Below are positions 1 through 60,252 of a stretch of 60,252 nt of DNA, piece after piece. The DNA is taken from assembly GCA_964400885.1 (NCBI GenBank), contig CAYNWH010000007.1, positions 1 through 60,252 of the forward strand. The letters are read 5' to 3'. The notes beneath the pieces are model-generated. The model had not been told where the DNA came from and searched no databases. It worked only from the letters and a program-made list of their open reading frames with translations. Position 1 is the stretch's first letter, and each line of letters opens with the position of its first letter. Made by a program: the position numbers and the translations under genes. This DNA comes from an uncultured Gammaproteobacteria bacterium. GTDB taxonomy: Bacteria > Patescibacteriota > Patescibacteriia > CAIXNZ01.

Positions 1-67
1 AAACAAAACCCCGACGTTTGCATAAAGAAACGATTTTTTCCATTAGATTATCATCTTTTTTTGCCAT
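1..67 (-). CDS. glyQS: glycine--tRNA ligase, first 22 codons only (gene runs off the left edge)
   Basis: The reverse complement of 1-67 reads ATG... = MAKKDDNLMEKIVSLCKRRGFV. The EKIVSLCKRRGF opening is the usual start of dimeric class-II GlyRS. It is too short to appear in the ORF track. Confidence 0.5.
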   Translation of the reverse strand, partial: MAKKDDNLMEKIVSLCKRRGFV

Positions 68-97
68 AATATTATTTATTAATAAAAATTCCCTTCC

Positions 98-166
98 CTA
101 ATTACTAATTACTAATCATATTATTCCATTCCCTAATCACTAATTACCAATTACTAATCACCAATT
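98..166. repeat. heptamer-periodic ACYAATN word array
   Basis: CTAATTA CTAATTA CTAATCA ... CCTAATC ACTAATT ACCAATT ACTAATC ACCAATT. Confidence 0.8.
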
Positions 167-728
167 ATATCGTCATTATCTCCTGTTCTTTTTCCTTAGC
201 CATTTCCTCTATTTTTTTATTGTAATCACTGACAAAATTATCCAAATCAGCCAAATAAGAATACTTATCATCTTCAGTTATTCCCTTATTTTTTTCCGCT
301 GCCAAGATTTCTTCCTTAAGCTGATCGCGCAGTTGGCGTAAACTTATTCTTGTTTTTTCAGATTTTTCACTGATAATCTTCAGGATTCCTTTTCTGTTTT
401 CTTCAGTCATGGGCGGAATTTTAGCAATTAATTTTTCACCAGTATTCACAACTGAAAGGCCTAAGTTAGAATAAGTCAAAGCCTTTTCTATATCTTTTAG
501 AACGCTTTTATCCCAGGGTTCAATACTAATACTTTTAGCTTCGGGCACACTAATAGAAGCCAATTGTTTTAAAGGCGTAGTGGCGCCATAAGCTTCTACC
601 TGAATATTTTCTACTAACATGGTCTGCGCCCGACCAGTCCTTAAAGCCATTAATTCTTCCTTAAAATGGCTTATAACCTTATCAAATTCAGCTTTGTTTT
701 TATCAATATAAATGTTGGAATTTGCCAT
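165..728 (-). CDS. frr: ribosome recycling factor
   Basis: 187 aa. The full-length RRF pattern is present (HFKEEL..LRTGRA....L..I.VEAYG...PL.Q.A.ISVPE......I.PWD). Confidence 0.95.
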   Translation of the reverse strand: MANSNIYIDKNKAEFDKVISHFKEELMALRTGRAQTMLVENIQVEAYGATTPLKQLASISVPEAKSISIEPWDKSVLKDIEKALTYSNLGLSVVNTGEKLIAKIPPMTEENRKGILKIISEKSEKTRISLRQLRDQLKEEILAAEKNKGITEDDKYSYLADLDNFVSDYNKKIEEMAKEKEQEIMTI

Positions 729-773
729 ATTTTATTTAAGTTAAAAGTTTAAAGTGTAAGGTTTATAAAGTTT

Positions 774-832
774 AGCTAAGAGCTTAGAGCTGCGGGCTTA
801 GAGCTCTCAGCCCAAGGCTCCGAGCCCACAGC
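774..832. repeat. GC-rich palindromic element (GCTTAGAGCT x2, GGGCT/AGCCC arms)
   Basis: GCTAAGAGCTTAGAGCTGCGGGCTTAGAGCTCTCAGCCCAAGGCTCCGAGCCCACAGC, in an otherwise AT-rich spacer. Confidence 0.7.
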
Positions 833-1944
833 TATTTTTTAATTGCTGCCCCCAAATATATTATATTAGTTTCTTTAGGATCAATCAGCAAAAAGTTAAT
901 GACCCCGCCGGTCGGTGATTTTTGCGTTGACCAATTCTTGCCGCCATCAGTTGACTTATACAATGTAGTGTCAGTCCCGTAATAAATAATCTTATCATCT
1001 TTTGGATCAATTGCCAAAGAATAAATATTAGCGCCCCGTTCCGGCGTAATTAATTCAATGCTTTGCCATGTTGTTCCTCCGTCAGTTGTTTTTAATAAGC
1101 CATATTGGGAAGCTAAAACCAAAGTATTCTTTTTAGTCATATCTTGAATCAGATAGCGGTAAACTTTACCATCATAAAAATCATTTAACCCTTTGTTAAT
1201 ATCAGTTTCCGGTTTATCATTGCTCCAAGTTTTACCAGCGTCAGTAGTTTTAAACAAGCCGGCTGTTTCCGTAGCAATATAAATAATGCGCGTATCATCT
1301 TTATCAATTAAAATTTGTTTGATGGGATTATCAATTCTTTTAATTGTCTGCCAGGTATCACCAAAATTAGTGCTTTTTAAAACTTCACCTTTACTTGTTC
1401 CGGCATAAACAATATTGCCATTGTAATGTTCGGTTTCTACATCTGTAATTTGCAAGTCTGCTCGGGAATCAAAATAAACTTCCTGCCAGGTACGCATACA
1501 ATCTTTTGACCGATAAATAGACTGGCCAGCCACCATAAAAACATTACATTTATCAAAATAATTTATAGCAATATCATTAATAACGCTGCCATCAAAAAAA
1601 TCAACATATTGCCAGCTATCAGCTGCGTCATAAGAATAAAACATTCCCTGCTGGGTAGCCAAATACAAAGCGTTATTGTCAGACGGATCCATGATAATTC
1701 TATTAACACTCGTATCACTAATAGCCAAAGGTTTGCCTTCGGCATTTGATAAAGCATTTTTAGCTTGCCAATTAGCACTGGCATCCACTGTTTTATGAAT
1801 CCCTAATTCGCCGCCAGTAACCTGGGGGCTTGTCTTTATTTGCACACAACCAGCCAAAATAGGCAAAAGCAGGAGAGCGAGAACGATTAAATGAATTTTA
1901 TTTTTACCAATTGAACTAATTTTTTCCTTTATAAATTTTGACAT
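832..1944 (-). CDS. BNR/Asp-box repeat beta-propeller lipoprotein (sialidase/Ycf48-like fold), function unknown
   Basis: Repeated S/T-x-D-x-G-x-T/S-W boxes (SYDAADSW, STNFGDTW, TTDAGKTW, TTDGGTTW, STDGGKNW). Signal peptide ends in the lipobox LAGC. Confidence 0.7.
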   Translation of the reverse strand: MSKFIKEKISSIGKNKIHLIVLALLLLPILAGCVQIKTSPQVTGGELGIHKTVDASANWQAKNALSNAEGKPLAISDTSVNRIIMDPSDNNALYLATQQGMFYSYDAADSWQYVDFFDGSVINDIAINYFDKCNVFMVAGQSIYRSKDCMRTWQEVYFDSRADLQITDVETEHYNGNIVYAGTSKGEVLKSTNFGDTWQTIKRIDNPIKQILIDKDDTRIIYIATETAGLFKTTDAGKTWSNDKPETDINKGLNDFYDGKVYRYLIQDMTKKNTLVLASQYGLLKTTDGGTTWQSIELITPERGANIYSLAIDPKDDKIIYYGTDTTLYKSTDGGKNWSTQKSPTGGVINFLLIDPKETNIIYLGAAIKK

Positions 1945-1958
1945 AAGTTTAAATTTTA

Positions 1959-3008
1959 TCAGCCAGAGGCTGATGCGCCTTTGGCGGAAAAATTTAAAAC
2001 TAAATTCTCCACCGCTAGACGCGGATTTATATTATAATTTAAAAATTGATTAATCTTTTTTATTTCAGACAGCAAACCGATTATTTCACTATTGGAATAT
2101 TTTTTTGCTAAGCGGCTAATTTTATCCTTGTAAGAAAAATTAGTCATTAAAGCAGATAAATTATTTTTTTCTAATAAAACGTCCCGCAAAATCAGCTGCC
2201 AAAAATCTAATTCCTCTTTCAGATAATCACTTATTTCTAAATTATTTTTAAAATCAAGCAATAAATCATTAATAATCCGGAAACGCGCGGTTAAATTATG
2301 CTGAAAAAGTTCTAAAAATTGATTGATTCTATCTGAATAATCCTTGAAAAGTTCTGGTTTTTTATAAAAATCAACAGCCAAACCAATTTGGCCATGAGCT
2401 AAAGCTGTAAATAAACGCCCCTGTTCGCGGCTTGCCTCCAAACTTATTAAATGATGGAAAATCTTTTCATCGCTAAGCGGTAAGAATTTAATTAATTGGC
2501 AGCGGGAGACAAGCGTAGCTAAAAGTAATTTAGGGTCAGTTGATATTAAAATTAGAATAGTTTTTCTTTTAGGTTCTTCTAAAATTTTCAAAAGAGCATT
2601 TTGGCTGCTTTCATTTAAATCATCAGCATTTTCTATTAAAGCAATTTTATAACTATTTAAAAAAGAGGCCATCTGCAAAAGTTTTTGCATTTCTCTGACT
2701 TGTTCAACACTGATATTCTTTTTATCTTCTTCTTTTTTTAAATAATAAACATCCGGATGAATCCCTTTGCTAATCTGGTTACAAAAAACACACTGGCCGC
2801 ATGGTATTTCCGCCAGGGGCAATTTATTTTTAAGATGATAATCGTGGCATAAAATAGCTGACATAAATTGCCGAGCCACAAAATTTTTGCCCAAATGGAC
2901 AGGACCGGCAAATAAATAAGCATGGGCTAATTTATCATTAACAATGTTTTTTTGCAAAAATTTAAGATTTTTTTCATGGCCGACTATCTGCCAATTAAAA
3001 TTTTTCAT
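1959..3008 (-). CDS. holB: DNA polymerase III delta' subunit
   Basis: AHAYLFAGPVHLGK P-loop-like box, CGQCVFCNQI zinc module and SRCQ sensor motif, all typical of HolB clamp-loader subunits. Confidence 0.85.
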   Translation of the reverse strand: MKNFNWQIVGHEKNLKFLQKNIVNDKLAHAYLFAGPVHLGKNFVARQFMSAILCHDYHLKNKLPLAEIPCGQCVFCNQISKGIHPDVYYLKKEEDKKNISVEQVREMQKLLQMASFLNSYKIALIENADDLNESSQNALLKILEEPKRKTILILISTDPKLLLATLVSRCQLIKFLPLSDEKIFHHLISLEASREQGRLFTALAHGQIGLAVDFYKKPELFKDYSDRINQFLELFQHNLTARFRIINDLLLDFKNNLEISDYLKEELDFWQLILRDVLLEKNNLSALMTNFSYKDKISRLAKKYSNSEIIGLLSEIKKINQFLNYNINPRLAVENLVLNFSAKGASASG

Positions 3009-3089
3009 GGTTTAATTATAACGAAAAAAAAGAGCTAAGTAAAGCCCTTTCTCAAACAAAAAAACTTGGCTAAAACCAAACACACATAA

Positions 3090-3129
3090 CCAATAACTAA
3101 TGACTAGTGACTAATGACCAATGACTAAT
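3090..3129. repeat. heptamer word array
   Basis: CCAATAA CTAATGA CTAGTGA CTAATGA CCAATGA CTAAT. Confidence 0.85.
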
Positions 3130-3130
3130 T

Positions 3131-4138
3131 TTATTTTGATCCCAAAATTGACCGTTTATAAGACTCCAGATTTTCCAAGGCAATGCCTGTGCCTTTAGCC
3201 ACGCAAAATAAAGCATCATCAGCCACATAAGCTGGCACGCCAGTCGCTTTAGAAACAAGCTGGTCAACATTACGCAATAATGAAGAGCCACCGCTTAAAA
3301 TAATGCCTTTATCAATAATATCAGCTGCTAATTCCGGCGGCGTATTATGTAATACTTCTTTAACTGCTTCTATGATTCCTTCTAATGGTGTAGAAATTGC
3401 TTCGACCACATCATTAGTAGTCATAGTAATTGTTCTGGGCAAACCAGTCACCATATCGCGTCCTCTCACTTCCATGGTTAAAGGCTCTTCCATGGGCAAT
3501 GCAGAACCAATATTAATTTTTATATCTTCTGATGTTCTTTCACCAATAGCTAAATTGTGATGACGCCGCGTATATTCCAAAATTGCCTGATCTAAACGGT
3601 TACCGCCGATTCTCACTGAGCCGCTGGAAACAATACCTCCTAATGAGATAACTGCAATTTCAGCGGTCCCGCCGCCAATATCAATAATCATGTTGCCAGA
3701 AGGACTGCCAATCGGAATACTGGCGCCAATCGCGGCCACTATTGGTTCTTTAATAATATAAGCAGCTTTGGCCCCAGCCGCCATAGTGGCATCAATTACT
3801 GCTCTTCTTTCAGTAGAAGTTATGCCGGCCGGGACTGCCACCATGACTTCTGGCCGAAAAATCCGAAAACCGCCCAAAGCTTTATTAATAAAATATCTTA
3901 ACATAGCCTCGGTTGTTTTATAATCAGCGATCACTCCGTCTTTTAATGGCCGGGAAGCAATAATCGTATCAGGCGTTTTACCTAGCATTTCTTTGGCTTC
4001 AATGCCTACTGCCATTATTTTTTTATCAGTCGTAGAAATCGCCACCACTGAAGGCTCGTTAATTACCACCCCTTTTTTGGGCAAATAGACTAAAATATTT
4101 GTGGTGCCTAAATCAATGCCGATTTTTTTTCTAAACAT
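3131..4138 (-). CDS. mreB: rod-shape determining actin homologue MreB
   Basis: IGIDLGTTN and DIGGGTAE phosphate-binding motifs; 335 aa collinear with MreB. Confidence 0.95.
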   Translation of the reverse strand: MFRKKIGIDLGTTNILVYLPKKGVVINEPSVVAISTTDKKIMAVGIEAKEMLGKTPDTIIASRPLKDGVIADYKTTEAMLRYFINKALGGFRIFRPEVMVAVPAGITSTERRAVIDATMAAGAKAAYIIKEPIVAAIGASIPIGSPSGNMIIDIGGGTAEIAVISLGGIVSSGSVRIGGNRLDQAILEYTRRHHNLAIGERTSEDIKINIGSALPMEEPLTMEVRGRDMVTGLPRTITMTTNDVVEAISTPLEGIIEAVKEVLHNTPPELAADIIDKGIILSGGSSLLRNVDQLVSKATGVPAYVADDALFCVAKGTGIALENLESYKRSILGSK

Positions 4139-4160
4139 ATTTGAAAAATTGGTAAATTAA

Positions 4161-4238
4161 GTTATTAGCAATTGGTTATTAAGTCATTGGTGAATTGTAT
4201 TTATAATATTCCTATCACTAATAACGAATCACCAATAG
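4161..4238. repeat. heptamer word arrays in inverted orientation around TATTTATAATATT
   Basis: ATTAGCAATTGGTTATTAAGTCATTGGTG ... CACTAATAACGAATCACCAATAG. Confidence 0.75.
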
Positions 4239-4246
4239 CCTCATTT

Positions 4247-6325
4247 TTATTTAAAGGTTACAGCAAACTCCTTATCACTATCCAAAGACGTTGAAAAATT
4301 ATAAGAAGTATTAAACCATTCGCTTTCTAGTTCTGCAGGGCCGGCTGATTTTATAGTTTTAGCAAATTTTAAATCCAATGTCAAATTAGGAATTACGCCT
4401 GGCTGTTTCTGAACTAAAAGGTTATAATTGCCGCTTTGGATCTGCTCCTTAATCCTTTGTGGCAGCTTATACTCAAAAGTTAAAACCCCGGTTTCATGAG
4501 GCTCTATGGAAATAAAAGCGCCAAAATAAGTCTTATTAAATTCTTCAGCCACTTCAACCTGGCCAGACTTGCCTTCAGGATCTCTGACTTTATCATTTTC
4601 CATTGCACCGCTGGAGCTTAATAATTCACTGCCTAAAGGTACATAAACTCTGGTATAGGATCTTAGCCTGGTTGATTTCCAGGTAAAATCCGCTTTGTTT
4701 TTATAAGTTAAAACAACTTTGGCAATAAGATCATCGCCCTGCCAGTTCAAAGAATAATCAGTAAAACGCTGCACATACTGGTCTGTTTTTAAACTGCCTA
4801 AATTACTATCAACTGCAAATAAATAATCATTGTCAGTATTTTTAACTTCCCCGCTCCAGCCGCGGCCAATTACTATTTGCTCTAATTCAGGATCTGTCAT
4901 ATAAATTAAAATTTGTTTTTGCTTTAAAGCATTAATCGCAATATCCAAAACCTCAGGCAATCTGCTGGTCGGCAAAGTGATGAGCTTAATCCTAATCTGA
5001 TCAGCCAGCTGTTTAATAATGCCTTTTCTTTCGGAAATCGGGATATTTTGTTCCTGATAAAGCTTGCCAACTATTAATTCCAGCTGATCCTGATAATTAT
5101 CTTCAGTAAATATCTGATTATCAACAACTAAAGGTCCGGTTAAATGCAATAATCCTTTTAAAATTTCCGGCGTCATGGCAATCACGCCATATAAATCCTG
5201 CTCATAAGGCAAAACATCCGGAATTTCTGTACCTTTTTCGCCGATAATTGGCTGGCCAGATTCTTTAAATCCTAAAATAACCTCGTTTTCCTTATCATAT
5301 ATATCCATGGCTTTCTTGGCAGTAGTCGGAAAATCAGGCGACCAGTTAATGTCGCGCAATGACCAGTCTGCTTGCTCTAAATATTTAGCGATTTGCCAGG
5401 GCGAAGCTTCTTTAACAACATGCTGGGTTGAACGGTCCAGATTATAAATATTATCAGTATCAAAACTTTCAATATCGCCGTCTTTTAATTTCAAAATGCC
5501 ATAAGTGCCGATAAACCCGCCAGTAGGACGCAATTCAGAATTATTTTGCAGTAAAAATAAATAGCTTCTGGGCTGATCAAAACCAACTACTTGCGGAATA
5601 ACTTTAAGCGTTGGCAAAGCATAATCAATCAGCTCTTTGACTTTGGGCAAATTTTCTTTTAGCGGCGCAATCCCGTCGCGCAATGGCTTAACTAATTTTT
5701 CTTCTGGAATAGCATCAATTGCCACTACTGCCTCGTCAATTTCTGATTGTACTTCTAAAAGCAAATCTTCTGACTCAACTATTTTATTTAAAATTTCTTT
5801 TTTCTGCGCTGTAGTAATTGTGGCATAAGTAATTGATTCATTTTGCAAAGGCGCCACAATATCATCAACCAATAAAACCACTTTTTCACCGCTGTCAGTT
5901 AATTTAATGCCAGCAATCAGAAGCTGATCAACCGCTTTAAATTGGCTGCCAACATAAGGTATCTGGCGCACAATAACAATTTTGTCCAAAAGACTTTTCG
6001 CCTGATTAAATTCTGAATTAGCCTGGCTGATTGAATCGGCAGCGCCTTTGAAATCGCGGTTAGTAACCTGATGAATAGCTGACTCCAAATTAGCTTTGGC
6101 CTCAAATGATAAATTATAAGCCTGCTTAAAATTTTCATAATAAACCAGGGCTAAAACAGCAGCAAGAATTAAAAAAGCAACCAAAAGCCCTAAAACAATT
6201 TTAAGCAATAAAAAAAACCTGTCTTTAAAGAGCGAACGCTTTGGTTTTTCTGTAATTTTAGAAAAATCAGGCGAAATATTCTGAGGCATCTCTGCCTTTT
6301 TGTCTTCAAATTGAGAAATAGGCAT
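4247..6325 (-). CDS. DUF4012 domain membrane-anchored protein
   Basis: N-terminal TM anchor followed by LLQNNSELRPTGGFIGTYG, the signature segment of DUF4012. Sits upstream of glycosyltransferases. Confidence 0.7.
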   Translation of the reverse strand: MPISQFEDKKAEMPQNISPDFSKITEKPKRSLFKDRFFLLLKIVLGLLVAFLILAAVLALVYYENFKQAYNLSFEAKANLESAIHQVTNRDFKGAADSISQANSEFNQAKSLLDKIVIVRQIPYVGSQFKAVDQLLIAGIKLTDSGEKVVLLVDDIVAPLQNESITYATITTAQKKEILNKIVESEDLLLEVQSEIDEAVVAIDAIPEEKLVKPLRDGIAPLKENLPKVKELIDYALPTLKVIPQVVGFDQPRSYLFLLQNNSELRPTGGFIGTYGILKLKDGDIESFDTDNIYNLDRSTQHVVKEASPWQIAKYLEQADWSLRDINWSPDFPTTAKKAMDIYDKENEVILGFKESGQPIIGEKGTEIPDVLPYEQDLYGVIAMTPEILKGLLHLTGPLVVDNQIFTEDNYQDQLELIVGKLYQEQNIPISERKGIIKQLADQIRIKLITLPTSRLPEVLDIAINALKQKQILIYMTDPELEQIVIGRGWSGEVKNTDNDYLFAVDSNLGSLKTDQYVQRFTDYSLNWQGDDLIAKVVLTYKNKADFTWKSTRLRSYTRVYVPLGSELLSSSGAMENDKVRDPEGKSGQVEVAEEFNKTYFGAFISIEPHETGVLTFEYKLPQRIKEQIQSGNYNLLVQKQPGVIPNLTLDLKFAKTIKSAGPAELESEWFNTSYNFSTSLDSDKEFAVTFK

Positions 6326-6361
6326 GGTAGAAATTTAAAATTCAAAATTTAAAATTTAAAA

Positions 6362-7171
6362 TTATTGTCCACGGCCAGTATTTTTAACGCTGAAATATTT
6401 GGTAAAATATTTTATCCAGGAAGCAATATGCCAGCGTGTCATTTTATTAAAATTCCAAAAATTCCAATTATCAGCCGCTGAAGCACGTTCGTAAAGATGC
6501 ACCATTTCAGCTTCAGCCAAATAATAAACTTTAAAATTATCCATCCAAAACCTGCGGCACCAATCCATATCTTCAACATAAAAGAAAAATCTTTCATCCA
6601 GTAACCCGACCTTATCCAAGGCTGATTTCCTGGCCAGCATGCAAGCTCCCATTACCCAATCAACTTCCTGATTTCGTTGATGATCAAAATCCAGCATTAA
6701 ATGGTCAGCTAATTGTTTTTTGGCAAATGGCAATTTGCCTAAAGGTGTGCGGCGATAAAATATTAATTTAGGTGTCTGAAAAGTGCGGCAGGAAATCTGA
6801 TAACTGCCATTGGGATTGATTAATTTCGGCCCGGCCAAACCCACCTCCTGATTGTTCTCCATAAAATTAAACATTTTTTCAATTGAACCATTCAAAACAG
6901 TAACATCAGGATTTAATAGCATAATATATTTGCCTTGCGCTTCTTTAATGCCAATATTATTGCCAGCCGCAAATCCTAAGTTTTTACCTGTTTGAATAAA
7001 TTTTATGTCAGGGAAATTTTCTTTCATCATGTTTTCAATATCATCACGAGAGCCATTATCAACCACAATAATCTCATAAGCCAAATTAGCAGTTGAAACC
7101 CTGACATTTCTGATGCACTGCTTAACCAGCCCCTTGGTTTTGTAATTCAAAATGATAATTGATAAATCCAT
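6362..7171 (-). CDS. family-2 glycosyltransferase
   Basis: IIILNYKT...VVDNGSRDD...LLNPDV motifs of a GT-A fold GT2 enzyme. Confidence 0.85.
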   Translation of the reverse strand: MDLSIIILNYKTKGLVKQCIRNVRVSTANLAYEIIVVDNGSRDDIENMMKENFPDIKFIQTGKNLGFAAGNNIGIKEAQGKYIMLLNPDVTVLNGSIEKMFNFMENNQEVGLAGPKLINPNGSYQISCRTFQTPKLIFYRRTPLGKLPFAKKQLADHLMLDFDHQRNQEVDWVMGACMLARKSALDKVGLLDERFFFYVEDMDWCRRFWMDNFKVYYLAEAEMVHLYERASAADNWNFWNFNKMTRWHIASWIKYFTKYFSVKNTGRGQ

Positions 7172-7220
7172 AGATTTTTAAATTCCAATAAACAATACTC
7201 AAATTCCAAACAATAATTAA

Positions 7221-7309
7221 TATCCAATAGCTAATGGCCGAATTATTTAGGAATTAGAAATTAGTTATTAGAAATTGTTTGATTATTGGTGCTTGATCAT
7301 TGGTCATTA
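7221..7309. repeat. heptamer word arrays, both orientations
   Basis: CCAATAGCTAATGGCC ... ATTAGTTATTAG ... GATTATTGGTGCTTGATCATTGGTCATTA. Confidence 0.75.
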
Positions 7310-8347
7310 TCACACAAACCATTTCCTCATCTGTTCATCTTTTACTAGCCGGTTTTTCATTATAAATCTGCGTTTAGCTTTCATTATTTTTAATTTGGCG
7401 AAAAACTCTTTCAGACTTGCCAGCGTTGACCATTCAAAAAATAAAATATAAATAAATTTCTTTAATTCATAAAAAGTTATATGAAAGAAATAACGCCAAA
7501 AATTCTTAGAACTTAAATTTTTAACCAGGACGAAAAGATGATTCTTATAAGAATGGTAATTGATGAATTTATGTTTGCTTTTTCTTTGGCTGATAATTCT
7601 TAATTCGGAATTTTTTTCATTAGATTTGGCTGTCCGATCATGATAAGCTTTGGCCTGCGGGCAGTAAAAACTTGACCAGGCACGATGACGCAAACGATAA
7701 GCCAAATCAACATCTTCTTTATAGCTGAAAAAATCATTATCAAAAAATTCATCATTATAACGCACATCTTCCAAGGCTTTACGCCGGTAAACTGCGCAAG
7801 TAGCGCTAGGGCCTAATATTTCTTGCTCTGTTTCAAAACCTCCCAGATCTTTCTCTCCGGCAGCAATATCTATGACCCTTTGATTCTTGAAAATTTTTAA
7901 GCCTAGTGAGTCAATTATATCAGATTTGTGGCTTTTTTTCAAGTCTTCTGTGTGCTCAAATTGCCAGCGTAAAATCTTACCAGAAACTGAACCTACATTT
8001 TTATTTTCTTCTAAAAAACCTGCTATTTCGGCTAAAAAATCCTTATCTAAAATAACATCCTGATTTAAAACTAAGACATAATCTGAATCTGACCATAAAA
8101 GCGCCTGGTTATGAGCACGGGCGAACCCGAGATTCTCTTTATTTTTTATCAGCCTTATTTGGGAGCCCAAAACCGGTAAAAACTGATTTTCCATAATTTT
8201 AACAGTCTGGTCAACAGAACCATTATCTATAACCAATAAAAAATAATCCTTAAAAGTTTGTTCAAGAATTGAATTTAAACATTCTTCAATATATTTCTGA
8301 CCATTCCAGGTCACTAAATGGATAGAAAATTTGGACATATTTTTCAA
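7310..8347 (-). CDS. family-2 glycosyltransferase
   Basis: LVTWNG...VIDNGSVDQT...VLNQDV motifs of a GT2 enzyme (rhamnosyltransferase-like layout). Confidence 0.85.
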   Translation of the reverse strand: MKNMSKFSIHLVTWNGQKYIEECLNSILEQTFKDYFLLVIDNGSVDQTVKIMENQFLPVLGSQIRLIKNKENLGFARAHNQALLWSDSDYVLVLNQDVILDKDFLAEIAGFLEENKNVGSVSGKILRWQFEHTEDLKKSHKSDIIDSLGLKIFKNQRVIDIAAGEKDLGGFETEQEILGPSATCAVYRRKALEDVRYNDEFFDNDFFSYKEDVDLAYRLRHRAWSSFYCPQAKAYHDRTAKSNEKNSELRIISQRKSKHKFINYHSYKNHLFVLVKNLSSKNFWRYFFHITFYELKKFIYILFFEWSTLASLKEFFAKLKIMKAKRRFIMKNRLVKDEQMRKWFV

Positions 8348-8348
8348 G

Positions 8349-8470
8349 CTATTGGTTATTGGTCATCAGTTATTGGTGATAGGAATTTAAATTGGCTATT
8401 GGTTAGTATAATTTTTTATTAAATAAATTTCCAATAACATAATAACTGATAACAAATTACTAATAACTAA
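8349..8470. repeat. heptamer word arrays in inverted orientation around a TAGTATAAT core
   Basis: GCTATTG GTTATTG GTCATCA GTTATTG GTGATAG ... CCAATAACATAATAACTGATAACAAATTACTAATAACTAAT. The arms can pair (GTTATTGG/CCAATAAC, TCAGTTATT/AATAACTGA). Confidence 0.8.
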
Positions 8471-9976
8471 TTATTTTCTATTTTTTGGTGTCACAAAAAA
8501 GCCTAAATATTTCCCAATCATCAACCGTGTCTGTGCATCAGCCGCTGGGATTGCCCCAAAAATAACCACATTTATCGGCAGTAATACCCATTGCAAAAAC
8601 ATTATCAGCCATTTAAATTTAGGATGCTGTTTAGGACGCGGGGGCAAAAGTCTAATGCTTAAAATAGCAGAAACTAAAATGCCTAGCATGCCTAAGGTCA
8701 TCAAATATTCCAAAACAAAAGGAGCATTCTGCGCAATAACTGTTGATTTAACTGCCGGACCAGCCACATAAAGAGGCAAACGTCCTAAAACAAAAAGCAA
8801 AATTGGTGCCGTGGCCCAGGAATACATGCCTTCCCCTAAATTCCAAATATATTTTATCCTGGTTTTAAAAGGTATCAAGTCTTTCTTCTTATTAAAATGG
8901 TAAAGCATATAAGGAAAATGTTCTACACCCCAGCCCCAGCGCCTTTGTTGTTTATATAAACTTTTGAATCCGTCCCAAATAGATTTTTCCGCAATAACTG
9001 TATCCATGGAAACCGGTATGTATAAAGGTGTAACTTCATAATCGCCGTTATAATGAATAAAACATTGCAAAAAAATGCGAGAATCATCAGTCACGATATC
9101 TTTTTCCCAAAAACCAACATCAACTAAAGCTTTAAAACTCATAGCGTGCGAAGAAAAAGTATAAAGCCGGTCAGGCCGCATTAATTCAGCCAAAAGCCAA
9201 AAAACCGTGGAAAAAGCAGTAATTCTCATGGGAGCAGGCGCTTCCCAAATATTATTGTTATATAAAACTGCTGGCTGAAATGAAGAACGCGTCGGATTAG
9301 GATGCGTAATATAACAGTGAGTTAAATAATCCATGTATTTAGGATGGACAGAGGTATCACAATCAAAATACGAAACAATAACTTTTTCATAAGGAATATT
9401 TAATTGGTCAATTAACTCTTTGCATTTCCAACCCACCCAATTAGCGTTAGCGCCTTTGCCTTTTAATTCTCCGACTAAGCCGTCTGGATGCAAGGTAGTC
9501 AAGAGCTTGAAAAATTTATTTTCATAATTTTGCTTAATCCGTGGTTCCACTGCTTCATAAACTTCTTTTTTCCTTTCTTCCCAGGAAATTGCCACAATAA
9601 TTTTATCAGCTGGATAGCCGCAGGCTAAAATACCATCTAAGGAAGTTTCTAATACTTCATAAGGTTCAGAATAAGTCGGCAAAATAAACAAATGATAATG
9701 ATCCTGCCAATTGGGTAAAGATTCTCTTTTGTTTTTCCAATCAACTTTTACCTCCTTATTAAACATATAAGCTGAAACAATATTATAAAAAACAAAATAA
9801 AAAAGCCGCAAAACCCAATACAAGGAAAATAAAATAATAAAATAAATAACCCAAAGCGGTTTAATAAAAGAAAAAACAATTGAACCAATAAAAGTAACCC
9901 AGATTGCTAAACCTGGGATTATTTCTCTGCGTCTGTATTTTTTCCGTTCTTTTTCAGTAAATTTATCTAAATGCAT
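8471..9976 (-). CDS. membrane-integrated processive family-2 glycosyltransferase (cellulose/chitin-synthase-like)
   Basis: Multiple TM segments at both ends, a FDCDT acidic motif and QRRWGWG, which is the Q(Q/R)xRW hallmark of processive beta-glycan synthases. Confidence 0.7.
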   Translation of the reverse strand: MHLDKFTEKERKKYRRREIIPGLAIWVTFIGSIVFSFIKPLWVIYFIILFSLYWVLRLFYFVFYNIVSAYMFNKEVKVDWKNKRESLPNWQDHYHLFILPTYSEPYEVLETSLDGILACGYPADKIIVAISWEERKKEVYEAVEPRIKQNYENKFFKLLTTLHPDGLVGELKGKGANANWVGWKCKELIDQLNIPYEKVIVSYFDCDTSVHPKYMDYLTHCYITHPNPTRSSFQPAVLYNNNIWEAPAPMRITAFSTVFWLLAELMRPDRLYTFSSHAMSFKALVDVGFWEKDIVTDDSRIFLQCFIHYNGDYEVTPLYIPVSMDTVIAEKSIWDGFKSLYKQQRRWGWGVEHFPYMLYHFNKKKDLIPFKTRIKYIWNLGEGMYSWATAPILLFVLGRLPLYVAGPAVKSTVIAQNAPFVLEYLMTLGMLGILVSAILSIRLLPPRPKQHPKFKWLIMFLQWVLLPINVVIFGAIPAADAQTRLMIGKYLGFFVTPKNRK

Positions 9977-9982
9977 AGACTC

Positions 9983-10021
9983 ATACGAAATTACAAATCT
10001 TTTACAAATATACGAATTATT
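9983..10021 (+). repeat. 39-nt repeat, copy A (ATACGAAATTACAAATCTTTTACAAATATACGAATTATT)
   Basis: 31 of 39 positions identical to the reverse complement of 11628-11666 (hand alignment). Confidence 0.7.
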
Positions 10022-10069
10022 TCCGCCGAGCTGTTATGGTGAGCTTAGTCGAACTATCAGCGAGGCAGC
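10022..10069. repeat. GC-rich hairpin element with the conserved core ATGGTGAGCTTAGTCGAAC
   Basis: The 19-mer at 10036-10054 is identical to 20472-20490. Outer arms CCGCCGAGCTG / CAGCGAGGCAGC. Confidence 0.75.
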
Positions 10070-10082
10070 TTTAAAAAATTAT

Positions 10083-10361
10083 TTAAATTATTACAAATTG
10101 CCTAAATTCCCCTTCAAAGGGCAGCCATTTTACTTCTACTTTTGCCACTTGGGCAGTTTTGGAGCCTTCATAACACCAAGCAATGAATTTTTCCAAATCC
10201 TCTTTTTTGCCTTCAGCCAGACATTCTACTATGCCATCAGCAGTATTTTTAACCCAACCAGTTAAACCCAGCTCTTGAGCTTTATCTTGAGCTCTGGCAC
10301 GATAAAAAACGCCCTGGACACGGCCGTAAATTTTAAGTTCAGCTCGAGCATTTTCCTCCAT
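10083..10361 (-). CDS. acyP: acylphosphatase
   Basis: 92 aa with the YGRVQGVFYR and GWVKN signature motifs. Confidence 0.9.
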   Translation of the reverse strand: MEENARAELKIYGRVQGVFYRARAQDKAQELGLTGWVKNTADGIVECLAEGKKEDLEKFIAWCYEGSKTAQVAKVEVKWLPFEGEFRQFVII

Positions 10362-10445
10362 AAATTACTTAAATTAAATTACTTTAAATTTATCATTTTT
10401 AAGTCTAAAAATCAAGTTAATGCCGTATTTTCTTGTTTAAAATTA

Positions 10446-10480
10446 GCAAAAAAATCGGCCGGAGATTATCCAGCCGATTG
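10446..10480 (-). terminator. rho-independent terminator after dapB
   Basis: AATCGGC-loop-GCCGATT followed by T7 on the minus strand. Confidence 0.6.
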
Positions 10481-10485
10481 CATTT

Positions 10486-11238
10486 TTAAAATTCTTCAAG
10501 ATCCAGCACGTCTTTCATGGACCAAAGGCCAGGGGTCTCGTCATTAATCCATTTTACTGCTTTGAGCGCACCCAGGGCAAAGATCTTGCGGGAAAGTGCC
10601 CGATGTTTGATCTCGACCACTTCATCATGACCGAGAAAATAAATCGTGTGCTCTCCAGGCACTGTGCCTCCGCGAATGGCATGCACCACTACCTCGGTGA
10701 TGGGCCGCTTATCGCTTTTGCCTTTGGCCCGGCCGAAAACGATTTCCCCTCCTTTGGCTTCAACCAATGTCTGGGCGAAAAGAATAGCTGTGCCAGAAGG
10801 AGAATCTTTTTTCTTGTCATGATGGATTTCCACGATTTCCACTGCAAAACCTTCAAGTACTTCAGCAATTTTAGGCAGCAAAGCATCAATCAAGTTCACT
10901 CCCAGGCTCATGTTGGACGCCCAGACAATGGGCACATCGTCTGAAAGCTTTTCCAGTTCTTCTTGCTGGGCAGGGCTTAAGCCTGTTGTCCCAGTCACCA
11001 GAGGAACCCTATGTTGCGCGCACCAGCGCGCTGATTCCAGAGTAGCTTCGGGATTAGTGAAGTTGATTACCACATCGATTTCGGCACTATCTAATCCATT
11101 AATTGATTTTTTTTCATGAAGACCTTCATTAATTAAAGGATCTACTTCATAAGTTATATGGACTTCATCTTCTTGCTCGATAATTTCTGCAATTGTCCTG
11201 CCCATTTTGCCCAGGGCTCCGACCAGACATACTAACAT
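10486..11238 (-). CDS. dapB: 4-hydroxy-tetrahydrodipicolinate reductase
   Basis: GALGKMGR dinucleotide loop and EIVEIHHDKKKDSPSGTA DapB signature. GC-rich compared with the surrounding sequence. Confidence 0.9.
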   Translation of the reverse strand: MLVCLVGALGKMGRTIAEIIEQEDEVHITYEVDPLINEGLHEKKSINGLDSAEIDVVINFTNPEATLESARWCAQHRVPLVTGTTGLSPAQQEELEKLSDDVPIVWASNMSLGVNLIDALLPKIAEVLEGFAVEIVEIHHDKKKDSPSGTAILFAQTLVEAKGGEIVFGRAKGKSDKRPITEVVVHAIRGGTVPGEHTIYFLGHDEVVEIKHRALSRKIFALGALKAVKWINDETPGLWSMKDVLDLEEF

Positions 11239-11263
11239 TTTCGTTTCCTCCTCTTTCTCAAGA

Positions 11264-11560
11264 TTATTTTTGTTCTAACCTTGTCACTAAACCATTGGCT
11301 AGAGTGCAAAGCCAGGAATTCCAACGATCATCGCTGCTGCTTGTTGTTTGACCGATTAAAACATGATAAACATTGAAAAGTAATTCTGGCCTGATTTCAG
11401 CCGGAGAATTATTATAAAGATCAGTGATTTTACTGGTCACTTCAGCGGTGCTTATTTCGTCTCCCTGACGAGAAGTATAATTATCACGAACTATTCTTGA
11501 AAATTCCTTAATTAAATTTTTAAATTGCTTCACCAAATCAGTCGATTTCTCCTCTGTCAT
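11264..11560 (-). CDS. hypothetical protein (98 aa), part of the GC-rich island
   Basis: Clean ORF. AAAGGAGGCAGGC lies directly upstream of the ATG, with a TTGACA-17-TAAGTT promoter at 11597-11625. No family recognised. Confidence 0.5.
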   Translation of the reverse strand: MTEEKSTDLVKQFKNLIKEFSRIVRDNYTSRQGDEISTAEVTSKITDLYNNSPAEIRPELLFNVYHVLIGQTTSSSDDRWNSWLCTLANGLVTRLEQK

Positions 11561-11596
11561 GCCTGCCTCCTTTATTCATTTTTCAAAGATTAATTC

Positions 11597-11625
11597 AACT
11601 TAACAGAACCTTGTTAAATTGTCAA
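11597..11625 (-). promoter_or_regulatory. sigma70-type promoter TTGACA-17-TAAGTT
   Basis: Read on the minus strand, upstream of 11264-11560. Confidence 0.5.
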
Positions 11626-11627
11626 TT

Positions 11628-11666
11628 CAATATTTGTATATTAGTAGAAGATTTGTAGATTCGTAT
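11628..11666 (-). repeat. 39-nt repeat, copy B
   Basis: Minus strand reads ATACGAATCTACAAATCTTCTACTAATATACAAATATTG. Follows a terminator. Confidence 0.7.
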
Positions 11667-11671
11667 CAGAA

Positions 11672-11702
11672 ATAAAAAAGAACGAGGATTTCTCCTCGCT
11701 CT
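11672..11702 (-). terminator. rho-independent terminator after the OMP-like gene
   Basis: GAGCGAGGA-GAAA-TCCTCGTTC + T6 on the minus strand. Confidence 0.6.
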
Positions 11703-11718
11703 GAAAATGTTCAACTGA

Positions 11719-12324
11719 TCAGAAGTTGTAGATCAAAGTTGCTTTATACACGTTGGAGTCCATGGCTGATTCGCCATAAGGCTCAAACGCATAATAGTAG
11801 TTGAGTTTGAGGCTCAACTTGTCATTGAAGGGGATGTTGATTGCCGGTCCCACTTGGTAGGATCGCGAACCTTCATCTACTTTGTCCAAATAATGAAAAT
11901 TACGGGCATCGATTCCCACTCGCGTAAATCCCAAAGGATAACTTAACGAATGGTAAGAAAACAGCATGTTAAATCCGGCATAATAATAGACGCCGTTGGC
12001 GAAAACCCAGTCGCCGGATTTGAACACCGGATCAATACCCATAAACCAACCGCGGTTCTGCTCCGCATCTTCAAACCCGTAACCAACATAGCCGCTCAGG
12101 TTGAAACGCTCATTGAACTTATAGTTCAAGCCCAATGAAGTGTAAGGCGCATGACTGCTCATCAGGTTGATGAAACACATGTTGGCCTGCAGATTGACTC
12201 GCGCGCCCAGACTGCGGCTGGCATTGAGCGAAACGCCCATCTGCGGTTGGTCTTCAACAGCCAACGCTGCCGAGGCAGCGAAAAGGGCCACAATGGCCAC
12301 GATTGCGAACATGATCTTTTTCAT
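11719..12324 (-). CDS. small beta-barrel outer-membrane-protein-like protein (201 aa)
   Basis: Start moved to the internal ATG at 12324, which is preceded by GGGGAAAG. Signal peptide MKKIMFAIVAIVALFAASAALA, alternating aromatic/polar strands, and a C-terminal ...ATLIYNF (terminal Phe), typical of OMP barrels. Confidence 0.6.
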   Translation of the reverse strand: MKKIMFAIVAIVALFAASAALAVEDQPQMGVSLNASRSLGARVNLQANMCFINLMSSHAPYTSLGLNYKFNERFNLSGYVGYGFEDAEQNRGWFMGIDPVFKSGDWVFANGVYYYAGFNMLFSYHSLSYPLGFTRVGIDARNFHYLDKVDEGSRSYQVGPAINIPFNDKLSLKLNYYYAFEPYGESAMDSNVYKATLIYNF

Positions 12325-13726
12325 TGATCTTTCCCCTTTCACGGGGAAACTGGTGTTCCCCGCTTGTTTGGTTGAGTGGCTTTTCTTCGCAGAAAAACGC
12401 GCCGCCAAACAAGCGAGCAATGGGAACGTGATCAATGTCAAAGATTAACAAAGGCAATTTCAGCCTTAACTTTTCCATGAATCTAAAGATCTGGTCAAAG
12501 ACCGGCTGTAAATCCATGGGTTTGGGCAAAACTGCCTGCCAAGTTTGCTGGTGCTGGTCAGGTTGCGGCGGATCAGGCCCATCAAGCTGATGCTGTGAAA
12601 CTTGCTGCATTTGAACGATCTGGGTCTGACCGCAAAAATGATGATCAACTTTTTTGCTGCACTGCGCGGCAAAAACAATGGCTGGCTGCAAAACAATGCC
12701 TAAAACTAAAGACAAGTAAGCAGCAGCCAAAGATCTGCGTATGGCGTTCGGGTAGATTTCCAACTCAGAGATTGACTGAATCGCCTTCGCAAAGTTTTTA
12801 ACTGGCGCCTTGGCTCTAGCTCGCAGAATTACTTCTTCGCGAGCTGAAAGCTGATAGCCTATTGGCTTATAGCGCAAAAACTCTGCTTTCAAACTATTAA
12901 AGCGCAGCATCTCTGCCGTTGTTTCATAGAAGGGGTACTTCAGGCAAAAAAACGGCCAAAACGCCACTCGGTTGATAAATCTCCACGGACAGAGCAACAG
13001 CTCATCCCGCAAAGATAAATTACCAGGCAAATCCTCGTAAGCATCGTAAAAACGATCAGTATTATGGATATGCCTTTGCACCTTTACCTTGGCTGTTTTT
13101 CTTTCCTGAAAACGAATCAGGTAGATAAAGAACCAGAACCCCATGAACATCAGGTAAGTCCTGACCAGCCAGATAAAAATCGAGCAGTAAGGGATTTGAA
13201 TTTTCTCGGATGGCCGATAATATTCGCCTCGCCTCAGGCTAATTTTTTTCTGAATACTGGTTATGTAAGAGAGCTCTTCTTCAGTAGGCTCTTTTTTGCC
13301 ATTCAAAATGCCTTTTCGGTCTCGCAGGCGAACAAATTGTTCTAGCGGAGATAAGACTCCAGCTGAGGTTAAATGAAGATGGTACTCATCTTCTATAACC
13401 ATTAATTGGTCAAAGTCCTGGAAATAATCATAGACTGAATAGTCATCCCCCTTAGCCTCGGCTTGCTGAAGCAGCTTTTTTATTTCCACTTCAGCCGCTT
13501 TTCTTCTGGCAGTCCAATCTTCTAATTCGGCCTGTTTATAAGCAGGTGGCGGCCTATCCCAGTTGTCCAGCTTGGCATTGTGAGAATACTTAGCCGCACT
13601 ATTATTGCCAGCATCTTTAAGAAAAAGAAAAGCATCAAGTCCGCCAATGCAGACAAAGAGCAAGATGGCTAGGAAAATTTTTGGCACTAGGCCATATTTT
13701 TCCAGCCAAAGCGATCGCTTAAACAT
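12254..13726 (-). CDS. hypothetical membrane protein (490 aa); 3' end uncertain
   Basis: N-terminal TM segment plus internal TM segments (IFIWLVRTYLMFMGFWFFIYLI; LAAAYLSLVLGIVLQPAIVFAA). TTGACA-17-TATTAT promoter at 13799-13827. The last ~60 codons run through the structured leader and the first 71 nt of the next gene and look non-protein-like. Confidence 0.5.
   Translation of the reverse strand: MFKRSLWLEKYGLVPKIFLAILLFVCIGGLDAFLFLKDAGNNSAAKYSHNAKLDNWDRPPPAYKQAELEDWTARRKAAEVEIKKLLQQAEAKGDDYSVYDYFQDFDQLMVIEDEYHLHLTSAGVLSPLEQFVRLRDRKGILNGKKEPTEEELSYITSIQKKISLRRGEYYRPSEKIQIPYCSIFIWLVRTYLMFMGFWFFIYLIRFQERKTAKVKVQRHIHNTDRFYDAYEDLPGNLSLRDELLLCPWRFINRVAFWPFFCLKYPFYETTAEMLRFNSLKAEFLRYKPIGYQLSAREEVILRARAKAPVKNFAKAIQSISELEIYPNAIRRSLAAAYLSLVLGIVLQPAIVFAAQCSKKVDHHFCGQTQIVQMQQVSQHQLDGPDPPQPDQHQQTWQAVLPKPMDLQPVFDQIFRFMEKLRLKLPLLIFDIDHVPIARLFGGAFFCEEKPLNQTSGEHQFPRERGKINEKDHVRNRGHCGPFRCLGSVGC
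12325..12415 (-). promoter_or_regulatory. structured leader of the OMP-like gene: 11-bp stem plus a three-segment GGGGAA / TTTCCCC / GGGGAAA(SD) switch
   Basis: CGCTTGTTTGG (12361-71) pairs with CCAAACAAGCG (12405-15). On the minus strand GGGGAA (12361-56), TTTCCCC (12349-43) and GGGGAAA (12336-30) can pair in two alternative ways, and the last segment is the SD. Confidence 0.45.
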
Positions 13727-13798
13727 GGCCTGTACCTCCTTCCCTTTGGGTTGGTTGTTTGTTATTTTAAATTAAAATGTCAAAGTTCACGATATTAA

Positions 13799-13827
13799 AT
13801 AATAGCAAGAATTTCTAATTTTGTCAA
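13799..13827 (-). promoter_or_regulatory. sigma70-type promoter TTGACA-17-TATTAT
   Basis: Minus strand, upstream of 12254-13726. Confidence 0.5.
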
Positions 13828-13830
13828 TTT

Positions 13831-13855
13831 TAAAAGCCCCACAATGTGAGGCTTG
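13831..13855 (-). terminator. weak terminator after the MBL-fold gene
   Basis: AAGCCTC-ACATTGT-GGGGCTT + TT, with one mismatch. Confidence 0.35.
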
Positions 13856-13922
13856 TTTGAAAGTCGGGGGATTGATCACTAGTTTAGGGGGCTAGTTGCC
13901 ATCCAGCGTTAAGGTTGTTGGG

Positions 13923-14906
13923 TTAAACCTCGACCGTCTGGTAATCCTGGCAGGAAAAAATGGCGCCGGCCGACAAAGCAGGCTTCTCTTTGGGATTGCC
14001 CTTGAGAAATTCCTGCAAAGCAGCCTTGCCTTCCTCCAGAATCGCCTGGACCGCTGAGTCTGTGGAAAGAGGATCATGGTGTGTCAGACCCAGCTTTTTG
14101 ACTCCGGCCTCTAGGGCAACCCGCACACAGTTGGCAGCCGTACCGTGCCCAAACCCTGCAGTTTGGGTCACATACTTCTGCTCCGGATACTGGCTGTCCA
14201 TGGCCAAAAAGTCAGCGGCTCTGAGAAAAACCTTCATGGCATTCGGAGTCGCATAAAGGTTCTCGTTGTCCGTAAGGAAAACGAAAACCTTGCCAGTCGG
14301 ACCTTCCTCAAAGCGATACGAGATTGTCATCTCCGGATGAGAGCTCCGCATCATCTTAATGACCAGGCATTCGCTCTTCGGGTATTTTTCGCCTTGCCTG
14401 CCAATCGGCAGAGGCTTCCCATCGAAACGCTCGAACTGATCCAAAGTCATCTTCTTGATGCCGCCCTTCGGGTGGATGATGATGACCTGGGGGCTCGGGT
14501 GCTCGATGCGGTGGCAAGTGAAATGGCTGCCCACTTCACTGAAGTCCACCGGAAAGAACGGCCTGCGCATGGATGCCTCAAGCATCTCTTTCGGTCCGAC
14601 ACCATCGTCAACTGGCCCATAGCAAGCGATCGGAATCGTCTTGATAAAGGCAATTGGCGCCAGCGGCAGACCCTGCGTGTGGTCCCAATGGTAATGCGTA
14701 AAAAAGACGGCTACGGATTTGACTTGGTTTTTTAGCGCGTCCATGGCCAGCGGCACAATGCCACTGCCCGCATCCACCACCAGCCACATGCCCTGAGGCA
14801 GACAGTCGCTCTCGATCCGCAGACATGTTGTGTTTCCGCCTGTGGCCACACTCGCTTTGTTCGCGATAGGCACAGACCCCCTTGTTCCGTAAAAGGTTAC
14901 TTTCAT
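13923..14906 (-). CDS. MBL-fold metallo-hydrolase
   Basis: HYHWDHTQG (HxHxDH) zinc motif in a 327-aa beta-lactamase-fold layout. GC-rich. Confidence 0.8.
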   Translation of the reverse strand: MKVTFYGTRGSVPIANKASVATGGNTTCLRIESDCLPQGMWLVVDAGSGIVPLAMDALKNQVKSVAVFFTHYHWDHTQGLPLAPIAFIKTIPIACYGPVDDGVGPKEMLEASMRRPFFPVDFSEVGSHFTCHRIEHPSPQVIIIHPKGGIKKMTLDQFERFDGKPLPIGRQGEKYPKSECLVIKMMRSSHPEMTISYRFEEGPTGKVFVFLTDNENLYATPNAMKVFLRAADFLAMDSQYPEQKYVTQTAGFGHGTAANCVRVALEAGVKKLGLTHHDPLSTDSAVQAILEEGKAALQEFLKGNPKEKPALSAGAIFSCQDYQTVEV

Positions 14907-14976
14907 GAGAATCTCCTTTCTCGTCTCACGGATGGTCTAGCTTAGCCCAATTTAAATGATCAATCCCCCCAGTCCA

Positions 14977-15005
14977 GTTATACACTTAAAAATCAATTTT
15001 GTCAA
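14977..15005 (-). promoter_or_regulatory. sigma70-type promoter TTGACA-17-TATAAC
   Basis: Minus strand, upstream of the MBL-fold gene. Immediately follows a terminator hairpin. Confidence 0.5.
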
Positions 15006-15032
15006 TAAAAAAATACCTCCTTAAAGGTATTC
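15006..15032 (-). terminator. terminator AATACCT-TTAAGG-AGGTATT + T7
   Basis: Minus strand. Marks the right edge of the GC-rich island. Confidence 0.5.
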
Positions 15033-15040
15033 AAATCACA

Positions 15041-15077
15041 AATGACTAATGACAAATGACTAATGACCAATTACTAA
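15041..15077. repeat. heptamer word array
   Basis: ACAAATG ACTAATG ACAAATG ACTAATG ACCAATT ACTAA. Confidence 0.85.
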
Positions 15078-15112
15078 CCTTCGTTGGCCGAAGCCAACTT
15101 CGGTTGGCGAAG
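15078..15112. repeat. GC-rich palindromic element CCTTCG-TTGGCCGAAGCCAACTTCGGTTGG-CGAAGG
   Basis: GTTGGC / GCCAAC / GTTGGC arms allow alternative hairpins. Confidence 0.7.
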
Positions 15113-15133
15113 GCCAATGACTAATAACTAATA

Positions 15134-15430
15134 CTATTTTTTCTTTTTCCCAGTTTTCTTTTCCACTTTCCTGGTTTTAATAAAGTCAGCTACATTAACA
15201 GCTGTCTCTACTAATAATTTCATATAGCTAGAAGTATGCTCTAATTTTTCTTTTAAAATAATAATTAAACCTTCCACTAAATCAATGGTTTTTCTAAAAT
15301 CAGCAATTATTTTTCTAAACTCTTTCAAAATCATGGCTAAATAATAGATTGCCCAGGCCATGAAAATTGCCAGCCATAAAATTGCAAAGGCTAAAACAAT
15401 ATTGATAATATCTTTACTTGATACAAACAT
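15134..15430 (-). CDS. small membrane protein (98 aa), unknown function
   Basis: One N-terminal TM segment (IINIVLAFAILWLAIFMAWAIYYLAMIL) and a lysine-rich tail. Confidence 0.5.
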   Translation of the reverse strand: MFVSSKDIINIVLAFAILWLAIFMAWAIYYLAMILKEFRKIIADFRKTIDLVEGLIIILKEKLEHTSSYMKLLVETAVNVADFIKTRKVEKKTGKKKK

Positions 15431-15473
15431 ATAACCAATGACTAATTACTAATAACTAATTACTTAATTAATT
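15431..15473. repeat. heptamer word array
   Basis: ATAACCAATGACTAATTACTAATAACTAATTACTTAATTAATT. Confidence 0.75.
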
Positions 15474-15482
15474 ATACCACAA

Positions 15483-16868
15483 TTACTTCTTCCTGACCAA
15501 ATTGCGAATAGCAAAAATTAAAATTATTGCTAAAACAAGTAAAAGACCAATCATATAATAAATTGGACTGATCTCTTCTTTAGTTTTTGGTTCCTGCGTC
15601 CCAGCTAGCTGATAATGGACGATTCTTGTTTCTTTAGCTATCGGGCCATAATTACTTTCAGCTTCAGCCTCAATTAAATTTGTGCCTTCGGCTAATTCCA
15701 AAGGAAAAGAAAATTCGCCAGTTTTTGAATCAATTTGCGGATGCAAATCGTCTAAAGTTTTACCATTTAAACTTATTTTTATAACCGCTTTCGGATCTGA
15801 AATGCGGCCGGAAAAACTTACAACGTTATTGGCTTGAGTAATCTCCTGATTATCAGCAATATAAAGCTCCAAATGCGGCACGACCCTGTAACTGCCGGCC
15901 TCATTAATTGTAAAGGAAATCTGGGGTTTATCATCTACTATTGCTGATTGAAAATTTTCTATTTCTTCGGGCTTTAAAATAAACTGGTCATCTTTTAAAA
16001 TATCCGGATTCCAGACATAAGGCAGATCATAATAAGTGACTTCTAAAGGCGTTTTGAAAAAATTCAAGAATTCATAATCAATCCAAAAATATAAATAATC
16101 AAAAGTCGTGTAATCTGCCAAATTAGCAATATAATTCACTGCTTCTTCACTGGAGAGATCAATCGGTTCCCTAAAAACAACTTTAACTTTATCCAGCAGA
16201 TCTAAAATAAAATTATCTACTTTGGTAGCGTCAGTAATTTCATTTAATTTAGTGGTCTGAGAACCAGCCTGATAAAATAACTCATTAATCAAAACTTGCT
16301 GAATTGTTTTTTGCCCGTCCCCTGTCACAGATTCAGGTATTAATTCGTCTTGATTGGCTTGATTATCATTGGCAACTAACTGGACAAAATAATTGCTAGT
16401 ATTAAAAGCCAAATCCATTTGCGGATAGAGCGAACTATATAAACTTATAAAATTTATGCCTGTCTGGCCTATTACTGCTGGATTTTTAACATTAGTTAAG
16501 GTAATAGTAATTTTCTGTCCTTGAGAAACATTAATGGGTTTAGGCCAATAATACCTGATGTCATCGCAATTAGAAACGCAATTGGGATTAGTTTTGCCAA
16601 TAATCGCTGTGCCAGACGGCAAGCCAGCAATGCTTAATTTTGCCTGGCTTAAATCAGGGCTATAACCGCCTAAAGAAATTAATATATGGCCAAGAGCAGA
16701 ATCCTGCGGCAGAGAAAAACTGATTGTCCAGGTGGCAAAGCTAGAGACAGTCTTTGGCTGGACCTGGAAAGAAAAATCACTCAAACCGCTCACTGCCTGG
16801 CTTTGGCTGGGCAAAACTAAAAATGCACCTAGGCTTAAAATTAATATTATTTGTAAAAACTTTTTCAT
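15483..16868 (-). CDS. secreted protein with C-terminal membrane anchor (461 aa), unknown function
   Basis: Signal peptide (LPSQSQA), a long beta-rich body, and a C-terminal TM segment followed by RNLVRKK. Confidence 0.6.
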   Translation of the reverse strand: MKKFLQIILILSLGAFLVLPSQSQAVSGLSDFSFQVQPKTVSSFATWTISFSLPQDSALGHILISLGGYSPDLSQAKLSIAGLPSGTAIIGKTNPNCVSNCDDIRYYWPKPINVSQGQKITITLTNVKNPAVIGQTGINFISLYSSLYPQMDLAFNTSNYFVQLVANDNQANQDELIPESVTGDGQKTIQQVLINELFYQAGSQTTKLNEITDATKVDNFILDLLDKVKVVFREPIDLSSEEAVNYIANLADYTTFDYLYFWIDYEFLNFFKTPLEVTYYDLPYVWNPDILKDDQFILKPEEIENFQSAIVDDKPQISFTINEAGSYRVVPHLELYIADNQEITQANNVVSFSGRISDPKAVIKISLNGKTLDDLHPQIDSKTGEFSFPLELAEGTNLIEAEAESNYGPIAKETRIVHYQLAGTQEPKTKEEISPIYYMIGLLLVLAIILIFAIRNLVRKK

Positions 16869-16891
16869 ATACTAGCTTTAGTAATTTATTC

Positions 16892-16905
16892 TATATATAT
16901 ATATA
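16892..16905. repeat. (TA)7 dinucleotide tract in the promoter region of the 461-aa surface protein gene
   Basis: TATATATATATATA read directly. Flanked on the minus strand by two TTGGAA hexamers. Confidence 0.8.
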
Positions 16906-16918
16906 ATTCCAAATTTTT

Positions 16919-16958
16919 CCAATCACTAATGCCTAATTACTAATTCCCAATAGCTAAA
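16919..16958. repeat. heptamer word array
   Basis: CCAATC ACTAATG CCTAATT ACTAATT CCCAATA GCTAAAC. Confidence 0.8.
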
Positions 16959-19364
16959 CTATTTTCTAATCTGCGCCCCTAATTTTTCTTCTAAAGTTTT
17001 TAAAACTTGTGCCTGAATTACCTGCACTTCTTCCATGGTTAATGTTTTATCATCAGAACGGTATTCTATTCTAAAAGCAATTGATTTTTTGCCTTCAGGG
17101 ATACCTTTACCTTCATAAACATCGAAAAAAGTTACTTTGCGGATCAAATCTTTATCAACACTTTTGACTAAATCATCAACCTGCTCCCAAAGTATTTTTT
17201 TCTCAATAATCATAGAGATATCCAGATCAATATTCGGGAATTTAGAAATAGTTTTATATTTCAGATCATCAGAATACAAAGCTACTAATTTAGTTAGATT
17301 TAATTCAAAAAATGCCACTTTTATTTCTAAATCTAATTTTGAATATAAATTATCCGCTAACTCGCTTATATAGCCAAAATCTTTTCCAGAAACCATTATT
17401 TTTACTGTTCGGTTTTTTTTGCCAAAAACTGGTGCTTGGCTTGTTTTAGCAAATTTATAATCCAAATGCAAACGCGAAAGTAAAGCTGATATTATATTTT
17501 TAGCAATATAAAACGGCTCACTGTTTTTCTTTTCCTGCAAAAGACCAGCGACCCACTTCTCCTGTAAAGGCAAATGACCTTGCCCTTTATCAGAAATCTT
17601 CTCGCCTTTTTCATTCTTTAAATAAGTTGAGCCAACTTCAAACAAGCTAATATCGTCATAAAAACGGTTATTTAAAACCATATTTTGCAGTAAATTAGGC
17701 ACCAAAGTTATTCTTAATCTGCTGGTTTCCTGAGAAAGCGGATTGCTTATTTTAATATGATCATCAATATCTAAGCCTATTCTTTTCAGTTGCTCTTCGC
17801 TGTTAAATGAATAATTATAGACTTCAGTCATGTCAAAACCATAAGCTAAGATATTTTTGATTTTCCTTTCCAGCTCTCTTTCTGGATTTAATTCCGGTCG
17901 CTGCATTTTAACTTCTGGCATTTTGATTTCAATATTGTCATAGCCGTAAATTCTAGCGACTTCTTCCACAATATCTTCTGGAATAGAAATATCCTTAGTG
18001 GCCCGCCAAGTCGGGATTGTAACTTCTAACCCATTTTTTTTCTTTTTATTGACAAAGCCTAAAGAATCTAAAATTTCAATAACTTTCTTCGGATCAATAG
18101 CCTGGCCTATCTTTTTATTTATAAAATCAAAATCAATTTCAATCGGCCCCTGATTTAATTTAAATTTTTTCACATCTTCAATTTGGGAAATAATCTTTGC
18201 TTCTTCGCAAAGCTGTAAAATCAATTCTATGGCTTTTTTAATGCCTAGCTCTGCAATATTAGGATCCAAAGATTTCTCAAAACGAATAGACGCTTCTGTC
18301 CTCAAGCCTAATTTGGCAGATGTCTTGCGAATAGAAACATGGTCAAAATTAGCTGATTCAATAATTATTTTTTTAGTTCGGCTGTCAATTTCTGTATTAG
18401 CGCCGCCCATTACGCCAGCAATGGCAATCGGCTGTTTAGCGTCAGCAATAACCAGCGTTTCTTCAGTTAATTTACGAGTTTCCTCATCCAAAGTTTTAAT
18501 TTTCTCACCCGGAGTAGCATTGCGCACAATAATGCGCTGGCCTTCTAATTTATCATAATCAAAAGCATGAAGCGGCTGGCCAATTTCCATCATTACATAA
18601 TTAGTAATATCCACAATATTATTAATAGAACGCATGCCTACAGCCTGCACTCTCTTTTTAAGCCAATCAGGAGATTCAGCGATTTTAATGCCTTCAATGA
18701 CCACGCCCATATAACGCGGACAAAGCTTATAATCTTCAATTTTTATATTTAATTTTTCCTTACCATCTTTAAAACTTTCTACTTTATAAATTTTTAACTT
18801 TTCATTTAAAATAGCCGCCACTTCCCTAGCCACACCATAATGCGCCCACAAATCAGGCCTATGCGTTAATGATTTGTTATCAATTTCATAAACTATATCA
18901 TCCAGACCCAAAGCTTTAGCTAACGTTGTGCCTGACACTAATTTGTTATCCAAAATTAAAATCCCAGAATGGTCTTTACCCAAGCCTAATTCATCTTCAG
19001 CGCATAGCATGCCTTCTGATTCTTCACCGCGCACTTTTACTTTTTCAATCTTCATGCCATTAGCTAAAATCGTGCCAATCAAAGCGACTGGCACTTTTTG
19101 ACCTTTGGCAATATTAGGCGCGCCACAAACTATTTTTAATTTTTTTTCACCAATATTAATAACAGCCAATTGCAACTTATCAGCATTCGGATGTTTTTTG
19201 ACTTCTAAAATTTCCCCCACCACTACGCCTTTTAGGTTTTCTTTTTGATCAACAAACCCTTCCACTTCAGCCATGGCCATAGTCAATTTCAAACCCAGCT
19301 CTTTAGCACTTAAAGAGTCAGCAATCTTTACAAAATCTTTTAACCAATTACGGGAAATATACAT
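16959..19364 (-). CDS. pheT: phenylalanine--tRNA ligase beta subunit
   Basis: 801 aa. N-terminal tRNA-binding OB domain (KHPNADKL), B3/4, B5 and FDX-ACB domain order. Lies downstream of pheS. Confidence 0.95.
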   Translation of the reverse strand: MYISRNWLKDFVKIADSLSAKELGLKLTMAMAEVEGFVDQKENLKGVVVGEILEVKKHPNADKLQLAVINIGEKKLKIVCGAPNIAKGQKVPVALIGTILANGMKIEKVKVRGEESEGMLCAEDELGLGKDHSGILILDNKLVSGTTLAKALGLDDIVYEIDNKSLTHRPDLWAHYGVAREVAAILNEKLKIYKVESFKDGKEKLNIKIEDYKLCPRYMGVVIEGIKIAESPDWLKKRVQAVGMRSINNIVDITNYVMMEIGQPLHAFDYDKLEGQRIIVRNATPGEKIKTLDEETRKLTEETLVIADAKQPIAIAGVMGGANTEIDSRTKKIIIESANFDHVSIRKTSAKLGLRTEASIRFEKSLDPNIAELGIKKAIELILQLCEEAKIISQIEDVKKFKLNQGPIEIDFDFINKKIGQAIDPKKVIEILDSLGFVNKKKKNGLEVTIPTWRATKDISIPEDIVEEVARIYGYDNIEIKMPEVKMQRPELNPERELERKIKNILAYGFDMTEVYNYSFNSEEQLKRIGLDIDDHIKISNPLSQETSRLRITLVPNLLQNMVLNNRFYDDISLFEVGSTYLKNEKGEKISDKGQGHLPLQEKWVAGLLQEKKNSEPFYIAKNIISALLSRLHLDYKFAKTSQAPVFGKKNRTVKIMVSGKDFGYISELADNLYSKLDLEIKVAFFELNLTKLVALYSDDLKYKTISKFPNIDLDISMIIEKKILWEQVDDLVKSVDKDLIRKVTFFDVYEGKGIPEGKKSIAFRIEYRSDDKTLTMEEVQVIQAQVLKTLEEKLGAQIRK

Positions 19365-19370
19365 AAAATG

Positions 19371-19652
19371 CTATTTTAGCCATTTATTAATGAATCCCCT
19401 TTTGTCATTGTTATAATTTCTATACATATCAATCACAATATCGCGGAAAGAAATCAGCAGCCAAATTATACTAAAAGCAATAAAAGGATAGCTGTTTATA
19501 TTATTAGCATAAACATACAAAAACAAACCGCCAAAAAAATTAAACAAATCATAAATCAGATAATCCTGTTTCCACTTATGCAATTGATTTAAAATAAAGG
19601 CAACTACTATTAATAAAACTCCAATACTGCCAATTATTAATGCGCTGTCCAT
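19371..19652 (-). CDS. small membrane protein (93 aa), unknown function
   Basis: Three hydrophobic segments; 6 nt after the pheT start region. Confidence 0.45.
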   Translation of the reverse strand: MDSALIIGSIGVLLIVVAFILNQLHKWKQDYLIYDLFNFFGGLFLYVYANNINSYPFIAFSIIWLLISFRDIVIDMYRNYNNDKRGFINKWLK

Positions 19653-19699
19653 AGATTTTAAATTAATAGTTAATTTATTGAACTTTTATCTTTTGATAA

Positions 19700-20458
19700 T
19701 TAAATATTATTAGGCACATCCACAAATTCAACATCAATATCAAATTCCTTAGCCACTAATTCACCTAGATTTTGCACACCCAGTTTTTCCGTATTGTAGT
19801 GTCCAGCATTAATAAAATTTATCTTGATTTCTTCAACTTGTCTGACGATCTCTTCTCGGATATCGCCGCAGATATAAGTATCGCAACCAACTGCAACAGC
19901 AGCTTTATAATCAGGAGAAGCGCCACCAGAAATTATGCCGACTTTTTTAACCTTATTGGGTCCTGCCGCAAGATTATAGGAATTAATATTTAATTTTTTA
20001 TTAACCAAGCTAACAAAATCACTAAAATTTATCGGCTGATCTAATTCGCCAGTATAACCAATATCACCGTAATCGGGAGTATTTAAAACTTTCATATTCA
20101 CCAAGCCTAGCAAACGGCACAAACTAATATTGTTGCCAATCTCCGGATGAGCATCCAAAGGCAGATGAAAACCCATTAAATTAAGATCATTGCTTAAAAG
20201 TAATTTTAATCGGTTTCTAAAAATACCGGTAATCTGTTTGCTTTCAAAAATGGATCTGAATAAGCCATGATGCACAATGATCATTTGCGCCTTTTTAGCA
20301 ATGGCAGCTTCAATTATTTTTTGTGATAAACTCACACCAGTAATTATCTTCTTAATTTCTTTAACACCCTCAACCTGAAGGCCATTATGACAATGATCTT
20401 CAAAATCTTTAACTTTCAGATACTCCTCGCAAAATTTTACGATTTTATCTCTGTCCAT
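19700..20458 (-). CDS. NIF3-family dinuclear-metal-centre protein (GTP cyclohydrolase 1 type 2 homologue)
   Basis: IIVHHGLF and GHYNTEK motifs. Start set to MDRDKIVKF (ATG at 20458) because the longer ORF-track start lies inside a palindromic repeat. Confidence 0.8.
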   Translation of the reverse strand: MDRDKIVKFCEEYLKVKDFEDHCHNGLQVEGVKEIKKIITGVSLSQKIIEAAIAKKAQMIIVHHGLFRSIFESKQITGIFRNRLKLLLSNDLNLMGFHLPLDAHPEIGNNISLCRLLGLVNMKVLNTPDYGDIGYTGELDQPINFSDFVSLVNKKLNINSYNLAAGPNKVKKVGIISGGASPDYKAAVAVGCDTYICGDIREEIVRQVEEIKINFINAGHYNTEKLGVQNLGELVAKEFDIDVEFVDVPNNI

Positions 20459-20542
20459 AAATCTGATTGTCATGGTGAGCTTAGTCGAACCATGACTTTT
20501 AATTCTCGCCACACTTCGACTATGCTCAGTGTGACAGATTAC
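20459..20542. repeat. two inverted copies of the hairpin element (loops TGAGCTTAGTCGAA and TGAGCATAGTCGAA)
   Basis: GTCATGG-TGAGCTTAGTCGAA-CCATGAC (20470-20497) and, inverted, GTCACAC-TGAGCATAGTCGAA-GTGTGGC (20508-20535). Confidence 0.75.
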
Positions 20543-21583
20543 TTAAAATTGGTTAAGGAATCTCAAATCCCCTGATTGTAATAAGCGAATATCATCTATC
20601 CCATATTTCATCATGACCAACCTTGTTAAACCCAAGCCAAAAGCAAAACCAGACCATTTGGCCGGATCAATACCGCCTGATTTCAAAACATTGGGATGAA
20701 CTAAGCCAGAACCCACAAATTCAATCCAGCCAGTCTGTTTACAAACAGAACAGCCTTTACCCCCGCAAATCAAACAACCAAAATCCAACTCAAAACCCGG
20801 TTCCACAAAAGGAAAATAGCCTGGCCTTAATCTGACCTTAACTTCTTTTTTAAAAATCGCTGAAAGCATTTCTTTCATCACAGCCACCAAATTAGCAATG
20901 GAAATTTCTTTATCAACCATAAGCCCCTCCAGCTGATAAAAAGTATGGTCATGGGAAGCATCAGTGGCTTCATTGCGAAAAACTCTACCTGGAACAACGC
21001 AACGCAAAGGCGCACCATATCTTTGCATAGCACGAATTTGAACTGGTGAAGTATGCGTACGTAAAACTAATTTATCTTTCCCTGAGCCTGTCGAAGGGTC
21101 AATATAAAAAGTATCTTGAGCATCTCTAGCCGGATGCCAGCTGGGAATATTTAAAGCCTCAAAATTATAATAATCAGATTCTAATTCCGGACCGTCTAAA
21201 ATCATAAAACCCATGGATTTAAAAATATCCTCCAATTCAGACTGAACTTGAGTCATGGGATGCAAATGGCCTAACTTATATTTCTCAATTTCCAAGGTCA
21301 CATCAATAAAATCCTGCTCCAAATTTGTTTCGGTTTGCAAATCCAAATCAGCCTTTTTTTTGTTTAAAGCTTTGCTTATTTCTTCCTTGACGTCATTAGC
21401 CATCGCCCCGAGCTTAGGCCGTAAATCTTCAGAAACATCTTTAATATCTTTCAAAAGCTTGGCCAATTCCCCGCTCTTTCTGGAAAAATATTTATTTTCA
21501 ATCTCCTGCCATTCTTTTGAATTTTTTATGCCCTGAATTTCTTTCAATGCCTGCTCCTTTAATTTTTTGAGATTTAATTCCAT
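20543..21583 (-). CDS. pheS: phenylalanine--tRNA ligase alpha subunit
   Basis: 346 aa with class-II motifs (HPARD..DTFY; RTHTS; GLGLTRL). Confidence 0.95.
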   Translation of the reverse strand: MELNLKKLKEQALKEIQGIKNSKEWQEIENKYFSRKSGELAKLLKDIKDVSEDLRPKLGAMANDVKEEISKALNKKKADLDLQTETNLEQDFIDVTLEIEKYKLGHLHPMTQVQSELEDIFKSMGFMILDGPELESDYYNFEALNIPSWHPARDAQDTFYIDPSTGSGKDKLVLRTHTSPVQIRAMQRYGAPLRCVVPGRVFRNEATDASHDHTFYQLEGLMVDKEISIANLVAVMKEMLSAIFKKEVKVRLRPGYFPFVEPGFELDFGCLICGGKGCSVCKQTGWIEFVGSGLVHPNVLKSGGIDPAKWSGFAFGLGLTRLVMMKYGIDDIRLLQSGDLRFLNQF

Positions 21584-21594
21584 AATATCTTAAT

Positions 21595-21654
21595 TTAGTC
21601 CGCCGAAGCTTCAGCGAAGGCGGGCTCTTTAAGTTTTTTAAGATTTAATTCCAT
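21595..21654 (-). other. 19-codon upstream ORF duplicating the pheS start (MELNLKKLKE + PAFAEASAD)
   Basis: Read by hand: atg gaa tta aat ctt aaa aaa ctt aaa gag ccc gcc ttc gct gaa gct tcg gcg gac taa. The first 10 residues are identical to PheS, and the tail is encoded by a GC-rich palindrome. Confidence 0.4.
21597..21626. repeat. GC-rich palindrome CCGCC-GAAGCTTCAGCGAA-GGCGG
   Basis: Shares GCCGAAGC and GCGAAGGC with 15078-15112 and with the outer arms of 10022-10069. Confidence 0.7.
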
Positions 21655-21657
21655 ATT

Positions 21658-22332
21658 TTATTTAATTATTTCTTCAAGTCTTTTCTGCCACCAATTTTGA
21701 ACCGACTGAAGATGTTTTTGGGGGCCTTGTTTTCTAAAATGGGCTAATCTCTCCTGGAAAATCTTATGATATTTTTTAAAATTAACCGAACTTCTTAAAG
21801 CCCATAAAGCAAACCTAATGTCTTGTTTTTCCTTTTCTTTAATAAATTTATCATCTAAATATCTATTGGGCGAATGGTCAAAATCAATCGAGACTAGCTT
21901 AATTTTATTTTTAAAAATCTTTTTGGCTAATAAATTAACTTTTTTCTCCCTTGTCTTTTCGCAAAAAATATAAATATCAGCTGGTAACAATTTCTTTTTC
22001 TCCAATATTTTTCTGGTAAATAATAAATTTTCTAAGGTTGACAAAGCTTTCGCTTCTTTAATAAATTGCCAATTATTAGTTTTCTTTCTAAGAAAAGGCC
22101 GTCTAGCTAAAACGTAAAAATACTTAACCATTTCTCCGGCTTCATCCCTTTTAAAAGGCTTAAAAATATCTGTTTTGCCGCCGCTAAAAACGATTAAAGG
22201 CTTTTTTATCTTATTTTTCAAAGAGATCTCATAGATATTATTAAACGCCAATTTTAAATAAGTTTTATAATTCTCATCTTTGCGAATATCTTTAGGTATG
22301 CCATAGCCTAAAACCAGAAATAAAGTCTGCAT
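21658..22332 (-). CDS. DUF218/YdcF-like protein
   Basis: The layout LVLGYG...IVFSGGKT...EAGEM..Y...STLENL resembles the DUF218 (YdcF/ElyC) core. Assignment is tentative. Confidence 0.45.
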   Translation of the reverse strand: MQTLFLVLGYGIPKDIRKDENYKTYLKLAFNNIYEISLKNKIKKPLIVFSGGKTDIFKPFKRDEAGEMVKYFYVLARRPFLRKKTNNWQFIKEAKALSTLENLLFTRKILEKKKLLPADIYIFCEKTREKKVNLLAKKIFKNKIKLVSIDFDHSPNRYLDDKFIKEKEKQDIRFALWALRSSVNFKKYHKIFQERLAHFRKQGPQKHLQSVQNWWQKRLEEIIK

Positions 22333-22351
22333 ATTTTATAAAAATTATTTT

Positions 22352-22388
22352 CCTATCACCAATCACTAATGACCAATAGCTAATTATC
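22352..22388. repeat. heptamer word array
   Basis: CCTATC ACCAATC ACTAATG ACCAATA GCTAATT ATC. Confidence 0.8.
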
Positions 22389-22392
22389 AAAA

Positions 22393-23505
22393 TTACTGCA
22401 CAATTTTCGCTATGATATTAGTAAAAATATCGCTATAACGAATTACGTCCTGAAAAGTAATAATAATCACCAAAATCATTAAAACAGCAAAGCCTATTGT
22501 ATGGACAATTGATTCAATTTTCTGGGAAACTGGTTTACGGCGGATTTTTTCAATAGCCAGGAATAAAAGCCGGCCGCCGTCCAAAGCCGGAAAAGGTATG
22601 AAATTTATAATTGCTAAATTTAAAGACAGCAAAGCAGTAAATTGTAAAACATAAATAAAGCCTAAACGAGCGACCTGGCCGGTTAAAACAGCTATGCCCA
22701 CGGGACCAGAAACCTGAACGCCAAGCGGCTTGCCAATAATTAAATTTTTCAAAATATTGCCAAAAGCAAAAACAATTTCCTTGGTCAATAAGCCGGTTAA
22801 TTTAAAGCCCTGCCAAATCGCTTGGTGAATAGGATAAGCAACAATGCCTGTTTCTACCAGGCCAATGCCAATGCCAGCCTTGCCATCACCAATATCCACG
22901 ACCTGAATGTCTTTATCTAAAATTTGACCATCTCTTTGAATTTTATAATCTACTGTCTGGCCGATTTTACTGGAAGTATCAGCTAATAGTTTATTCACGC
23001 CTTTTACTTCCTGGCCGTCAACAGCTAAAAGCACATCGCCGACTTTTATGCCGGCTTCTTTAGCCGGCTTGTCATCTAGCACAGAAACAACCTGAACTTT
23101 ATAATCTTTAACCAAGCCCTGCTCCAATGCTGTCTGATCAACTGCCTGCGGCAAGCCAATGGCAAAGCCAAAAGTAAACAAAACAGCGCAAAGCAAAAAA
23201 TTCATAACCACACCAGCTACCAAAACAATAGCCCGGCGCCAGGCTTTTTGGCTGGCAAAACTATCCGGATCTTTACGATTTTCACCATCTTCACCTTTTA
23301 TTTTGACAAAACCGCCTAAAGGGATCCAATTAACTGAATAAAAAACTCCGTCTTTACCTTTTTTGCCCCAAATTCTGGGCGGAAAGCCAAAGCCGAATTC
23401 CTCAACTTTCATGCCCATTTTTTTGGCTGTAATAAAATGGCCAAATTCATGGACAAAAACTAAAATGCCTAAAACAATAACAAAAATTAATACAGTAAAA
23501 AGCAT
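22393..23505 (-). CDS. rseP: RIP site-2 metalloprotease RseP (M50)
   Basis: HEFGHF zinc motif, a central PDZ-like segment and the NFIPFPALDGG motif. Confidence 0.9.
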   Translation of the reverse strand: MLFTVLIFVIVLGILVFVHEFGHFITAKKMGMKVEEFGFGFPPRIWGKKGKDGVFYSVNWIPLGGFVKIKGEDGENRKDPDSFASQKAWRRAIVLVAGVVMNFLLCAVLFTFGFAIGLPQAVDQTALEQGLVKDYKVQVVSVLDDKPAKEAGIKVGDVLLAVDGQEVKGVNKLLADTSSKIGQTVDYKIQRDGQILDKDIQVVDIGDGKAGIGIGLVETGIVAYPIHQAIWQGFKLTGLLTKEIVFAFGNILKNLIIGKPLGVQVSGPVGIAVLTGQVARLGFIYVLQFTALLSLNLAIINFIPFPALDGGRLLFLAIEKIRRKPVSQKIESIVHTIGFAVLMILVIIITFQDVIRYSDIFTNIIAKIVQ

Positions 23506-23578
23506 GTATCTAAATTTAATATTAAAAAAATTTATAACTTAATTTTAGCTTAACTAAAAATAAAAATCAAATCCAGGC

Positions 23579-23607
23579 TTGACATTTTTGATAAAATTTG
23601 CTAATAT
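23579..23607 (+). promoter_or_regulatory. promoter TTGACA-17-TAATAT (RNA 1)
   Basis: Exact -35 hexamer, 17-nt spacer. Confidence 0.55.
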
Positions 23608-23613
23608 TTTATT

Positions 23614-23848
23614 AACTAAAAGAATTGCTAATCTCAGTATTAACTTCGGGTTAGGCGAGACAGGCAGTGTACAATGTTTGTCTCAAGAGTTGCGATCTAC
23701 TGGGCCAGGTCACAAAGGGCTCTAACGATCGATCCCGAGGGAGAAACCTTAGCTGAAAAAGCGCGCTATAGCTGAGGCAGAATCCTAGCCGTAAGGCAAA
23801 AACTCTAATTTTCGAAAAAAAGCCGCTTAACGGCTTAAATTTTTTTTA
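23614..23848 (+). ncRNA. candidate structured RNA 1 (~235 nt), family unknown
   Basis: TTGACA-17-TAATAT promoter at 23579-23607. GC-rich body in an AT-rich genome. Long-range pairing GGTTAGG (23649-23655) / CCTAGCC (23784-23790), a GAGACA/TGTCTC hairpin, and an ending at the AAGCCG-CTTAA-CGGCTT + T8 terminator. No convincing ORF or SD. Confidence 0.45.
23820..23847. terminator. bidirectional terminator AAGCCG-CTTAA-CGGCTT flanked by an A-run and a T-run
   Basis: A7 upstream and T8 downstream. Confidence 0.55.
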
Positions 23849-23956
23849 GGGCCCGCAAAAAAGAGCTGTATGGCCAAAAACCAGGCCAAGGCTTAGGTCA
23901 TGCTCTCTAGGGCCCAAGTACTATTCCGCGGTCTGATATTCATCAGACCGCTTTAT
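23849..23956 (+). ncRNA. candidate structured element 1b (nested helices plus a strong hairpin); may be a read-through extension of RNA 1
   Basis: GGGCCC (23849-54) pairs with GGGCCC (23910-15), AGAGC/GCTCT and TGGCC/GGCCA are nested inside, then a 10-bp hairpin GCGGTCTGAT-ATTC-ATCAGACCGC (23928-23951). It has no promoter of its own. Confidence 0.3.
23928..23956 (+). terminator. 10-bp hairpin GCGGTCTGAT-ATTC-ATCAGACCGC + TTTAT
   Basis: Strong stem, short U-tract. Confidence 0.45.
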
Positions 23957-23958
23957 GA

Positions 23959-23987
23959 TTGACAATATGAATTCTCTTTGCTAATCT
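23959..23987 (+). promoter_or_regulatory. promoter TTGACA-17-TAATCT (sRNA 2)
   Basis: Exact -35 hexamer, 17-nt spacer. Confidence 0.55.
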
Positions 23988-23993
23988 TTATTA

Positions 23994-24107
23994 TTACAGT
24001 AAATTAATGTCTGCTAGTTTTTCTTTCTGTTCGCTAGACTTACGTCAGCTGAGCTACATTACTTTATTTTCCTGTAAAGGAAGGCGAGATTCTTAATCTC
24101 GCCTTTT
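23994..24107 (+). ncRNA. candidate small RNA 2 (~113 nt), paralogue of sRNA 3
   Basis: TTGACA-17-TAATCT promoter (23959-23987). The 5' arm 23996-24009 pairs with 24057-24070. Terminator GGCGAGAT-TCTTA-ATCTCGCC + TTTT. Confidence 0.5.
24083..24107 (+). terminator. terminator of sRNA 2
   Basis: GGCGAGAT-TCTTA-ATCTCGCC + TTTT. Confidence 0.6.
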
Positions 24108-24111
24108 AAAC

Positions 24112-24140
24112 TTGACGAAAATTAATTATTATGTTAAGTT
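24112..24140 (+). promoter_or_regulatory. promoter TTGACG-17-TAAGTT (sRNA 3)
   Basis: -35 matches 5 of 6 positions, 17-nt spacer. Confidence 0.5.
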
Positions 24141-24146
24141 AACAAA

Positions 24147-24257
24147 TTACAGTATTGTGTCGCAGTCTTTTGCTTGTTCCAATACGCTAGAGCATCGTCA
24201 CCTCAACTAAATTGCAGCACGATACAGCCAAAGGCGAGATTTCACATCTCGTCTTTT
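24147..24257 (+). ncRNA. candidate small RNA 3 (~110 nt), paralogue of sRNA 2
   Basis: TTGACG-17-TAAGTT promoter (24112-24140). The 5' arm 24149-24165 pairs with 24212-24228. Terminator GGCGAGAT-TTCAC-ATCTCGTC + TTTT. Shares ATTACAGTA, CGCTAGA and CGTCA blocks with sRNA 2. Confidence 0.5.
24233..24257. terminator. terminator of sRNA 3, abutting the murI stop (possibly bidirectional)
   Basis: GGCGAGAT-TTCAC-ATCTCGTC + TTTT. The murI stop codon is at 24256-24258. Confidence 0.55.
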
Positions 24258-25086
24258 ATAATTCCACTTTTTCAAATTTAATCCCTGAACCAAACCATTT
24301 TTCGCCTAATTGCTGATAATGTGGCGATAAATCAGTTACTTGAAATTTATATTGGGAATTTTTATCAAGTTTACTCTCAAGTTCCGAATGCCTTTGTAAA
24401 TAATCAGCCAAAGATTCAGCCACTATTTCACCGGAATTTAAAACTTTGACACTTTTACCCATTACACCCTGAATTTCTTTTAGCAAAATCGGATAATGAG
24501 TACAGCCTAAAATCAAAGTGTCAATTTTAGCGTTTTTAAAAGGCTTTAAATATTTGCGCAAAACTTTTTTAGTTATATCAGATTTTTGCCAGCCTTCTTC
24601 CACTAAAGGCACCAGTAAAGGTGTTGCCTGCTGCAAAACTTCTAATTGCGGATTTAGTTTGGCAATTTCACGAATATAAGCCTGAGAGTTTATTGTTGAT
24701 TTAGTGCCAATCACGCCGATTTTCTTTTTTGCAACTTTAACAGCATCTTCAACCACTGGTCTAATCACACCCAAAACCCGGCGATCAGGAAAGTTTTGTG
24801 GCAGCCATTCTTGCTGAATTTTACGCAAAGCCTCAGATGAAGCAGTATTGCAGGCTAAAATAACCAATTGGCAATCTTGTTTAAATAAAAAATCAACTGC
24901 CTGCTTAGCAAATTGATAAATTACTTCCTGCGACCGGTTGCCATAAGGCGTCCGTGCATTATCACCTAAGTAAATGTAATCATATTGCGGCAGTTTTTTG
25001 ATTAACTCTTTTAAAATAATCAAACCGCCCAAGCCTGAATCAAATATGCCGACTTTTCCGCCTCTGCCAGTCATATTAATAATCAT
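24256..25086 (-). CDS. murI: glutamate racemase
   Basis: IGIFDSGLGG, LACNTAS and LGCTHYP motifs carrying the two catalytic Cys. Confidence 0.9.
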   Translation of the reverse strand: MIINMTGRGGKVGIFDSGLGGLIILKELIKKLPQYDYIYLGDNARTPYGNRSQEVIYQFAKQAVDFLFKQDCQLVILACNTASSEALRKIQQEWLPQNFPDRRVLGVIRPVVEDAVKVAKKKIGVIGTKSTINSQAYIREIAKLNPQLEVLQQATPLLVPLVEEGWQKSDITKKVLRKYLKPFKNAKIDTLILGCTHYPILLKEIQGVMGKSVKVLNSGEIVAESLADYLQRHSELESKLDKNSQYKFQVTDLSPHYQQLGEKWFGSGIKFEKVEL

Positions 25087-25110
25087 AATTTAAAATTATT
25101 TACTGCTGCT

Positions 25111-25139
25111 ATTATACGAAATTTGCGTAAAAAAGACAA
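25111..25139 (-). promoter_or_regulatory. promoter TTGTCT-17-TATAAT (murI)
   Basis: Minus strand, about 25 nt upstream of the murI ATG. Confidence 0.4.
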
Positions 25140-25168
25140 AAGAGATTAACTTGCGCCAACCTCTTTTA
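25128..25168 (-). terminator. hairpin AAAGAG..CTCTTT + T-run after the 82-aa gene
   Basis: Minus strand. Overlaps the murI -35 box. Confidence 0.35.
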
Positions 25169-25185
25169 TTTACCCTTATTAAGCC

Positions 25186-25434
25186 TTAGGGATGAAACAT
25201 AGAATAAACATCAAAGAACCTTTGCAAAAACATTAAGATAGGAATTACTGCTAGAAAACCCCACCCAATGCTCAAAAGTATGCATCCTGTCTTTGCATGA
25301 TACAAAGAATCCTTTATTGCTTGCTCACTATAGTCACTTAGAGTAACAACTGCACTACGGATAAAATTGTGTATGCCTAATAATCCAAAAGTAACGCCTA
25401 AAACCCCAGTGAATGTGCCGAGTGTCATACTCAC
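25186..25434 (-). CDS. small membrane protein (82 aa), unknown function; stand-alone transcription unit
   Basis: Two hydrophobic segments, a TTGACA-17-TATATT promoter at 25456-25484 and a hairpin downstream. Somewhat GC-richer than its neighbours. Confidence 0.45.
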   Translation of the reverse strand: MSMTLGTFTGVLGVTFGLLGIHNFIRSAVVTLSDYSEQAIKDSLYHAKTGCILLSIGWGFLAVIPILMFLQRFFDVYSMFHP

Positions 25435-25455
25435 CCTCCTTTATGTTAATGCCTC

Positions 25456-25484
25456 AATATATCAAAAAAATAAAAATCTGTCAA
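25456..25484 (-). promoter_or_regulatory. promoter TTGACA-17-TATATT (82-aa membrane protein)
   Basis: Minus strand. Confidence 0.5.
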
Positions 25485-25527
25485 CAAACAATCAAGAATT
25501 GATGGTCTGCTTTAAAAGCTATTAAAT

Positions 25528-26871
25528 TTATTTTATTATTTTTAATATTTCCTTAACCTTCGCATCCACCATTTCCTGTGTTTTTGCTTCCACATTCAAA
25601 CGAATCAAAGGTTCAGTATTTGATTTGCGCAAATTAAAACGCCAGTCTTTGAATTCCGCAGAAACTCCGTCAATATGCGAAATTTTGCCGTCTTTATATT
25701 TTTCTTCCGCATTTTTCAAAACAACATCTGGATCATTGACGTGCGTATTTATTTCGCCGGAAATAGGGTAATTTTTGCGGTAATAATCAGCAATTTCCGA
25801 CATTTTTTTCTTTTCCAGAGAAAGCATTTCCCAGATTAATAAAAAGGGAATCATGCCATTATCAGCGTAAAAATTATCTTTAAAATAATAATGCCCAGCA
25901 GTTTCACCGCCAAAAATAATATTTTTTTTCTTCATTGTATCTTTAATAAAAGCATGCCCGGGCTTATTAATAATTAACTGGCCATGCATTTTTTTAACTA
26001 CATCTCTAATAGCCCAGATTAAACGCACATCACATAAAATCTTTTGTTTAGGAAATTTACTTAAATAATGTTTGGCCAAAATTGCAGTAATATAATAGGC
26101 ATCAACAAAATCACCTTTTTCATCAAAGAAAAAACAGCGATCAGCATCAGCATCCCAGGCCACGCCCAAATCAACTTTTTCTTTTTTTACTAAATCTTCA
26201 ACTTCTTTTCTTCTTTCTGGAATCTTAGGGTCAGGCCGGCCTTTAGGAAAATTACCATCTGGCTGGAAATTTAATTCAGTAATCTCAATAGGTAAACCCT
26301 TTACCATTTTTTTCAAAACCTGGCCCGCCATGCCAAAATTGGCATCAGCTACAATTTTCATGGGCTTTAAATCTTTAGTATTTATAAAAGATAAACAATG
26401 GCTGACATAATCTGCCAAAATATCTTTTTTAATAATCTCCCCCTTTTCCGGCTCCATAATCTCTTCGCCCTTAAGAGCTTCTTTTTTAATTTCTAAAAGC
26501 CCAGTATCTTCAGAAATGGCAATTGCTTCCTCTCTCACAAACTTAATCCCATTATATTCCTTGGGATTATGAGAGGCAGAAATAGTCATGCCCCCGCCAT
26601 AACCGTAATAGGCCACGGCAAAATACATCATATCAGTAGAAACTGTGCCAATATCAATCACGTCATAACCAGCATTGGTTATGCCTTTGGCAGCAGACTG
26701 CCATAGACTGGGAGACGAAATACGGACATCTTTACCTAGAACAATTGCTCCTTGGGGCTTAAAAACCCTAAGATAAGCTTGGGCAATTTTATAAACTGCG
26801 TCTTCATTAATTTCATCGGGATAAATGCCCCTCACATCATAGGCATGAAAAATTTCTGGATTTAATTTCAT
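25528..26871 (-). CDS. phosphomannomutase/phosphoglucomutase family enzyme
   Basis: TISASHNPKEYNG active-site serine loop and the WDADADR metal-binding loop. Confidence 0.9.
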   Translation of the reverse strand: MKLNPEIFHAYDVRGIYPDEINEDAVYKIAQAYLRVFKPQGAIVLGKDVRISSPSLWQSAAKGITNAGYDVIDIGTVSTDMMYFAVAYYGYGGGMTISASHNPKEYNGIKFVREEAIAISEDTGLLEIKKEALKGEEIMEPEKGEIIKKDILADYVSHCLSFINTKDLKPMKIVADANFGMAGQVLKKMVKGLPIEITELNFQPDGNFPKGRPDPKIPERRKEVEDLVKKEKVDLGVAWDADADRCFFFDEKGDFVDAYYITAILAKHYLSKFPKQKILCDVRLIWAIRDVVKKMHGQLIINKPGHAFIKDTMKKKNIIFGGETAGHYYFKDNFYADNGMIPFLLIWEMLSLEKKKMSEIADYYRKNYPISGEINTHVNDPDVVLKNAEEKYKDGKISHIDGVSAEFKDWRFNLRKSNTEPLIRLNVEAKTQEMVDAKVKEILKIIK

Positions 26872-26958
26872 AAATTATGCTCTTTAAAAGTTTTTTTGGC
26901 TAATTTAAAAAGAATTTTACTTATTTGAATGCCTAAATTAAACGGTTAAACTGGCCCT

Positions 26959-26987
26959 TTGCAAAAAATAAAATTTTATATTATAAT
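26959..26987 (+). promoter_or_regulatory. promoter TTGCAA-17-TATAAT (lemA-htpX)
   Basis: Plus strand, in the divergent 175-nt spacer. Confidence 0.5.
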
Positions 26988-26998
26988 TAAAGTAATAA

Positions 26999-27018
26999 AT
27001 ATACTAATCTTAGTATAT
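26999..27018. promoter_or_regulatory. perfect 9+2+9 palindrome ATATACTAA-TC-TTAGTATAT between the lemA -10 box and start codon
   Basis: Read directly. Operator-like position. Confidence 0.4.
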
Positions 27019-27046
27019 AAAATTTAATTAATTAAAGCAAAAAATT

Positions 27047-27601
27047 ATGCCTATTTGGGGAATTATTTTAATTGTTGTTATTTTAATTATTATTTGGCTA
27101 ATTGCTGTTTATAACAGTTTAATCAAAAGCCGCAATCGAGTTGATGAAGCTTGGTCTGACATTGATGTCCAGCTCAAAAGAAGATATGACCTTATCCCTA
27201 ATTTAGTGGAAACAGTTAAAGCTTATGCCACCCATGAAAGAGAAGTTTTTCAAAAAGTCACTGAAGCCAGAGCCTCTGCCATGCAAGCCAAAGGAATAGA
27301 AGAAAAAGGCAAGGCAGAAAATATGCTCAGCAATACCTTAAAGTCTCTGTTTGCTGTGGCTGAAAATTATCCAGATTTAAAAGCTAGCCAAAACTTTTTA
27401 TCTTTGCAGGATGAATTAACAGATACAGAAAATAAAATTCAGGCATCCCGAAGATTTTATAATGGCAATGTGCGCGACTTTAACATTAAAATTCAAGTTT
27501 TCCCTAACAATATCATAGCTAGCATGTTAGGTTTTAAAAAATACGATTTCTTCCAGGTAGGAGAAGAAAAAGAAAAAGAAGCACCACACGTAAAATTCTA
27601 A
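27047..27601 (+). CDS. lemA: LemA family protein
   Basis: N-terminal TM segment plus the [27 protein letters not shown] LemA core. Confidence 0.9.
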
Positions 27602-27603
27602 TT

Positions 27604-27671
27604 AGCAAATGGCAAATGACAATTAGCTAATGGGCTACTGACCATTTGCCATAAGCCATAAGCTATTTGCC
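27604..27671. repeat. heptamer array, variant words (GCAAATG / GCCATAA), with inverted halves
   Basis: GCAAATG GCAAATG ACAATTA GCTAATG GGCTACT GACCATT TGCCATA AGCCATA AGCTATT TGCC. GGCAAATG pairs with CATTTGCC. Confidence 0.7.
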
Positions 27672-27674
27672 GAA

Positions 27675-28559
27675 ATGTATCAACAAATAGATTCCAATAA
27701 ACGAAAAACCGTAATTTTAATAATGATCTTTATAGTCTTTGTTTTGTTTTTGGGCTGGCTTTATGGACAATTAACTGACACTGGCTATTTCGGTTTAGTT
27801 ATTGCCATTATTATTTCTTTAATCATGGGTCTATTTAGCTATTATGGCGGTGATAAATTGGCTTTAGCCACAGCCGGAGCCAAACCCATTACCAAGCAAG
27901 ATAATCCTTATGTTTATCGCCTGGTGGAAAATCTCTGTATCACAGCTGGTCTGTCTTTACCCAAAATTTATATAATCAATGATCCTGACATTAATGCTTT
28001 TGCTACTGGCCGTGATCCTCAGCATGCTTCCATTGCTGTGACTTCTGGTGCTATTGATAAACTGGAAAATGAAGAGCTGGAAGGCGTTCTGGCCCATGAA
28101 CTTTCCCATATTAAAAATTATGATATTCGCTTAATGATGGTCGTCATAGTTCTAGTAGGCATAATTGCCTTATTGGCAGACTTACTGATGCGCAATTTTC
28201 TTTGGGGCAAAGGCGATCGGGAAAAAAATCAATTTAGTGCAATTTTACTAGTTGTGGGCATTGTCTTGGCTATCCTATCCCCTTTAATTGCCCAAATAAT
28301 CCAGCTGGCTGTTTCACGCAAAAGAGAATATTTAGCTGATGCCGATGGCGCATTATTAACCCGCTATCCTCAAGGCCTGGCTAATGCTTTAGAAAAAATT
28401 GCTTTAACTAACAAACTGCCTTTAAAAAGAGCTAATAATGCTACGGCTCATTTATATATAGCTAATCCTTTTGGCCAGAGTAAAAGATTCTTAAGCAATC
28501 TTTTTTCCACCCATCCGCCTATTGAAGAGCGCATTGCTAAGCTTCGGCAAATGGCCTAA
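27675..28559 (+). CDS. htpX: zinc metalloprotease HtpX (M48)
   Basis: HELSHIKNYD (HExxH) between TM pairs, and a C-terminal STHPPIEERI motif. Confidence 0.9.
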   Translation: MYQQIDSNKRKTVILIMIFIVFVLFLGWLYGQLTDTGYFGLVIAIIISLIMGLFSYYGGDKLALATAGAKPITKQDNPYVYRLVENLCITAGLSLPKIYIINDPDINAFATGRDPQHASIAVTSGAIDKLENEELEGVLAHELSHIKNYDIRLMMVVIVLVGIIALLADLLMRNFLWGKGDREKNQFSAILLVVGIVLAILSPLIAQIIQLAVSRKREYLADADGALLTRYPQGLANALEKIALTNKLPLKRANNATAHLYIANPFGQSKRFLSNLFSTHPPIEERIAKLRQMA

Positions 28560-28599
28560 AGTTAATTCTCAATTCTCAATAAAAATTAATATTAAACCC

Positions 28600-29373
28600 A
28601 TGCCAAACAAACAAACAAAAATCAAGCCACTATCTTTAAGTAAGACTTTTTTAAATAGCGGCAAAATAATCAAGAAAACTTGGCCAGAATTACTGCTAAT
28701 TATCTTTATTGTAAGTTCTGTAGTAATTGCTGTCCTGTTTTTATTGATGCTAATTTATGTCTTACTGGTAAAATACAATGTACTCCAGGTAAGCTATTTC
28801 TTCACTTTTAATTTAATCTGGCAAACTTTATCTTACATAATATTTATGATCATTGCCGCCGTTGCTCAGATTATGATCATTCAGCAACTGCTGACTCCGG
28901 AAATGAAGTTTAACAATATTTTTAAATCAATAGCCACTCATTTCCTGCCTTTTTTCTGCTTAACAATCGCTATTAATCTAATCTTTCTGATTGCTAGCTT
29001 GCCTCTTTATATCTCTGTTTTTCTTTTTTTATTAAACAAAATTATTTTTTGCATTATCTCCTCAATTATCGGCATAATTCTAACCATACTTTTTGCCAGT
29101 TATTTTATTTTCAGCCCCTTTATCTTAATTGATGAAAAAAAATCCTGCCTCAGTTCCTTAAGAGCTTCTGTTTCTCTGGCTAATAAAAATCTCCCCAACC
29201 TTATTTACAAATTAATTATCCTGGCAATAATCTTTGTTATTCTCGATGGCTTTGCGCTGATTATTTTACCAGTGGCTTATGTGGGAAAAATTCTAGCTTC
29301 AATTATCTTTTTAATTATGATAATTTTTACCTTTGCTTATCTTCTCGCGCTTTATCAAGAATTTAAAGATTAA
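28600..29373 (+). CDS. polytopic membrane protein (257 aa), unknown function
   Basis: Start moved to MPNKQTK (ATG at 28600) to avoid overlap with htpX. At least six hydrophobic segments. Confidence 0.5.
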   Translation: MPNKQTKIKPLSLSKTFLNSGKIIKKTWPELLLIIFIVSSVVIAVLFLLMLIYVLLVKYNVLQVSYFFTFNLIWQTLSYIIFMIIAAVAQIMIIQQLLTPEMKFNNIFKSIATHFLPFFCLTIAINLIFLIASLPLYISVFLFLLNKIIFCIISSIIGIILTILFASYFIFSPFILIDEKKSCLSSLRASVSLANKNLPNLIYKLIILAIIFVILDGFALIILPVAYVGKILASIIFLIMIIFTFAYLLALYQEFKD

Positions 29374-29376
29374 CCA

Positions 29377-31827
29377 ATGTCAGAGAATATTTTAAAAAAT
29401 TTTTCAACTAATTATCGGGAAGTTTTAGTCAAATCAATTAATCTGGCTTGGCAATTAAAAATAAAAAATATCACGCCGGAATTTCTTTTATATGCTTTAA
29501 TTTTGCAAAAAGGCAGTATCGGCTCAGAAATTCTGCAAAAAGCTAATTTAAAAGAAGAAAAAATAAAACAACGGCTAAGTGCTTATACTCCTAAGCAAAA
29601 AAAGGATTTTATCCCGGTTTTTGCCCAGCAAACCTTAAGAATCATAGAAAAGTCAGCCAGTTTGGCCTATAGCCATAATCATCCTTACATTGCCACAGAG
29701 CATTTATTGCTGGCTTTGATTGAAAGCAAAAACCAAAATCTAGAAAAATCTTTAAAAGATCTTCAGCTCAATCAAAATTTTATAAAAAATCAATTACAAA
29801 TAATTTTTAACAGCACTTCGAAATTCCAAAATTTCACTTCTTCATTTGGCAACTTTAATCCCAATAATGATGAATTGATTGATATGTACCCCAGCCAAGC
29901 CAAAGGTTCTTTTTTGGAAGCTTTTACTACCGACCTAACAGATAAAAAAATCCAAAAAAATATTGATCCGATTATCGGACGAGAAAATGAAAATACACGC
30001 TTGATTGAAATCCTGATGCGACGCAATAAAAACAATCCTTTAATCTTGGGCGATCCAGGCGTTGGCAAAACTGCGCTAGTTGAAGGTCTGGCTAAAAAAA
30101 TCATTGAAGGCAATGTGCCGGAAATTCTGGCTAATAAAAAAATCCTGGCTTTGGATATTGCCTTAATTGTAGCTGGCACCATGTTTCGCGGCGAATTTGA
30201 AAACAGGATGAAGCAAATTTTAGAAGAAATAAAAAAAGATCCGAATATTATTATTTTTATTGATGAAATCCATAATATTATTGGCGCTGGCTCAACTCAA
30301 GGCTCAATGGATGTAGCCAATATTTTAAAACCAGCCCTGGCGCGCGGCGAAGTCAGATGTATTGGCGCCACGACTTTTGAGGAATATAAAAAACATTTAG
30401 AAGGTGATGCTGCTTTAGAGCGCAGATTCCAATTAATTAAGGTCCAGGAACCGACTGCCCAAGAAACAATTGCCATCCTCCAGGGCGTAAAAAACAATTA
30501 TGAACAATATCATAATGTGCAAATTACTGATGAAGCTATTGCAACAGCTGTTGACTTAAGCCATAAATATTTAACTGATCGTTTTTTCCCTGATAAAGCG
30601 CTTGATTTGCTTGATGAAGCTGCTTCCCGCTTAAAAATTTATCAAAAATTAAATCAAACGGTTCTAAAATTAAAAGAAGAGGAAAAAATGCTAGCCGACA
30701 TCCAAGCGGCTAAAGAAAAGGCGGTGATTGCAGAAAATTTTAAACAGGCAATTTTTCTAAAAAATCAGGAGAAAGAAAAGCTAGAACAAATCAATCAGCT
30801 AAAAATGGTTTTAAAAAATAAAGTTCAAAATCAGCCACAAATCAACAAAAATGAAATTTGCCAGACTGTAGCCAAAATAACTTCTATCCCGCTGGGGGAA
30901 TTATTACTAGAAGAAAAAGATAAATTTTTAAAATTAGAAAAAATATTAGCCAGAAAAATAGTCGGTCAAGATAAAGCTTTAAATATTTTAGCCCAGGCAG
31001 TCAGGCGTGCCAAGTCTGGCATCTCAGAACAAAACAAACCATTGGGTTCATTTATTTTTATTGGGCCCAGCGGCATTGGCAAAACCTATACGGCTAAAAT
31101 TTTAAGCCAAGTTTTATTTGATAAACCTGATGCTCTTATCAAAATTGACATGTCTGAATTTTCTGAAAAATTTAACATCTCCAAATTAATCGGCGCTCCG
31201 GCCGGCTATGTCGGCTACAAAGAAAGCGGCAAATTAACTGATGCAGTCAAAAGAAATCCCAATTCAATTGTCTTATTTGATGAAATAGAAAAAGCCCATC
31301 CTGATATTTTTAACTTGCTTTTGCAAATTCTTGATGAAGGTCATATCACTGATGCTGTGGGCAAAAAAATCAATTTTAAAAATACGATTATTATCATGAC
31401 TTCCAATTTGGGCACGGAAAAGCTCAACAAGCTAATTGGTTTTGATAAAGATAATCAGACTGAAGATGACTTAACACTAGAAGCAGAGGTTAAGAAATTC
31501 TTCCGGCCTGAATTCATTAACCGCTTGGATAAAATAATTATTTTTAACAAATTAACTGAAAAAGACTTAGCCAAAATTGCCAGAATTGAATTGGCCAAAT
31601 TGCAAGAAAGGCTGGAAAAGCAAAACATAAAGCTAGAATTTGAGCCTAAAATCATTGGCTATTTAATCAAAACAAATTATCGTGAAGATCAGGGTGCTCG
31701 TTTTATAAAGCAAAATATTGAAGAGCTGATTGCCAATCCTCTTTCAGAAAAGATTTTCCAATCAGCGGATCATAAAAATCTTAAAATAAAGATTAAAAAT
31801 AATAACTTAGAAATTACCAATGGCTGA
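29377..31827 (+). CDS. clpC: Clp/Hsp100 AAA+ chaperone, ClpC-like
   Basis: Clp N-domain repeats and two AAA+ modules (GDPGVGKT / IIFIDEIH; GPSGIGKT / [11 protein letters not shown]). Confidence 0.85.
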
Positions 31828-32422
31828 AGTAACTGCACAAACTCTCCCTCCAGCACAGCAAGCACAAGCTGCCCGTGATTTGCGTCAAGATAAAAGACAG
31901 GCTCCGGCACCACAATCTAGGCTTGAAAGAGAAAAAGCTGATTTATCTAAAGAAACAGGCGCTGAAAAAAGTATGCGTTTAACAATTGAAAAAAGGGAAG
32001 CGCTCAAGAAAAAAGAAATGCAGCAAAAAGCCGAACGAGCAAAAGAGAAAGCCAAGTCAGACAAGCAAACTTTCGGGGAAATGGGCAAAAGTTTAACAGC
32101 CAAAGCCTTGAAATTTTCCTGGCTCAATGTCATTGATACTTATGGATTGACTTTGTTATATATTTATTTCCACTTTTTTGGCAAGTATGTTGTTAGTTCC
32201 AGCTATTTTGTGGATTTTGGCGAGGAGTGGACCTATGAGGTAAATAAAGATAGCGGTATTAAAACCAATGCCACTGCTGCTAAATACGGCGAAATTATTC
32301 TTTTAATTTTGGTTACTTGTTTGCTGATTCTTATAATTGCCATGATATTAGTCGCTATTTTACTGCCAGCAGTAGCTGTTATTGCTGCGGTATCATGGCT
32401 GAAAGGTATATTTGGTTTATAA
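31820..32422 (+). CDS. membrane protein with a Lys/Glu/Gln-rich N-terminal region (200 aa), unknown function
   Basis: The ATG overlaps the clpC stop (ATGGCTGA, 8-nt overlap). Low-complexity charged N-half and hydrophobic C-terminal segments. Confidence 0.5.
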   Translation: MAEVTAQTLPPAQQAQAARDLRQDKRQAPAPQSRLEREKADLSKETGAEKSMRLTIEKREALKKKEMQQKAERAKEKAKSDKQTFGEMGKSLTAKALKFSWLNVIDTYGLTLLYIYFHFFGKYVVSSSYFVDFGEEWTYEVNKDSGIKTNATAAKYGEIILLILVTCLLILIIAMILVAILLPAVAVIAAVSWLKGIFGL

Positions 32423-32455
32423 AAATTAAACTTAAATATTAAATAATTTAAAAAT

Positions 32456-33709
32456 ATGAATCCAAAATTAAAAAAAATCCTGATCATTATTGGTTTTATC
32501 ATTATAATTATCATAATCGGTCTGGCTATTTACTTTTTATTTTTTCAGCCCATAATAGCGCCGGCCCTGCCTCCTGTAGCGCCTGTCACGCCGCCGCCCA
32601 CTGGATTGCCGCCCATTGCCCCGGCTGCGCCTTTGAATCTGCCGCCAGCTATTAACTTGCCAACTGCTTTACCGCCTGAACTTTTAGTCCCGCCCACAGC
32701 AGCTGTACCTGGGCCAACAGTTTCTTATGAAGCCACGGGCGGCATAACTTCCTTTGGCACCCTGGAATCAGATCCTGTCAAAAACCCGGTTTTAGCAACT
32801 AATGGCCAAAATCTTGATTACTATGACGCGCAAACTGGTCTTTTCTATACTATCACTCCGGACGGACAAAAAACTCTGCTTTCTGATGCAGTTTTTAAAA
32901 ATGTAGACAATGTTACCTGGGCGCCTAATAATCAAAAAGCTATTTTAGAATATCCTGATGGTTCAAATATTGTTTATGATTTTGTCCAGAAAAAATCAGT
33001 CACCCTGCCTTCTCACTGGAAAGATTTTACGTTTTCCAATGACAGCAGCCAAATCGCTTTCAAAGATATGAGAATTGATCCTGCTGACAGATACTTGTCT
33101 GTCACTGACACTAATGGCAATGGCTATCGCCAGATTGAAAGATTAGGCGAAGAAGATGCCAATGTCCATATTTCCTGGGCGCCTAATGATAAATATGTCG
33201 CTTTATTTAACCAATCAGTCAGCGCTTCAACCAGCGAAGTTTATCCTATTGGCTTTAATGGTGAAAATTACCGCAAATTTACTGTAGAAGGCCGGGATTT
33301 TCGCTTTGACTGGTCACCAAGCGGTGATAAAATTATTTATAGCGTTTTTAATTCTGCCTCTGACTATAAACCATCATTATGGGTAGTCAATACCAGCCCT
33401 GATTTTCTAGCCACTGGCCGCAGTAAATTAGAAATTGATACCTGGGCTGATAAATGCACTTTTGCTTCAGAAGATACTGTTTATTGCGCTGTGCCCCAGA
33501 CACTGGATACTGGCTCTGGCTTTAGGCCGGATTTTGCTGATACCACTCCTGATGATATTTACAAAATAAATATTACTACTGGCGCTAAAGAATTAGTTGC
33601 TCAGCCGCTATTTCCTTCTACTATTGATAAATTAATTGTTAGCCAAGATAATAAAACTCTTTATTGGCTGGAAAAAAGCACTGGCCAAATTAAAAAAATG
33701 AATCTCTAA
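32456..33709 (+). CDS. membrane-anchored TolB-like beta-propeller protein
   Basis: N-terminal TM segment, a Pro-rich linker (PPVAPVTPPPTGLPPIAPAAP), then repeated W(A/S)P(N/S)..K...(Y/F) blades (WAPNNQKAIL, WAPNDKYVAL, WSPSGDKIIY). Confidence 0.55.
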   Translation: MNPKLKKILIIIGFIIIIIIIGLAIYFLFFQPIIAPALPPVAPVTPPPTGLPPIAPAAPLNLPPAINLPTALPPELLVPPTAAVPGPTVSYEATGGITSFGTLESDPVKNPVLATNGQNLDYYDAQTGLFYTITPDGQKTLLSDAVFKNVDNVTWAPNNQKAILEYPDGSNIVYDFVQKKSVTLPSHWKDFTFSNDSSQIAFKDMRIDPADRYLSVTDTNGNGYRQIERLGEEDANVHISWAPNDKYVALFNQSVSASTSEVYPIGFNGENYRKFTVEGRDFRFDWSPSGDKIIYSVFNSASDYKPSLWVVNTSPDFLATGRSKLEIDTWADKCTFASEDTVYCAVPQTLDTGSGFRPDFADTTPDDIYKINITTGAKELVAQPLFPSTIDKLIVSQDNKTLYWLEKSTGQIKKMNL

Positions 33710-33713
33710 CTTT

Positions 33714-34409
33714 ATGCCCACACCTTTAAAAAAAGAAAGCAAAAATAAACAAAAAATCTATTTTGTTTATTTCATTATTTTTTCGCTTGTCATTCTTATT
33801 ATTTTTGCAGTCATTATTATTGGCAGTTTCTGGGATTACTGGTCACAACTAGGCCGGATAGAAACTTTTTACAAAAACCAGGCCCTGCTTTTGACTCAAA
33901 AATCTCCGCAACTAAATGCTTATGATCCAACCACAGGCGATCCTCAAGCCAAGGTAACTGTTTTTGAATACAGCGACCTTTTTTGCACTGCTTGCCAAAC
34001 CCTTCAGCAAAATTTAAATGATCTGGAAAAATTTTATGGCAACAGAATAAGAATTGTTTTCAAAGGCCTGCCCATTACAATTAATCCGGAAAACAGGCCG
34101 GCTTTAATTGCTGCTTATTGCGCTGGCGAACAAAACCAATTCTGGGCTTATAAAGATTTGCTCTTTCAGGATCCCTTAACTTTAAATAAACAAAAATATT
34201 TAGAATATGCCCAGCAGCTAAATTTAAATCTTGATAATTTTAATAATTGCCTGGCCAGCCAAAGATATGACGCGCTTATTAACCAAAATTTAACTGATGC
34301 TTTGACTCTGCAAATCACTTCTGTCCCGACTGTTTATGTTAATAAGCAAAAGCTGGAAGGCTTTATTGATTATAATGGTTTAAAAAATCTTATAGACCAG
34401 CAACTTTGA
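33714..34409 (+). CDS. membrane-anchored DsbA-like thiol:disulfide oxidoreductase
   Basis: N-terminal TM anchor. Thioredoxin fold with the CxxC motif FCTACQ and the TSVPTVYV cis-Pro loop. Confidence 0.8.
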   Translation: MPTPLKKESKNKQKIYFVYFIIFSLVILIIFAVIIIGSFWDYWSQLGRIETFYKNQALLLTQKSPQLNAYDPTTGDPQAKVTVFEYSDLFCTACQTLQQNLNDLEKFYGNRIRIVFKGLPITINPENRPALIAAYCAGEQNQFWAYKDLLFQDPLTLNKQKYLEYAQQLNLNLDNFNNCLASQRYDALINQNLTDALTLQITSVPTVYVNKQKLEGFIDYNGLKNLIDQQL

Positions 34410-34428
34410 AATATTTAAAAATTTATTT

Positions 34429-35796
34429 ATGCTTAAAAAAACAATAACCTTCAGTTTTCTTCTTGTCCTTAGTTTCTATTTGCTGCTTTTTATTTCTGTG
34501 CCAATAATTTTGGCTCAAGCAGCACCGTCGCCTGCTCCGGCCCCAGCGCCAGCCCCAACTCCGGCGCCAACACCAGCTCCTAGTCCGGCTCCAGCACCCA
34601 GTGGTGCCAGCAGCACGTCTTCAGATATTATACTCAAGCTCCAGCAGCCTTTTGGCACTTTGGCCCAAGAATTAAATATCACCAGTGAAAGTATTGGCGT
34701 ATATATTAAAGCTATTTATGTTTTTGCTTCCACTGCCATAATTGTCATAGCAATTGTTGCAGTCATGGCCGGCGGTATCCAATGGCTTACTTCAGCTGGT
34801 AATCCGCAAAAAATCGGCCAGGCCAAAGATACTATTTTAAAAGCTTTACTGGGCTTATTTATTGCTATCTTTGCTGTTTTTATCCTGGAAACAGTCAGCC
34901 CCGGCACAGTCACTTTTAACCCGATTAATGTAGAGGTGATAACGCCCAATAACTGTTGCGAATATCTAGTCCCTGGGGAATCTAATAAGTCTTATGACTA
35001 TATGGAACAAAAAGAATGCAGTGATAAACAAGGAAAAATTGTTGACACTAGCAAATGCTTGGGAGTTGCCAATTTTAATGCAGAACAATTAGCTGCTCAA
35101 AGCTGCCACACTTGTTATAACGAAGCATGCGCAGATAGAAATTTAATAAACATAAGTCAACCCTGCCCCCAAGGACAGCATTGCTGTGGTTCAGCAGCTC
35201 CGAAACAGGCCTCAGACTGTATTTCAGGAAATATGACACCTAAAAATCAATGCGTATGCAGGAATACTAATGAATGCAAACCCAATGAATGGTGCTGGAA
35301 ATATGATTTACCAGGCGTTCCTGGCATATGCACCCCTAAAAAAAGCTCTGGCCAAAGCTGTGGAGATACACAAATAACTTTATTCACGGGAGCTCTTATA
35401 TATGATGTAATCGTAGCTGACAATTTCCAATGTATAAGTGGAATATGCGCAGAAATACAATTTAGAACAATAAGGGGCGGTACCGCGGTTACTGCACGTA
35501 AGGCTTGCATACCCCAGAGAAACCAGGGCGTGTCTGGCACCTGGCAAAATGGCAAACCAACAGGTGGAGAATATTGTAATCAGAGCTATCAATGTAAGGG
35601 CGGCTATTGCTATGCTGATCGCTATAATGGTTGGGAAGGAATGTGCTTACATGATCCTGTCCCTCCTGGACTCCCTTGTGATGAAAGAAAACTAGATGGT
35701 GCAACAATCGGAGATGCAGCATTATCAAATGCTCCTTGCGCAGGTGATGCTTGTGCCTCTCTCAAAAATGTAGGCAGTGGCAATTGTCCCTTCTAA
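34429..35796 (+). CDS. T4SS pilin (TrbC/VirB2-like) domain fused to a C-terminal cysteine-rich module
   Basis: Signal peptide, an (AP)n linker, then VAVMAGGIQWLTSAGNPQKIGQAKDTILKALLGLFIAIFAVFIL. This is the GG..W/Y.TS.G.P.K...AK..I...GL.I pattern of the pilin family seen in CPR T4SS loci. About 290 aa with 28 Cys (hand count) follow. Confidence 0.6.
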   Translation: MLKKTITFSFLLVLSFYLLLFISVPIILAQAAPSPAPAPAPAPTPAPTPAPSPAPAPSGASSTSSDIILKLQQPFGTLAQELNITSESIGVYIKAIYVFASTAIIVIAIVAVMAGGIQWLTSAGNPQKIGQAKDTILKALLGLFIAIFAVFILETVSPGTVTFNPINVEVITPNNCCEYLVPGESNKSYDYMEQKECSDKQGKIVDTSKCLGVANFNAEQLAAQSCHTCYNEACADRNLINISQPCPQGQHCCGSAAPKQASDCISGNMTPKNQCVCRNTNECKPNEWCWKYDLPGVPGICTPKKSSGQSCGDTQITLFTGALIYDVIVADNFQCISGICAEIQFRTIRGGTAVTARKACIPQRNQGVSGTWQNGKPTGGEYCNQSYQCKGGYCYADRYNGWEGMCLHDPVPPGLPCDERKLDGATIGDAALSNAPCAGDACASLKNVGSGNCPF

Positions 35797-35828
35797 AAAA
35801 TATCTTTTCATTTTAAAATTAAAATTAT

Positions 35829-35863
35829 ACGCCTAGTCTTTTTCATAAAGCTGGGCGTTTTTA
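35829..35863 (+). terminator. terminator after the pilin-fusion gene
   Basis: ACGCCTAG..CTGGGCGT + T5, with one mismatch. Confidence 0.5.
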
Positions 35864-35905
35864 TTTACCTTCAATAAATAATCTGCTAAGCTTAATATGA
35901 TAACT

Positions 35906-35974
35906 GAACCACGAAATTTTAACCACGAAAGCACACGAAATTTTCGTGCTTTTCGTGAATTATTTTCGTGGTTC
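35906..35974. repeat. 69-nt imperfect palindrome built from CACGAAA / TTTCGTG words
   Basis: Outer arms GAACCACGAAA (35906-16) and TTTCGTGGTTC (35964-74) are perfect. CACGAAA occurs 3 times and TTTCGTG 3 times. Confidence 0.8.
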
Positions 35975-36021
35975 CGTTAACAATAGATCTATGCCAAAAC
36001 AAGCAAAAACAAAAATATAAT

Positions 36022-36459
36022 ATGGCTCTATTTAATTTAAAAACAAATAAAAAAACAAGAAAATTTCTGCGCAAAAATATGACCAGAGCAGAAACTGTTT
36101 TATGGAGAGAATTGAGAAGAAAAAATCTGGGTTTCAAATTTCGAAGGCAATTTGGAGTCGGGCCATATATAATTGATTTTTATTGTCCGCAATTAAAATT
36201 AGCCATTGAATTAGATGGCGATGTTCATACGTTCAAATCAATACGTAAAAGAGACAAAATTAGGCAAAAATTTTTAGAGAGTAACGGTTTATATATTAAA
36301 AGATATTGGAATTCGGATATTTTAAATAATTTAGATTCGATAGTTGATAATATTTATAACACTTGTAGGCACTTATCTAAATTAAAGCCAAAGGAAAATC
36401 TTGAGCTACTTAAATCTCCACCTAAGATTAGGGGGAGATTACAGAGGGGGTTGGAATAA
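36022..36459 (+). CDS. DUF559 endonuclease-domain protein (Vsr-like fold)
   Basis: MTRAETVLWRELRRKNLGFKFRRQ...IIDFYCPQLKLAIELDGDVH, the classic DUF559 core. Start set to MALFNLK. Confidence 0.8.
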   Translation: MALFNLKTNKKTRKFLRKNMTRAETVLWRELRRKNLGFKFRRQFGVGPYIIDFYCPQLKLAIELDGDVHTFKSIRKRDKIRQKFLESNGLYIKRYWNSDILNNLDSIVDNIYNTCRHLSKLKPKENLELLKSPPKIRGRLQRGLE

Positions 36460-36512
36460 AAACCTCCCCTGAACCCCTCCTTGCTAAGGAGGGGCGATCG
36501 AGGACGATTCAT
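36425..36512. repeat. cluster of G-run and C-run arms at the DUF559 3' end
   Basis: GGGGGAG, GAGGGGG, CCTCCCC, CCCCTCC and GGAGGGG, including the perfect hairpin CCCCTCCTT-GC-TAAGGAGGGG. Confidence 0.7.
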
Positions 36513-36540
36513 AAAATAAAAACCATTAACTATAAATAAA

Positions 36541-37872
36541 ATGCCCAAACAACCTAAGACAATCTTTACCTGTTCCAAATGCGGAGCTCAATACCCCAAA
36601 TGGGTTGGCCGCTGTGCTGAATGTGGCGCCTGGGGCACAATCAATGAACAAATAACTAATGACCAATCACTAATAACTAAAATCAAGGTTGATAGAGATC
36701 AACTGGTTGATTTTCAGAAAACCAACCTGCCAGTTTTTGAACGCCTAAAAACTAATATTAACGAATTTGACCGCGTTTTAGGCAACGGTATTGTGATTGG
36801 CAGTTTAATTTTGCTGGGTGGCGAGCCTGGCATTGGCAAATCAACTTTGATTTTACAAATCTGCGACCAGATTAACTCCCCTATTTTTTATGTTTCTGGC
36901 GAAGAATCTGCCAGCCAGATCAAAATGAGAATAGACCGCTTAAAAATAAATTATAATAATTTAAAATTTCTGGCTGAGAATAATATTGAAAAAATCGTGG
37001 CTTTTGCTATAGAAGAAAAGCCAAGCTTGTTAATCATTGATTCTATCCAAACTCTTTATTCCTCGGAACTGCCGTCTGAAGCCGGCTCAATTAACCAAGT
37101 GCGCATTTGCACAGTCAAACTTTTGGAAATAGCCAAAAAATTCAATATCCCGATTATAATTATTGGTCATGTAACTAAAGACGGCCAAGTAGCCGGCCCT
37201 AAATCATTAGAACATCTTGTTGATGCAGTCTTATATTTAGAGGGATCAGCCAGAGATAATTTCCGCTTATTGCGCTGCGCTAAAAATCGTTTTGGCTCAA
37301 CTAATGAACTAGGTATTTTTGATATGACTGGCAATGGCCTTCAAGAAGTCAAAAATCCTTCTGAACTTTTCCTGCCCCATAACCAAGAACCGATTTCTGG
37401 TTCAGCTATTACCTGCATTATGGAAGGCACGCGGCAGTTTCTGATAGAGATCCAAGCCTTAGCTAGCAAGACTTTATTTGGCTATCCTCAAAGAAAAACA
37501 GCTGGTTTTGATTTAAACCGCTTGCAAATGTTAATTGCCGTCCTGATTAAAAGAGCTCAAATTCCATTAGTTAATCAGGACATTCATTTAAATGTTACTG
37601 GCGGTTTAAAAATCAATGAAACTGGCGCTGATTTAGCTGTTTGCCTGGCCATTATTTCTTCTCTGAAAAATAAAATCATAACGCCAGAAACTATAATCTT
37701 AGGCGAAGTTGGTTTGGGCGGCGAGATCAGGCCAGTTTACCAAATTGAAAAACGCATAGAAGAAGCCAGAAAAATGAATTTTAAAAAAATTATTGCACCC
37801 ATCATAAAAAACTCTGCCAAAGATTTAATTATGGTTAAAAATATTAATGAGGCAATTAAAGAAATATTTTAA
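36541..37872 (+). CDS. radA: DNA repair protein RadA
   Basis: CSKCGAQYPKWVGRCAECGAW zinc finger, GEPGIGKST Walker A, KNRFG motif and a Lon-protease-like C-domain. Confidence 0.95.
   Translation: MPKQPKTIFTCSKCGAQYPKWVGRCAECGAWGTINEQITNDQSLITKIKVDRDQLVDFQKTNLPVFERLKTNINEFDRVLGNGIVIGSLILLGGEPGIGKSTLILQICDQINSPIFYVSGEESASQIKMRIDRLKINYNNLKFLAENNIEKIVAFAIEEKPSLLIIDSIQTLYSSELPSEAGSINQVRICTVKLLEIAKKFNIPIIIIGHVTKDGQVAGPKSLEHLVDAVLYLEGSARDNFRLLRCAKNRFGSTNELGIFDMTGNGLQEVKNPSELFLPHNQEPISGSAITCIMEGTRQFLIEIQALASKTLFGYPQRKTAGFDLNRLQMLIAVLIKRAQIPLVNQDIHLNVTGGLKINETGADLAVCLAIISSLKNKIITPETIILGEVGLGGEIRPVYQIEKRIEEARKMNFKKIIAPIIKNSAKDLIMVKNINEAIKEIF
36655..36682 (+). repeat. heptamer word array embedded in frame in radA
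   Basis: ACTAATG ACCAATC ACTAATA ACTAAAA, encoding TNDQSLITK in the linker after the zinc finger. Confidence 0.7.
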
Positions 37873-37880
37873 GCGAATTT

Positions 37881-37917
37881 AAAAGCGCCCTTTTGTTATC
37901 TTGTTTGGGCGCTTTTT
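37881..37917. terminator. bidirectional terminator shared by radA and the 44-aa ORF
   Basis: AAAAGCGCCC...GGGCGCTTTTT. Confidence 0.6.
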
Positions 37918-37957
37918 GATGTAATGTTTTGGCTTTTAAACCCTGTAGAGATCCTCC

Positions 37958-38092
37958 TTATATCGACTGCCAAAGCAACAGTTCCAGCCTTACCATCTCT
38001 GCCATTTCTTGCCAGGTAATCAGGTTTTGCAAACCTGCTGAAAGCAATTCCATCAGCCTGGCGGTTTTTCCCCAAGTGAATCTTAACTTCAT
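37958..38092 (-). CDS. candidate 44-aa protein (MKLRFTWGKTARLMELLSAGLQNLITWQEMAEMVRLELLLWQSI), unknown function
   Basis: Not in the ORF track (under 60 aa). AAAGGAGGAC SD lies 5 nt before the ATG. TTGACA-16-TATAAT promoter at 38138-38165. Shares the bidirectional radA terminator. GC-richer than its flanks. Confidence 0.4.
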   Translation of the reverse strand: MKLRFTWGKTARLMELLSAGLQNLITWQEMAEMVRLELLLWQSI

Positions 38093-38137
38093 CTAGTCCT
38101 CCTTTTTTAAAGGCAACTCACTAGGAATATTATATTA

Positions 38138-38165
38138 ATTATACCCCATCTAAAATCTATGTCAA
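38138..38165 (-). promoter_or_regulatory. promoter TTGACA-16-TATAAT (44-aa ORF); the -35 box overlaps the mpg start codon
   Basis: Minus strand. Confidence 0.45.
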
Positions 38166-38803
38166 ACATGGCAAGGCTAAAGACTAAATTCTATCAGCAA
38201 AATACCTTTAAGCTGGCTCAAGCTTTATTAGGCAAATATATTGTTAGAAAATATAATAAAATAACTTTAATAGGCAAAATAGTAGAAACAGAAGCTTATT
38301 ATGGCCCGCATGATTTGGCTTCCCACGCTTCGCGTGGCCGTACGCCTAAGACTGAAATTATGTTTAAGCAGGCTGGTTTAGCTTATATTTATCTGATTTA
38401 TGGCATGTATTATTGTTTTAACATCTCCACGGAAAAAAAAGATTTTCCTGCTGCTATCTTAATCCGCGCTGTTGAACCCATTGCCGGCATTAATCAGATG
38501 ATACGAAATCGTTATCTAAAAAATAAAAAATTCAATCCCCTAATTACCACTTACCACTTACCACTTACCAAAATTGCCAATGGCCCTGGCAAATTCTGCC
38601 AAGCTTTTAAAATTGATAAAAATTTGAATAGTGAAAATTTAATTACCAGCAAAAAACTTTGGCTGGCAAAAAATTCACAAGAAAAAATCAAATCATTTCA
38701 AATAATCAAGACTAAAAGAATCGGTATTGATTATGCCGGTAAATATAAAAATAAACCCTGGCGTTTTTATCTCAAAAATAACACTTTTGTTTCTAAATTT
38801 TAA
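38159..38803 (+). CDS. mpg: DNA-3-methyladenine glycosylase (Mpg/AAG family)
   Basis: GKIVETEAYYGPHDLASHASRGRTPKTEIMF..GLAYIYLIYGMYYCFN matches the AAG-family core, and NGPGKFCQAF lies near the C-terminus. Confidence 0.85.
   Translation: MSNMARLKTKFYQQNTFKLAQALLGKYIVRKYNKITLIGKIVETEAYYGPHDLASHASRGRTPKTEIMFKQAGLAYIYLIYGMYYCFNISTEKKDFPAAILIRAVEPIAGINQMIRNRYLKNKKFNPLITTYHLPLTKIANGPGKFCQAFKIDKNLNSENLITSKKLWLAKNSQEKIKSFQIIKTKRIGIDYAGKYKNKPWRFYLKNNTFVSKF
38544..38571 (+). repeat. (TTACCAC)x3 + TTACCAA tandem heptamer inside mpg
   Basis: Read directly at 38544-38571. Encodes ..TTYHLPLTK.. Confidence 0.85.
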
Positions 38804-38820
38804 CTGCTCAAGTAATTTTT

Positions 38821-38861
38821 AAATATTCGTAGATTCGCAATTAATTTGTAGATTCGTATCA
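38821..38861 (-). repeat. 39-nt repeat family, copy C
   Basis: Minus strand reads TGATACGAATCTACAAATTAATTGCGAATCTACGAATATTT. The first 18 nt are identical to copy B with its 2-nt 5' flank. Follows a terminator. Confidence 0.7.
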
Positions 38862-38873
38862 TAATAAAAGAGC

Positions 38874-38905
38874 GGACATTTTGCAACGTCCGCCCCTCCC
38901 TGGTT
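38874..38905 (-). terminator. terminator after the DksA/TraR-like gene
   Basis: GCGGAC-GTTGCAAAAT-GTCCGC + TCTTTT on the minus strand. Confidence 0.55.
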
Positions 38906-38915
38906 TGAAAATATT

Positions 38916-39317
38916 TCAGGTCTGGTTGAAAACCAGCCCTCTTTTTTTGGCTCTTTCCTCGAGTTCGCACTGGCAACTGATACAATGCGTCGCTGTTGGC
39001 ACAATAAGCAGCCGTTTTTCCCCGATCGGCTCTTCGCAAGCTTGGCAAACGCCAAACTTGTTATGCTCAATGCGACGCAAGGCTGACTCTACGGCCCGAA
39101 GTTCCATGGCCAGGCGTTCCCTGTTCTGCAATGAGAGACTGACTTGAGCCTCTTTCAGGCAGTTGTCGCCCGTTTCCGGTTCTCCGCCGCAGCTACCAAC
39201 TTCCAGACCTAAAGCTCGTTCTAGTTCTTCCCTCCTTTCTGCCAGCTTTTGCCGGCATGCTTTAAGTTGTTGTTTCTTCAACGATCGCATACCTGTCCCG
39301 CTCCGCTTTCCACTCAT
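38916..39317 (-). CDS. DksA/TraR-family C4 zinc-finger protein
   Basis: CQACEEPIGEKRLLIVPTATHCISCQ (CxxC-x17-CxxC) after a coiled-coil-like N-region. GGAGGA SD, TTGACA-17-TATAAT promoter and its own terminator. GC-rich. Confidence 0.8.
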   Translation of the reverse strand: MSGKRSGTGMRSLKKQQLKACRQKLAERREELERALGLEVGSCGGEPETGDNCLKEAQVSLSLQNRERLAMELRAVESALRRIEHNKFGVCQACEEPIGEKRLLIVPTATHCISCQCELEERAKKRGLVFNQT

Positions 39318-39359
39318 GTCCTTTTTTTCCTCCTTATCTTAGCCTTAAAACACCTTTTT

Positions 39360-39388
39360 ATTATATTAAAACAATTTTTCTTTGTCAA
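39360..39388 (-). promoter_or_regulatory. promoter TTGACA-17-TATAAT (DksA/TraR-like gene)
   Basis: Consensus in both hexamers. Abuts the recG stop codon. Confidence 0.6.
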
Positions 39389-39398
39389 GCAAAAAAAA

Positions 39399-41468
39399 TC
39401 ATTCTAAATGGTCAATTAATTTATTTTTATCTAGCTTTGCTTCGAGCAAAGGAAAATCAGCCAGGCTATAATTTTCAAAAAAATTCACAGCTTCTTTTTT
39501 AGTCAAATTAATCAGCTCTAAATCATTTAAACTGGCAATTTTCAAATCAGGCAATCCAGACTGGCGCGTGCCATAAACTTCGCCTGGACCTCTGAATTTT
39601 AAATCATATTCAGCTAAAGCAAAACCATCTGCTGATTTAACTAAAGCATTTAATCTTTGGGTTGTTTTTGTGCTACTGTCATCAGTAAATAAAAAACAAT
39701 AAGACTGGTGTTCTCCCCTGCCGACTCGGCCGCGAAATTGGTGCAATTGAGCCAGGCCAAAACGTTCCGAGCCTTCAATCATCATTATTGTAGCATTAGG
39801 AATATCAATGCCAACTTCTATCACTGACGTAGATACCAAAATTTTAATTTTATTTGCCTTAAATTCTGACATTATTTTTTCTTTTTCTGCTGCTTTTAAC
39901 TTGCCATGCAATAGACCAATTTCAAATTCAGGAAAAATATTCTGATCAAGTTTTTTAAACTCTTCTTTAACTGATTTAACGCCTAATTTATCCGAAGGAT
40001 CAATTAATGGGCAAATCACAAATACCTGCTTGCCTTGATTAATTTCCTGCCTGATAAAATTATAAGCTTTTAGCCTGTCTTTTTCTGCCACTAGCCTGGT
40101 TATAATTTTTTTCCTGCCCCTCGGCATTTCTTTAATAATTGAAAGATCAAGATCACCATATAATATCAAGGCCAAAGAGCGAGGGATCGGCGTCGCTGTC
40201 ATAGAAAGAAAATGGGGCGTTTTTTTATTATTATTTTTTTCCTTAATTTTTTTACGCTGCTCTACGCCAAAACGATGCTGTTCATCAATTATAACCAAGC
40301 CCAAATTTTTATATTTAACATTATCCTGAATCAAAGCGTGCGTGCCAATAATTAAATTAATACTGCCATTTTTAATTTGTTCTAATATTTGTTTTTTATT
40401 GCTCATTGCTAACTGATCATTTTGTAATTGTTCGCTGCTAGTAAAAAGAGCAATATTAAAATTAAAATTGCTAAAAAAATCCCTTAAACTATTAAAATGC
40501 TGTTTGGCTAAAATTTCCGTCGGCGCCATTAACACTGTCTGGTAACCATTTAAAATAACATTTAAGATAGCTAAGGCAGCCACTACGGTTTTGCCAGAAC
40601 CAACATCTCCTTCCAGCAGCCTATTCATTGGTTTTTCTTTTTCCAGATCTAAAAGTATTTGCCAGGCTGATTTTTTTTGGTCAGCAGTTAAACTAAAAGG
40701 TAAAACAGCGACAAATTTTTTAATTTCTGCTTCCCTAAATTTTATTTGCGGCGCTTTAACTTTGGCTAGATAATCTTTTAACCTTTGGCTTTGTAATTGA
40801 ATCAAAAAAAACTCATTAAATTTCAAACGATAACGAGCTTTTTCTAATTTTACAAAACTAGTAGGAAAATGTATTTCCTGCAAAGCCTGGGCTATTGATA
40901 TTAATTTATTATTTTTGATAATTTCCTTGGGTAGCCATTCAGCAATCTGCCTGACTGATTTTAAAGCTATATCAATTAAAAATCGCAGCTGCTTTTGGGT
41001 TAATCTGCCTGTTAAAGAATAAATCGGCACTATTTTGCCTGTGTTTAAACCGGCTTGGCTGCTATTTTTTTCATAAGAGGGTGAAACAAATTGCAGTCCT
41101 AAATTATCAAAAGTAACACGTCCGGCAATGAAAATCTCATCGCCAGCTTTTAAATTCTTTATCAAAAACGGCTGATTGAACCAAATCACTTTAATTGACC
41201 CGGTTTCATCTTCAAGCAGAGCTTCAGTGATAGTCATTCTTTTTTTAAAACTGCGCCGATTGCTAATTAGAATTATTTTTCCTTTTATTGTCACAATCTG
41301 ATTCGGTAAAAGATCTTTTACTTTTACAACTTGGCTAAAATCATCATAACGAAAAGGAAAATAATCAATTAAATCTGAAACTCTATCAATGCCGATTTTA
41401 TGTAATAACTTAGCTGTTGTTTTCCCAACGCTAGTCAAATTTTCAACTGGCATCTCTAATAAATACAT
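39399..41468 (-). CDS. recG: ATP-dependent DNA helicase RecG
   Basis: N-terminal wedge/OB domain, GDVGSGKT Walker A, DEQHRFG motif II and QLHQFRGRVGRG motif VI. Confidence 0.95.
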   Translation of the reverse strand: MYLLEMPVENLTSVGKTTAKLLHKIGIDRVSDLIDYFPFRYDDFSQVVKVKDLLPNQIVTIKGKIILISNRRSFKKRMTITEALLEDETGSIKVIWFNQPFLIKNLKAGDEIFIAGRVTFDNLGLQFVSPSYEKNSSQAGLNTGKIVPIYSLTGRLTQKQLRFLIDIALKSVRQIAEWLPKEIIKNNKLISIAQALQEIHFPTSFVKLEKARYRLKFNEFFLIQLQSQRLKDYLAKVKAPQIKFREAEIKKFVAVLPFSLTADQKKSAWQILLDLEKEKPMNRLLEGDVGSGKTVVAALAILNVILNGYQTVLMAPTEILAKQHFNSLRDFFSNFNFNIALFTSSEQLQNDQLAMSNKKQILEQIKNGSINLIIGTHALIQDNVKYKNLGLVIIDEQHRFGVEQRKKIKEKNNNKKTPHFLSMTATPIPRSLALILYGDLDLSIIKEMPRGRKKIITRLVAEKDRLKAYNFIRQEINQGKQVFVICPLIDPSDKLGVKSVKEEFKKLDQNIFPEFEIGLLHGKLKAAEKEKIMSEFKANKIKILVSTSVIEVGIDIPNATIMMIEGSERFGLAQLHQFRGRVGRGEHQSYCFLFTDDSSTKTTQRLNALVKSADGFALAEYDLKFRGPGEVYGTRQSGLPDLKIASLNDLELINLTKKEAVNFFENYSLADFPLLEAKLDKNKLIDHLE

Positions 41469-41523
41469 AAAATTTTTAAATTTAAAATTCTCTTGATCAT
41501 TACTCAGTACTCACGCTGATATG

Positions 41524-41595
41524 TGCCCTCGGCAGGAATCGAACCTGCATTACGAGATCCGCAATCTCGCGTTCTATCCATTGAACTACGAGGAC
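41524..41595 (-). tRNA. tRNA-Arg (anticodon GCG), no encoded CCA
   Basis: Hand-folded. Acceptor GTCCTCG/CGAGGGC, D arm GTTC..GAAC, anticodon arm CGAGA-TTGCGGA-TCTCG, T arm GCAGG-TTCGATT-CCTGC, discriminator A. Confidence 0.75.
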
Positions 41596-41668
41596 GTGAT
41601 TTAATTTTCAATTCTCAATTTTCAGTGTTTTAAAATTTGGTTATTGATGCTTAATTATTAAGATTATA

Positions 41669-41695
41669 ACAAAAGGAGATATCTGCTATCTCCTC
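41669..41695 (-). terminator. terminator after 41723-42226
   Basis: GGAGATA-GCAGA-TATCTCC + TTTT on the minus strand. Confidence 0.55.
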
Positions 41696-41722
41696 TTAAA
41701 TAATATATTATTTCAAAAAATT

Positions 41723-42226
41723 TTACAACTTTAAAATTGTTTCTAACTGGTCATCAATACTTTGATATTCACGCTCAAGATCTTCATCAATATATCCTAA
41801 AAGTTTTTTTCTAATTATTAAAGGATTCATATCATTCAAAGGGATAGAAAGATCAGGGCTCAAACCTTTTAAACTGAAAAATATTTTTTTTACAACAGGA
41901 GGGCTATAAATTATGTAAAAATTTTTCATCTGGTTATATTCATAAAATTTACCGCCAACCAATATGCCCTCATCTGTTATTTTAAATTTCAATTCTTGGG
42001 GCTGGGCATAAGCTCTCAAAAAAACTATAAAAATTGCTATGATAACAATCAAGGCAAAAAGAAAATTAGCCGTAATAATACTATAAATGATTAAAGCAAT
42101 AGCTAAAACTAACATTAAAATGTACCAGCGTTTAGTTCTTTTGGGCTGAATATATTCTGGTATTTTCCACTCAAAATAAACTTCACCAATTCCGATTTCT
42201 TCTTTTTTAATTGGATCTTGAGGCAT
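41723..42226 (-). CDS. membrane protein (167 aa), unknown function
   Basis: Two adjacent TM segments after a short N-terminus, then a soluble C-domain. Terminator hairpin at 41669-41695. Confidence 0.5.
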   Translation of the reverse strand: MPQDPIKKEEIGIGEVYFEWKIPEYIQPKRTKRWYILMLVLAIALIIYSIITANFLFALIVIIAIFIVFLRAYAQPQELKFKITDEGILVGGKFYEYNQMKNFYIIYSPPVVKKIFFSLKGLSPDLSIPLNDMNPLIIRKKLLGYIDEDLEREYQSIDDQLETILKL

Positions 42227-42377
42227 ATAATTTGTCTGTTTAAGATTGATTTACTTAATTATATTATAAATAAAAATAAAGCTTTTGGCAAATAAATCCC
42301 TTATTTTTATTAACAATTGACTTTTAATGAATTTCAAGCTAAAATATTAGATATTAGCGTAATTTAAGAAGGCTTTT

Positions 42378-42469
42378 GGAGAGGTACCCAAGAGGCTGAA
42401 GGGGCGGGTTTGCTAAACCTGTAGGTCGGTGTTTTATCCGGCGCGGGGGTTCGAATCCCCCCCTCTCCG
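42378..42469 (+). tRNA. tRNA-Ser (anticodon GCU)
   Basis: Acceptor GGAGAGG/CCTCTCC, anticodon arm CGGGT-TTGCTAA-ACCTG, a long variable arm, T arm GGGGG-TTCGAAT-CCCCC, discriminator G. Confidence 0.85.
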
Positions 42470-42516
42470 ATCGTAACTATAACTGTGACAATGACAATAA
42501 CTATAATTTGTAATTT

Positions 42517-42882
42517 ATGACATTTAGATTTCGTAATTGGCCAGTCTATAATGATGCAAGGAATTTTAGTAAAGAAGTTAATCAATTAATGAATGATTAC
42601 TTCCCGAAAGAAGAACGTTTTTTATTGACAGATCAAATCCGTAGGGCGCTTAATTCAATGATATTAAATATAGCCGAAGGAGCAAATCGTACAACCGATA
42701 AAGACACTAATAGCTTTATGAATCGCGCATTAACTTCTTTAGATGAAGTAGTTGCCGGATTAGATTGCGCTCATGACGATGGTTACATCAGCGCTGCAAC
42801 ATTTGAATTATATTTAGGCAAAGCAGAAAATATCGCTAAACAGCTCAGAGGCTTTAGTAATCATCTGCAAAAAGAAAAATAA
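42517..42882 (+). CDS. four-helix-bundle protein (the family first described inside 23S rRNA intervening sequences)
   Basis: FRNWPVY..AR.F...V......FPKEERF.L.DQIRRA..S...NIAEG is the characteristic opening of this family. 121 aa. Confidence 0.8.
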   Translation: MTFRFRNWPVYNDARNFSKEVNQLMNDYFPKEERFLLTDQIRRALNSMILNIAEGANRTTDKDTNSFMNRALTSLDEVVAGLDCAHDDGYISAATFELYLGKAENIAKQLRGFSNHLQKEK

Positions 42883-42927
42883 AAAGCATATTGTTATCGT
42901 TATAGTTATCAGTTATCGTCAAAATTA

Positions 42928-43014
42928 GGAAGGGTGGCAGAGCGGTCGAATGCACCGGTCTTGAAAACCGGAGCCCCGGCAACGGGGCCGTGGGTTCGAA
43001 TCCCACCCCTTCCG
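42928..43014 (+). tRNA. tRNA-Ser (anticodon UGA)
   Basis: Acceptor GGAAGGG/CCCTTCC, anticodon arm CCGGT-CTTGAAA-ACCGG, long variable arm (GCCCCGGCAACGGGGC), T arm GTGGG-TTCGAAT-CCCAC. Confidence 0.85.
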
Positions 43015-43024
43015 TAATTCTTAA

Positions 43025-43747
43025 TTAATCTTCTCTCTGCGCGATTACTAATCCATAAATTTCTTTAAAACCATTTTTTGCTAAAACATCGGCACATTCT
43101 TTCAATGTACTACCTGTTGTTATCACATCATCTATTAAGATGATTTTTTTATTTCTGTCAGCTTGTTCGGTCTTAGTAAAAGTAAAAGCATTAGCAAGGT
43201 TAATTTTACGCTCTTGTCTTGTCAGATTAACTTGGCTAACAGTGTTAAGTTTTCTTTTTAATAGAACCTTCTTCTCAATTTTATAAAAATCGCGAAGATG
43301 ATTAGCCAATAAATCGCTTTGATTAAAACCTCGTTCTAAATAACGTTTTTTATGCAATGGTACAGCCACGAACCAGGTATTCTGGCTATTAATATTTAAA
43401 TACCTAAAAACTTCCTTTTCTTTTAAATAGTTGATAATCAAACTGGCCAAAATCCGGCTAATTTCTTCAACATATTTATATTTCAAATTATGAATCAAGG
43501 CTTGTAAAATCTCGTTATTATAATCAGCCGCCACCCAAATATTTAATAGCTGAGATTCTTTTTGGCAATCCGGGCAGATTTGAGACAAAAAAAACTCTTT
43601 ATGACAAAGAGCACAACAATCTTTTTGATTCAAATCAATTTTAGCAAAGCATTGCTGGCATAAATAATCCCCTTCTTGCCCGCAACTCACACATTCTTTT
43701 GGAAAAACTAAATCTATGAACCAATCTTTTAATTTTAAAATATCCAT
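43025..43747 (-). CDS. comFC: ComF-family protein (phosphoribosyltransferase domain)
   Basis: N-terminal Cys pairs (CVSCG..CQQC; CALC..CPDC) and the C-terminal PRTase loop IILIDDVITTGSTL. Confidence 0.85.
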   Translation of the reverse strand: MDILKLKDWFIDLVFPKECVSCGQEGDYLCQQCFAKIDLNQKDCCALCHKEFFLSQICPDCQKESQLLNIWVAADYNNEILQALIHNLKYKYVEEISRILASLIINYLKEKEVFRYLNINSQNTWFVAVPLHKKRYLERGFNQSDLLANHLRDFYKIEKKVLLKRKLNTVSQVNLTRQERKINLANAFTFTKTEQADRNKKIILIDDVITTGSTLKECADVLAKNGFKEIYGLVIAQRED

Positions 43748-43748
43748 G

Positions 43749-43778
43749 GCCTTAATGCCTAATAACTAATGCCTGAAA
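43749..43778. repeat. heptamer word array
   Basis: CCTTAAT GCCTAAT AACTAAT GCCTGAA. Confidence 0.65.
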
Positions 43779-44438
43779 TTATTGCCAAAAAGCGCCATCA
43801 ACTTTCCAGGCATCGTTTTGTTTAACTAAGTTTAAAATTATATCCTGATAAAAAATGCGCGGATTATTAATATCATTTTTAAATTCTTGTCTCTGAGTTT
43901 TTATTCTTATTTCTGCTTTGCCTGCTCCTTCATCTAAATTTAAAACCTCGCTGGAAATTGCTTTTGTTTCCAACGCATAATAAATATCTATATTGGGATT
44001 TTGTTTCTGCAACTCTGCTTTATATGTTTGCTGCACCCAATTACTCATGGAATTTGTCATAAAACTATCAAGATCATCTAAATTGGTATAATTACTTTGG
44101 TTGGAATAACTGCCAAATCTTTCAGCAAAAGCTTGGGCCACAAATAAAACATTGGCTTGCTTTTGCTGCTCTATTTCTGGAGCTGCAGCTCCGCCCAAAT
44201 CCGCTAAGACTTCGGAATCTGGATTATTAAAAGTATTTGGCATCACAGTCTGTCCTACTGGTAAAACTGGAACTTGATTTAAATTAGTATTAGCATTAAC
44301 CAAGCTCGGTGGCGGCGCTTTAAAATAAACCAAAGCTAAGTAAATTAGTGCTGCAATTATTAAAAGTAATAATAATAATAAAATTAGCCAAATTAATCGC
44401 TTACTTTTTGTTAATTTCTGTTTTGTTTTTTCAGCCAT
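43779..44438 (-). CDS. bitopic membrane protein; possible VirB8/TcpC-like (NTF2-like) component
   Basis: Short basic N-terminus, one TM segment (LIWLILLLLLLLIIAALIYLALVYF), then a ~130-aa C-domain ending LVKQNDAWKVDGAFWQ, as NTF2-like folds often do. Last gene of the VirB4 operon. Fold assignment is an inference. Confidence 0.4.
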   Translation of the reverse strand: MAEKTKQKLTKSKRLIWLILLLLLLLIIAALIYLALVYFKAPPPSLVNANTNLNQVPVLPVGQTVMPNTFNNPDSEVLADLGGAAAPEIEQQKQANVLFVAQAFAERFGSYSNQSNYTNLDDLDSFMTNSMSNWVQQTYKAELQKQNPNIDIYYALETKAISSEVLNLDEGAGKAEIRIKTQRQEFKNDINNPRIFYQDIILNLVKQNDAWKVDGAFWQ

Positions 44439-44475
44439 AAAATTTGCTAGTTATTATAAAATTTAAATTAAATAT

Positions 44476-46407
44476 TTATATCGGGATTTCTTCTACTCCG
44501 GCTGGCTTGGCTTGATCGGGCTGATTTTCGCTCTTCTCTGCTTCTTCTTCAAATTCTTTCTTCGCTGCTTCAATCTCTAAAAGCTGCCTAGGATCGCTGG
44601 TAATTAACTGATCTTCACTATAAGAAGCAACGACTTTAATTGCAGCATGTTTTCTGCCGGCAAAAAAGATACCCTCGCCTACGCCGCCTTCTAAAAGCAG
44701 ATATTTTTCTCCTTCTGTTAATAAAAAGATTTTTTGGATAGTGTCAATTGCCGCCGGGGATTGTCTTAAAAGCAATTGTAAAGCTGAATTAGTGACAATC
44801 GCCTTGCCATAGGGATTATTTAAGAAATCATTTACATCCTGGGTAATGGTAGTTACGCCCAAATAATATTTTCTGCATCTTTTTACTAAGGCATAAATAA
44901 ATTTAGCCGAGTCTTCCTGGGTCATCAGCCACCAAGCTTCATCAATGACTAAAATCCTTTTTTTAACTTCTGAGCGAACCACATTCCAGATATAATTAAC
45001 AATGCTGTAAATAGCAATAGGACGCAATTCATCTTCCAAATCCCTAACGCTAAAAGTCACCAATTGATTTTTGACATCAACATTAGTTGGTTTATTAAAT
45101 AAGCCGGCAAAAGTTCCTTCTGTATATTTCTTTAATCTCAAGCTCAAACTTTCTGCGCCTTCCATGCCTGCTAAAATATTCTGCAAATCTTGCATAACAG
45201 GCGGCTCAATTACTGCCAAGTCTGATTCCGGCGTAATATCTTTGCTGGCATAAGTTTCTAATAATGCGCGGTCTAAAATTGTATCTTCCTCTATTGATAA
45301 TTTACCCAGCATAATGCGCAATAAACCTTTCAAAGTAATAACTGCGCTGCGGATAATATCTTCGGTTGACGCATCGCCAATTGCTCTGGGCAAATCAAAT
45401 GGATTAATTTTATTTTTGGAAGCTAAGGAGATATCAATATATGTACCATTAACTGCTTCTGACAAATGGAGATATTCTCTTTCTGGATCAATAATAATAA
45501 CATCAGTACCTAACATTAAACTTCTTAAAACTTCTAATTTAATAGTATAACTTTTGCCAGCGCCTGAAGTCGCAAAAACTACAGAATTAGCATTTTGCAA
45601 AGAAAAACGATCAAAAAGGATTAAACTATTATTATGCCGATTTATGCCATATAAAATGCCGTTGTCCGAGGTTAATTCCGATGAAATAAAAGGAAAAGAA
45701 GAAGCAACGGGTGAGGTATTCATATTAAAAGAAACTAATAACTCATCAATGCCCAGGGGCAAAGTTGATTTGAATCCCTGCTCTGCCTGGTACAGCACCT
45801 TTTTGCTATAAATTAATTTGCCGCCAAAGATTGATTCAATTTCCGAAGTAAATTTATCTAGTTCTTCCAAACTATTAGCATAAATACTCGCATACAGAGC
45901 AAATTGGAAAAATTTTTCAATGCCTTGAGTTAATTCATCCCTTAATTTTTCCATATCCCGCAAGGCTGTCTCTAAAATCGGGTCGCGCGGCGCGCCTTTT
46001 TCAATATCTGACATTAATTGAGCCTGCAGATTGCCGACTCTCTTTTTCAGCTGTTTCAAAATTATTTCCGCTTTGACCGGATAAAAAAACATTGAGACAT
46101 CCAGAGTCTTGCTTAAATTTATTATAGGCGTAAACCAGCCAACGCTTATATAGCGCGGGTAATTCAAGACAAAAAGGGTTCTAATAAAAGTATCGCCTAA
46201 GACCAGATATGTAGGCTTAACTTCAAAAGCCGCCGGCGCAATTAAATCCTTAATATCAATTACGCCTTTGCGGTAAATTCTTTCTTCTTCCAGCGTAATT
46301 TGCTCTGCTTTAGCTGCTGCTTCTTCCTGAGCTTTTTTTTGGGCTGCTGTCAATTCTGCTGGCAGTGCTTCTTGTTTTGATGATTTTTGGGTAATGTCTA
46401 ATGCCAT
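44476..46407 (-). CDS. virB4: VirB4/TrbE-type T4SS ATPase
   Basis: Walker A FATSGAGKSYT, Walker B ILVIDEAWWL. The N-terminal segment (FIRTLFVLNYPRYISVGW) is typical of monoderm VirB4 homologues. Confidence 0.85.
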   Translation of the reverse strand: MALDITQKSSKQEALPAELTAAQKKAQEEAAAKAEQITLEEERIYRKGVIDIKDLIAPAAFEVKPTYLVLGDTFIRTLFVLNYPRYISVGWFTPIINLSKTLDVSMFFYPVKAEIILKQLKKRVGNLQAQLMSDIEKGAPRDPILETALRDMEKLRDELTQGIEKFFQFALYASIYANSLEELDKFTSEIESIFGGKLIYSKKVLYQAEQGFKSTLPLGIDELLVSFNMNTSPVASSFPFISSELTSDNGILYGINRHNNSLILFDRFSLQNANSVVFATSGAGKSYTIKLEVLRSLMLGTDVIIIDPEREYLHLSEAVNGTYIDISLASKNKINPFDLPRAIGDASTEDIIRSAVITLKGLLRIMLGKLSIEEDTILDRALLETYASKDITPESDLAVIEPPVMQDLQNILAGMEGAESLSLRLKKYTEGTFAGLFNKPTNVDVKNQLVTFSVRDLEDELRPIAIYSIVNYIWNVVRSEVKKRILVIDEAWWLMTQEDSAKFIYALVKRCRKYYLGVTTITQDVNDFLNNPYGKAIVTNSALQLLLRQSPAAIDTIQKIFLLTEGEKYLLLEGGVGEGIFFAGRKHAAIKVVASYSEDQLITSDPRQLLEIEAAKKEFEEEAEKSENQPDQAKPAGVEEIPI

Positions 46408-46419
46408 AATACAAAATTT

Positions 46420-47079
46420 TTATTTTTCTATGCCTAATTGGCTAATATCTTTTAATCTTTGATTTTGGGAAGTCTTAGGGTTATAAGCATTATAAAGAAG
46501 TTCTATTAAGCCCTGAGTATCTAAAACCACAGTATCCAAACCCATGCCTTTTAAATTTGCCTCTATATTAGAGACAATTAAGCCCAATTCCTGCTTATAT
46601 TCTAAAAATCTTTCCCTCTTTATTTTTATTAATTTGCCCGGGGAAAATGCTTCTTTTAGCCTGTCAAAAAAATTCTTAGATTTGGAGCCTAAAGGATTAA
46701 AAGGCACAACAATAAAAAACCTTTTAGTCATTATTTCGCCAATTTCGACCAGCTCATTAATATAATCAATGTAGCCAATAATCTGCATCCTTAATAATTC
46801 ATTGGTTTGTTTTTTTTGAGCATCTCTTAATCTTCTTAAATAATTGTCAATATCTAAGCGTCTAGACTGTATGACTATTTGTAATGGATGCTCTAAAGCA
46901 TTTAGAAATTCCATATAGCCGCTAATTAAAGCTTTTTGTTCATCATCGGATTTTAAAGCAAAATTAACGCTTGAGCATAAAATTACTGCTCTTAAAGTGC
47001 CGTCCTTTAAAAGGATAGTATCTTCCCTAATTTCCGCAATATCCAAATATTTTTGGGTTGAAGGTTGCGTTACAGCCAT
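46420..47079 (-). CDS. hypothetical cytoplasmic protein (219 aa) of the T4SS-like operon
   Basis: No TM segment. Ends 12 nt upstream of the virB4 start. No family recognised with confidence. Confidence 0.5.
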   Translation of the reverse strand: MAVTQPSTQKYLDIAEIREDTILLKDGTLRAVILCSSVNFALKSDDEQKALISGYMEFLNALEHPLQIVIQSRRLDIDNYLRRLRDAQKKQTNELLRMQIIGYIDYINELVEIGEIMTKRFFIVVPFNPLGSKSKNFFDRLKEAFSPGKLIKIKRERFLEYKQELGLIVSNIEANLKGMGLDTVVLDTQGLIELLYNAYNPKTSQNQRLKDISQLGIEK

Positions 47080-47084
47080 AGATA

Positions 47085-47118
47085 TTAATATTAGTGATTA
47101 TTAGTGATTAAAAATTAG
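47085..47118. repeat. TTAGTGATTA x2 tandem (same word family, reverse orientation)
   Basis: 47091-47100 and 47101-47110 are identical. Confidence 0.75.
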
Positions 47119-47126
47119 CGGTTTAG

Positions 47127-47546
47127 CTATTCCTCTTTATAAACTCCGCCTGTATTTACTACCAAAGACAAAGAAGTCAATCTTGATTCAGGAATAGGCG
47201 GCTTGGCAATAAATTCTTTTTTAACTTCTGCCTTTTCTACTGGCGGCAAGGAGGTTATTTCTTCTTTCTGCCAAATCCGCAATCTGGGACGCCTAAAGGT
47301 CTGAACAATATTTAAAAAGAAAAAATGGAAAGGCATGCCATTGACTCTGAAAAAAGCCACAATGCCAAAAATCGCTGTTACTATCAAAGCAATGATGGCA
47401 AAAGTATTAAAATAAAATATTTTATAAAAAATAAAATCCAGCATACCAGCCACCATCATTATCAAAAACTGCCTGGTAGTTATCGGACCGATAATTTTGG
47501 TCTCAACATCAAGAAATTGTGGGACTGAAAACTGTTCAAATGCCAT
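47127..47546 (-). CDS. PrgI-family (VirB3-like) membrane protein
   Basis: FSVPQFLDVETKIIGPITTRQFLIM followed by two TM segments, the layout of PrgI/VirB3-like proteins. Lies upstream of virB4. Confidence 0.6.
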   Translation of the reverse strand: MAFEQFSVPQFLDVETKIIGPITTRQFLIMMVAGMLDFIFYKIFYFNTFAIIALIVTAIFGIVAFFRVNGMPFHFFFLNIVQTFRRPRLRIWQKEEITSLPPVEKAEVKKEFIAKPPIPESRLTSLSLVVNTGGVYKEE

Positions 47547-47550
47547 ATCT

Positions 47551-48936
47551 TTAATATTTTAAACTTTTATTTAACTCCATAATAGCTCTAAATTCCTCCA
47601 AAGTTATAATTGGATTTTCTTTTAATATTTGGTCAAATGATTTACCTTGTTTAATTGCCCTATTCATAATATCAGCATAGGTCTTATAAAGCGGGCTGCT
47701 TTTCAAAGCTTTAATCCCCTCTGTCCTTTTAACGATTGATTCTTCTTCCAAGAGATCTAATTTATCTTTTATTTTATCAATTGCTGACTTAGGATCTTTA
47801 GAAAGGCGCCGCAAATCTTCTATTTTAAAAGCAGCTAATTCATCAATAGGACCATATAACTTAGCAGCAAATTTAACATCTTCAATTTTGGGCCTGGCTT
47901 CTGAAAAAGGTTTTTTGAAGAAAGGCTGCTTTTCCTCTGTCTGCGGCGCGCTAGGTGCAGACGTTACTGGCGGCATAACTGGCTGAGAAACAGGTTCAGG
48001 TTTGGGAACTGGCTTTGTCTCAATCTTTTTTTCTGGCTCTTTTTCTTCTTTAGTAGTTAAAGCTGGCGGCGGTGGCGTTATTTCTTCCCTGCTTTCTAAA
48101 AATTCTTCCTCATCTTCTATCTTTTTTATTAAAGGACTAGCCGTCAGCTCTTGAGCTTTTTTCTCTTCTTCCATTAATTCCTTTTTAATCGCTTCTTTTT
48201 TGCTTAATTCTGCAAATTTCATGCCCTTATCTTTAAGCAGCTGATCAATGGTAATATCTGCGCCTGTAATTTTGGTTTCTGTTTCTTCCGGCCTTTTAAC
48301 TTTGGCAGCCACGTCTATTTCTTCTTCTTTAGCTTCTTTTTCTTTAAAAACCTTTTTTTCTTTTTCTAATTCCTGGCTAATTAAATCCCTGATTTTAACT
48401 CCCTGATTTGCATAACTGGCTTCAATATTTTTTAAAATCTTAAGCAAATTCTGTCCCTCACTGTATTTCAAACCCAAGCCGCCAATTTTATTGCTTCTGG
48501 TTAAAATATCTAATGTTTCGCTGTCATCTCTAATATCGCGAAACCAATTAAAAATAATGTCCTCAAATCTCTTTTCATAACGTTCACTGATTTTTAATTT
48601 TGCCTGTTTTTCTATTGCCTTGATAATATCTTCAAGTTTTGCCTGCACTGGCTCGCTGACTCCTGCCTGCCTTACAACATTTTCCGGCAACAAAGGAAAT
48701 AATTCATTTTCCAGATCATAAGTCAAATCTAAAACTAAATTAAAATTTAAATTAGCTTTTTCCTGAATTGCCAGATCAAGTTCATCTTCCTTTATCTTGC
48801 CGCTAAAATAATCGATTAAAATTTGTCTTATAATATCTTCCTTTTTTTTCTCAATTTTATATCTATCGATTAATTCATCAAGTTTAGTTGCAACCTCTAT
48901 TTTATCAAAATATTCTTGAATATTAAAATCTGTCAT
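47551..48936 (-). CDS. acidic/lysine-rich hypothetical protein (461 aa) of the T4SS-like operon
   Basis: Highly charged, with a central KE-rich and P-rich linker. No TM segment. Ends 4 nt upstream of the next gene's start. Confidence 0.5.
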   Translation of the reverse strand: MTDFNIQEYFDKIEVATKLDELIDRYKIEKKKEDIIRQILIDYFSGKIKEDELDLAIQEKANLNFNLVLDLTYDLENELFPLLPENVVRQAGVSEPVQAKLEDIIKAIEKQAKLKISERYEKRFEDIIFNWFRDIRDDSETLDILTRSNKIGGLGLKYSEGQNLLKILKNIEASYANQGVKIRDLISQELEKEKKVFKEKEAKEEEIDVAAKVKRPEETETKITGADITIDQLLKDKGMKFAELSKKEAIKKELMEEEKKAQELTASPLIKKIEDEEEFLESREEITPPPPALTTKEEKEPEKKIETKPVPKPEPVSQPVMPPVTSAPSAPQTEEKQPFFKKPFSEARPKIEDVKFAAKLYGPIDELAAFKIEDLRRLSKDPKSAIDKIKDKLDLLEEESIVKRTEGIKALKSSPLYKTYADIMNRAIKQGKSFDQILKENPIITLEEFRAIMELNKSLKY

Positions 48937-48962
48937 AATTATAAATTTTAGAGCTGAAAAAA

Positions 48963-51900
48963 TTATTTTTCTATCAAAGCGCCGGAAATCATGGTATTCA
49001 TTGCTGTTTCCATATCAGCCACTAGGCCCTGAACTTCTTCAGCAGTCAGGTCTTTACGTGTTCTGGCAAAATCCTCCAAGCGCTTTAATCTGGCCGTATA
49101 TTCTTTAGCTAATTGTTCATTTAATTTAGCGCCTCTTCTTTTTAATTTCGTTTCATAAGCAGACATGGCTTTTCTGACCTTATACAAACCTTTTTGTAAT
49201 GATTGTTTAACCTCGCCCTTAGCACCCTGCTGCTGGGCCGTAGCTAAATCAGCTTGGCTTATTTCTGGTAAGCCGCTAATTTTAACCTGATCACCTTCAG
49301 GCGTAACGCCAATATCAGAAAACCCAACATCTTCAAGTACCTCCTGGTTAACCGCGCCAGCAGCCAAACTTCGCTTAAGCTGGGATTCTCTGTGATTAAC
49401 CATTTGTCTGGCCCGATTTTCTGCTGTATCAGCTGAAACACCTCGTGATTGCAAAGCTTTTCTGATTTCAGCAATAACTTGCCCGCGATTGCGGAATTGT
49501 CCCGTCGGTTTATCAAAATTACTTTCTGCTAAAGTTTGTTTATTTTGGCTTTCGGTCTGCATAAATTGATTCATGTCATCTATTTCCATAACGCCAGGCA
49601 CAGGCTGCGGCCTTTTAGGTAAAGACGGCATAACAGTTTGCCTTGAGCCATTAATAATTTTAGCTTTAAGAAACTGCTTGCCAGCCTTATATTGATTAGT
49701 GGCATAATCACTAACAGAATCCACTGTCCTGCCTTTTAAAGCTAAAATACTATCCATTCTTTCTTTGCCAATAGCTCTTTCTGCTAATCTGGATAATCTG
49801 CCTCCGGCTGGCACTGGCGGTGCTTCAGGTGCTGGCCCTGCTGCTGGTGCTGGCGGTACAGTGGGCGGCTGACCAGCCCCACCCCTTGGGCCTTGAGCAT
49901 AATCATTAGCTTTCATACCAGTTGGCAAATACTCATCTCCCAGAATCAAATGGCCTTGGCTAACTCCGGTTGGCGCAGTATCATCTTTACGCCGTTCGCC
50001 ATTTGACTGATATTCAGCTGTGGCTGCCTCATACATTTTATTAAGCTGTTTTCTTTCAGAATCAGAAAATTGAGCCATACTATCCGGATTAGATGCAACT
50101 TCTTCAATGGCTGACGCAATATTTCTTCTAGCGCCCGGATTATAGCGGCCATAATTTTCTGTTTCCTCACCATATGCCATTAATTCATCTTTCCAAAATT
50201 CATTGCGGTCTTCACCTGTCTCAGGATCAAGCTTGCGCCGAGCAAACTTGCTTTGCTCAGCCATTTGGCTTTGCTCACTGATTTTCATTCTCCTGACTGA
50301 ATCTTTATATTCTTCTGCCGGCGTAGTAGTTTTTGGCTTTATCAAACCTTCTTCTGTCACATATAAATTATTAGTCCTCATATGACGGCCCGTTTCGTTT
50401 TTGTAATCCCGGCCTAATTGCTCAGTAAATTCAAAAAATGGCCGATCTCCCATTGTGCGGCTGAATTTCTTAGTAAAATCACCAACATCTTTAGTATCTA
50501 TCCAGCCGTTTTTAGCGCCTTGGGACATTAAAGCCCGCGCTTCCCTTAAATCGCCTTTTTTATTAGCTGCACCTAATCTTTTGCGCCAGACATTAGGATT
50601 TAAAAAAGCGCCTTCAGAATTTAACCTTTTAGTATCCTTTTCTTCCCATTGCTGCCTGACTCTTTCCACTGCCATTTTTCGCGGACCAAATCTTGAGCGA
50701 GCAGTAGCGCTTACTCTTTCAGCCGCTTCTTTTCTGCCTTCAGCTGTAGCATATCTTAAATATTTATTGCGCCGCGCATAATCACCGACAGCCTGCATCG
50801 CACCCCTGACTGGCGCACCAGCCGCTCTGACAGGAGCCATAGCAATGCCCTGCGCAGCTGCGCCAGCTCTTCTGGCCCCTCTTTCCAGCCTGCCCGCTGT
50901 TTGGTTTCTAATGGCGTTAAACCCACCAGTGGCATAGCCAGAACCAACCACGCCCATCCGGCCTGTGAAATACAAACCGCCAACCAGCATAATAATGCCC
51001 ATCATAAACCCTACTGCTCCCTCTGCCGTACCAGCGGGTGAATTAAGGCCATTCACATTATTAGTTATTTCACTTTGCTTAAAGCCGCCACTAACAGCGT
51101 CTTGGGTAATGTTTTGAGAAACACCATTCATGCTAATAATGGCAATCCACAGGAAAAAAGCTAAAAATGGCCCGACCATACAGTATTTAAAAAACTCACC
51201 CCACCATTGCTGGGATAAAGAAGCGATTTTACCGCCGGCTGGCTCAAAAACCCAGGAGAAAAAAGCTAAAGGCGAAAACACAATCAAAATCCATAAAGCC
51301 ACAATTCTAAAAGCCAAAATCACGCAAAAAATCGCGACTACAATCGTAGCAATAATAACAAATATTAAACCAAAGATACTACCTACCATTGAATCTATGT
51401 CCGCATGACTAGTGCCTGCCTGCACATCATAATTATATTTAAATAAATCTGCTGAGCCAAAACCATTTATCAAATTGCCTTGAGTAATATCTTTAAAGGA
51501 TTTAACAAAAGTTATCATAATCACCTGAAAAAAATCAATTATCAAACCAGCAATAGTCCGGCTAAAATTAACCAAAATCGCCATAATTAATAAACGGCCT
51601 AAAAGCTTGTTATAAGAATATTTTTCAATTTTCAAAACTGTGGCAAAAGCGATCAAAAGCAAACCCAGTATAAAAAACATATTAACAATATCGCGGATAA
51701 TCACCCAGCCTTTTTGCACATAAGAATTATAAATAAAATTATTATATAAGCTTAACATCACTAAAAGTTTAACCAATAAAATCAAAACCTTGCCAACTAA
51801 ACTTATCAGGGTCTGAACAATAAAATTAATAATGGAAATGCCAACCGATTTGGCTGCTCCCATAATATCCATATTAGTAGCTGAAACTCGTTCTATGGGT

Positions 51901-51974
51901 ATTAAAACCAAAACTAAAAGCATTACCAAAAATACGGCCAGCAATAATTTTTTATTTTTTATTTTTTTCAGCAT
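48963..51974 (-). CDS. polytopic membrane protein, VirB6/TrbL-like N-domain with a ~650-aa hydrophilic C-terminal extension
   Basis: About 7 TM segments in the first ~340 aa. The tail contains PPTVPPAPAAGPAPEAPPVPAGG and is visibly GC-richer, which explains the many shadow ORFs. Position next to the VirB3/VirB4 genes. Confidence 0.5.
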   Translation of the reverse strand: MLKKIKNKKLLLAVFLVMLLVLVLIPIERVSATNMDIMGAAKSVGISIINFIVQTLISLVGKVLILLVKLLVMLSLYNNFIYNSYVQKGWVIIRDIVNMFFILGLLLIAFATVLKIEKYSYNKLLGRLLIMAILVNFSRTIAGLIIDFFQVIMITFVKSFKDITQGNLINGFGSADLFKYNYDVQAGTSHADIDSMVGSIFGLIFVIIATIVVAIFCVILAFRIVALWILIVFSPLAFFSWVFEPAGGKIASLSQQWWGEFFKYCMVGPFLAFFLWIAIISMNGVSQNITQDAVSGGFKQSEITNNVNGLNSPAGTAEGAVGFMMGIIMLVGGLYFTGRMGVVGSGYATGGFNAIRNQTAGRLERGARRAGAAAQGIAMAPVRAAGAPVRGAMQAVGDYARRNKYLRYATAEGRKEAAERVSATARSRFGPRKMAVERVRQQWEEKDTKRLNSEGAFLNPNVWRKRLGAANKKGDLREARALMSQGAKNGWIDTKDVGDFTKKFSRTMGDRPFFEFTEQLGRDYKNETGRHMRTNNLYVTEEGLIKPKTTTPAEEYKDSVRRMKISEQSQMAEQSKFARRKLDPETGEDRNEFWKDELMAYGEETENYGRYNPGARRNIASAIEEVASNPDSMAQFSDSERKQLNKMYEAATAEYQSNGERRKDDTAPTGVSQGHLILGDEYLPTGMKANDYAQGPRGGAGQPPTVPPAPAAGPAPEAPPVPAGGRLSRLAERAIGKERMDSILALKGRTVDSVSDYATNQYKAGKQFLKAKIINGSRQTVMPSLPKRPQPVPGVMEIDDMNQFMQTESQNKQTLAESNFDKPTGQFRNRGQVIAEIRKALQSRGVSADTAENRARQMVNHRESQLKRSLAAGAVNQEVLEDVGFSDIGVTPEGDQVKISGLPEISQADLATAQQQGAKGEVKQSLQKGLYKVRKAMSAYETKLKRRGAKLNEQLAKEYTARLKRLEDFARTRKDLTAEEVQGLVADMETAMNTMISGALIEK

Positions 51975-51992
51975 TTATCTTGAAATTTATTT

Positions 51993-54900
51993 TTAGGGTG
52001 AAGTAATAGAATAACCAGCTTCTGTTTTTGTTGCAGTATTCCCATTATTATCAGTGGCTTTAATAGTTAAATCACCGCTAGAAGTAATAGTAATAGCGCA
52101 ATCTACTTGAGTTGAGCCAGTCTGGCTGCAAGTAAAATCAGATGTGCCTGCTGTGGTATTTGTTGTATCAACTGTCACATTACTGGCATTAATACCTGCA
52201 CTAGCCGCCACAGAAATCGTTGTATCAGTTATGCTGACAGTCGCTGTTTTCGTAGTTACATTTATTGTAATATTCAAACTGGCTGCCGGACTATTAACCT
52301 TTTCACTGCACTGATCATTTTGCCAGCTGCAGCTCGGATTCAAATTGCAATCCTGCTCTATTTTATAATAAGGGCATAAATCTACTAAGAAAGGAAAATA
52401 AGTCAAACAAGCATAGGGCTGATAATTAAAAGAACCATAAGCACTGTAAGCATTTTGGTAAATGCTATCATAAAGAGGATTAAGAGTGTCAGCTTCTAAG
52501 CACATGCCTTCTAAACCAAGGAATTCTTTCACATTTTCAATCGGGCTGCAGACGCCATTTTGACCTGCCCCGCTGCCGCTGGTAATGCCGCTAATTAGCC
52601 CTGTTTGGCAATCCGTATTATCTTTGCAAACCTTACCTTTGATATCACTAGGGGAAGTACAAATTTTAGTCACAGTAGGCGGCGTAGCCGTAACAGTACC
52701 CAGCGGAAAATTAACTTTAGTGCCTAAAGCATTTGCTTCTTCGTAATTGCATAAATTGCCTGACTGATCCAGCTGCACGCTCTGGCTGTAAAGATTTAAT
52801 AAATCTTTATAACCAGGTTGCTTAATTAAATCGTAAAGCATTGGTGAATCCTGCGCTGGGAAAATTTTACAAATCGGCTCTACAAAACGCAGATCTGACT
52901 GACCAGCTAAATTATTGACTAAAGGATAAGTGCTAAAGCCTTTTTCTAATTCAGATTCAATAGGCAAACGATCAGGTATGCTGTAGCCGGAAAAATCACC
53001 AGCGCGCCATTGCACTAAATCACTTAAGGATCCGGCGCCAAAACGATAAATATAGCCTTTTTTATTAACATAATCGCTAATTCTCTTTATCACCAAAGGC
53101 TGGTTATCAAGATCGTAACGCACATTGTCTTTTTCCGCTGAAAATTTAATGCATTCCCCGCCTGAACTTTCAATACATAAACCAGTCTCAGTGCAAACAC
53201 CCGGCTGCCAGACTTGCTCTGCTGCCAGACAATCACTTTCTTTTTTATATTGGGGATCACTGCAATAGCTCGTACAGACTGCCCATTCCTGGCAATTGCG
53301 GTCAGCCTGAACTTTTAAAATTTCTGCACTATTTCTATCAGTATTTAAAAACTGTACACAGCCCGCATTCCAGTCAACTGCAGTGCAGCTTGAACGATCC
53401 AAATTAGATCCCTGGTCAATTACAAAATAACTATCTTCAGTATTATCTTTAACTTCAACCTGATCATAAGTTACATATGAATCAGGGCAATTACCCTTAT
53501 TAGCGCCTTGATTTAGATTAAGCGGCGCATATAAGACTAGTTCAAAATCTTGCAAGTCTTCTCCTGTGTCAGCCGGCACAGTATAAAGCGCTTCTACTTT
53601 TTTCCAGTCACTCTCTGCGCTAAAAACATAAAGCGGTCCTTGAGCCACATTAGGATCTAAAGAATTAAATTCAAAAGCCGCTTCTGGCAAAGGACATTGA
53701 TCACCTCTGCCTTTAGCATCTTCTGGTACGCGGTAATAAAATGAAATTTTATAAGTTTTACCTTTTTCTAAACGGGCAATAGTCTGGCTAATAGCATAGG
53801 TAGGCACATCTGTTTCCTCTAAAGAACAATCAGTATTTGGGTATAAATATGTACTAGGGCAATCCTGGCTTGTTCTCTTAATTAATTTAATAGCACGGCT
53901 ACCCAGTTTAGGATTATCTGTTTCTATTTTCTGGCCGCCAGAACTAGCTGCTTGAGTTTGCCAGTTAGAAAGCAGGCCAGTCGGATCATTTGATTCAAAA
54001 CTGCCATTGAAAACAAAATTAGGATTAATGTCCACGAATTCTGTGCAGCCATTCCATTTGCTATCACATTCACCCACAAAGCCTTTATATTTATTAGCTT
54101 CTTCAACTTTATAAATAGTAAAAGGAGAAGCTAAGCAAGTAGCAGTATCAGTTAGCCATTCGCCGTTTTGGAACTCACAGATTTCTTGATCTTTAATCTC
54201 AGCGAAAATAGGCGCGCACTGGTTGTATTTTGAACTCCAGCCGCCGCCATTAGCCTGGCAACTTTGAGCTGTCTCAAAATTCAAAGCCGCACAGCCTAAA
54301 GTCGGACTGCCCTTTTTAAACCAGCCTTCCACTCCCTGGCCATTAAGCGTGCTAGTGGTGTATTGGCAAAGCTTAGCTGGATCAATTTTAAAATATTCAG
54401 CATTGCCTGAGTCATTAATTAATTCAGTGCAGCCCAATGATTCTTCGTTGCACATAATAGCATTAGGCACATTTATATATTTATCCGGATCATTTTTAAT
54501 ATAAATATCATTAAAATTAACTGTTACACCCTGGAAAGTTGACTGGCCTAATTTTTTACAGCCTTTATTATCTTTAGTGCAGCTATACTTATCATTAAGC
54601 ACCAAAGTCACTAAATTATCCTGTGGCACAGTATAATCATCTAAAAACGAGGCGTTATCATCATTAAACAGCTGTTTATTAGAGTTAGTTGAATTTTGAG
54701 TATCAATCAAAGCCTGGCAGCCAACAGCGCTGGAGCGGCATAAATTCGTAAAGGATTTAAGGTTATGGGTCTGGCTCAATAAATCCTGATAAGCCTGACA
54801 ACCCAGCATAGCGCCTTCTTCTTCAGCGCCAAAAATATTTTGATTACAGCTGTCTGGCGTCTGCCAGCTATTTTTAACTACATAGACATTATCTTTAACC

Positions 54901-57900
54901 ACTTTTAACAAAATATTATCCAGATAAACTTTGCTATCCAGCGAGTCAAATATTAAACTATTATTGGCAACATTATCCCAGCTGACGAAAACCGGGCCTA
55001 AAGTGTAATTGCGCCATTCATTAGTTAGACGCAAATTAGTTGCCAAAGTAGCAAATTCTTCCAAAGTTGAATCCTGAGAATCAGGCACAGCAGTGCTGAA
55101 TTTAGCTGTAATAACTTCACCGGCTGGGTTGTCGGTCTTAGCCCAGAAAGAAAGCGTATATAAATTATTTTGCTGAATATCAATAAATTTATGTATGGTA
55201 GTGACTGGCGCTGAAACAAATAAAGAATGCCCACCCACTGTCACTGATTCGCCTACTCTAGATAAGCCTTCTGAGGAAGTACCCTCTGCTCCAGCATACC
55301 AATCTAAAGCTCCTGCTCCGTCTTCAAAAGTATCAAAGCTTTGGACATAAACATTATTGCCCTGATTGCCAATAAAAGTTCGGCAGCCATTAGCTTGGGC
55401 TGAACAAGAAATCGCTTCACTAGGAATAGCATCATAAATACAAGACTGGGTATCGCTTTGCCAGCGGCCATTAGTCTTAAGACAATTATCCTGATTTGAT
55501 TCTGTTTTTCTAAAAGGATGGCAATCATCAGCAACAGAAATAGTTTTTCTAATATCTCGGTAATAATTGACTCCATTACTATCAAAGAAATTAACACAAT
55601 TAAAATCAAATTCGCCCAAAGTCAAACGGCAATCGCCAGAATCATCAATAGTTTTTGGCGCGCCAGTTGCAGTATCTTGCTGAAACTCATATTTAATCAA
55701 TTGAGGCGGTCCTGAAGCTGAACCCTGCCAAGTGAAAAATGTTTTTTCTCCCAAACCTAAATTGGGCTTAATGCATTGCCTTAGATAAGTAAAATATCCA
55801 ATACCCTCGCCTCCCGCAGCTACAGCATCTAAATTAGTAAACTGGGCACAGCCTACTTCTGCTAAAGTGCAAGTCTTGGCTGTATTAGGAATAAAATAAT
55901 TATATAAAGGATCTGGCTCTGGTTCATATAAAACCGGGTCTTGCTTAAAGGTATCATAACCCACGCATTCCGCCGGACAATAATCAGTCAAACTAACCAC
56001 GCCTGGTATTTGGGGATCACCATTTACTGGCGTATAAATTTGGCAGCCGACTTCTTCTGGCTCACAAACTTTCATAAAATTGCCACAAATTGAATCATCT
56101 GGCTTATATTTATAACAAGCTGTGACATTTGGCACAAAGACTGCTGAACTCGTAGCTGTCGGCTGATCCCAAAAACCACCTGCTCCTTCTGGGTCTTCAC
56201 AAGCTATTTTATTATCAATATTTAAAACTGGCGGCGGATCACCAGGTCCATAACCATGGCAATCTAACCGAGCCGGCGGCTTTTTATAATATAATTTATT
56301 GTTAGCGTCATAATCAGTATAAGCTGTCACGAAATTATAATTTCTAACCTGGTCTAAAGAATTAAGCGATAAATCAACCCCATCCAGATAAACAGTCGTT
56401 CCAGCTTGCCCGCCGGGTAAATAAATCATGATATCCAATTCTGTGCCACCAGCACCAGTAATTAAAGTGCTATCAACTTGATTATAATATTGATCAACAT
56501 AAAACTGTTTGCTATTTAGCTCGCTTTGAGTCTGTCTCATCTTAGCCAAATTAAATTTGATCGGCTGGCTCAGAGGCAAATTAGCTTTTAAATAAGCAGT
56601 CGCTGTATAAGTATCGCCAGCCCTGGTTAAGATCTTGTTTTCATCAGCAAACTTACTTTTATAAACCAGCACTAATGCTTGATTATCTGTCAAATCACCG
56701 ATATTAATTGCCAATTTGCTTAAACCTTGCCACACATCTGTGCCATCTCTGGAAACAAATGCCCGATCACTAAATGGCCCTTCGCCGCGCCAAGTCCCTA
56801 AAAGATTATTGCAATCTTCTTTTGTAGAATTATATAAACTGGCTCCCTGACAAAATTCATGCCAGCTGCCATTATTAGATTCACAACTAGGTTGGCAATT
56901 TGTATCATCTGGGCCTGGTTCACAAGTATCTAAATTTGATAATTTTTCTTCGACTTGTCCATCTACTTCGCATTTTTGCTGCCAAGTGCCGCCATTAGCT
57001 TGACATTTTTCTTCAGCTTCATTAACTCCAGTCGTAGCCGGATCATCAGCAAATTGCGGATTCTCACAAAGATTATATTTCAAAATGCTACTGGTGCAAA
57101 ATCTTTTAAAATCACCAACATTAGCCAAGCAGTCTGTTTCATTCACATTATTATTAATAGCACCTAAACATTGATAATCCCACGTCTGCCCATTAGCTAA
57201 ACATTCATCTTGGGTGATGCTTGTACCATCTAAACAATAACCGGACCAAGTACCATTATTCAATAAACAATCACTTTGATTATCATAGCCATAATTAAGA
57301 CAGGTTTCATTGTAAGTGCCTTGACAATCGGCTGCGCTAGCCACTTCATCCTTTAATCTTAAATCCCAATTAGCCGGGAAATTACCATCCGGAGCATATT
57401 CAAAGCTTGAATCTGCCACTAAATTATTAGCTGAATCGCGGTATAAGAAAAATTCATTACAGCCTTCATTTTGCCGATCACAGGTGCTAACATAACGATT
57501 TAAATAAATCCTGCTATCTGTTTGCCAAGCGCCGGCTAAATCAGCAGCAGTTGAATACCAAGTGCAGCCGGCATTGTTTGGGCCGCAAATATTGCTGCCG
57601 CTTAAAGTATTTTTTAAATAAGAAACAGTGCTGGCACCATTGAGACCAGTTACACTGTAAGTCCGACAACTATTAAATTCTGCTGGACAAGTATTCGCAG
57701 CAAATTGCCAGACATTTTTTTCTTTAACGCAAAAACCATAATTTTCATTTACACAGCCGCCCTTGCCATCCTCTGTTAAACAGCTGGCAAAATCCGGACA
57801 GCGCGAATATCTTTGGCTATTACTATTAGTCGTCAAAAGCTCACCATAAGGCTCAATATCGGTCTGCACTGCACAGCGCGTACTTGGCAATTTCAAAACC

Positions 57901-60233
57901 CAATTCGGATCAACTAAATTGCAAAAAGGTGATTCATTTTCATCAAAATCACCGCAAGTGCCAGAACCTGCCTTATCAAAACCATTCACTACATCTGCCA
58001 AGGTCGCATTAGCCACTTCATTTAATCTATTAATATTATAATTTCTAACATCATCTAATCCTTCCCCGCCGCCAGTAAAGGGCCTAAATAAACAATTTTG
58101 TAATCTTTGCGATTTAAAGGGATCACTTTGCTCATTAAAGCCAAACTTATCTGTAGCAGTGACATCACTAAAATCTTTATAAGCGCCATTATCCACTGTC
58201 TTGCGATAATTGCAATCTCTAATTAATTCAGCGGCTAACTCTAAGCCTAAAGGCACGACTCTAGCTTTTCTTAACTTTTTAATATTAGATAAATTATATG
58301 TGCCTGGCGCAGCTTCTTCGCCCCAAGAAAAAGTATAATCGCCTACTAATTTGCCTTTATCAATTGCATCTTTAATAGTCAAGCCATCATTAATAGCAAG
58401 GGCAAAATTGGGATCAATTACATTATTATAAAGATTAGGGTTTGCCTGGCCTTTGATATTTAATTGAAAGTCTGCCAATAAATTAATGTCTTTAAAAGAA
58501 AAATTAACAGTGAATTTTTGGGAAATCTTTTCAATATAACTTTGGATGCCTGCCGGCGAAGTGACTAATTCTTCAAATGGATTCCAGTTTGGCGAACCTG
58601 CTGGCGTTTGTAAAGCCGCTGCCCCGCCTTGCTGGGCTAAAAGGGTCTTTGTAGTTTCTACTGTTTGCTGAGGATTTAATAAATCAAGCAGCTTCAAAGC
58701 CAATTGATTCCAAAGAGTCTCTAAAAAAACGCCCAAAGCATCTGCTACTATCTCCTTAGTATAATATGAAGCAACACTGCCGCCTGCTGCTAAATCTTTT
58801 TCAGCTCTGGCTCTAATTAAATTAGAAGGTGTCCTAATCGTGCCAGCAATGCGGTCAGTCACTGATTGCCAGCCCTGATCAATCGTGGCCTGCAAACGGC
58901 TATTAAGCCAAGCATTAAAGCCCTCTTTCATGATTCCGCTGGTTATCTTATCATAAGCATTAAATTCATTAGCTTCTGGGTCAAAAAGCCCGGCAGCTAA
59001 TTGGGAATTATAAGCTGCACTGCCTTCCAAAAGATCAGGTACAAAATTCTGGTTAATCTGGCTTTGCAAATATTCATAGCCGCCTTTAATCGCATTGGCA
59101 ATATTAACTACCTGGCCGGCTTTTTGGTTAAATTCTGTTTGATAAGTTAAAGCCAGGGCCTGATCCTGCACTGGGCATTGGAAAGGATTAAAATTTAAAC
59201 CGCCTAAAATTGAATCGCAAGGTTTTTGATTTAAGGCACAGGCTGTCCTGTTTTGGCACTGGCCATAATTAGTAATAGTATTATTTAATCCTGCTATATA
59301 TGGCTCTATTTTCTTTAGCCAAGCATCTTTGATTATCGGCATATTTTCCGGCGTAATGGGATAACGGCCAACGCTCAGGTCGGCTGGCGTATCAGCCACT
59401 CTATGAGTGATTATATTTTCCACATCTGCACGCAAAGAAGCTGTAAAAGCATCTAATGCTGTAGCCGCACCCTTTAAGTCTGTTTGTACTGGGGGTTCAG
59501 AACAAGTAGTAATATTTCCATTTATTTGTCCTGTCTCACAATTTTTTGCATAAGCCTGAGCTAAAGCTGTATCCCATCTTTTCAAACTAGTATCATTAGC
59601 AATGGAAGAATTTAATCTGCCTACGTTCTCATCAAAAGTGCCGCCTGCACCAATGCCAAAATCAGCAGAAATAAAATCTGTAAGCTTTCTTTGCCCAATT
59701 TCTTCCCAATGGCTTCTTAATTGAGTCCAGGTACAGTCTGGATTATAAGAGCCCGACCATTCTGGGAACATGGGAATATTTAAGGTTAAATTGATGGCTA
59801 TACGCGGATCCAAAGTACAAATATCCAGACCAGTCAAATTTTTCAAAGTTGTCTGGACAAAATCTCCGGCAGCCCTGTCAAACCAACTATTCCAAAAATT
59901 AGGATCACTAATAAATTGCGGCCCCTCACCCTTACCACCGCTTGCTACCCACATAGCTGATTGCTTAGCAATCAAATTAGCTAAATTGCCCAAAATATTT
60001 TTAAAGAAAACTGCCACAATTTCATCCCAGATCTTGGTCGTAATCTTCTCTGTTGTGTCTCCAGCAAACCACATTGCTTGAAGGGTTTCCTGGGGAACAT
60101 CAAATACAGGGATCTGGGCTTCGGCTTTTTTAGTATTAAATAAGAAAAGGGTGTAAAAATTACTAAAAACAAAAATTATAGTAATAAATAAAATTATCAC
60201 TTTTTGCAGTTTTGATTTGCCTAATTTAAACAT
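51993..60233 (-). CDS. giant (2,746 aa) secreted/anchored Cys-rich surface protein with CBM-like and Ig-like segments
   Basis: Uninterrupted 8.2-kb ORF. N-terminal signal/anchor (VIILFITIIFVFSNFYTLFLF). Repeated Cys motifs, three CBM4/9-like openings (NGSFE.., SSFEY.., SFDTFEDG..) and a T/S-rich beta C-terminus. Confidence 0.8.
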   Translation of the reverse strand: MFKLGKSKLQKVIILFITIIFVFSNFYTLFLFNTKKAEAQIPVFDVPQETLQAMWFAGDTTEKITTKIWDEIVAVFFKNILGNLANLIAKQSAMWVASGGKGEGPQFISDPNFWNSWFDRAAGDFVQTTLKNLTGLDICTLDPRIAINLTLNIPMFPEWSGSYNPDCTWTQLRSHWEEIGQRKLTDFISADFGIGAGGTFDENVGRLNSSIANDTSLKRWDTALAQAYAKNCETGQINGNITTCSEPPVQTDLKGAATALDAFTASLRADVENIITHRVADTPADLSVGRYPITPENMPIIKDAWLKKIEPYIAGLNNTITNYGQCQNRTACALNQKPCDSILGGLNFNPFQCPVQDQALALTYQTEFNQKAGQVVNIANAIKGGYEYLQSQINQNFVPDLLEGSAAYNSQLAAGLFDPEANEFNAYDKITSGIMKEGFNAWLNSRLQATIDQGWQSVTDRIAGTIRTPSNLIRARAEKDLAAGGSVASYYTKEIVADALGVFLETLWNQLALKLLDLLNPQQTVETTKTLLAQQGGAAALQTPAGSPNWNPFEELVTSPAGIQSYIEKISQKFTVNFSFKDINLLADFQLNIKGQANPNLYNNVIDPNFALAINDGLTIKDAIDKGKLVGDYTFSWGEEAAPGTYNLSNIKKLRKARVVPLGLELAAELIRDCNYRKTVDNGAYKDFSDVTATDKFGFNEQSDPFKSQRLQNCLFRPFTGGGEGLDDVRNYNINRLNEVANATLADVVNGFDKAGSGTCGDFDENESPFCNLVDPNWVLKLPSTRCAVQTDIEPYGELLTTNSNSQRYSRCPDFASCLTEDGKGGCVNENYGFCVKEKNVWQFAANTCPAEFNSCRTYSVTGLNGASTVSYLKNTLSGSNICGPNNAGCTWYSTAADLAGAWQTDSRIYLNRYVSTCDRQNEGCNEFFLYRDSANNLVADSSFEYAPDGNFPANWDLRLKDEVASAADCQGTYNETCLNYGYDNQSDCLLNNGTWSGYCLDGTSITQDECLANGQTWDYQCLGAINNNVNETDCLANVGDFKRFCTSSILKYNLCENPQFADDPATTGVNEAEEKCQANGGTWQQKCEVDGQVEEKLSNLDTCEPGPDDTNCQPSCESNNGSWHEFCQGASLYNSTKEDCNNLLGTWRGEGPFSDRAFVSRDGTDVWQGLSKLAINIGDLTDNQALVLVYKSKFADENKILTRAGDTYTATAYLKANLPLSQPIKFNLAKMRQTQSELNSKQFYVDQYYNQVDSTLITGAGGTELDIMIYLPGGQAGTTVYLDGVDLSLNSLDQVRNYNFVTAYTDYDANNKLYYKKPPARLDCHGYGPGDPPPVLNIDNKIACEDPEGAGGFWDQPTATSSAVFVPNVTACYKYKPDDSICGNFMKVCEPEEVGCQIYTPVNGDPQIPGVVSLTDYCPAECVGYDTFKQDPVLYEPEPDPLYNYFIPNTAKTCTLAEVGCAQFTNLDAVAAGGEGIGYFTYLRQCIKPNLGLGEKTFFTWQGSASGPPQLIKYEFQQDTATGAPKTIDDSGDCRLTLGEFDFNCVNFFDSNGVNYYRDIRKTISVADDCHPFRKTESNQDNCLKTNGRWQSDTQSCIYDAIPSEAISCSAQANGCRTFIGNQGNNVYVQSFDTFEDGAGALDWYAGAEGTSSEGLSRVGESVTVGGHSLFVSAPVTTIHKFIDIQQNNLYTLSFWAKTDNPAGEVITAKFSTAVPDSQDSTLEEFATLATNLRLTNEWRNYTLGPVFVSWDNVANNSLIFDSLDSKVYLDNILLKVVKDNVYVVKNSWQTPDSCNQNIFGAEEEGAMLGCQAYQDLLSQTHNLKSFTNLCRSSAVGCQALIDTQNSTNSNKQLFNDDNASFLDDYTVPQDNLVTLVLNDKYSCTKDNKGCKKLGQSTFQGVTVNFNDIYIKNDPDKYINVPNAIMCNEESLGCTELINDSGNAEYFKIDPAKLCQYTTSTLNGQGVEGWFKKGSPTLGCAALNFETAQSCQANGGGWSSKYNQCAPIFAEIKDQEICEFQNGEWLTDTATCLASPFTIYKVEEANKYKGFVGECDSKWNGCTEFVDINPNFVFNGSFESNDPTGLLSNWQTQAASSGGQKIETDNPKLGSRAIKLIKRTSQDCPSTYLYPNTDCSLEETDVPTYAISQTIARLEKGKTYKISFYYRVPEDAKGRGDQCPLPEAAFEFNSLDPNVAQGPLYVFSAESDWKKVEALYTVPADTGEDLQDFELVLYAPLNLNQGANKGNCPDSYVTYDQVEVKDNTEDSYFVIDQGSNLDRSSCTAVDWNAGCVQFLNTDRNSAEILKVQADRNCQEWAVCTSYCSDPQYKKESDCLAAEQVWQPGVCTETGLCIESSGGECIKFSAEKDNVRYDLDNQPLVIKRISDYVNKKGYIYRFGAGSLSDLVQWRAGDFSGYSIPDRLPIESELEKGFSTYPLVNNLAGQSDLRFVEPICKIFPAQDSPMLYDLIKQPGYKDLLNLYSQSVQLDQSGNLCNYEEANALGTKVNFPLGTVTATPPTVTKICTSPSDIKGKVCKDNTDCQTGLISGITSGSGAGQNGVCSPIENVKEFLGLEGMCLEADTLNPLYDSIYQNAYSAYGSFNYQPYACLTYFPFLVDLCPYYKIEQDCNLNPSCSWQNDQCSEKVNSPAASLNITINVTTKTATVSITDTTISVAASAGINASNVTVDTTNTTAGTSDFTCSQTGSTQVDCAITITSSGDLTIKATDNNGNTATKTEAGYSITSP

Positions 60234-60252
60234 AGAAAATTTTTACCTATAA

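Follow-up and report, generated by a model that had tools for sequence, protein, structure and literature searches.

Units 2 and 3, which follow each other on the plus strand of the analysed stretch of DNA (60,252 nt, hereafter the window), are tentatively best explained as a tandem of two small non-coding RNA genes that is specific to its lineage. Each unit would have its own strong promoter of the σ70 type with an extended -10 region and its own intrinsic terminator, and each predicted RNA of about 113 nt would fold into one long hairpin followed by the terminator hairpin. The helix closing the long hairpin, in which the sequence appears to have drifted with the pairing kept, would display an apical region that bears CGCUAGA-N4-CGUCA with the same spacing in both copies. 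The most likely mode of action would be that of a trans-acting regulatory RNA, where the unpaired elements common to both copies, namely the loop block and AUUACAGUA at the 5' end, would touch one and the same partner (an mRNA or a protein), and the two copies would be redundant or additive, as in known tandem sRNA paralogues. The pair is plausible yet unproven and strain-specific, and we infer its transcription, the stability of the RNAs, the trans mechanism and any target from the sequence.

Promoters, terminators and shared blocks

A spacer of 750 nt separates the gene for an RseP-like M50 protease (22393–23505, minus strand) from murI (24256–25086, minus strand) encoding glutamate racemase, and contains three promoter-to-terminator units on the plus strand, units 1, 2 and 3. 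The predicted transcript of unit 2 covers 23993–24108 (about 113–116 nt), with a start point placed at A23993–A23996 from the geometry of promoter and terminator, and that of unit 3 covers 24146–24259 (about 110–114 nt). Pfam assignments for the six nearest genes (20543–26871) give the RseP-like M50 protease, MurI, PGM/PMM and PheS as neighbours of the units. The window derives from an uncultivated genome of the Patescibacteria (CPR), of the Falkowbacteria/Parcubacteria type. No other protein that was found exceeds 83–84% identity to the MurI of the window, and MAGs of Candidatus Falkowbacteria and of Parcubacteria are the best matches among genomes. Units 2 and 3 are not an assembly artefact, as the independent Logan assembly SRR9700623 agrees with the window at 100% across 22272–25077.

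The initial annotation gave each unit its own promoter, TTGACA-17-TAATCT and TTGACG-17-TAAGTT, and both are located as described. The promoter of unit 2 (23959–23987, plus strand) has TTGACA at 23959–23964, a 17-nt spacer with TG at 23979–23980, and TAATCT at 23982–23987, and is an exact match to the extended -10 motif that is enriched in this genome. The promoter of unit 3 (24112–24140, plus strand), with TTGACG, a 17-nt spacer, TG and TAAGTT, is likewise an exact match, and the TGn of the extended -10 region is present in both. The motif, TTGAC-N15-TGnTAnnnT, has 15 matches in the window versus 4.4±1.9 in shuffled sequences, and the six exact matches are all intergenic and each aimed at a gene or an RNA unit, namely the three promoters of the spacer and three sites directly 5' of protein genes. 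Because of this enrichment and the good placement of the exact matches, promoter-like sequences of this type are meaningful in this genome. Over 31 nt the promoters of units 1 and 2 share 71% identity, and that of unit 2 resembles the type of unit 1 and of copy A in the related locus L001 (E=6.8 for copy A). The unit 3 promoter matches that of the second unit-1-type RNA in L001 at 83% identity across 36 nt (E=0.002).

The near-identical terminators claimed for the ends of both units are also present. In unit 2 a terminator-like hairpin with UUUU is located at 24079–24108 (plus strand) with a GC core at 24083–24091 and 24095–24103, and reads GGCGAGAT-TCTTA-ATCTCGCC-TTTT (24083–24107). The corresponding hairpin with UUUU of unit 3, at 24231–24259 (plus strand) with arms at 24233–24240 and 24246–24253, reads GGCGAGAT-TTCAC-ATCTCGTC-TTTT (24233–24257). 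The U-tracts of both hairpins are better on the plus strand and poor on the minus strand, and both terminators differ from the terminator of the unit-1-type family in the window, in the closest syntenic relative L082 and in L001. The units do converge on the 3' end of murI, as had been proposed. The tail of the unit 3 terminator overlaps the murI stop codon (24256–24258, minus strand); the hairpin begins 2 nt past that codon and is the sole hairpin directly after it.

Units 2 and 3 are 57% identical (88 of 154 columns) with a gap-free body, and their local alignment has a score of 53 versus 17.2±2.8 for shuffles, which makes them true paralogues. The identity is clustered in the functional elements (p=0.017, sum of squared run lengths), with 5/6 positions identical in the -35 region, 6/9 in TGnTAAnnT, where all six specified motif positions are the same, 9/9 in the 9-mer ATTACAGTA at the predicted start and 22/27 in the terminator, and the arms of the helix are the most diverged segments (2/12 and 8/20). 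The common start and the internal CGCTAGA and CGTCA blocks noted by the initial annotation are confirmed in both units. Within the window ATTACAGTA and CGCTAGAnnnnCGTCA are found only in units 2 and 3, at the same 30-nt spacing, and CGCTAGA-N4-CGTCA has just two matches, both on the plus strand and each 30 nt from ATTACAGTA, one in unit 2 (24032–24047), in the apical region inside the helix, and one in unit 3 (24185–24200). In the RNAs the shared blocks would be AUUACAGUA at the 5' end and CGCUAGAnnnnCGUCA. That promoter, 9-mer, block, arm complementarity and terminator are all kept despite about 43% divergence argues that both copies have probably been maintained as transcription units for a structured RNA.

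Closing helix and predicted folding

In unit 2 the 5' arm at 23996–24009 was proposed to pair with the 3' arm at 24057–24070, and in unit 3 the 5' arm at 24149–24165 with the 3' arm at 24212–24228 (all plus strand). Both pairings are reproduced in the minimum free energy and centroid structures of RNAfold, with pair probabilities of 0.53–0.75 in unit 2, where the helix is AU-rich, and about 1.0 in unit 3, and the helix encloses 47 and 46 nt respectively. A comparison independent of register paired the opening 25 nt of each body with its final 28 nt or so and set the duplex energy against 2000 shuffles, giving -13.0 versus -6.3±2.3 kcal/mol for unit 2 (p=0.0135) and -17.9 versus -7.3±2.6 kcal/mol for unit 3 (p=0.0005). 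On the minus strand the helix of unit 3 reaches -12.5 kcal/mol (p=0.085), being weaker there because it contains G-U pairs, and this strand asymmetry points to an RNA that would be made from the plus strand; the arm duplex of unit 2 is symmetric between the strands.

An RNAalifold consensus of the two units in a common register contains 13 long-range pairs, of which 7 carry changes in both partners. When columns are shuffled and the structure is predicted anew, such double-sided changes average 1.0 and none of 1000 shuffles attains 7; controls with a slid register give 0–2. The register preferred by unit 2 lies 5 columns off that of unit 3, and the pairs of the common register have a probability of about 0.2 in unit 2 versus about 1.0 in unit 3. 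The whole transcript of unit 2 folds with -32 kcal/mol (z -4.2), mostly due to the terminator, and without the terminators the folding energies of the bodies are no better than those of shuffles (z -0.63 for unit 2 and -1.40 for unit 3). The covariation-type signal in these models thus appears real but thin, as it comes from two sequences, with a shifted register in unit 2 and bodies of ordinary stability. What stands of the covariation proposed by the initial annotation is that the helix is kept despite the divergence of the arms, and the same three features limit the remainder of that claim.

Relatives and the rseP–murI spacer

The region 23450–24350 has no match in Rfam 15 at the gathering threshold, and at E≤10 only echoes of the terminators are seen, the best of which (E=0.25) is a terminator hairpin on the minus strand with 20.4 bits to L20_leader versus a threshold of 58.7. 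The covariance-model scan against Rfam therefore leaves the units without a family, as the initial annotation had also done. A covariance model built from units 2 and 3 (CM R1) gives 136.7 bits for unit 2 and 127.6 bits for unit 3, which as its training sequences match by construction, and finds no third copy within the window. Up to E=10 it matches nothing in 63 loci (36 genome loci of Patescibacteria type, 8 contigs of close relatives and 19 viral pattern matches), and in a further 29 non-self loci, bringing these to 92 in total, there are chance or borderline matches only. The likeness of one viral contig to CM R1 is confined to the terminator (22.9 bits), and a borderline match to closing helix and terminator at 1967–2089 of locus L124 (23.8 bits) was rejected as a homologue because the promoter would fall inside the 5' arm and the match consists mostly of terminator and AU pairs.

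The other searches agree with this. The motifs of units 2 and 3 have no match among the syntenic relatives, a scan of metagenome contigs for ACAGTA-N27-33-CGCTAGA-N4-CGTCA gives 13 matches, all by chance, and pattern scans of viral contigs give chance matches only. Against phages blastn in distant mode finds nothing, and two blastn matches to Borrelia plasmids (E=0.9) were taken as chance. With blastn and nhmmer against the relative loci the sole match is the promoter similarity to L001. The initial annotation had counted a lack of homologues in related genomes against its own reading, and such a lack is what is seen in about 30 related Patescibacteria loci. Complementary sites for the conserved blocks are not found in the 60-kb window, and for 43 translation-start regions, the three tRNAs and unit 1 the duplex energies of the units do not beat shuffles.

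The gene order PGM-MurI-spacer-RseP-PheS is kept in the closest relatives. Compared to L082, units 2 and 3 constitute an insertion of 303 nt (23957–24259) with TTTAT at both junctions (23952–23956 and 24255–24259). The junction in L082 reads ...CAGACCGCTTTTTTAT|AATTCCAC, the unit-1-type terminator running straight into the end of murI, and the junctions in the window read ...CAGACCGCTTTAT|GATTGACA...CGTCTTTTAT|AATTCCAC; in L082 and in L009 a unit-1-type terminator is located at the position held here by the hairpin of unit 3. Since the syntenic relatives are without units 2 and 3, the pair is presumably a lineage-specific insertion, or else it was lost in all other relatives.

Almost every relative has a different spacer between rseP and murI. 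L085 and L126 have an empty one (118–184 nt), and elsewhere it contains a sigma70_r4-like gene in L001, L003, L006, L081, L084 and L122, a gene for a 617–620-aa protein in L001 and L124, an acetyltransferase in L122, an ORF for a 45-aa membrane protein in L004 and L005, and one or two unit-1-type RNAs in L082, L004, L005, L009 and, twice, L001. In L084 there is a stub with a promoter, about 20 nt and a terminator, and this reduced stub together with the promoter kinship to L001 indicates that the locus shuffles modules of promoter, RNA and terminator. In this Falkowbacteria-like lineage the spacer is thus a hot spot for gain, duplication and loss of modules and small genes.

Unit 1 (23579–23958, plus strand) has a promoter at 23579–23607, a structured RNA of about 345 nt (23612–23958) and a terminator at 23928–23951. 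Its family is conserved in six related loci with no Rfam match, and shows stems that by inspection seem to covary, a GNRA-capped hairpin, possible pseudoknots and the core ACGUCGGGUU...AAGAGUU...CCCGAUGGAG...AUCCUA...AAAAACUC with the P1 pairing. An automated consensus structure of the core recovers P1 alone, as MAFFT aligned the variable hairpins poorly. Units 2 and 3 share with this family the locus, the strand, the promoter type TTGACA-N14-TGnTAAnnT, the stand-alone order of promoter, RNA and terminator, tandem duplication (in L001) and a helix that closes a region just after the start point, but they are without the family core and one third the size, and an nhmmer profile of the core matches only unit 1 in the window. 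Unit 1 of the window is without the 5' domain of 60–85 nt carried by the copies in L082, L009 and L001; L004 and L005 likewise are without a long 5' domain, yet contain no units like 2 and 3. Compared to whole unit-1-type RNAs the bodies of units 2 and 3 show no significant similarity (z≤2.3). The best local match, of unit 2 inside the 5' domain of L082 (CTGTAAAGG.A.GCG), has p=0.016 uncorrected for 8 tests and is not significant once these are corrected for.

Alternative readings and significance

Units 2 and 3 might be an evolutionary by-product, that is, modules from duplication and recombination that are barely functional or non-functional and perhaps transcribed without a specific role, which we consider somewhat unlikely. 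The variable spacer contents, the stub in L084, the absence of the units from all relatives, the precise insertion of 303 nt, flanked by TTTAT microhomology, and the ordinary stability of the bodies are all consistent with it, but neutral decay at 43% divergence should have eroded the promoter, terminator or arms of one copy, and instead all elements are kept in both, with compensatory changes in the arms. Another possibility, with a clearly lower probability, is a cis cassette for murI, in which the hairpins would act mainly as 3'-end or bidirectional terminators of murI, and the strong convergent promoters would modulate it through transcriptional interference or through antisense pairing to a read-through 3' UTR of murI. 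The position of the unit 3 hairpin 2 nt beyond the murI stop codon, with its tail overlapping it, and the unit-1-type terminator at the same position in L082 and L009 fit this reading, and with U-tracts that are poor on the minus strand, transcription of murI may continue past the hairpins and yield RNA complementary to the units over their whole length. A terminator or an antisense RNA needs no conserved 9-mer, block with fixed spacing or compensated helix, two full units of promoter, RNA and terminator exceed what a terminator requires, and the helix of unit 3 and the U-tracts favour the plus strand. A riboswitch or attenuator was rejected, as the next gene, murI, is convergent and by inspection no segment of the bodies is complementary to the 5' arm of the terminator. 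It is very improbable that the units are derivatives or trans pieces of the unit-1-type family that kept promoter, leader and 5' hairpin domain and gained a terminator, and equally improbable that they are descendants of the 5' domain working with unit 1 in trans as a fragmented non-coding RNA. Their promoters resemble those of copies A and B in L001 (E=6.8 and 0.002), their leader is similar to that of the family, the family 5' domain has the same architecture with a helix a few nt past the start point enclosing 46–62 nt, the best match of unit 2 lies within the 5' domain of L082 (the p=0.016 above, uncorrected), and the units might complement unit 1 of the window, which is without that domain. 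Against this, the similarity is significant neither after correction for the 8 tests nor against whole RNAs, CM R1 matches no member of the family, L004 and L005 are without both the long 5' domain and such units, and the terminators are unlike that of the family (window, L082 and L001).

The initial annotation found no credible ORF and argued in part from a missing Shine-Dalgarno (SD) sequence. That argument is void, as an SD core is scored in only 4 of the 44 genes of the window (in a fifth, hyp82, a GGAGG directly before the start falls slightly beyond the scored span), and the case against ORFs must therefore stand on other evidence. Two candidate ORFs start in the same frame of the alignment, at ATG 24007 in unit 2 (29 aa, MSASFSFCS...) and GTG 24157 in unit 3 (17 aa, MSQSFACS...), with similar N-termini and with AU-rich sequence before the starts that resembles the usual start contexts of this genome. 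Substitutions are spread evenly over the codon positions in the three frames (13/11/13, 11/13/12 and 13/12/10), the peptides are hydrophilic and of unequal length, their similarity is no more than 57% DNA identity gives, the unit 2 ORF ends within the terminator loop, and the closing helix as predicted includes both start codons. Small-protein genes are thus highly improbable, and the conclusion that there is no credible ORF holds on the codon-position neutrality, the unequal lengths and the non-hydrophobic peptides; a type I toxin-antitoxin or small membrane protein was rejected for the hydrophilic, unequal ORFs without codon-position bias. The lowest probability is given to a remnant of a mobile or defence element, such as a MITE, a TIGR-like guide array or the ncRNA of a retron. 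The insertion has TTTAT at either end, each unit has 5' and 3' inverted repeats, and L124 and L125, two of the relatives, have a retron next to murI, but the TTTAT repeat is just the terminator tail, and of the six genes closest to the units (20543–26871) none is identified by Pfam as an RT, Tas/Nop or transposase gene. A MITE was rejected since the ends of the insertion are without terminal inverted repeats and no further copy exists in the window or the related loci. Like a retron msr-msd the units give a (predicted) non-coding transcript bounded by inverted repeats, but they enclose only 46–47 nt and have their own terminators, and a retron ncRNA was rejected as there is no adjacent RT gene and the body is too short for msr-msd. 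A TIGR array is a compact tandem series of short repeat-spacer units associated with a Tas gene, and Tas proteins have Nop-domain content. A TIGR array was rejected because there are only two units of about 150 nt, each with its own promoter and terminator, and no Tas among the six nearest genes; TIGR guide arrays are described as part of TIGR-Tas (PMC12045711).

The tentative reading of units 2 and 3 as a tandem pair of sRNA genes has precedents, in layout only, in OmrA/OmrB of E. coli, PrrF1/PrrF2 of Pseudomonas and AbcR1/AbcR2 of Rhizobiales. These are adjacent genes on the same strand of about 80–150 nt, each with its own promoter and Rho-independent terminator, and the sequence motifs of units 2 and 3 provide both for each copy. 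The OmrA/OmrB class also resembles the pair in having conserved ends or blocks around a diverged middle and an origin by local duplication. The pair differs from that class in that there is no sequence or Rfam relationship, in being found in a single CPR population, and in that the shared elements are partly located in the apical loop and not in a clear single-stranded 5' seed. We know of no experimentally characterised regulatory small RNA from CPR/Patescibacteria, and a literature search surfaced none.

With a single population and no target or homologue found, what the sequence can teach about units 2 and 3 is limited, and the unit 1 family, conserved and uncatalogued, is the more valuable lead at this locus. 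If the proposed reading is true, units 2 and 3 would be a concrete, tandemly duplicated sRNA candidate with strong promoters from CPR bacteria with compensatory evolution of its stem, and would indicate that reduced genomes still make new riboregulators via local duplication.

Promoter motifs, translation starts and large ORFs of the window

A scan for the extended -10 motif TTGAC-N15-TGnTAnnnT gave 15 matches in the window against 4.4 expected, the motif thus being enriched, and all exact matches are located 5' of genes. The 15 include sites on the minus strand at 4356-4384, 11597-11625, 13799-13827, 25456-25484 and 39360-39388, and, among those with a single mismatch, one on the plus strand 5' of tRNA-Ser (42317-42345). 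The motif at 11597 drives an unlisted ORF of about 98 aa that has a strong SD. Over the whole window a GGAG, GAGG or AGGA core was scored 5' of the start in only 4 of the 44 genes, with hyp82 as a fifth whose SD-like GGAGG lies barely beyond the scored span, and most of the start codons are preceded by AU-rich sequence. Since SD cores are few and AU-rich sequence is found before most starts, translation initiation in this genome is mostly SD-independent.

One ORF on the minus strand (51993-60233) is very large, at 2746 aa, and two more follow it on that strand, one of 1003 aa (48963-51974) and one of 461 aa (47551-48936). In one group of relatives a gene for an IS200/IS605-type Y1 transposase is located between pheS and pheT (L126, 6703-7269; L127, 5923-6489; L128, 4298-4864).

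Gene content around murI in the relatives

The DNA between the genes for the RseP-like protease and MurI is a hot spot, its gene content varying amid otherwise kept synteny among the related loci L001-L009, L081-L086 and L122-L128. Its contents are sigma70_r4-like genes, a protein of 617-620 aa, an acetyltransferase, a membrane ORF of 45 aa or RNA modules, or it is empty.

In L124 and L125, from a relative with a 79% identical MurI, the pgm and murI genes are separated by an inserted gene for a retron-type reverse transcriptase of 313 aa (PADLOC RT_II-A, E=6e-55), in L124 within the region 1604-3440 (plus strand). A perfect 13-bp inverted repeat (2127-2139 and 2355-2367) 5' of the L124 reverse transcriptase resembles retron a1/a2, and a duplicated copy of a murI 5' fragment is found at about 1768-1810. 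The covariance model built from units 2 and 3, the paired sRNA-like units of the window, gave a borderline match (23.8 bits) in L124 at 1967-2089 on the plus strand, and the element was not accepted as a homologue. Its structure comprises a long closing helix together with an inner hairpin and a terminator; it may be a small RNA module of an analogous kind.

The unit-1-type RNA family

Unit 1, the structured RNA 5' of units 2 and 3 (23579-23958, plus strand), belongs to a conserved structured-RNA family, whose members were found nowhere but in the spacer between rseP and murI of close relatives. Further members, all on the minus strand, are found in L082 (4812-5178), L004 (7056-7266), L005 (6986-7214), L009 (6878-7176), and as a tandem duplication in L001 (10021-10451 and 9643-9976); in L084 a stub (2360-2450, minus strand) keeps nothing except a promoter, about 20 nt and the family terminator. 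Every copy is equipped with an extended -10 promoter and a terminator of its own. The core reads ACGUCGGGUUAGG, a hairpin, AAGAGUU, a hairpin and CCCGAUGGAGAA, followed by a hairpin with GCGCGC in its loop, AUCCUA, a GNRA-capped hairpin and AAAAACUC. Judged by eye, there is covariation in the P1 pairing (CGUCGGG/CCCGAUG) as well as in several of the hairpin stems, and pseudoknots are suggested by the order in which complementary segments follow one another. Rfam gave no match to the family. The family looks like an uncatalogued class of ncRNA, and merits separate analysis.

Follow-up and report, generated by a model that had tools for sequence, protein, structure and literature searches.

Analysing a 60,252-nt stretch of DNA (hereafter the window) from an ultrasmall bacterium of the Patescibacteria/CPR together with its relatives, we identified a VirB2-like pilin whose conserved two-helix core runs on into a hypervariable, cysteine-rich C-terminal extension, and whose gene stands directly behind that of a membrane-anchored DsbA/BdbD-type thiol-disulfide oxidoreductase. 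Far from being isolated, the protein is typical of a hitherto undescribed subfamily, in which distant relatives carry peptidoglycan hydrolases in the position of the Cys-rich tail. We propose, at about even confidence, that this pilin unites a conserved module with a swappable disulfide-rich ectodomain for host contact, which DsbA would oxidise. The comparative set was assembled from pattern scans of genomes and metagenomes, and word-indexed homologue searches provided at least one to nine proteins each.

Table 1. Location of the features in the window and evidence on which each is based (aa, amino acids; residues are numbered along each protein).
Feature	Coordinates	Strand	Basis
Conserved membrane protein, 200 aa, upstream of the propeller	31820..32422	+	Synteny
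Beta-propeller-like protein, 417 aa, membrane-anchored, with Pro-rich linker	32456..33709	+	Synteny; weak PD40 and TolB matches only
Membrane-anchored (N-in) DsbA/BdbD-type thiol-disulfide oxidoreductase, 231 aa	33714..34409	+	Pfam, PDB matches, 20 orthologues
VirB2-like (PF18895) pilin with Cys-rich C-terminal ectodomain, 455 aa	34429..35796	+	ORF; Pfam
Signal peptide, residues 1-31 (KK n-region, hydrophobic core, A29-Q30-A31 cleavage motif)	34429..34521	+	Hydropathy, sequence
(AP)n / Ser-Thr low-complexity linker, residues 32-64, N-terminal extracytoplasmic, indel-variable	34522..34620	+	Comparison with relatives
Pilin core, residues 65-165: two long hydrophobic helices (~86-121 and 126-156) and a short basic loop (QKIGQAKD) between them	34621..34923	+	Identity, AF2, Pfam
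4-Cys tail base, residues 166-212 (C176, C177, C197, C210)	34924..35064	+	Alignment A2, AF2
Hypervariable 24-Cys extension, residues 213-455	35065..35793	+	Database search, Pfam, comparison with L001
Intrinsic-terminator-like hairpin and U-run, 33 nt past the pilin stop codon	35829..35867	+	RNA folding
T4SS operon	43779..60233	-	Pfam P-loop_TraG, AAA_10, PrgI, TraC_F_IV; NCBIfam TrsD; Cys counts

The pilin gene is the last of a co-directional cluster with intergenic gaps of 4-19 bp. A preliminary description of this DNA had recognised a signal peptide, an (AP)n linker and a two-helix pilin core in its product, an organisation borne out by hydropathy, sequence, Pfam and AF2. Hydrophobic segments were located at residues ~2-34, 88-124 and 132-163, and the two helices that follow the signal peptide are separated by a short, positively charged loop, as in VirB2-like pilins. 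The Pfam profile PF18895 (T4SS_pilin) matched residues 86-154 with 29.0 bits, above its gathering cut-off of 26.6 (E 1.1e-6), supporting the VirB2-like nature of the core, and a weak NCBIfam match pointed to the Mbov_0395 pilin-like conjugal transfer family. Within the signal peptide, with its putative cleavage site, L28-A29-Q30 is invariant across the four sequences of alignment A1. The core was modelled by AF2 as a helix hairpin (pLDDT about 75-80), and G116, W119, K133 and a GL-FIA-FA motif are invariant in it. A Foldseek search with the core model (pLDDT 65) returned no match at E<=0.001 but only generic helical hairpins, without VirB2/TraA, and a profile search of PDB sequences with the core likewise gave no match, VirB2/TraA included. 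The linker is missing from L001 and L012, and L018, L019 and L021 have in its place an N-terminal domain with 12-14 Cys and a PT linker. The DNA alignment of the window with L001 is interrupted at 34527-34635. Cys-rich inserts were observed solely behind the signal peptide or behind the second transmembrane helix, never in the loop.

All 28 cysteines, as many as first counted by hand, fall within residues 176-453, residues 1-175 being devoid of them, and the knot-like runs pointed out at that time (CHTCYNEAC, CPQGQHCC, CVCRNTNECKPNEWC and GEYCNQSYQCKGGYCY) are present. The four cysteines of the tail base are invariant in alignment A2, and this base, modelled by AF2 as a small beta-beta-alpha-beta unit (pLDDT 68-78), is kept in most orthologues, including a short one of 180 aa. 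No Pfam domain exceeded its threshold in the Cys-rich tail, SLT, NlpC/P60 and M15 included, and an exhaustive HMMER search with the tail alone against 1.84e9 representative proteins at E<=1e-3 recovered only the window protein itself. Neither the 100-Cys giant protein of the T4SS operon nor any other ORF of the window resembles the tail. With a four-sequence alignment, AF2 modelled the full pilin at a mean pLDDT of 36.7, the tail remaining below 30. Downstream of the gene, the terminator-like hairpin has a minimum free energy of -15.7 kcal/mol (z -4.9 against shuffled sequences), and a block starting in its 3' arm (35853-35907) is conserved with L001; a scan for consensus promoters and terminators gave counts no better than chance.

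The comparison of pilin lengths in relatives overturned the initial view of the long pilin as an exception, since long tails with 18-60 Cys are the normal state at this locus and the short form with a 4-Cys stub was found in two relatives (L007 and L011). The cassette of beta-propeller, DsbA, long Cys-rich pilin and RadA recurs in at least 13 independent contigs, and the architecture of the pilin as a single ORF is repeated in P0002, P0003, L010 and L012-L025. Scanned with PF18895, 19 further distinct long pilins scored 23-40 bits, 13 of them above the 26.6 cut-off, while the TrbC/VirB2 family PF04956 gave sub-threshold matches in two relatives. Comparison of the window with its closest relative, L001, gave identities of 75-94% for the flanking genes and 80% for the pilin core (75% with L012), whereas the tail shows no significant match (E 0.19) and DNA similarity is lost exactly over 34927-35852. 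Nevertheless, 25 of the 28 window-tail cysteines align with cysteines of related tails, at a non-Cys identity of 13-20%; judging from these alignments, the Cys framework of the tail is retained while the loops diverge. The number of ectodomain cysteines is even in 14 of 16 clade members under an automated rule, and in the other two once the A-x-A cleavage site is set by eye; odd numbers were obtained for the NlpC/P60-tailed pilins, in which the catalytic Cys has to stay free. Furthermore, two pilins encoded in one genome share cores that are 56-74% identical and differ in their tails. A diversity-generating retroelement as the source of tail variability was considered and rejected, as the tail DNA is not repeated elsewhere in the window and no reverse transcriptase appeared among the Pfam hits.

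In distant relatives, the slot occupied by the tail holds an enzyme: an SLT domain in L026 (1e-20), a Peptidase_M15/VanY domain in L027 (1e-8) and an NlpC/P60 domain in L028 and L029 (2e-10), all with intact catalytic motifs. With such hydrolases in the same slot, the core seems to serve as an anchor or assembly module whose outer domain can be exchanged, and the combination of a pilin core with an exchangeable ectodomain looks like the general principle. The disulfide-rich head originally attributed to the subunit holds in part: the Cys-rich region is continuous with the core and predicted to be extracytoplasmic, whereas a discrete fold does not emerge from the AF2 model and the term head is too narrow for a slot that also accepts hydrolases.

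The T4SS operon of the window, found at the same relative position in L001, L003 and L007, encodes the 2746-aa giant protein with 100 Cys (ORF 51993-60233), a 1003-aa polytopic protein, a 461-aa protein, PrgI/VirB3-like and TrsD/TraC-like proteins, VirB4 and a 219-aa protein. The pilin gene lies on the strand opposite to virB4 (44476-46407, minus strand) at a distance of 8.7 kb, close to the 8 kb first given, with housekeeping genes between them, and belongs to a cluster that includes the genes for LemA, an M48 protease and ClpC. This separation from the T4SS operon favours the idea that the hairpin is a mere two-helix membrane anchor, unrelated to polymerisation or to the T4SS, and that the protein is a tethered Cys-rich surface protein (adhesin, wall-binding protein or protective coat) of shared pilin ancestry. 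The large size of the tail relative to the core and the lack of a fold-level match with solved pilins speak in the same sense, and the SLT, M15 and NlpC/P60 tails would be equally workable on a membrane tether, for instance on the cell's own wall. We consider this explanation somewhat unlikely, given that the conservation of the core, with its invariant residues, is far above the need of a simple transmembrane anchor and that co-evolution is seen between the cores of two pilins encoded by one genome. In addition, a distant homologue of the long pilin resides inside the T4SS operon of L006, after VirB4, and is itself followed by a full-length homologue of the propeller (E 1e-11), and array loci combine one Cys-tailed pilin with several plain ones (array pilins of the loci compared usually measure 94-158 aa). 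The propeller, with 62-85% identity across the clade and two Cys, neighbours the pilin at all loci and is the constant partner of long pilins. The 200-aa membrane protein upstream of it is syntenic in L001, L004, L007, L010, L011, L012, L014, L018, L021, L024 and L028; it matched no Pfam or NCBIfam family above threshold and is not similar to the membrane protein of L006.

The gene immediately upstream of the pilin had been described as encoding a membrane-anchored thioredoxin-fold protein with a CTAC active site, an assignment that Pfam refined to the DsbA/BdbD type (Thioredoxin_4, 6e-26, 92 bits for a cut-off of 23.2; DSBA, 1e-9, 39 bits for a cut-off of 25.6). The active site C91-T-A-C94, the cis-Pro loop TSVPT and a second Cys pair (C136/C179) are features conserved across 20 orthologues, and 20 of the 22 DsbA-like sequences carry the CXXC motif, the exceptions being L032 and L033 with CPYS/CPFS. 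Among solved structures, Wolbachia alpha-DsbA1 (3F4S) and B. subtilis BdbD (3EU3) come closest to the window protein, and PDB 3GYK and 6EEZ were matched as well. A Lys-rich N-terminus precedes a single hydrophobic anchor (residues 12-44, TM 15-38) and then the catalytic domain, which the positive-inside rule alone predicts to be extracytoplasmic. It is the sole DsbA and the sole CXXC-bearing membrane protein of the window. As initially reported, no DsbB or VKOR partner was visible: a scan of window ORFs with 110 aa or more, covering all but three overlapping alternative-frame ones, detected no DsbB, VKOR or CcdA family member. A 283-aa polytopic neighbour was considered as a DsbB/VKOR analogue and rejected, its Cys not being conserved.

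DsbA lies directly upstream of the pilin in ~20 contigs; in the window a gap of 19 bp separates the two co-directional genes, and the terminator comes only after the pilin. This adjacency persists in L032 and L033, whose flanks are wholly different (SBP_bac_5; HepT/MNT), and in L026 and L027 despite an altered surrounding gene content, which speaks for a functional link between the two genes. On the other hand, L007 and L011 keep DsbA beside pilins of only 179-180 aa with 4 tail Cys, and thus DsbA is not tied to the large Cys module, while L028 and L029 have no adjacent DsbA though one of their pilins bears 24 tail Cys. The giant protein and the 2-Cys propeller are likely further clients of the enzyme. 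Moreover, the whole region of 27-47 kb is syntenic in related genomes, so that part of the adjacency could be inherited gene order. Taken together, these observations would suit a general extracytoplasmic oxidase of the cell that stands beside the pilin by descent, with no special coupling, a reading we place on the doubtful side in view of the adjacency that survives changes of neighbours, the four tail Cys kept even by short orthologues and the tight gaps within the cluster. A DsbA dedicated to the pilin is plausible but unproven.

The explanation that we favour, a conserved pilin module with a swappable DsbA-oxidised ectodomain, would operate as follows. The Sec signal peptide and the two-helix membrane/assembly hairpin would form a first part, with both ends outside the cell, that docks to the T4SS or polymerises at it. 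The second part would be the C-terminal ectodomain of ~290 residues and 28 Cys, made of the conserved 4-Cys base and a fast-evolving array of small disulfide-braced modules. Once the pilin is exported, the probably co-transcribed membrane-anchored DsbA/BdbD-type enzyme would oxidise the tail, forming ~14 disulfides and yielding a rigid, protease-resistant and highly variable structure displayed on the surface of the cell or pilus. Together with the conserved membrane-anchored beta-propeller, this tail could constitute the host-contact element, for binding or specificity, of an epibiont T4SS, and in relatives the peptidoglycan hydrolases in the tail slot would act on the host wall. The architecture and its conservation, the hypervariable tail, the linkage to DsbA and the hydrolase tails of relatives are borne out by the data; we infer the topology, the disulfide state, the polymerisation into a pilus and the adhesin role of the tail. 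The latter rests on analogy, as the tail has neither a homologue nor a recognisable binding fold and AF2 is unable to fold it. To our knowledge, no experiment or structure shows pilus formation by PF18895 proteins, and a 290-residue domain on every subunit may be hard to pack sterically on a VirB2-type helical lattice.

Alternatively, the tail could be the tethered pro-form of small knottin-like toxins or inhibitors, freed by proteolysis and directed against the host or competitors. Canonical inhibitor cystine knot (ICK) spacing (C-x6-C-x5-CC-x3-C-x(n)-C) is present in orthologous tails, eight of which contain one or two matches to the pattern C-x(3-7)-C-x(3-6)-CC-x(1-4)-C-x(4-13)-C, weak Dickkopf_N and DUF7107 matches were obtained, and the extreme divergence recalls toxin families. 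By contrast, this pattern has no match in the window tail, neither processing sites nor a protease devoted to the tail could be discerned, the modules do not repeat a single unit in tandem and the slot accommodates enzymes rather than peptides in relatives, all of which makes this possibility very unlikely. Finally, a frameshift or assembly chimera that fused a short pilin gene with an unrelated Cys-rich one, suggested by the usual size of array pilins and by the absence of tail homologues in a large protein library, is already refuted by the comparative data, with one continuous ORF of the same architecture in over 13 assemblies that are independent and stem from different samples, a tail GC3 of 0.305 similar to that of neighbouring genes (0.31-0.34) and a conserved 4-Cys base spanning core and extension.

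Extending the favoured explanation, the ABY1-class T4SS pilus might be a modular display filament in which the conserved core polymerises and the subunits, depending on the genome, bear either hypervariable, DsbA-oxidised, host-recognising heads or wall-drilling SLT, M15 or NlpC/P60 domains, the pilin then being a device of host specificity and penetration with a dedicated oxidase and a propeller partner. As a whole, we regard this broader scheme as unlikely. Patescibacteria represent a large share of bacterial diversity. In the single species examined, epibiotic growth requires the T4SS and its pilins (PMC10633639), yet the role of this T4SS was qualified as "completely unknown" in a 2024 perspective (PMC11665869). 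The pilin subfamily described here provides concrete, testable candidates for host recognition and breaching, while the DsbA gene constantly found beside it suggests that the patescibacterial surface requires oxidative folding and offers a handle for recombinant production of the tails.

T4SS pilins are essential in S. epibionticum (PMC10633639; PMC12857230), and PF18895 comprises the essential pilin array of Southlakia epibionticum (Wang et al. 2023, PMC10633639; Quinonero-Coronel et al. 2025, PMC12102498). The window pilin resembles these pilins in its signal peptide, its two hydrophobic helices with a short basic loop, its Pfam score above cut-off, its occurrence in a genome with a monoderm-type (PrgI/TrsD/VirB4) T4SS and a sequence variability consistent with host adaptation. 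It differs from them by its length, 455 aa as against about 100-150 aa in PF18895/VirB2-like pilins, by the 290-residue, 28-Cys ectodomain past helix 2 and by the location of its gene, 8.7 kb from virB4 and beside DsbA and beta-propeller genes; its core is strongly conserved and only the tail is variable, in contrast to array pilins, which vary over their whole length. Cys-rich tails, DsbA linkage and hydrolase fusions are not mentioned in PMC10633639 or PMC12102498, and our literature search found no description of Cys-rich pilins, of DsbA in CPR or of pilin-hydrolase fusions in Patescibacteria.

The neighbouring oxidoreductase shares with BdbD (3EU3) and alpha-DsbA1 (3F4S) the Thioredoxin_4/DSBA fold, the CXXC motif and the cis-Pro loop, with alpha-DsbA1 the second structural Cys pair, and with monoderm DsbA-like proteins the membrane anchoring. 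Unlike known DsbA/BdbD proteins, it has no DsbB, BdbC or VKOR partner visible in 60 kb and is consistently encoded just upstream of a pilin gene, and its distant relatives in L032 and L033 have a CXXS site; its own motif is CTAC, where most orthologues have CPAC. The hydrolases of the locus relatives (SLT, NlpC/P60 and M15) recall the enzyme classes by which T4SSs breach peptidoglycan, namely the VirB1/PrgK/TraG(pIP501)-type proteins (SLT, CHAP/NlpC-P60). In these relatives, however, the hydrolase is fused to the pilin core instead of being a separate protein, and the window pilin, unlike VirB1-type proteins and the pilins of L026-L029, bears no hydrolase domain. The tail is comparable to disulfide mini-proteins (inhibitor cystine knots, Dickkopf/colipase-like) in its conserved Cys framework and hypervariable loops, and departs from them in matching no family above threshold, in lacking canonical ICK spacing in the window and in having its modules strung together and attached to a membrane protein.

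In VirB2-type pilins the C-terminus points to the exterior of the pilus, and short epitopes have been displayed on that of F-pilin. We are aware of no VirB2-type pilin that naturally carries a domain hundreds of residues long, nor did the literature search reveal one, and the present proteins would be, as far as we know, the first VirB2-type pilins with large natural ectodomains. Type IV minor pilins, tip adhesins and the tip adhesins of sortase pili obey the same logic of a conserved assembly module combined with a variable surface domain, the assembly machinery and fold of the type IV and sortase systems being unrelated to those of the window pilin.

The 455-aa protein joined a two-helix pilin core to a long Cys-rich tail. 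As anticipated in the preliminary description, it matched the Pfam T4SS_pilin family (PF18895; residues 86-154, 29.0 bits, gathering threshold 26.6), and the hand count of 28 Cys proved exact, all of them lying within residues 176-453, in a tail that no Pfam family covered. Hydrophobic segments spanned ~residues 2-34, 88-124 and 132-163, with signal-peptide and topology calls derived from hydropathy and the positive-inside rule rather than from dedicated predictors. In some orthologues, an additional 12-14-Cys domain with its PT-rich linker separated helix 1 from the signal peptide (L018:3575-5317, L019:559-2340, L021:3584-4984), and Cys-rich inserts occurred in the inter-helix loop of none of them. 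Their restriction to regions outside the loop is consistent with termini that both face outward and a loop that lies inside, the arrangement known for VirB2/TraA, and both outward-facing termini could therefore be decorated.

Coordinates of the main features in the window and in related loci
Feature	Location	Strand	Description
Propeller ORF	32456-33709	+	417 aa
DsbA ORF	33714-34409	+	231 aa
Pilin ORF	34429-35796	+	455 aa
Hairpin and U-run after the pilin gene	35829-35867		dG -15.7, z -4.9; strong
T4SS operon	43.8-60.2 kb	-	VirB4, TrsD/TraC-like protein, PrgI, two unassigned proteins, 2746-aa 100-Cys protein
Giant ORF heading the T4SS operon	51993-60233	-	2746 aa; 100 Cys (3.6%)
L026 pilin with hydrolase tail	3575-4846		SLT (PF01464, 1e-20); motifs ES, GLMQ, AYNGG
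L027 pilin with hydrolase tail	3668-4849		Peptidase_M15/VanY (1e-8); motifs H-x6-D, WWHFE
L028, L029 pilins with hydrolase tails	4484-5812; 2067-3401		NlpC/P60 (2e-10); motifs DCSG, GHV

This fusion was conserved. Two full-length homologues of the same architecture, P0002 (428 aa) and P0003 (465 aa, Candidatus Uhrbacteria), occupied loci that kept the gene order of the window all the way from LemA to RadA, RecG and VirB4. A further 41 loci came from pattern scans run on genomes in GTDB and metagenomes from JGI, and a script run over all loci recovered the cassette propeller-DsbA-long pilin-RadA, or its contig-end fragments, on ~20 independent contigs. Such a continuous architecture, shared by homologues and independent contigs, excludes the frameshift or assembly chimera initially considered. 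The GC3 of the tail (0.305) equalled that of the neighbouring genes.

Compared with the closest relative (L001), flanking proteins were 75-94% identical (DsbA 75%) and the pilin core (residues 65-165) 80%, versus 37% for the first 47 tail residues and no significant match for residues 213-455 (E 0.19). DNA identity of 77-79% held up to 34926 and resumed at 35853, a break corresponding exactly to the tail. Used as sole query, the tail matched none of 1.84 billion representative proteins, nor the rest of the window. The tails nevertheless share a common plan: a base of four Cys (C176, C177, C197, C210) was invariant in four orthologues, and in a six-tail alignment 25 of the 28 window Cys lined up with Cys in at least two of the five others at a non-Cys identity of 13-20%, a count to be read knowing that aligners favour Cys-Cys matches. 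Canonical ICK-like spacing was found in eight orthologous tails and not in the window tail. Under an automated rule, 14 of 16 clade members had an even number of extracytoplasmic Cys, and so did the other two once the signal-peptide cleavage site was set by eye.

At loci farther removed, the slot preceding RadA was occupied by a pilin with a peptidoglycan-hydrolase domain (L026-L029). The catalytic motifs are intact and the slot is orthologous to that of the window pilin, making these proteins in effect VirB2-VirB1-type fusions. A second long pilin with a Cys-rich tail lay upstream of the propeller gene in L026, L027 and L028, while the L029 contig starts at that gene. The two cores of one genome were 56-74% identical to each other and 29-41% identical to the window core, with unlike tails; cores therefore co-evolve within a genome. 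The main rival explanation takes the two-helix hairpin for a membrane anchor only; co-evolving cores with differing tails would be expected if the core were a shared assembly or docking module. Elsewhere, pilin arrays of 4-8 genes (L036-L047, e.g. L041:3184-5269 and L043:1641-4590) each contained one 166-211-aa member carrying 8-14 Cys in its tail alongside several plain pilins of 94-158 aa, most of them Cys-free, and the retrieved flanks contained no DsbA-like ORF. The unusual length noted for the window pilin holds relative to plain array members, but is not unique to it, full-length pilins of the ~20-contig set reaching 325-594 aa with 20-60 Cys.

The upstream thioredoxin-fold protein indeed had one TM segment, a Lys-rich N-terminus and a C91-T-A-C94 site. 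It matched the Pfam profiles Thioredoxin_4 (6e-26) and DSBA (1e-9), and its nearest solved structures were B. subtilis BdbD (3EU3) and Wolbachia alpha-DsbA1 (3F4S), whose second Cys pair aligns with C136 and C179. The reported absence of a DsbB or VKOR partner was borne out, with no DsbB, VKOR or CcdA match among the scanned ORFs of 110 aa or more in the window (all but three overlapping alternative-frame ORFs); the 283-aa polytopic neighbour has no conserved Cys. This DsbA may be dedicated to the pilin, as first proposed, or may serve the cell generally. In L032 and L033, a DsbA-like gene directly preceded a long Cys-rich pilin (499 aa, 27 Cys; 651 aa, 46 Cys) in an unrelated neighbourhood (an SBP_bac_5 gene and a HepT/MNT pair), so the adjacency outlives local synteny. 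However, short pilins at the orthologous position in Candidatus Buchananbacteria (L007/L009, 180 aa) and Candidatus Falkowbacteria (L011, 179 aa), with four tail Cys each, were still preceded by DsbA and propeller genes, so the presence of DsbA does not depend on the large module. The active site of the L032 and L033 proteins (2854-3591 and 2907-3671) was not CXXC but a monothiol CPYS/CPFS, which argues against a classical oxidase mechanism in these lineages.

In the window, the pilin gene closed a co-directional cluster (LemA, M48, 283-aa membrane protein, ClpC, 200-aa membrane protein, propeller, DsbA, pilin), with gaps of 4-33 bp between the final genes. The propeller protein, beta-propeller-like and with a Pro-rich linker and membrane anchor, always adjoined long pilins. 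In L006, from a distant lineage, a full-length homologue (11395-12639; E 1e-11; two conserved Cys in ADKC-x12-YC) lay with long pilin P0004 inside a T4SS operon, just after VirB4; this protein is probably an unrecognised T4SS/pilin accessory. The giant protein of the window operon had a single CBM_4_9 domain and a hydrophobic segment at its N-terminus, and its sequence did not resemble the pilin tail. Two proteins shared the VirB4 function (44476-47079, minus strand), one TrsD/TraC-like of 219 aa and the other a VirB4 ATPase of 643 aa, a split already described in MPF-FATA-like systems of Patescibacteria.

A ~630-bp insertion (35908-36540) missing from L001 separated the pilin terminator from RadA and carried a DUF559/Vsr-like endonuclease ORF (35968-36459, plus strand), with repeated CACGAAA / TTTTCGTG motifs ahead of it. 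The gene for a 23S rRNA-intervening-sequence protein (42517-42882, plus strand) lay between two tRNA-Ser genes (42377-43014), with no rRNA nearby. Positions 10000-16000 had a GC of 0.41-0.46 (0.33-0.36 in the flanks) and encoded DapB, a Lactamase_B_2 protein and an OMP_b-brl-like ORF (27.7 bits, cut-off 28.7) overlapping a 490-aa ORF without any family; as the contig otherwise looks CPR-like, this stretch could represent an island or a segment joined in error.

The sequence comparisons establish the architecture, its conservation, the divergence of the tail and the linkage, whereas topology, redox state, polymerisation and binding function are inferences. In the reading with the best support, we propose that the pilin would be exported by Sec and cleaved after A31, its hairpin inserting with the basic loop inside, before the adjoining membrane-anchored DsbA oxidises the 28 tail Cys. 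The resulting rigid, hypervariable, disulfide-braced ectodomain would be presented at the surface, or on a T4SS pilus if the protein polymerises, for host contact, a display which the propeller protein probably joins.

VirB2-like pilins and pilin arrays are known in Patescibacteria and essential in S. epibionticum (PMC10633639, PMC12102498, PMC12857230), and the Patescibacteria pilin literature searched made no mention of Cys-rich tails, of a link to DsbA, or of fusions between pilins and hydrolases. Foldseek comparison of the modelled core brought up generic helical hairpins and nothing at E<=0.001. The window pilin shares the sequence features and predicted topology of PF18895 pilins, but departs from the small size that also characterises this family.

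Follow-up and report, generated by a model that had tools for sequence, protein, structure and literature searches.

[quoted passage not shown] The survey of these systems by Quiñonero-Coronel et al. (2025, PMC12102498) reports no adhesin and does not name the unannotated neighbours. In this study, which was based on a window of 60,252 nucleotides (the whole stretch of DNA that was analysed), we characterised a locus that is a conserved further copy of this system, itself known since the publications of 2023-2025. We read it, with a probability of roughly 0.8, as the chromosomal ABY1-class form of the Patescibacteria-clade T4SS, which would carry macromolecules between epibiont and host. A first-pass annotation of this DNA had proposed a non-conjugative, T4SS-derived apparatus in a CPR/Patescibacteria genome, and this core reading was borne out by the VirB4, the PrgI and the VirB8 fold; its novelty was overrated, since the system, the missing relaxase and the ABY1 comF/recG/radA context had already been published (PMC12102498, PMC10633639). 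This copy is accompanied by two uncharacterised proteins, a giant surface protein with a sugar-binding domain and the cytoplasmic orphan p461.

With the Patescibacteria-clade T4SS (PMC12102498; Southlakia epibionticum SEML1_0006-0019, PMC10633639) the locus shares VirB4, TrsD, PrgI/VirB3, a VirB6-like protein and a PF18895 pilin, and it too lies on the chromosome without a neighbouring relaxase or coupling-protein gene. The comF, recG and radA neighbourhood and the ABY1-enriched VirB8 homologue of the published ABY1 systems also agree with the window. In contrast to the published survey, the conserved members of the operon here include the giant CBM/Cys-rich protein, the 461-aa orphan family and, in relatives, a protein with TSP3 repeats. 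At the Southlakia locus, six pilins form an array and there are peptidase and lysozyme genes that are essential; in the window, a single extended Cys-rich pilin and no hydrolase were found.

The conjugative MPF_FATA T4SSs of Firmicutes (C. perfringens NZ_CP143494; PrgH-PrgI-PrgJ-PrgK-PrgL of pCF10) have the same order, which runs from the VirB6-like gene through PrgI and VirB4 to, further on, the VirB8-like gene. The C. perfringens plasmid VirB4 is 31% identical over 570 aa and PrgL of pCF10 is the top fold match of the VirB8-like protein. However, C. perfringens NZ_CP143494 has MobC, a relaxase, a VirD4-like coupling protein and an SLT hydrolase, none of which the window has, and its VirB4 is one 783-aa protein, while that of the window is split. 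The top-scoring non-CPR VirB4 (379 bits, 35% identity) belongs to the Pontibacillus sp. ALD_SL1 megaplasmid (NZ_CP062975, 351.8-361.4 kb), the locus of which has the same architecture: it comprises pilin-like genes, a 779-aa TrbL-like extended VirB6, PrgI/TraL, a TrsD-like protein and a short 621-aa VirB4, with no relaxase within 9 kb. Unlike the window, that locus has a 1,050-aa DD-metalloendopeptidase after VirB4, and no giant Cys-rich protein, detected p461 homologue or comFC/radA linkage.

Organisation of the locus

The features of the locus and its neighbourhood are as follows:

33714..34409, plus strand: membrane-anchored DsbA-like thiol-disulfide oxidoreductase (Thioredoxin_4 E 6e-26, DSBA E 9.5e-10)
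34429..35796, plus strand: extended VirB2-like T4SS pilin (PF18895 T4SS_pilin, 29.0 bits, cut-off 26.6)
43025..43747, minus strand: comFC, co-directional, starting 31 nt downstream of the operon (TIGR00201 and domains)
43779..44438, minus strand: VirB8/PrgL-like bitopic protein with a TM helix, disordered linker and NTF2-like ectodomain (AF2, Foldseek)
44476..46407, minus strand: VirB4 ATPase body of the CD1110 / MPF_FATA type without the canonical N-terminal domain, 643 aa
46420..47079, minus strand: TrsD-like protein, a detached VirB4 N-terminal domain, 219 aa
47127..47546, minus strand: small PrgI/VirB3 homologue with two TM helices (PF12666 PrgI, hydrophobicity)
47551..48936, minus strand: p461, orphan Cys-free all-alpha cytoplasmic protein (AF2, TM prediction, profile searches)
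48963..51974, minus strand: extended VirB6-like polytopic membrane protein, 1,003 aa (topology, position, sub-threshold sequence matches)
51993..60233, minus strand: giant secreted or anchored disulfide-rich surface protein with a CBM_4_9 domain, 2,746 aa (Pfam, composition, topology)

The seven minus-strand genes of the operon are all co-directional, with intergenic gaps of 18, 26, 4, 47, 12 and 37 nt in the ORF coordinates; the ORF coordinates, strand, lengths, gaps and comFC distance of the first-pass annotation were reproduced exactly. In agreement with its reading, a hairpin scan of the region found no terminator-like hairpin in any of the six gaps, and the 18 terminator-like sites of the region were all intragenic, a number in line with the shuffled expectation of 16.4. 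This layout is compatible with a single predicted transcript, to which comFC probably belongs. The operon had been called minimal, which it is not: the VirB2-like pilin and DsbA genes lie about 8 kb away, and in other genomes they directly adjoin the operon. The GC content of the operon is 0.32-0.41, a range that includes the window mean of 0.369. The downstream flank in the window consists of the housekeeping genes comFC, RecG, DksA, MPG and RadA, and two tRNA-Ser genes are located approximately 0.8-1.4 kb from the operon end. Upstream of the start codon of the giant gene, the window extends for a further 19 nt; in relatives, this upstream position is occupied by a conserved TSP3-repeat gene, which probably also precedes the giant gene here, beyond the window edge. 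The giant gene, taken in the first-pass annotation to lead the operon, may thus not be its first gene.

The survey of other CPR genomes that had been proposed showed the full gene order again, with strand kept, in dozens of class-ABY1 Patescibacteria genomes, which indicates that the seven genes are real and not chance ORFs. Among 80 loci from species-representative genomes, the conserved order was giant (tblastn matches in 44 loci), VirB6-like (80), p461 (65), PrgI (63), TrsD (63), VirB4 (60) and VirB8-like (54). The closest relative, L083, has an identical layout that is flanked by KsgA/TSP3 and comFC/RecG/DksA.

Components of the apparatus

The VirB4 motor is split into a TrsD N-domain gene and a 643-aa CD1110-family ATPase. 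The latter passed the curated NCBIfam cut-off (conju_CD1110, 355.5 bits against 325), matched Pfam P-loop_TraG (E 2e-25) and has both Walker motifs in place (A, FATSGAGKSYT, at aa 278; B, ILVIDEAWWL, at aa 485), which bears out its initial identification as a VirB4 ATPase. Its residues 32-584 align to residues 192-754 of the C. perfringens VirB4 (31% identity, E 2e-82), and it is 30-36% identical to the CD1110-type ATPases of Firmicutes and Actinobacteria. The 219-aa cytoplasmic protein that had been left without a family is assignable as TrsD: it matched NCBIfam TrsD/TraD (E 9e-9), positions 2-95 of the CD1110 VirB4 profile (NCBIfam) and the protein upstream of the short Pontibacillus VirB4 (E 1e-27), and its aa 7-100 align to aa 22-126 of the full-length C. 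perfringens VirB4 (BLASTP, E 3e-5). The L083 orthologue has a PF26593 TraC-like domain.

The 139-aa PrgI/VirB3-like protein that had been proposed passed the Pfam cut-off (PF12666 PrgI, E 5e-10, 40.2 bits against 27) and has two hydrophobic segments. In the case of the bitopic 219-aa protein, sequence-level searches gave no match to known families, and the VirB8/PrgL-like NTF2 fold that we predict comes from its AF2 model (pLDDT 83.8 overall and at least 95 per 10-residue block from about aa 100 on). The best Foldseek match of the model was the PrgL VirB8 domain of pCF10 (7aed, E 1.6e-4), followed by CagV, DotI, IcmL-like, TrwG and R388 VirB8, in line with the NTF2/VirB8-like C-domain that had been considered possible. 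Its 175 homologues all belong to Patescibacteria. Generic NTF2 folds were also among the Foldseek matches.

T4SS similarity had been expected for three ORFs; those at 44476-46407 and 47127-47546 scored above cut-offs, whereas the VirB6-like ORF at 48963-51974 gave sub-threshold matches only. Roughly the first 345 aa of this protein form a domain with several TM segments, and the 658-aa tail that follows is Cys-free, basic (net charge +15 over the first 120 aa past the last TM segment) and probably cytoplasmic. The linker noted initially (PPTVPPAPAAGPAPEAPPVPAGG) was found at aa 703, and the tail is indeed GC-richer than the N-domain (0.447 vs 0.351). All 115 homologues, which are 600-1,630 aa long (mostly 850-1,300), belong to Patescibacteria, and conservation among them is confined to the N-domain. 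The window's own protein had no match in Pfam; PF04610 TrbL was matched by three of 33 family members (best E 3.5e-5), below the gathering score wherever individually checked, and hhalign against the positionally equivalent TrbL-like 779-aa Pontibacillus protein gave E 1.7e-4 at a probability of 50%. The VirB6/TrbL-like nature of the N-domain is favoured by topology, position and weak but convergent sub-threshold matches, and no curated threshold was reached. The extended VirB6 paralogues of Rickettsiales and F-type TraG (PMC12857230) likewise combine a polytopic N-domain with a very large hydrophilic C-terminal domain, but they have no detectable sequence similarity to the window protein, the tail of which is Cys-free, basic and presumably cytoplasmic.

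The 461-aa protein, p461, had been left without a family and still has no known domain or fold: there was no match in Pfam, NCBIfam or PHROG, and Foldseek found nothing for its model in the PDB (best E 2.6) or BFVD. In the model (mean pLDDT 79.6), three helical modules are predicted with confidence and a Pro-rich linker is disordered; no TM segment was predicted. The family comprises 2,717 clusters at 50% identity (E<=1e-3) and is most strongly conserved in the C-terminal ~100 aa; in 65 of the 80 loci, its gene is flanked by the VirB6-like gene and PrgI.

The giant protein has a single, N-terminal hydrophobic segment and 100 Cys (3.6%), with nine Cx6C pairs, mostly in a C-x5-GC-xx-[FYL] context, as well as Cx10C repeats. 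It had likewise been considered family-less, which held for PDB sequences (no match) but not for Pfam, where a CBM_4_9 domain is assignable (43.4 bits against a cut-off of 25.9). In 17 loci, the gene immediately preceding the VirB6-like gene encodes an orthologue of 2,000-3,200 aa with a Cys content of 3.5-6.2%. In an alignment of 13 family members, dozens of Cys were invariant or nearly so; CBM_4_9 was found in ten of the 13, dockerin in two and fn3 in one. The giant protein is a candidate adhesin or host-contact component.

Neighbouring genes and proposed function

The comFC product matched TIGR00201 comF below threshold (E 4e-31, 108 bits against 233.6) and also has DZR_2 and Pribosyltran domains. 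Downstream of the VirB8-like gene, a co-directional comFC (16) or radA (23) was found within about 1 kb in 39 of 47 related loci, often at only 0-100 nt; in genomes as compact as these, such proximity might reflect synteny that was inherited. DsbA lies directly between the VirB8-like gene and radA in nine of the 47 loci, and a pilin homologue is found downstream of the VirB8-like gene in four. The pilin is composed of a signal peptide, a PA-rich linker, a pilin domain (aa 86-154) and a C-terminal domain of about 290 aa with 28 Cys. The DsbA-like protein, which has a TM segment at its N-terminus, probably assists the folding of both the Cys-rich giant protein and the pilin.

We propose that the machine derives from monoderm conjugation machinery (MPF_FATA type) that would have lost its relaxase, coupling protein and cell-wall hydrolase. 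The VirB6-like, PrgI and VirB8-like proteins would form the channel in the single membrane, to which a VirB4 hexamer would be tethered by TrsD, and the pilin encoded 8 kb away would supply a VirB2-type filament or conduit. Synteny, topology and composition suggest that the basic VirB6 tail and p461 could form a cytoplasmic platform that may replace the missing coupling protein, and that the giant protein, oxidised by the neighbouring DsbA, may bind host-surface glycans; the TSP3-repeat protein of relatives probably also takes part.

As to the cargo, we tentatively favour the contact-dependent import of host nucleic acid, which would be handed to ComFC/RadA/RecG. H. pylori ComB and archaeal Ced are, like the window system, VirB4-driven and relaxase-less, and ComB cooperates with ComFC-type proteins; ComB, however, is a diderm VirB2-10 system. 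The window locus gave weak sub-threshold matches to CedB and CedD, and membership in CedB was rejected because the score was 39.8 bits against a cut-off of 700. No ComEC gene is present in the window. A host-contact function is plausible and competes with the import reading. The same machine may instead export proteins or effectors, or may purely assemble a pilus and adhesin for attachment to the host, with comFC/radA incidental and no nucleic-acid traffic. The giant CBM protein and the pilin encoded in the locus fit such a device, as do the tubular structures, possibly T4SS pili, reported at a parasite-host interface (preprint 10.64898/2026.06.21.733656). Moreover, in Southlakia, the deletion of comEC abolishes competence and is not lethal while the T4SS is essential, so the essential role there is not ComEC-dependent DNA uptake, which separates T4SS essentiality from classical competence. 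We nevertheless consider export or attachment somewhat unlikely: the operon yielded no candidate effector and no cytoplasmic substrate with a secretion signal, T4SSs that translocate proteins as a rule use a coupling protein too (Ptl and Brucella being exceptions), and the tight co-directional linkage to comFC and radA would be left unexplained. That the giant protein, together with the TSP3 protein of relatives, is an independent adhesin beside the T4SS appears still less likely, even though CPR genomes commonly encode large extracellular proteins rich in Cys, whether or not a T4SS is present (PMC4736985). Many loci have an extra 200-540-aa ORF directly upstream of the VirB6-like gene, often with a giant-like match beyond it, and 36 of the 80 loci had no giant match, partly because of contig ends and divergence. 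On the other hand, only 18 nt without a terminator-like site separate the giant and VirB6-like genes, at least 44 loci retain the same-strand upstream position, even where identity falls to 22-30%, and DsbA and the Cys-rich pilin are also linked to the locus.

Distribution and origin

The homology of VirB4, PrgI and TrsD to conjugation proteins, together with the nearby tRNA-Ser genes, would also suit the transfer module of an integrated conjugative or mobilisable element, the relaxase, coupling protein and integrase of which lay outside the window. A relaxase or coupling protein could be encoded elsewhere in the genome, outside the visible 60 kb, and many Patescibacteria genomes do encode coupling-protein homologues elsewhere. 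This explanation is, however, highly improbable. When all ORFs of 100 aa or more in the window were scanned against Pfam, none matched a relaxase, VirD4-type coupling protein, VirB11 or integrase, as the first-pass annotation had stated, and probes for VirD4, relaxase, MobC and SLT had no match in 81 related loci (1.4 Mb), 61 of which were matched by the VirB4 control probe; the adjacent relaxase, VirD4 and integrase that would mark an ordinary integrated conjugative element were thus not found in the window, nor the first two in the related loci. Moreover, housekeeping genes lie on both flanks (with KsgA in L083), the chromosomal synteny is the same across many genera, the operon GC brackets the window mean, and published VirB4 trees show vertical, class-specific inheritance.

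Protein-database homologues of the three components that were searched all belong to Patescibacteria. The related loci are almost all from Uhr-, Falkow-, Buchanan-, Kerfeld-, Komeili- and Veblenbacteria or unclassified Patescibacteria, with other names on some of the records.

Operon layout and conservation

The operon near the right end of the window comprises seven co-directional genes, here listed in coordinate order.

Genes of the operon (position, strand, product)
43779-44438, minus, bitopic 219-aa VirB8-like protein
44476-46407, minus, 643-aa VirB4 ATPase
46420-47079, minus, 219-aa TrsD protein
47127-47546, minus, 139-aa PrgI/VirB3 homologue
47551-48936, minus, orphan 461-aa protein (p461)
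48963-51974, minus, 1,003-aa VirB6-like protein
51993-60233, minus, giant 2,746-aa Cys-rich protein

The gaps between them are, in the same order, 37, 12, 47, 4, 26 and 18 nt, with comFC 31 nt downstream of the operon; the coordinates and spacings are exactly those claimed in the first-pass annotation. That annotation saw no terminator between the genes, which agrees with a consensus scan of the operon region in which all 18 terminator-like sites (16.4 expected from shuffles) were intragenic and none fell in any intergenic gap. We infer that the operon forms a single transcript. The giant gene probably does not lead the cluster, since the window stops 19 nt before its ATG and its relatives have a gene for a TSP3-repeat protein upstream. 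No recognisable Shine-Dalgarno sequence (GGAGG-like) was seen within the 19-22 nt upstream of the seven operon genes and comFC (43748-60252), where the sequence is A/T-rich.

One genome per species was scanned with a degenerate pattern, which returned at least 578 relatives of the VirB6-like gene, and 80 loci were kept. Across these loci, which served to survey the gene order in other CPR genomes, tblastn recovered the same order and strand for the giant gene in 44, the VirB6-like gene in 80, p461 in 65, PrgI in 63, TrsD in 63, VirB4 in 60 and the VirB8-like gene in 54, with most of the shortfalls being due to contig ends or divergence. The closest relative (L083; 72% identity, 227-kb contig) has the identical seven genes, flanked by KsgA and a 277-aa TSP3-repeat protein upstream and by comFC, RecG and DksA downstream. 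For the three components that served as queries against the protein database, all homologues are from Patescibacteria. The related loci belong almost entirely to Uhr-, Falkow-, Buchanan-, Magasanik-, Kerfeld-, Komeili- and Veblenbacteria or to unclassified Patescibacteria, with some records named otherwise, and the named lineages correspond to the GTDB class ABY1. In 39 of the 47 informative loci, the operon was followed by a co-directional comFC (16), radA (14) or dsbA-radA (9), within about 1 kb and often at a distance of 0-100 nt.

The possibility that the operon is part of an integrated conjugative element was also considered. Pfam scans of all ORFs of at least 100 aa in the window revealed no relaxase, coupling protein (VirD4-type ATPase), VirB11, peptidoglycan hydrolase or integrase, as the first-pass annotation had noted for all but the hydrolase. 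Probes for VirD4, relaxase, MobC and the SLT hydrolase, which were taken from a bona fide conjugative relative, gave 0 tblastn matches in the window and 81 related loci (1.4 Mb), while the positive control, VirB4, matched 61 loci. The flanks of the operon are syntenic housekeeping genes in many genera, and in ABY1 it lies beside comF, recG and radA. The remainder of the window is likewise housekeeping (RRF, HolB, MreB, glycosyltransferases, DapB, PheS/PheT, RseP, GlmM, Clp ATPase, RadA, MPG, DksA, RecG and three tRNAs). With no relaxase, coupling protein or integrase in the window and with syntenic housekeeping flanks, the conjugative element was rejected, and the earlier view that this does not look like a standard conjugation module was borne out, as no adjacent relaxase, VirD4 or integrase was found.

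Conserved secretion components

The 643-aa ATPase is a VirB4 of the CD1110 (MPF_FATA) type, which scored 355.5 bits with the NCBIfam model conju_CD1110 against a curated cut-off of 325, and the Walker A and B motifs reported earlier are intact at aa 278 and aa 485. Labelling of VirB4 and TrsD as "terminase large subunit" (PHROGs phrog_2666) was set aside in view of the curated VirB4 match, as the resemblance is a generic P-loop one of the HerA/FtsK-like kind. In tblastn searches, VirB4 was matched in 60 ABY1 loci, in most of them at 820-1,118 bits (lower where a contig end cuts the gene), and the best match among 72,556 plasmid records reached 379 bits at 35% identity. On this similarity measure, which is only a proxy, VirB4 appears to group with the VirB4s of Patescibacteria and not with those of conjugative elements. 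The 219-aa cytoplasmic protein, which the first-pass annotation had not been able to place in a family, can be assigned from its sequence as TrsD: it matches NCBIfam TrsD/TraD (E 9e-9) as well as the first ~95 positions of the VirB4 profiles, and its gene lies 12 nt upstream of virB4. Moreover, it aligns with residues 22-126 of the 783-aa VirB4 of Clostridium perfringens and the 643-aa ATPase with residues 192-754; because the two proteins align with separate parts of a full-length VirB4, we consider VirB4 to be split into two genes. The proposed PrgI/VirB3-like nature of the 139-aa protein encoded near virB4 was confirmed by Pfam (PF12666, 40.2 bits, cut-off 27); BLASTP of this protein against the C. 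perfringens PrgI gave no match, and the Pfam profile is the sole link.

The bitopic 219-aa protein was suggested previously to have an NTF2/VirB8-like C-terminal domain, and this was upheld at the fold level. Its AlphaFold2 model, which was built with 54 homologues, has a TM helix at aa 2-38, a linker, and an ectodomain of three helices and a four-stranded sheet with a pLDDT of at least 95. The best PDB match in Foldseek was the VirB8 domain of PrgL from pCF10 (7aed, E 1.6e-4), followed by CagV (TM-score 0.69-0.71, target-normalised), DotI, IcmL-like, TrwG and the R388 VirB8; generic NTF2 folds were also listed with similar scores. No match was obtained in Pfam, NCBIfam or PDB sequence-profile searches, and hhalign of its family against a 240-aa C. 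perfringens protein gave nothing. At the sequence level the protein has no relative of known function; its predicted structure supports a VirB8/PrgL-like identity at the fold level.

In the case of the 1,003-aa protein, the proposed polytopic VirB6/TrbL-like N-domain fits in topology and position; the sequence similarity stays below the cut-off where it was checked. The protein has a signal peptide and about 7 TM segments and is always positioned before PrgI. It has no Pfam or NCBIfam match itself; 3 of 33 family members matched TrbL/VirB6 (best E 3.5e-5), one of which, checked individually, scored 19.6 bits, under the 25.9-bit cut-off. With hhalign, the family aligned at 50% probability with the positionally equivalent TrbL-like 779-aa protein of Pontibacillus and gave nothing against the TrbL_2-like protein of C. 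perfringens, and tblastn of the N-domain against the 72,556 plasmids found no match. Based on topology, position and the sub-threshold TrbL matches, we regard it as a putative "extended VirB6", which is a recognised class (PMC12857230). The GC-richer hydrophilic tail and linker described earlier are real, with a Pro/Ala linker at aa 703 and a GC content of 0.447 in the tail compared with 0.351 in the N-domain. The lack of cysteines in the 658-aa tail and its strongly basic character immediately behind the last TM helix make a cytoplasmic location probable.

The operon had been described as "minimal"; this overlooked a pilin and a DsbA-like protein about 8 kb from the operon end, encoded on the opposite strand.

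Additional genes near the operon (position, strand, product)
32456-33709, plus, 417-aa protein near the pilin gene, with a TM anchor, a Pro-rich linker and an ectodomain without a Pfam match
33714-34409, plus, membrane-anchored DsbA-like thioredoxin, adjoining the pilin gene
34429-35796, plus, VirB2-like T4SS pilin (PF18895 at aa 86-154, 29.0 bits, cut-off 26.6)

The pilin gene is within ~20 genes of virB4, and in other genomes the DsbA and pilin genes abut the operon. In 9 of the 47 related loci, the DsbA gene directly follows the VirB8-like gene and precedes radA, which links disulfide formation to the Cys-rich partners of the T4SS. VirB2-type pilins are usually about 100-150 aa long, and the extended pilin, at 455 aa, is unusually long: a signal peptide and a (PA)n linker precede the pilin domain, which is followed by a ~290-aa C-terminal domain with 28 cysteines.

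Lineage-specific partners

The p461 protein is Cys-free and without a TM segment. It is predicted with confidence to be wholly helical, and the model comprises three modules and a Pro-rich linker that is disordered. Foldseek of the model against PDB and BFVD found no structural neighbour, and a Pfam scan of 40 divergent relatives returned proline-rich noise only and no domain. Comparing the HMM consensus of the VirB6-like, 219-aa and p461 families with Pfam gave no meaningful match, and PDB-sequence searches (single and profile) with the VirB6-like family, the 219-aa protein, p461 and the giant protein returned noise only, including TM helices of TatA/FliL and coiled coils. The p461 family is nonetheless large, with 2,717 clusters at 50% identity, 1,915 of them at E <= 1e-30. 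Longer members of 550-730 aa (P0388, P0335 and others in the family alignment A5) appear to duplicate the middle helical module, and the motif R-F-x2-I-x3-Y-L-R-D-x-R-D...G-G-L-G-L occurs twice in the A5 consensus.

The giant protein carries a single signal or anchor segment at its N-terminus, a CBM_4_9 carbohydrate-binding domain and 100 cysteines. Among the cysteines are nine Cx6C pairs, most of them set in the pattern C-x5-GC-xx-[FYL], and a series of Cx10C repeats. In an alignment of 13 members, dozens of cysteines were invariant or nearly so, and CBM_4_9 was found in 10, dockerin in two and fn3 in one. These features identify it as a predicted folded, disulfide-rich, glycan-binding extracellular protein. 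In 17 loci, the gene immediately upstream of the VirB6-like gene encodes an orthologue of 2,000-3,200 aa; in other loci, a 200-540-aa ORF takes this place. The giant gene is immediately preceded, in at least 18 related loci, by a gene for a 277-aa bitopic protein with TSP3 repeats (bacterial thrombospondin type-3, Ca-binding).

TSP3-repeat gene in the closest relative (position, strand, product)
L083:950-1783, plus, TSP3-repeat protein, preceded by KsgA; also in the related loci L003, L004, L005, L006 and L001

It is a probable additional operon member, beyond the window edge at 60252. No literature description of the giant CBM/Cys-rich, TSP3 or p461 proteins as members of a T4SS operon was found, nor was any paper on a T4SS-linked giant Cys-rich protein in Patescibacteria. 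Large Cys-rich extracellular proteins are a general observation in CPR genomes (PMC4736985), and no adhesin was detected in the survey of Patescibacteria T4SSs (PMC12102498); the giant protein is a candidate for this adhesin.

Comparison with known systems and possible function

The locus is a member of an already published system, the Patescibacteria T4SS. Wang et al. (2023, PMC10633639) demonstrated that Southlakia epibionticum requires its T4SS cluster for epibiotic growth, and they remarked on a Gram-positive conjugative ancestry of the cluster, which has pilins and lacks recognisable coupling or relaxase proteins. In a survey of 3,035 genomes, Quiñonero-Coronel et al. (2025, PMC12102498) recovered the VirB4s of Patescibacteria as a monophyletic clade within MPF_FATA, in which TrsD, PrgI, VirB6 and VirB2-like pilins are widespread, relaxases are rare and VirB8 homologues are almost confined to ABY1; the ABY1 T4SS was linked to comF, recG and radA, and import of DNA or other macromolecules was proposed. 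The window shares with this clade a CD1110/MPF_FATA-type VirB4, a separate TrsD, PrgI/VirB3, a PF18895 pilin and a relaxase-less chromosomal setting. The first-pass annotation was right about a T4SS-derived apparatus, and the locus is real and well conserved; the annotation put the novelty too high, as the system had been published in these two studies. What we add is modest: the ABY1-specific partners, model-based structural support for the VirB8-like protein and an explicit split-VirB4 reading.

The conjugative relative that supplied the VirD4, relaxase, MobC and SLT probes, a C. perfringens plasmid, encodes in the canonical order MobC, a relaxase, VirD4, a TrbL-like protein, PrgI, VirB4 and an SLT hydrolase. 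The ABY1 locus has this layout minus the DNA-processing and wall-cutting genes and plus lineage-specific additions. The highest-scoring VirB4 match outside the CPR was in the megaplasmid of Pontibacillus sp. ALD_SL1 (NZ_CP062975), whose locus (L082, 4486-14039) has two pilin-like genes, the 779-aa TrbL-like protein, PrgI/TraL, a TrsD-like protein, a short 621-aa VirB4 and a 1,050-aa DD-metalloendopeptidase, with no relaxase within 9 kb and with flagellar and chemotaxis genes in the flanks. This locus may represent the counterpart of the Patescibacteria-type system outside the CPR. The archaeal CedB model scored 39.8 bits (cut-off 700) and CedD 21.4 (cut-off 600); membership in the CedB/ComB type was not supported, and the linkage to comFC/radA/recG is the only feature pointing to DNA import.

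The observed identities, folds, topology and synteny of the components outline an apparatus in which the VirB6-like protein, PrgI and the VirB8-like protein would form the channel, a VirB4 hexamer would be coupled to it by TrsD and the pilin would form a filament. The giant protein and the pilin would be oxidised by DsbA, host surface glycans would be bound by the giant with the TSP3 protein, and the VirB6 tail and p461 would constitute a cytoplasmic platform that replaces the coupling protein. We tentatively favour nucleic-acid handling as its function (probability of about 0.4) because operonic linkage to transformation genes recurs and involves two different ones. This linkage speaks against protein export or pure adhesion, which we consider only somewhat less likely; these functions are kept alive by the finding that in Southlakia the deletion of comEC abolishes competence and is not lethal, whereas the T4SS is essential.

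Nucleic-acid handling could take the more specific form of host-directed import, which we regard as quite improbable in its full extent. The giant CBM/Cys-rich protein and the TSP3 protein would dock onto the glycans of the host cell wall, a Cys-rich-tipped VirB2-like pilus and the VirB6/VirB3/VirB8 channel would breach the contact site, and p461 with the VirB6 tail would pass the incoming DNA or RNA on to ComFC, RadA and RecG. If this were true, p461 and the giant protein would be new lineage-specific core subunits of the T4SS. Patescibacteria account for maybe a quarter of bacterial diversity, and they rely on host cells for nucleotides, lipids and amino acids; no T4SS other than theirs is known to be indispensable for its carrier's growth (PMC12857230). 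In the ABY1 class, a predicted giant glycan-binding, disulfide-rich surface protein, the very large orphan p461 family of cytoplasmic proteins and a ComFC/RadA module are fixed to the T4SS operon, which makes them candidate contact and substrate-handling components.

Other features of the window

Two tRNA-Ser genes (anticodons gct and tga; 42377-43014) lie on either side of a 23S_rRNA_IVP-family gene (42517-42882, plus strand), between comFC and the genes for a 167-aa protein and RecG. The stretch at ~10000-16000 has a GC content of 0.41-0.46 compared with about 0.33-0.34 in its flanks and holds DapB and several ORFs without a Pfam match (12254-13726, 15483-16868); it may be foreign DNA. At 11719-12441 there is a sub-threshold match to an outer-membrane beta-barrel (OMP_b-brl), which is odd for a presumed monoderm. 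A 200-aa ORF without a family match (31820-32422, plus strand) shares 8 nt with the end of the Clp ATPase gene; its N-terminal half is Lys/Glu-rich, its hydrophobic segments are C-terminal, and it might represent a further small membrane or pilin-like component.
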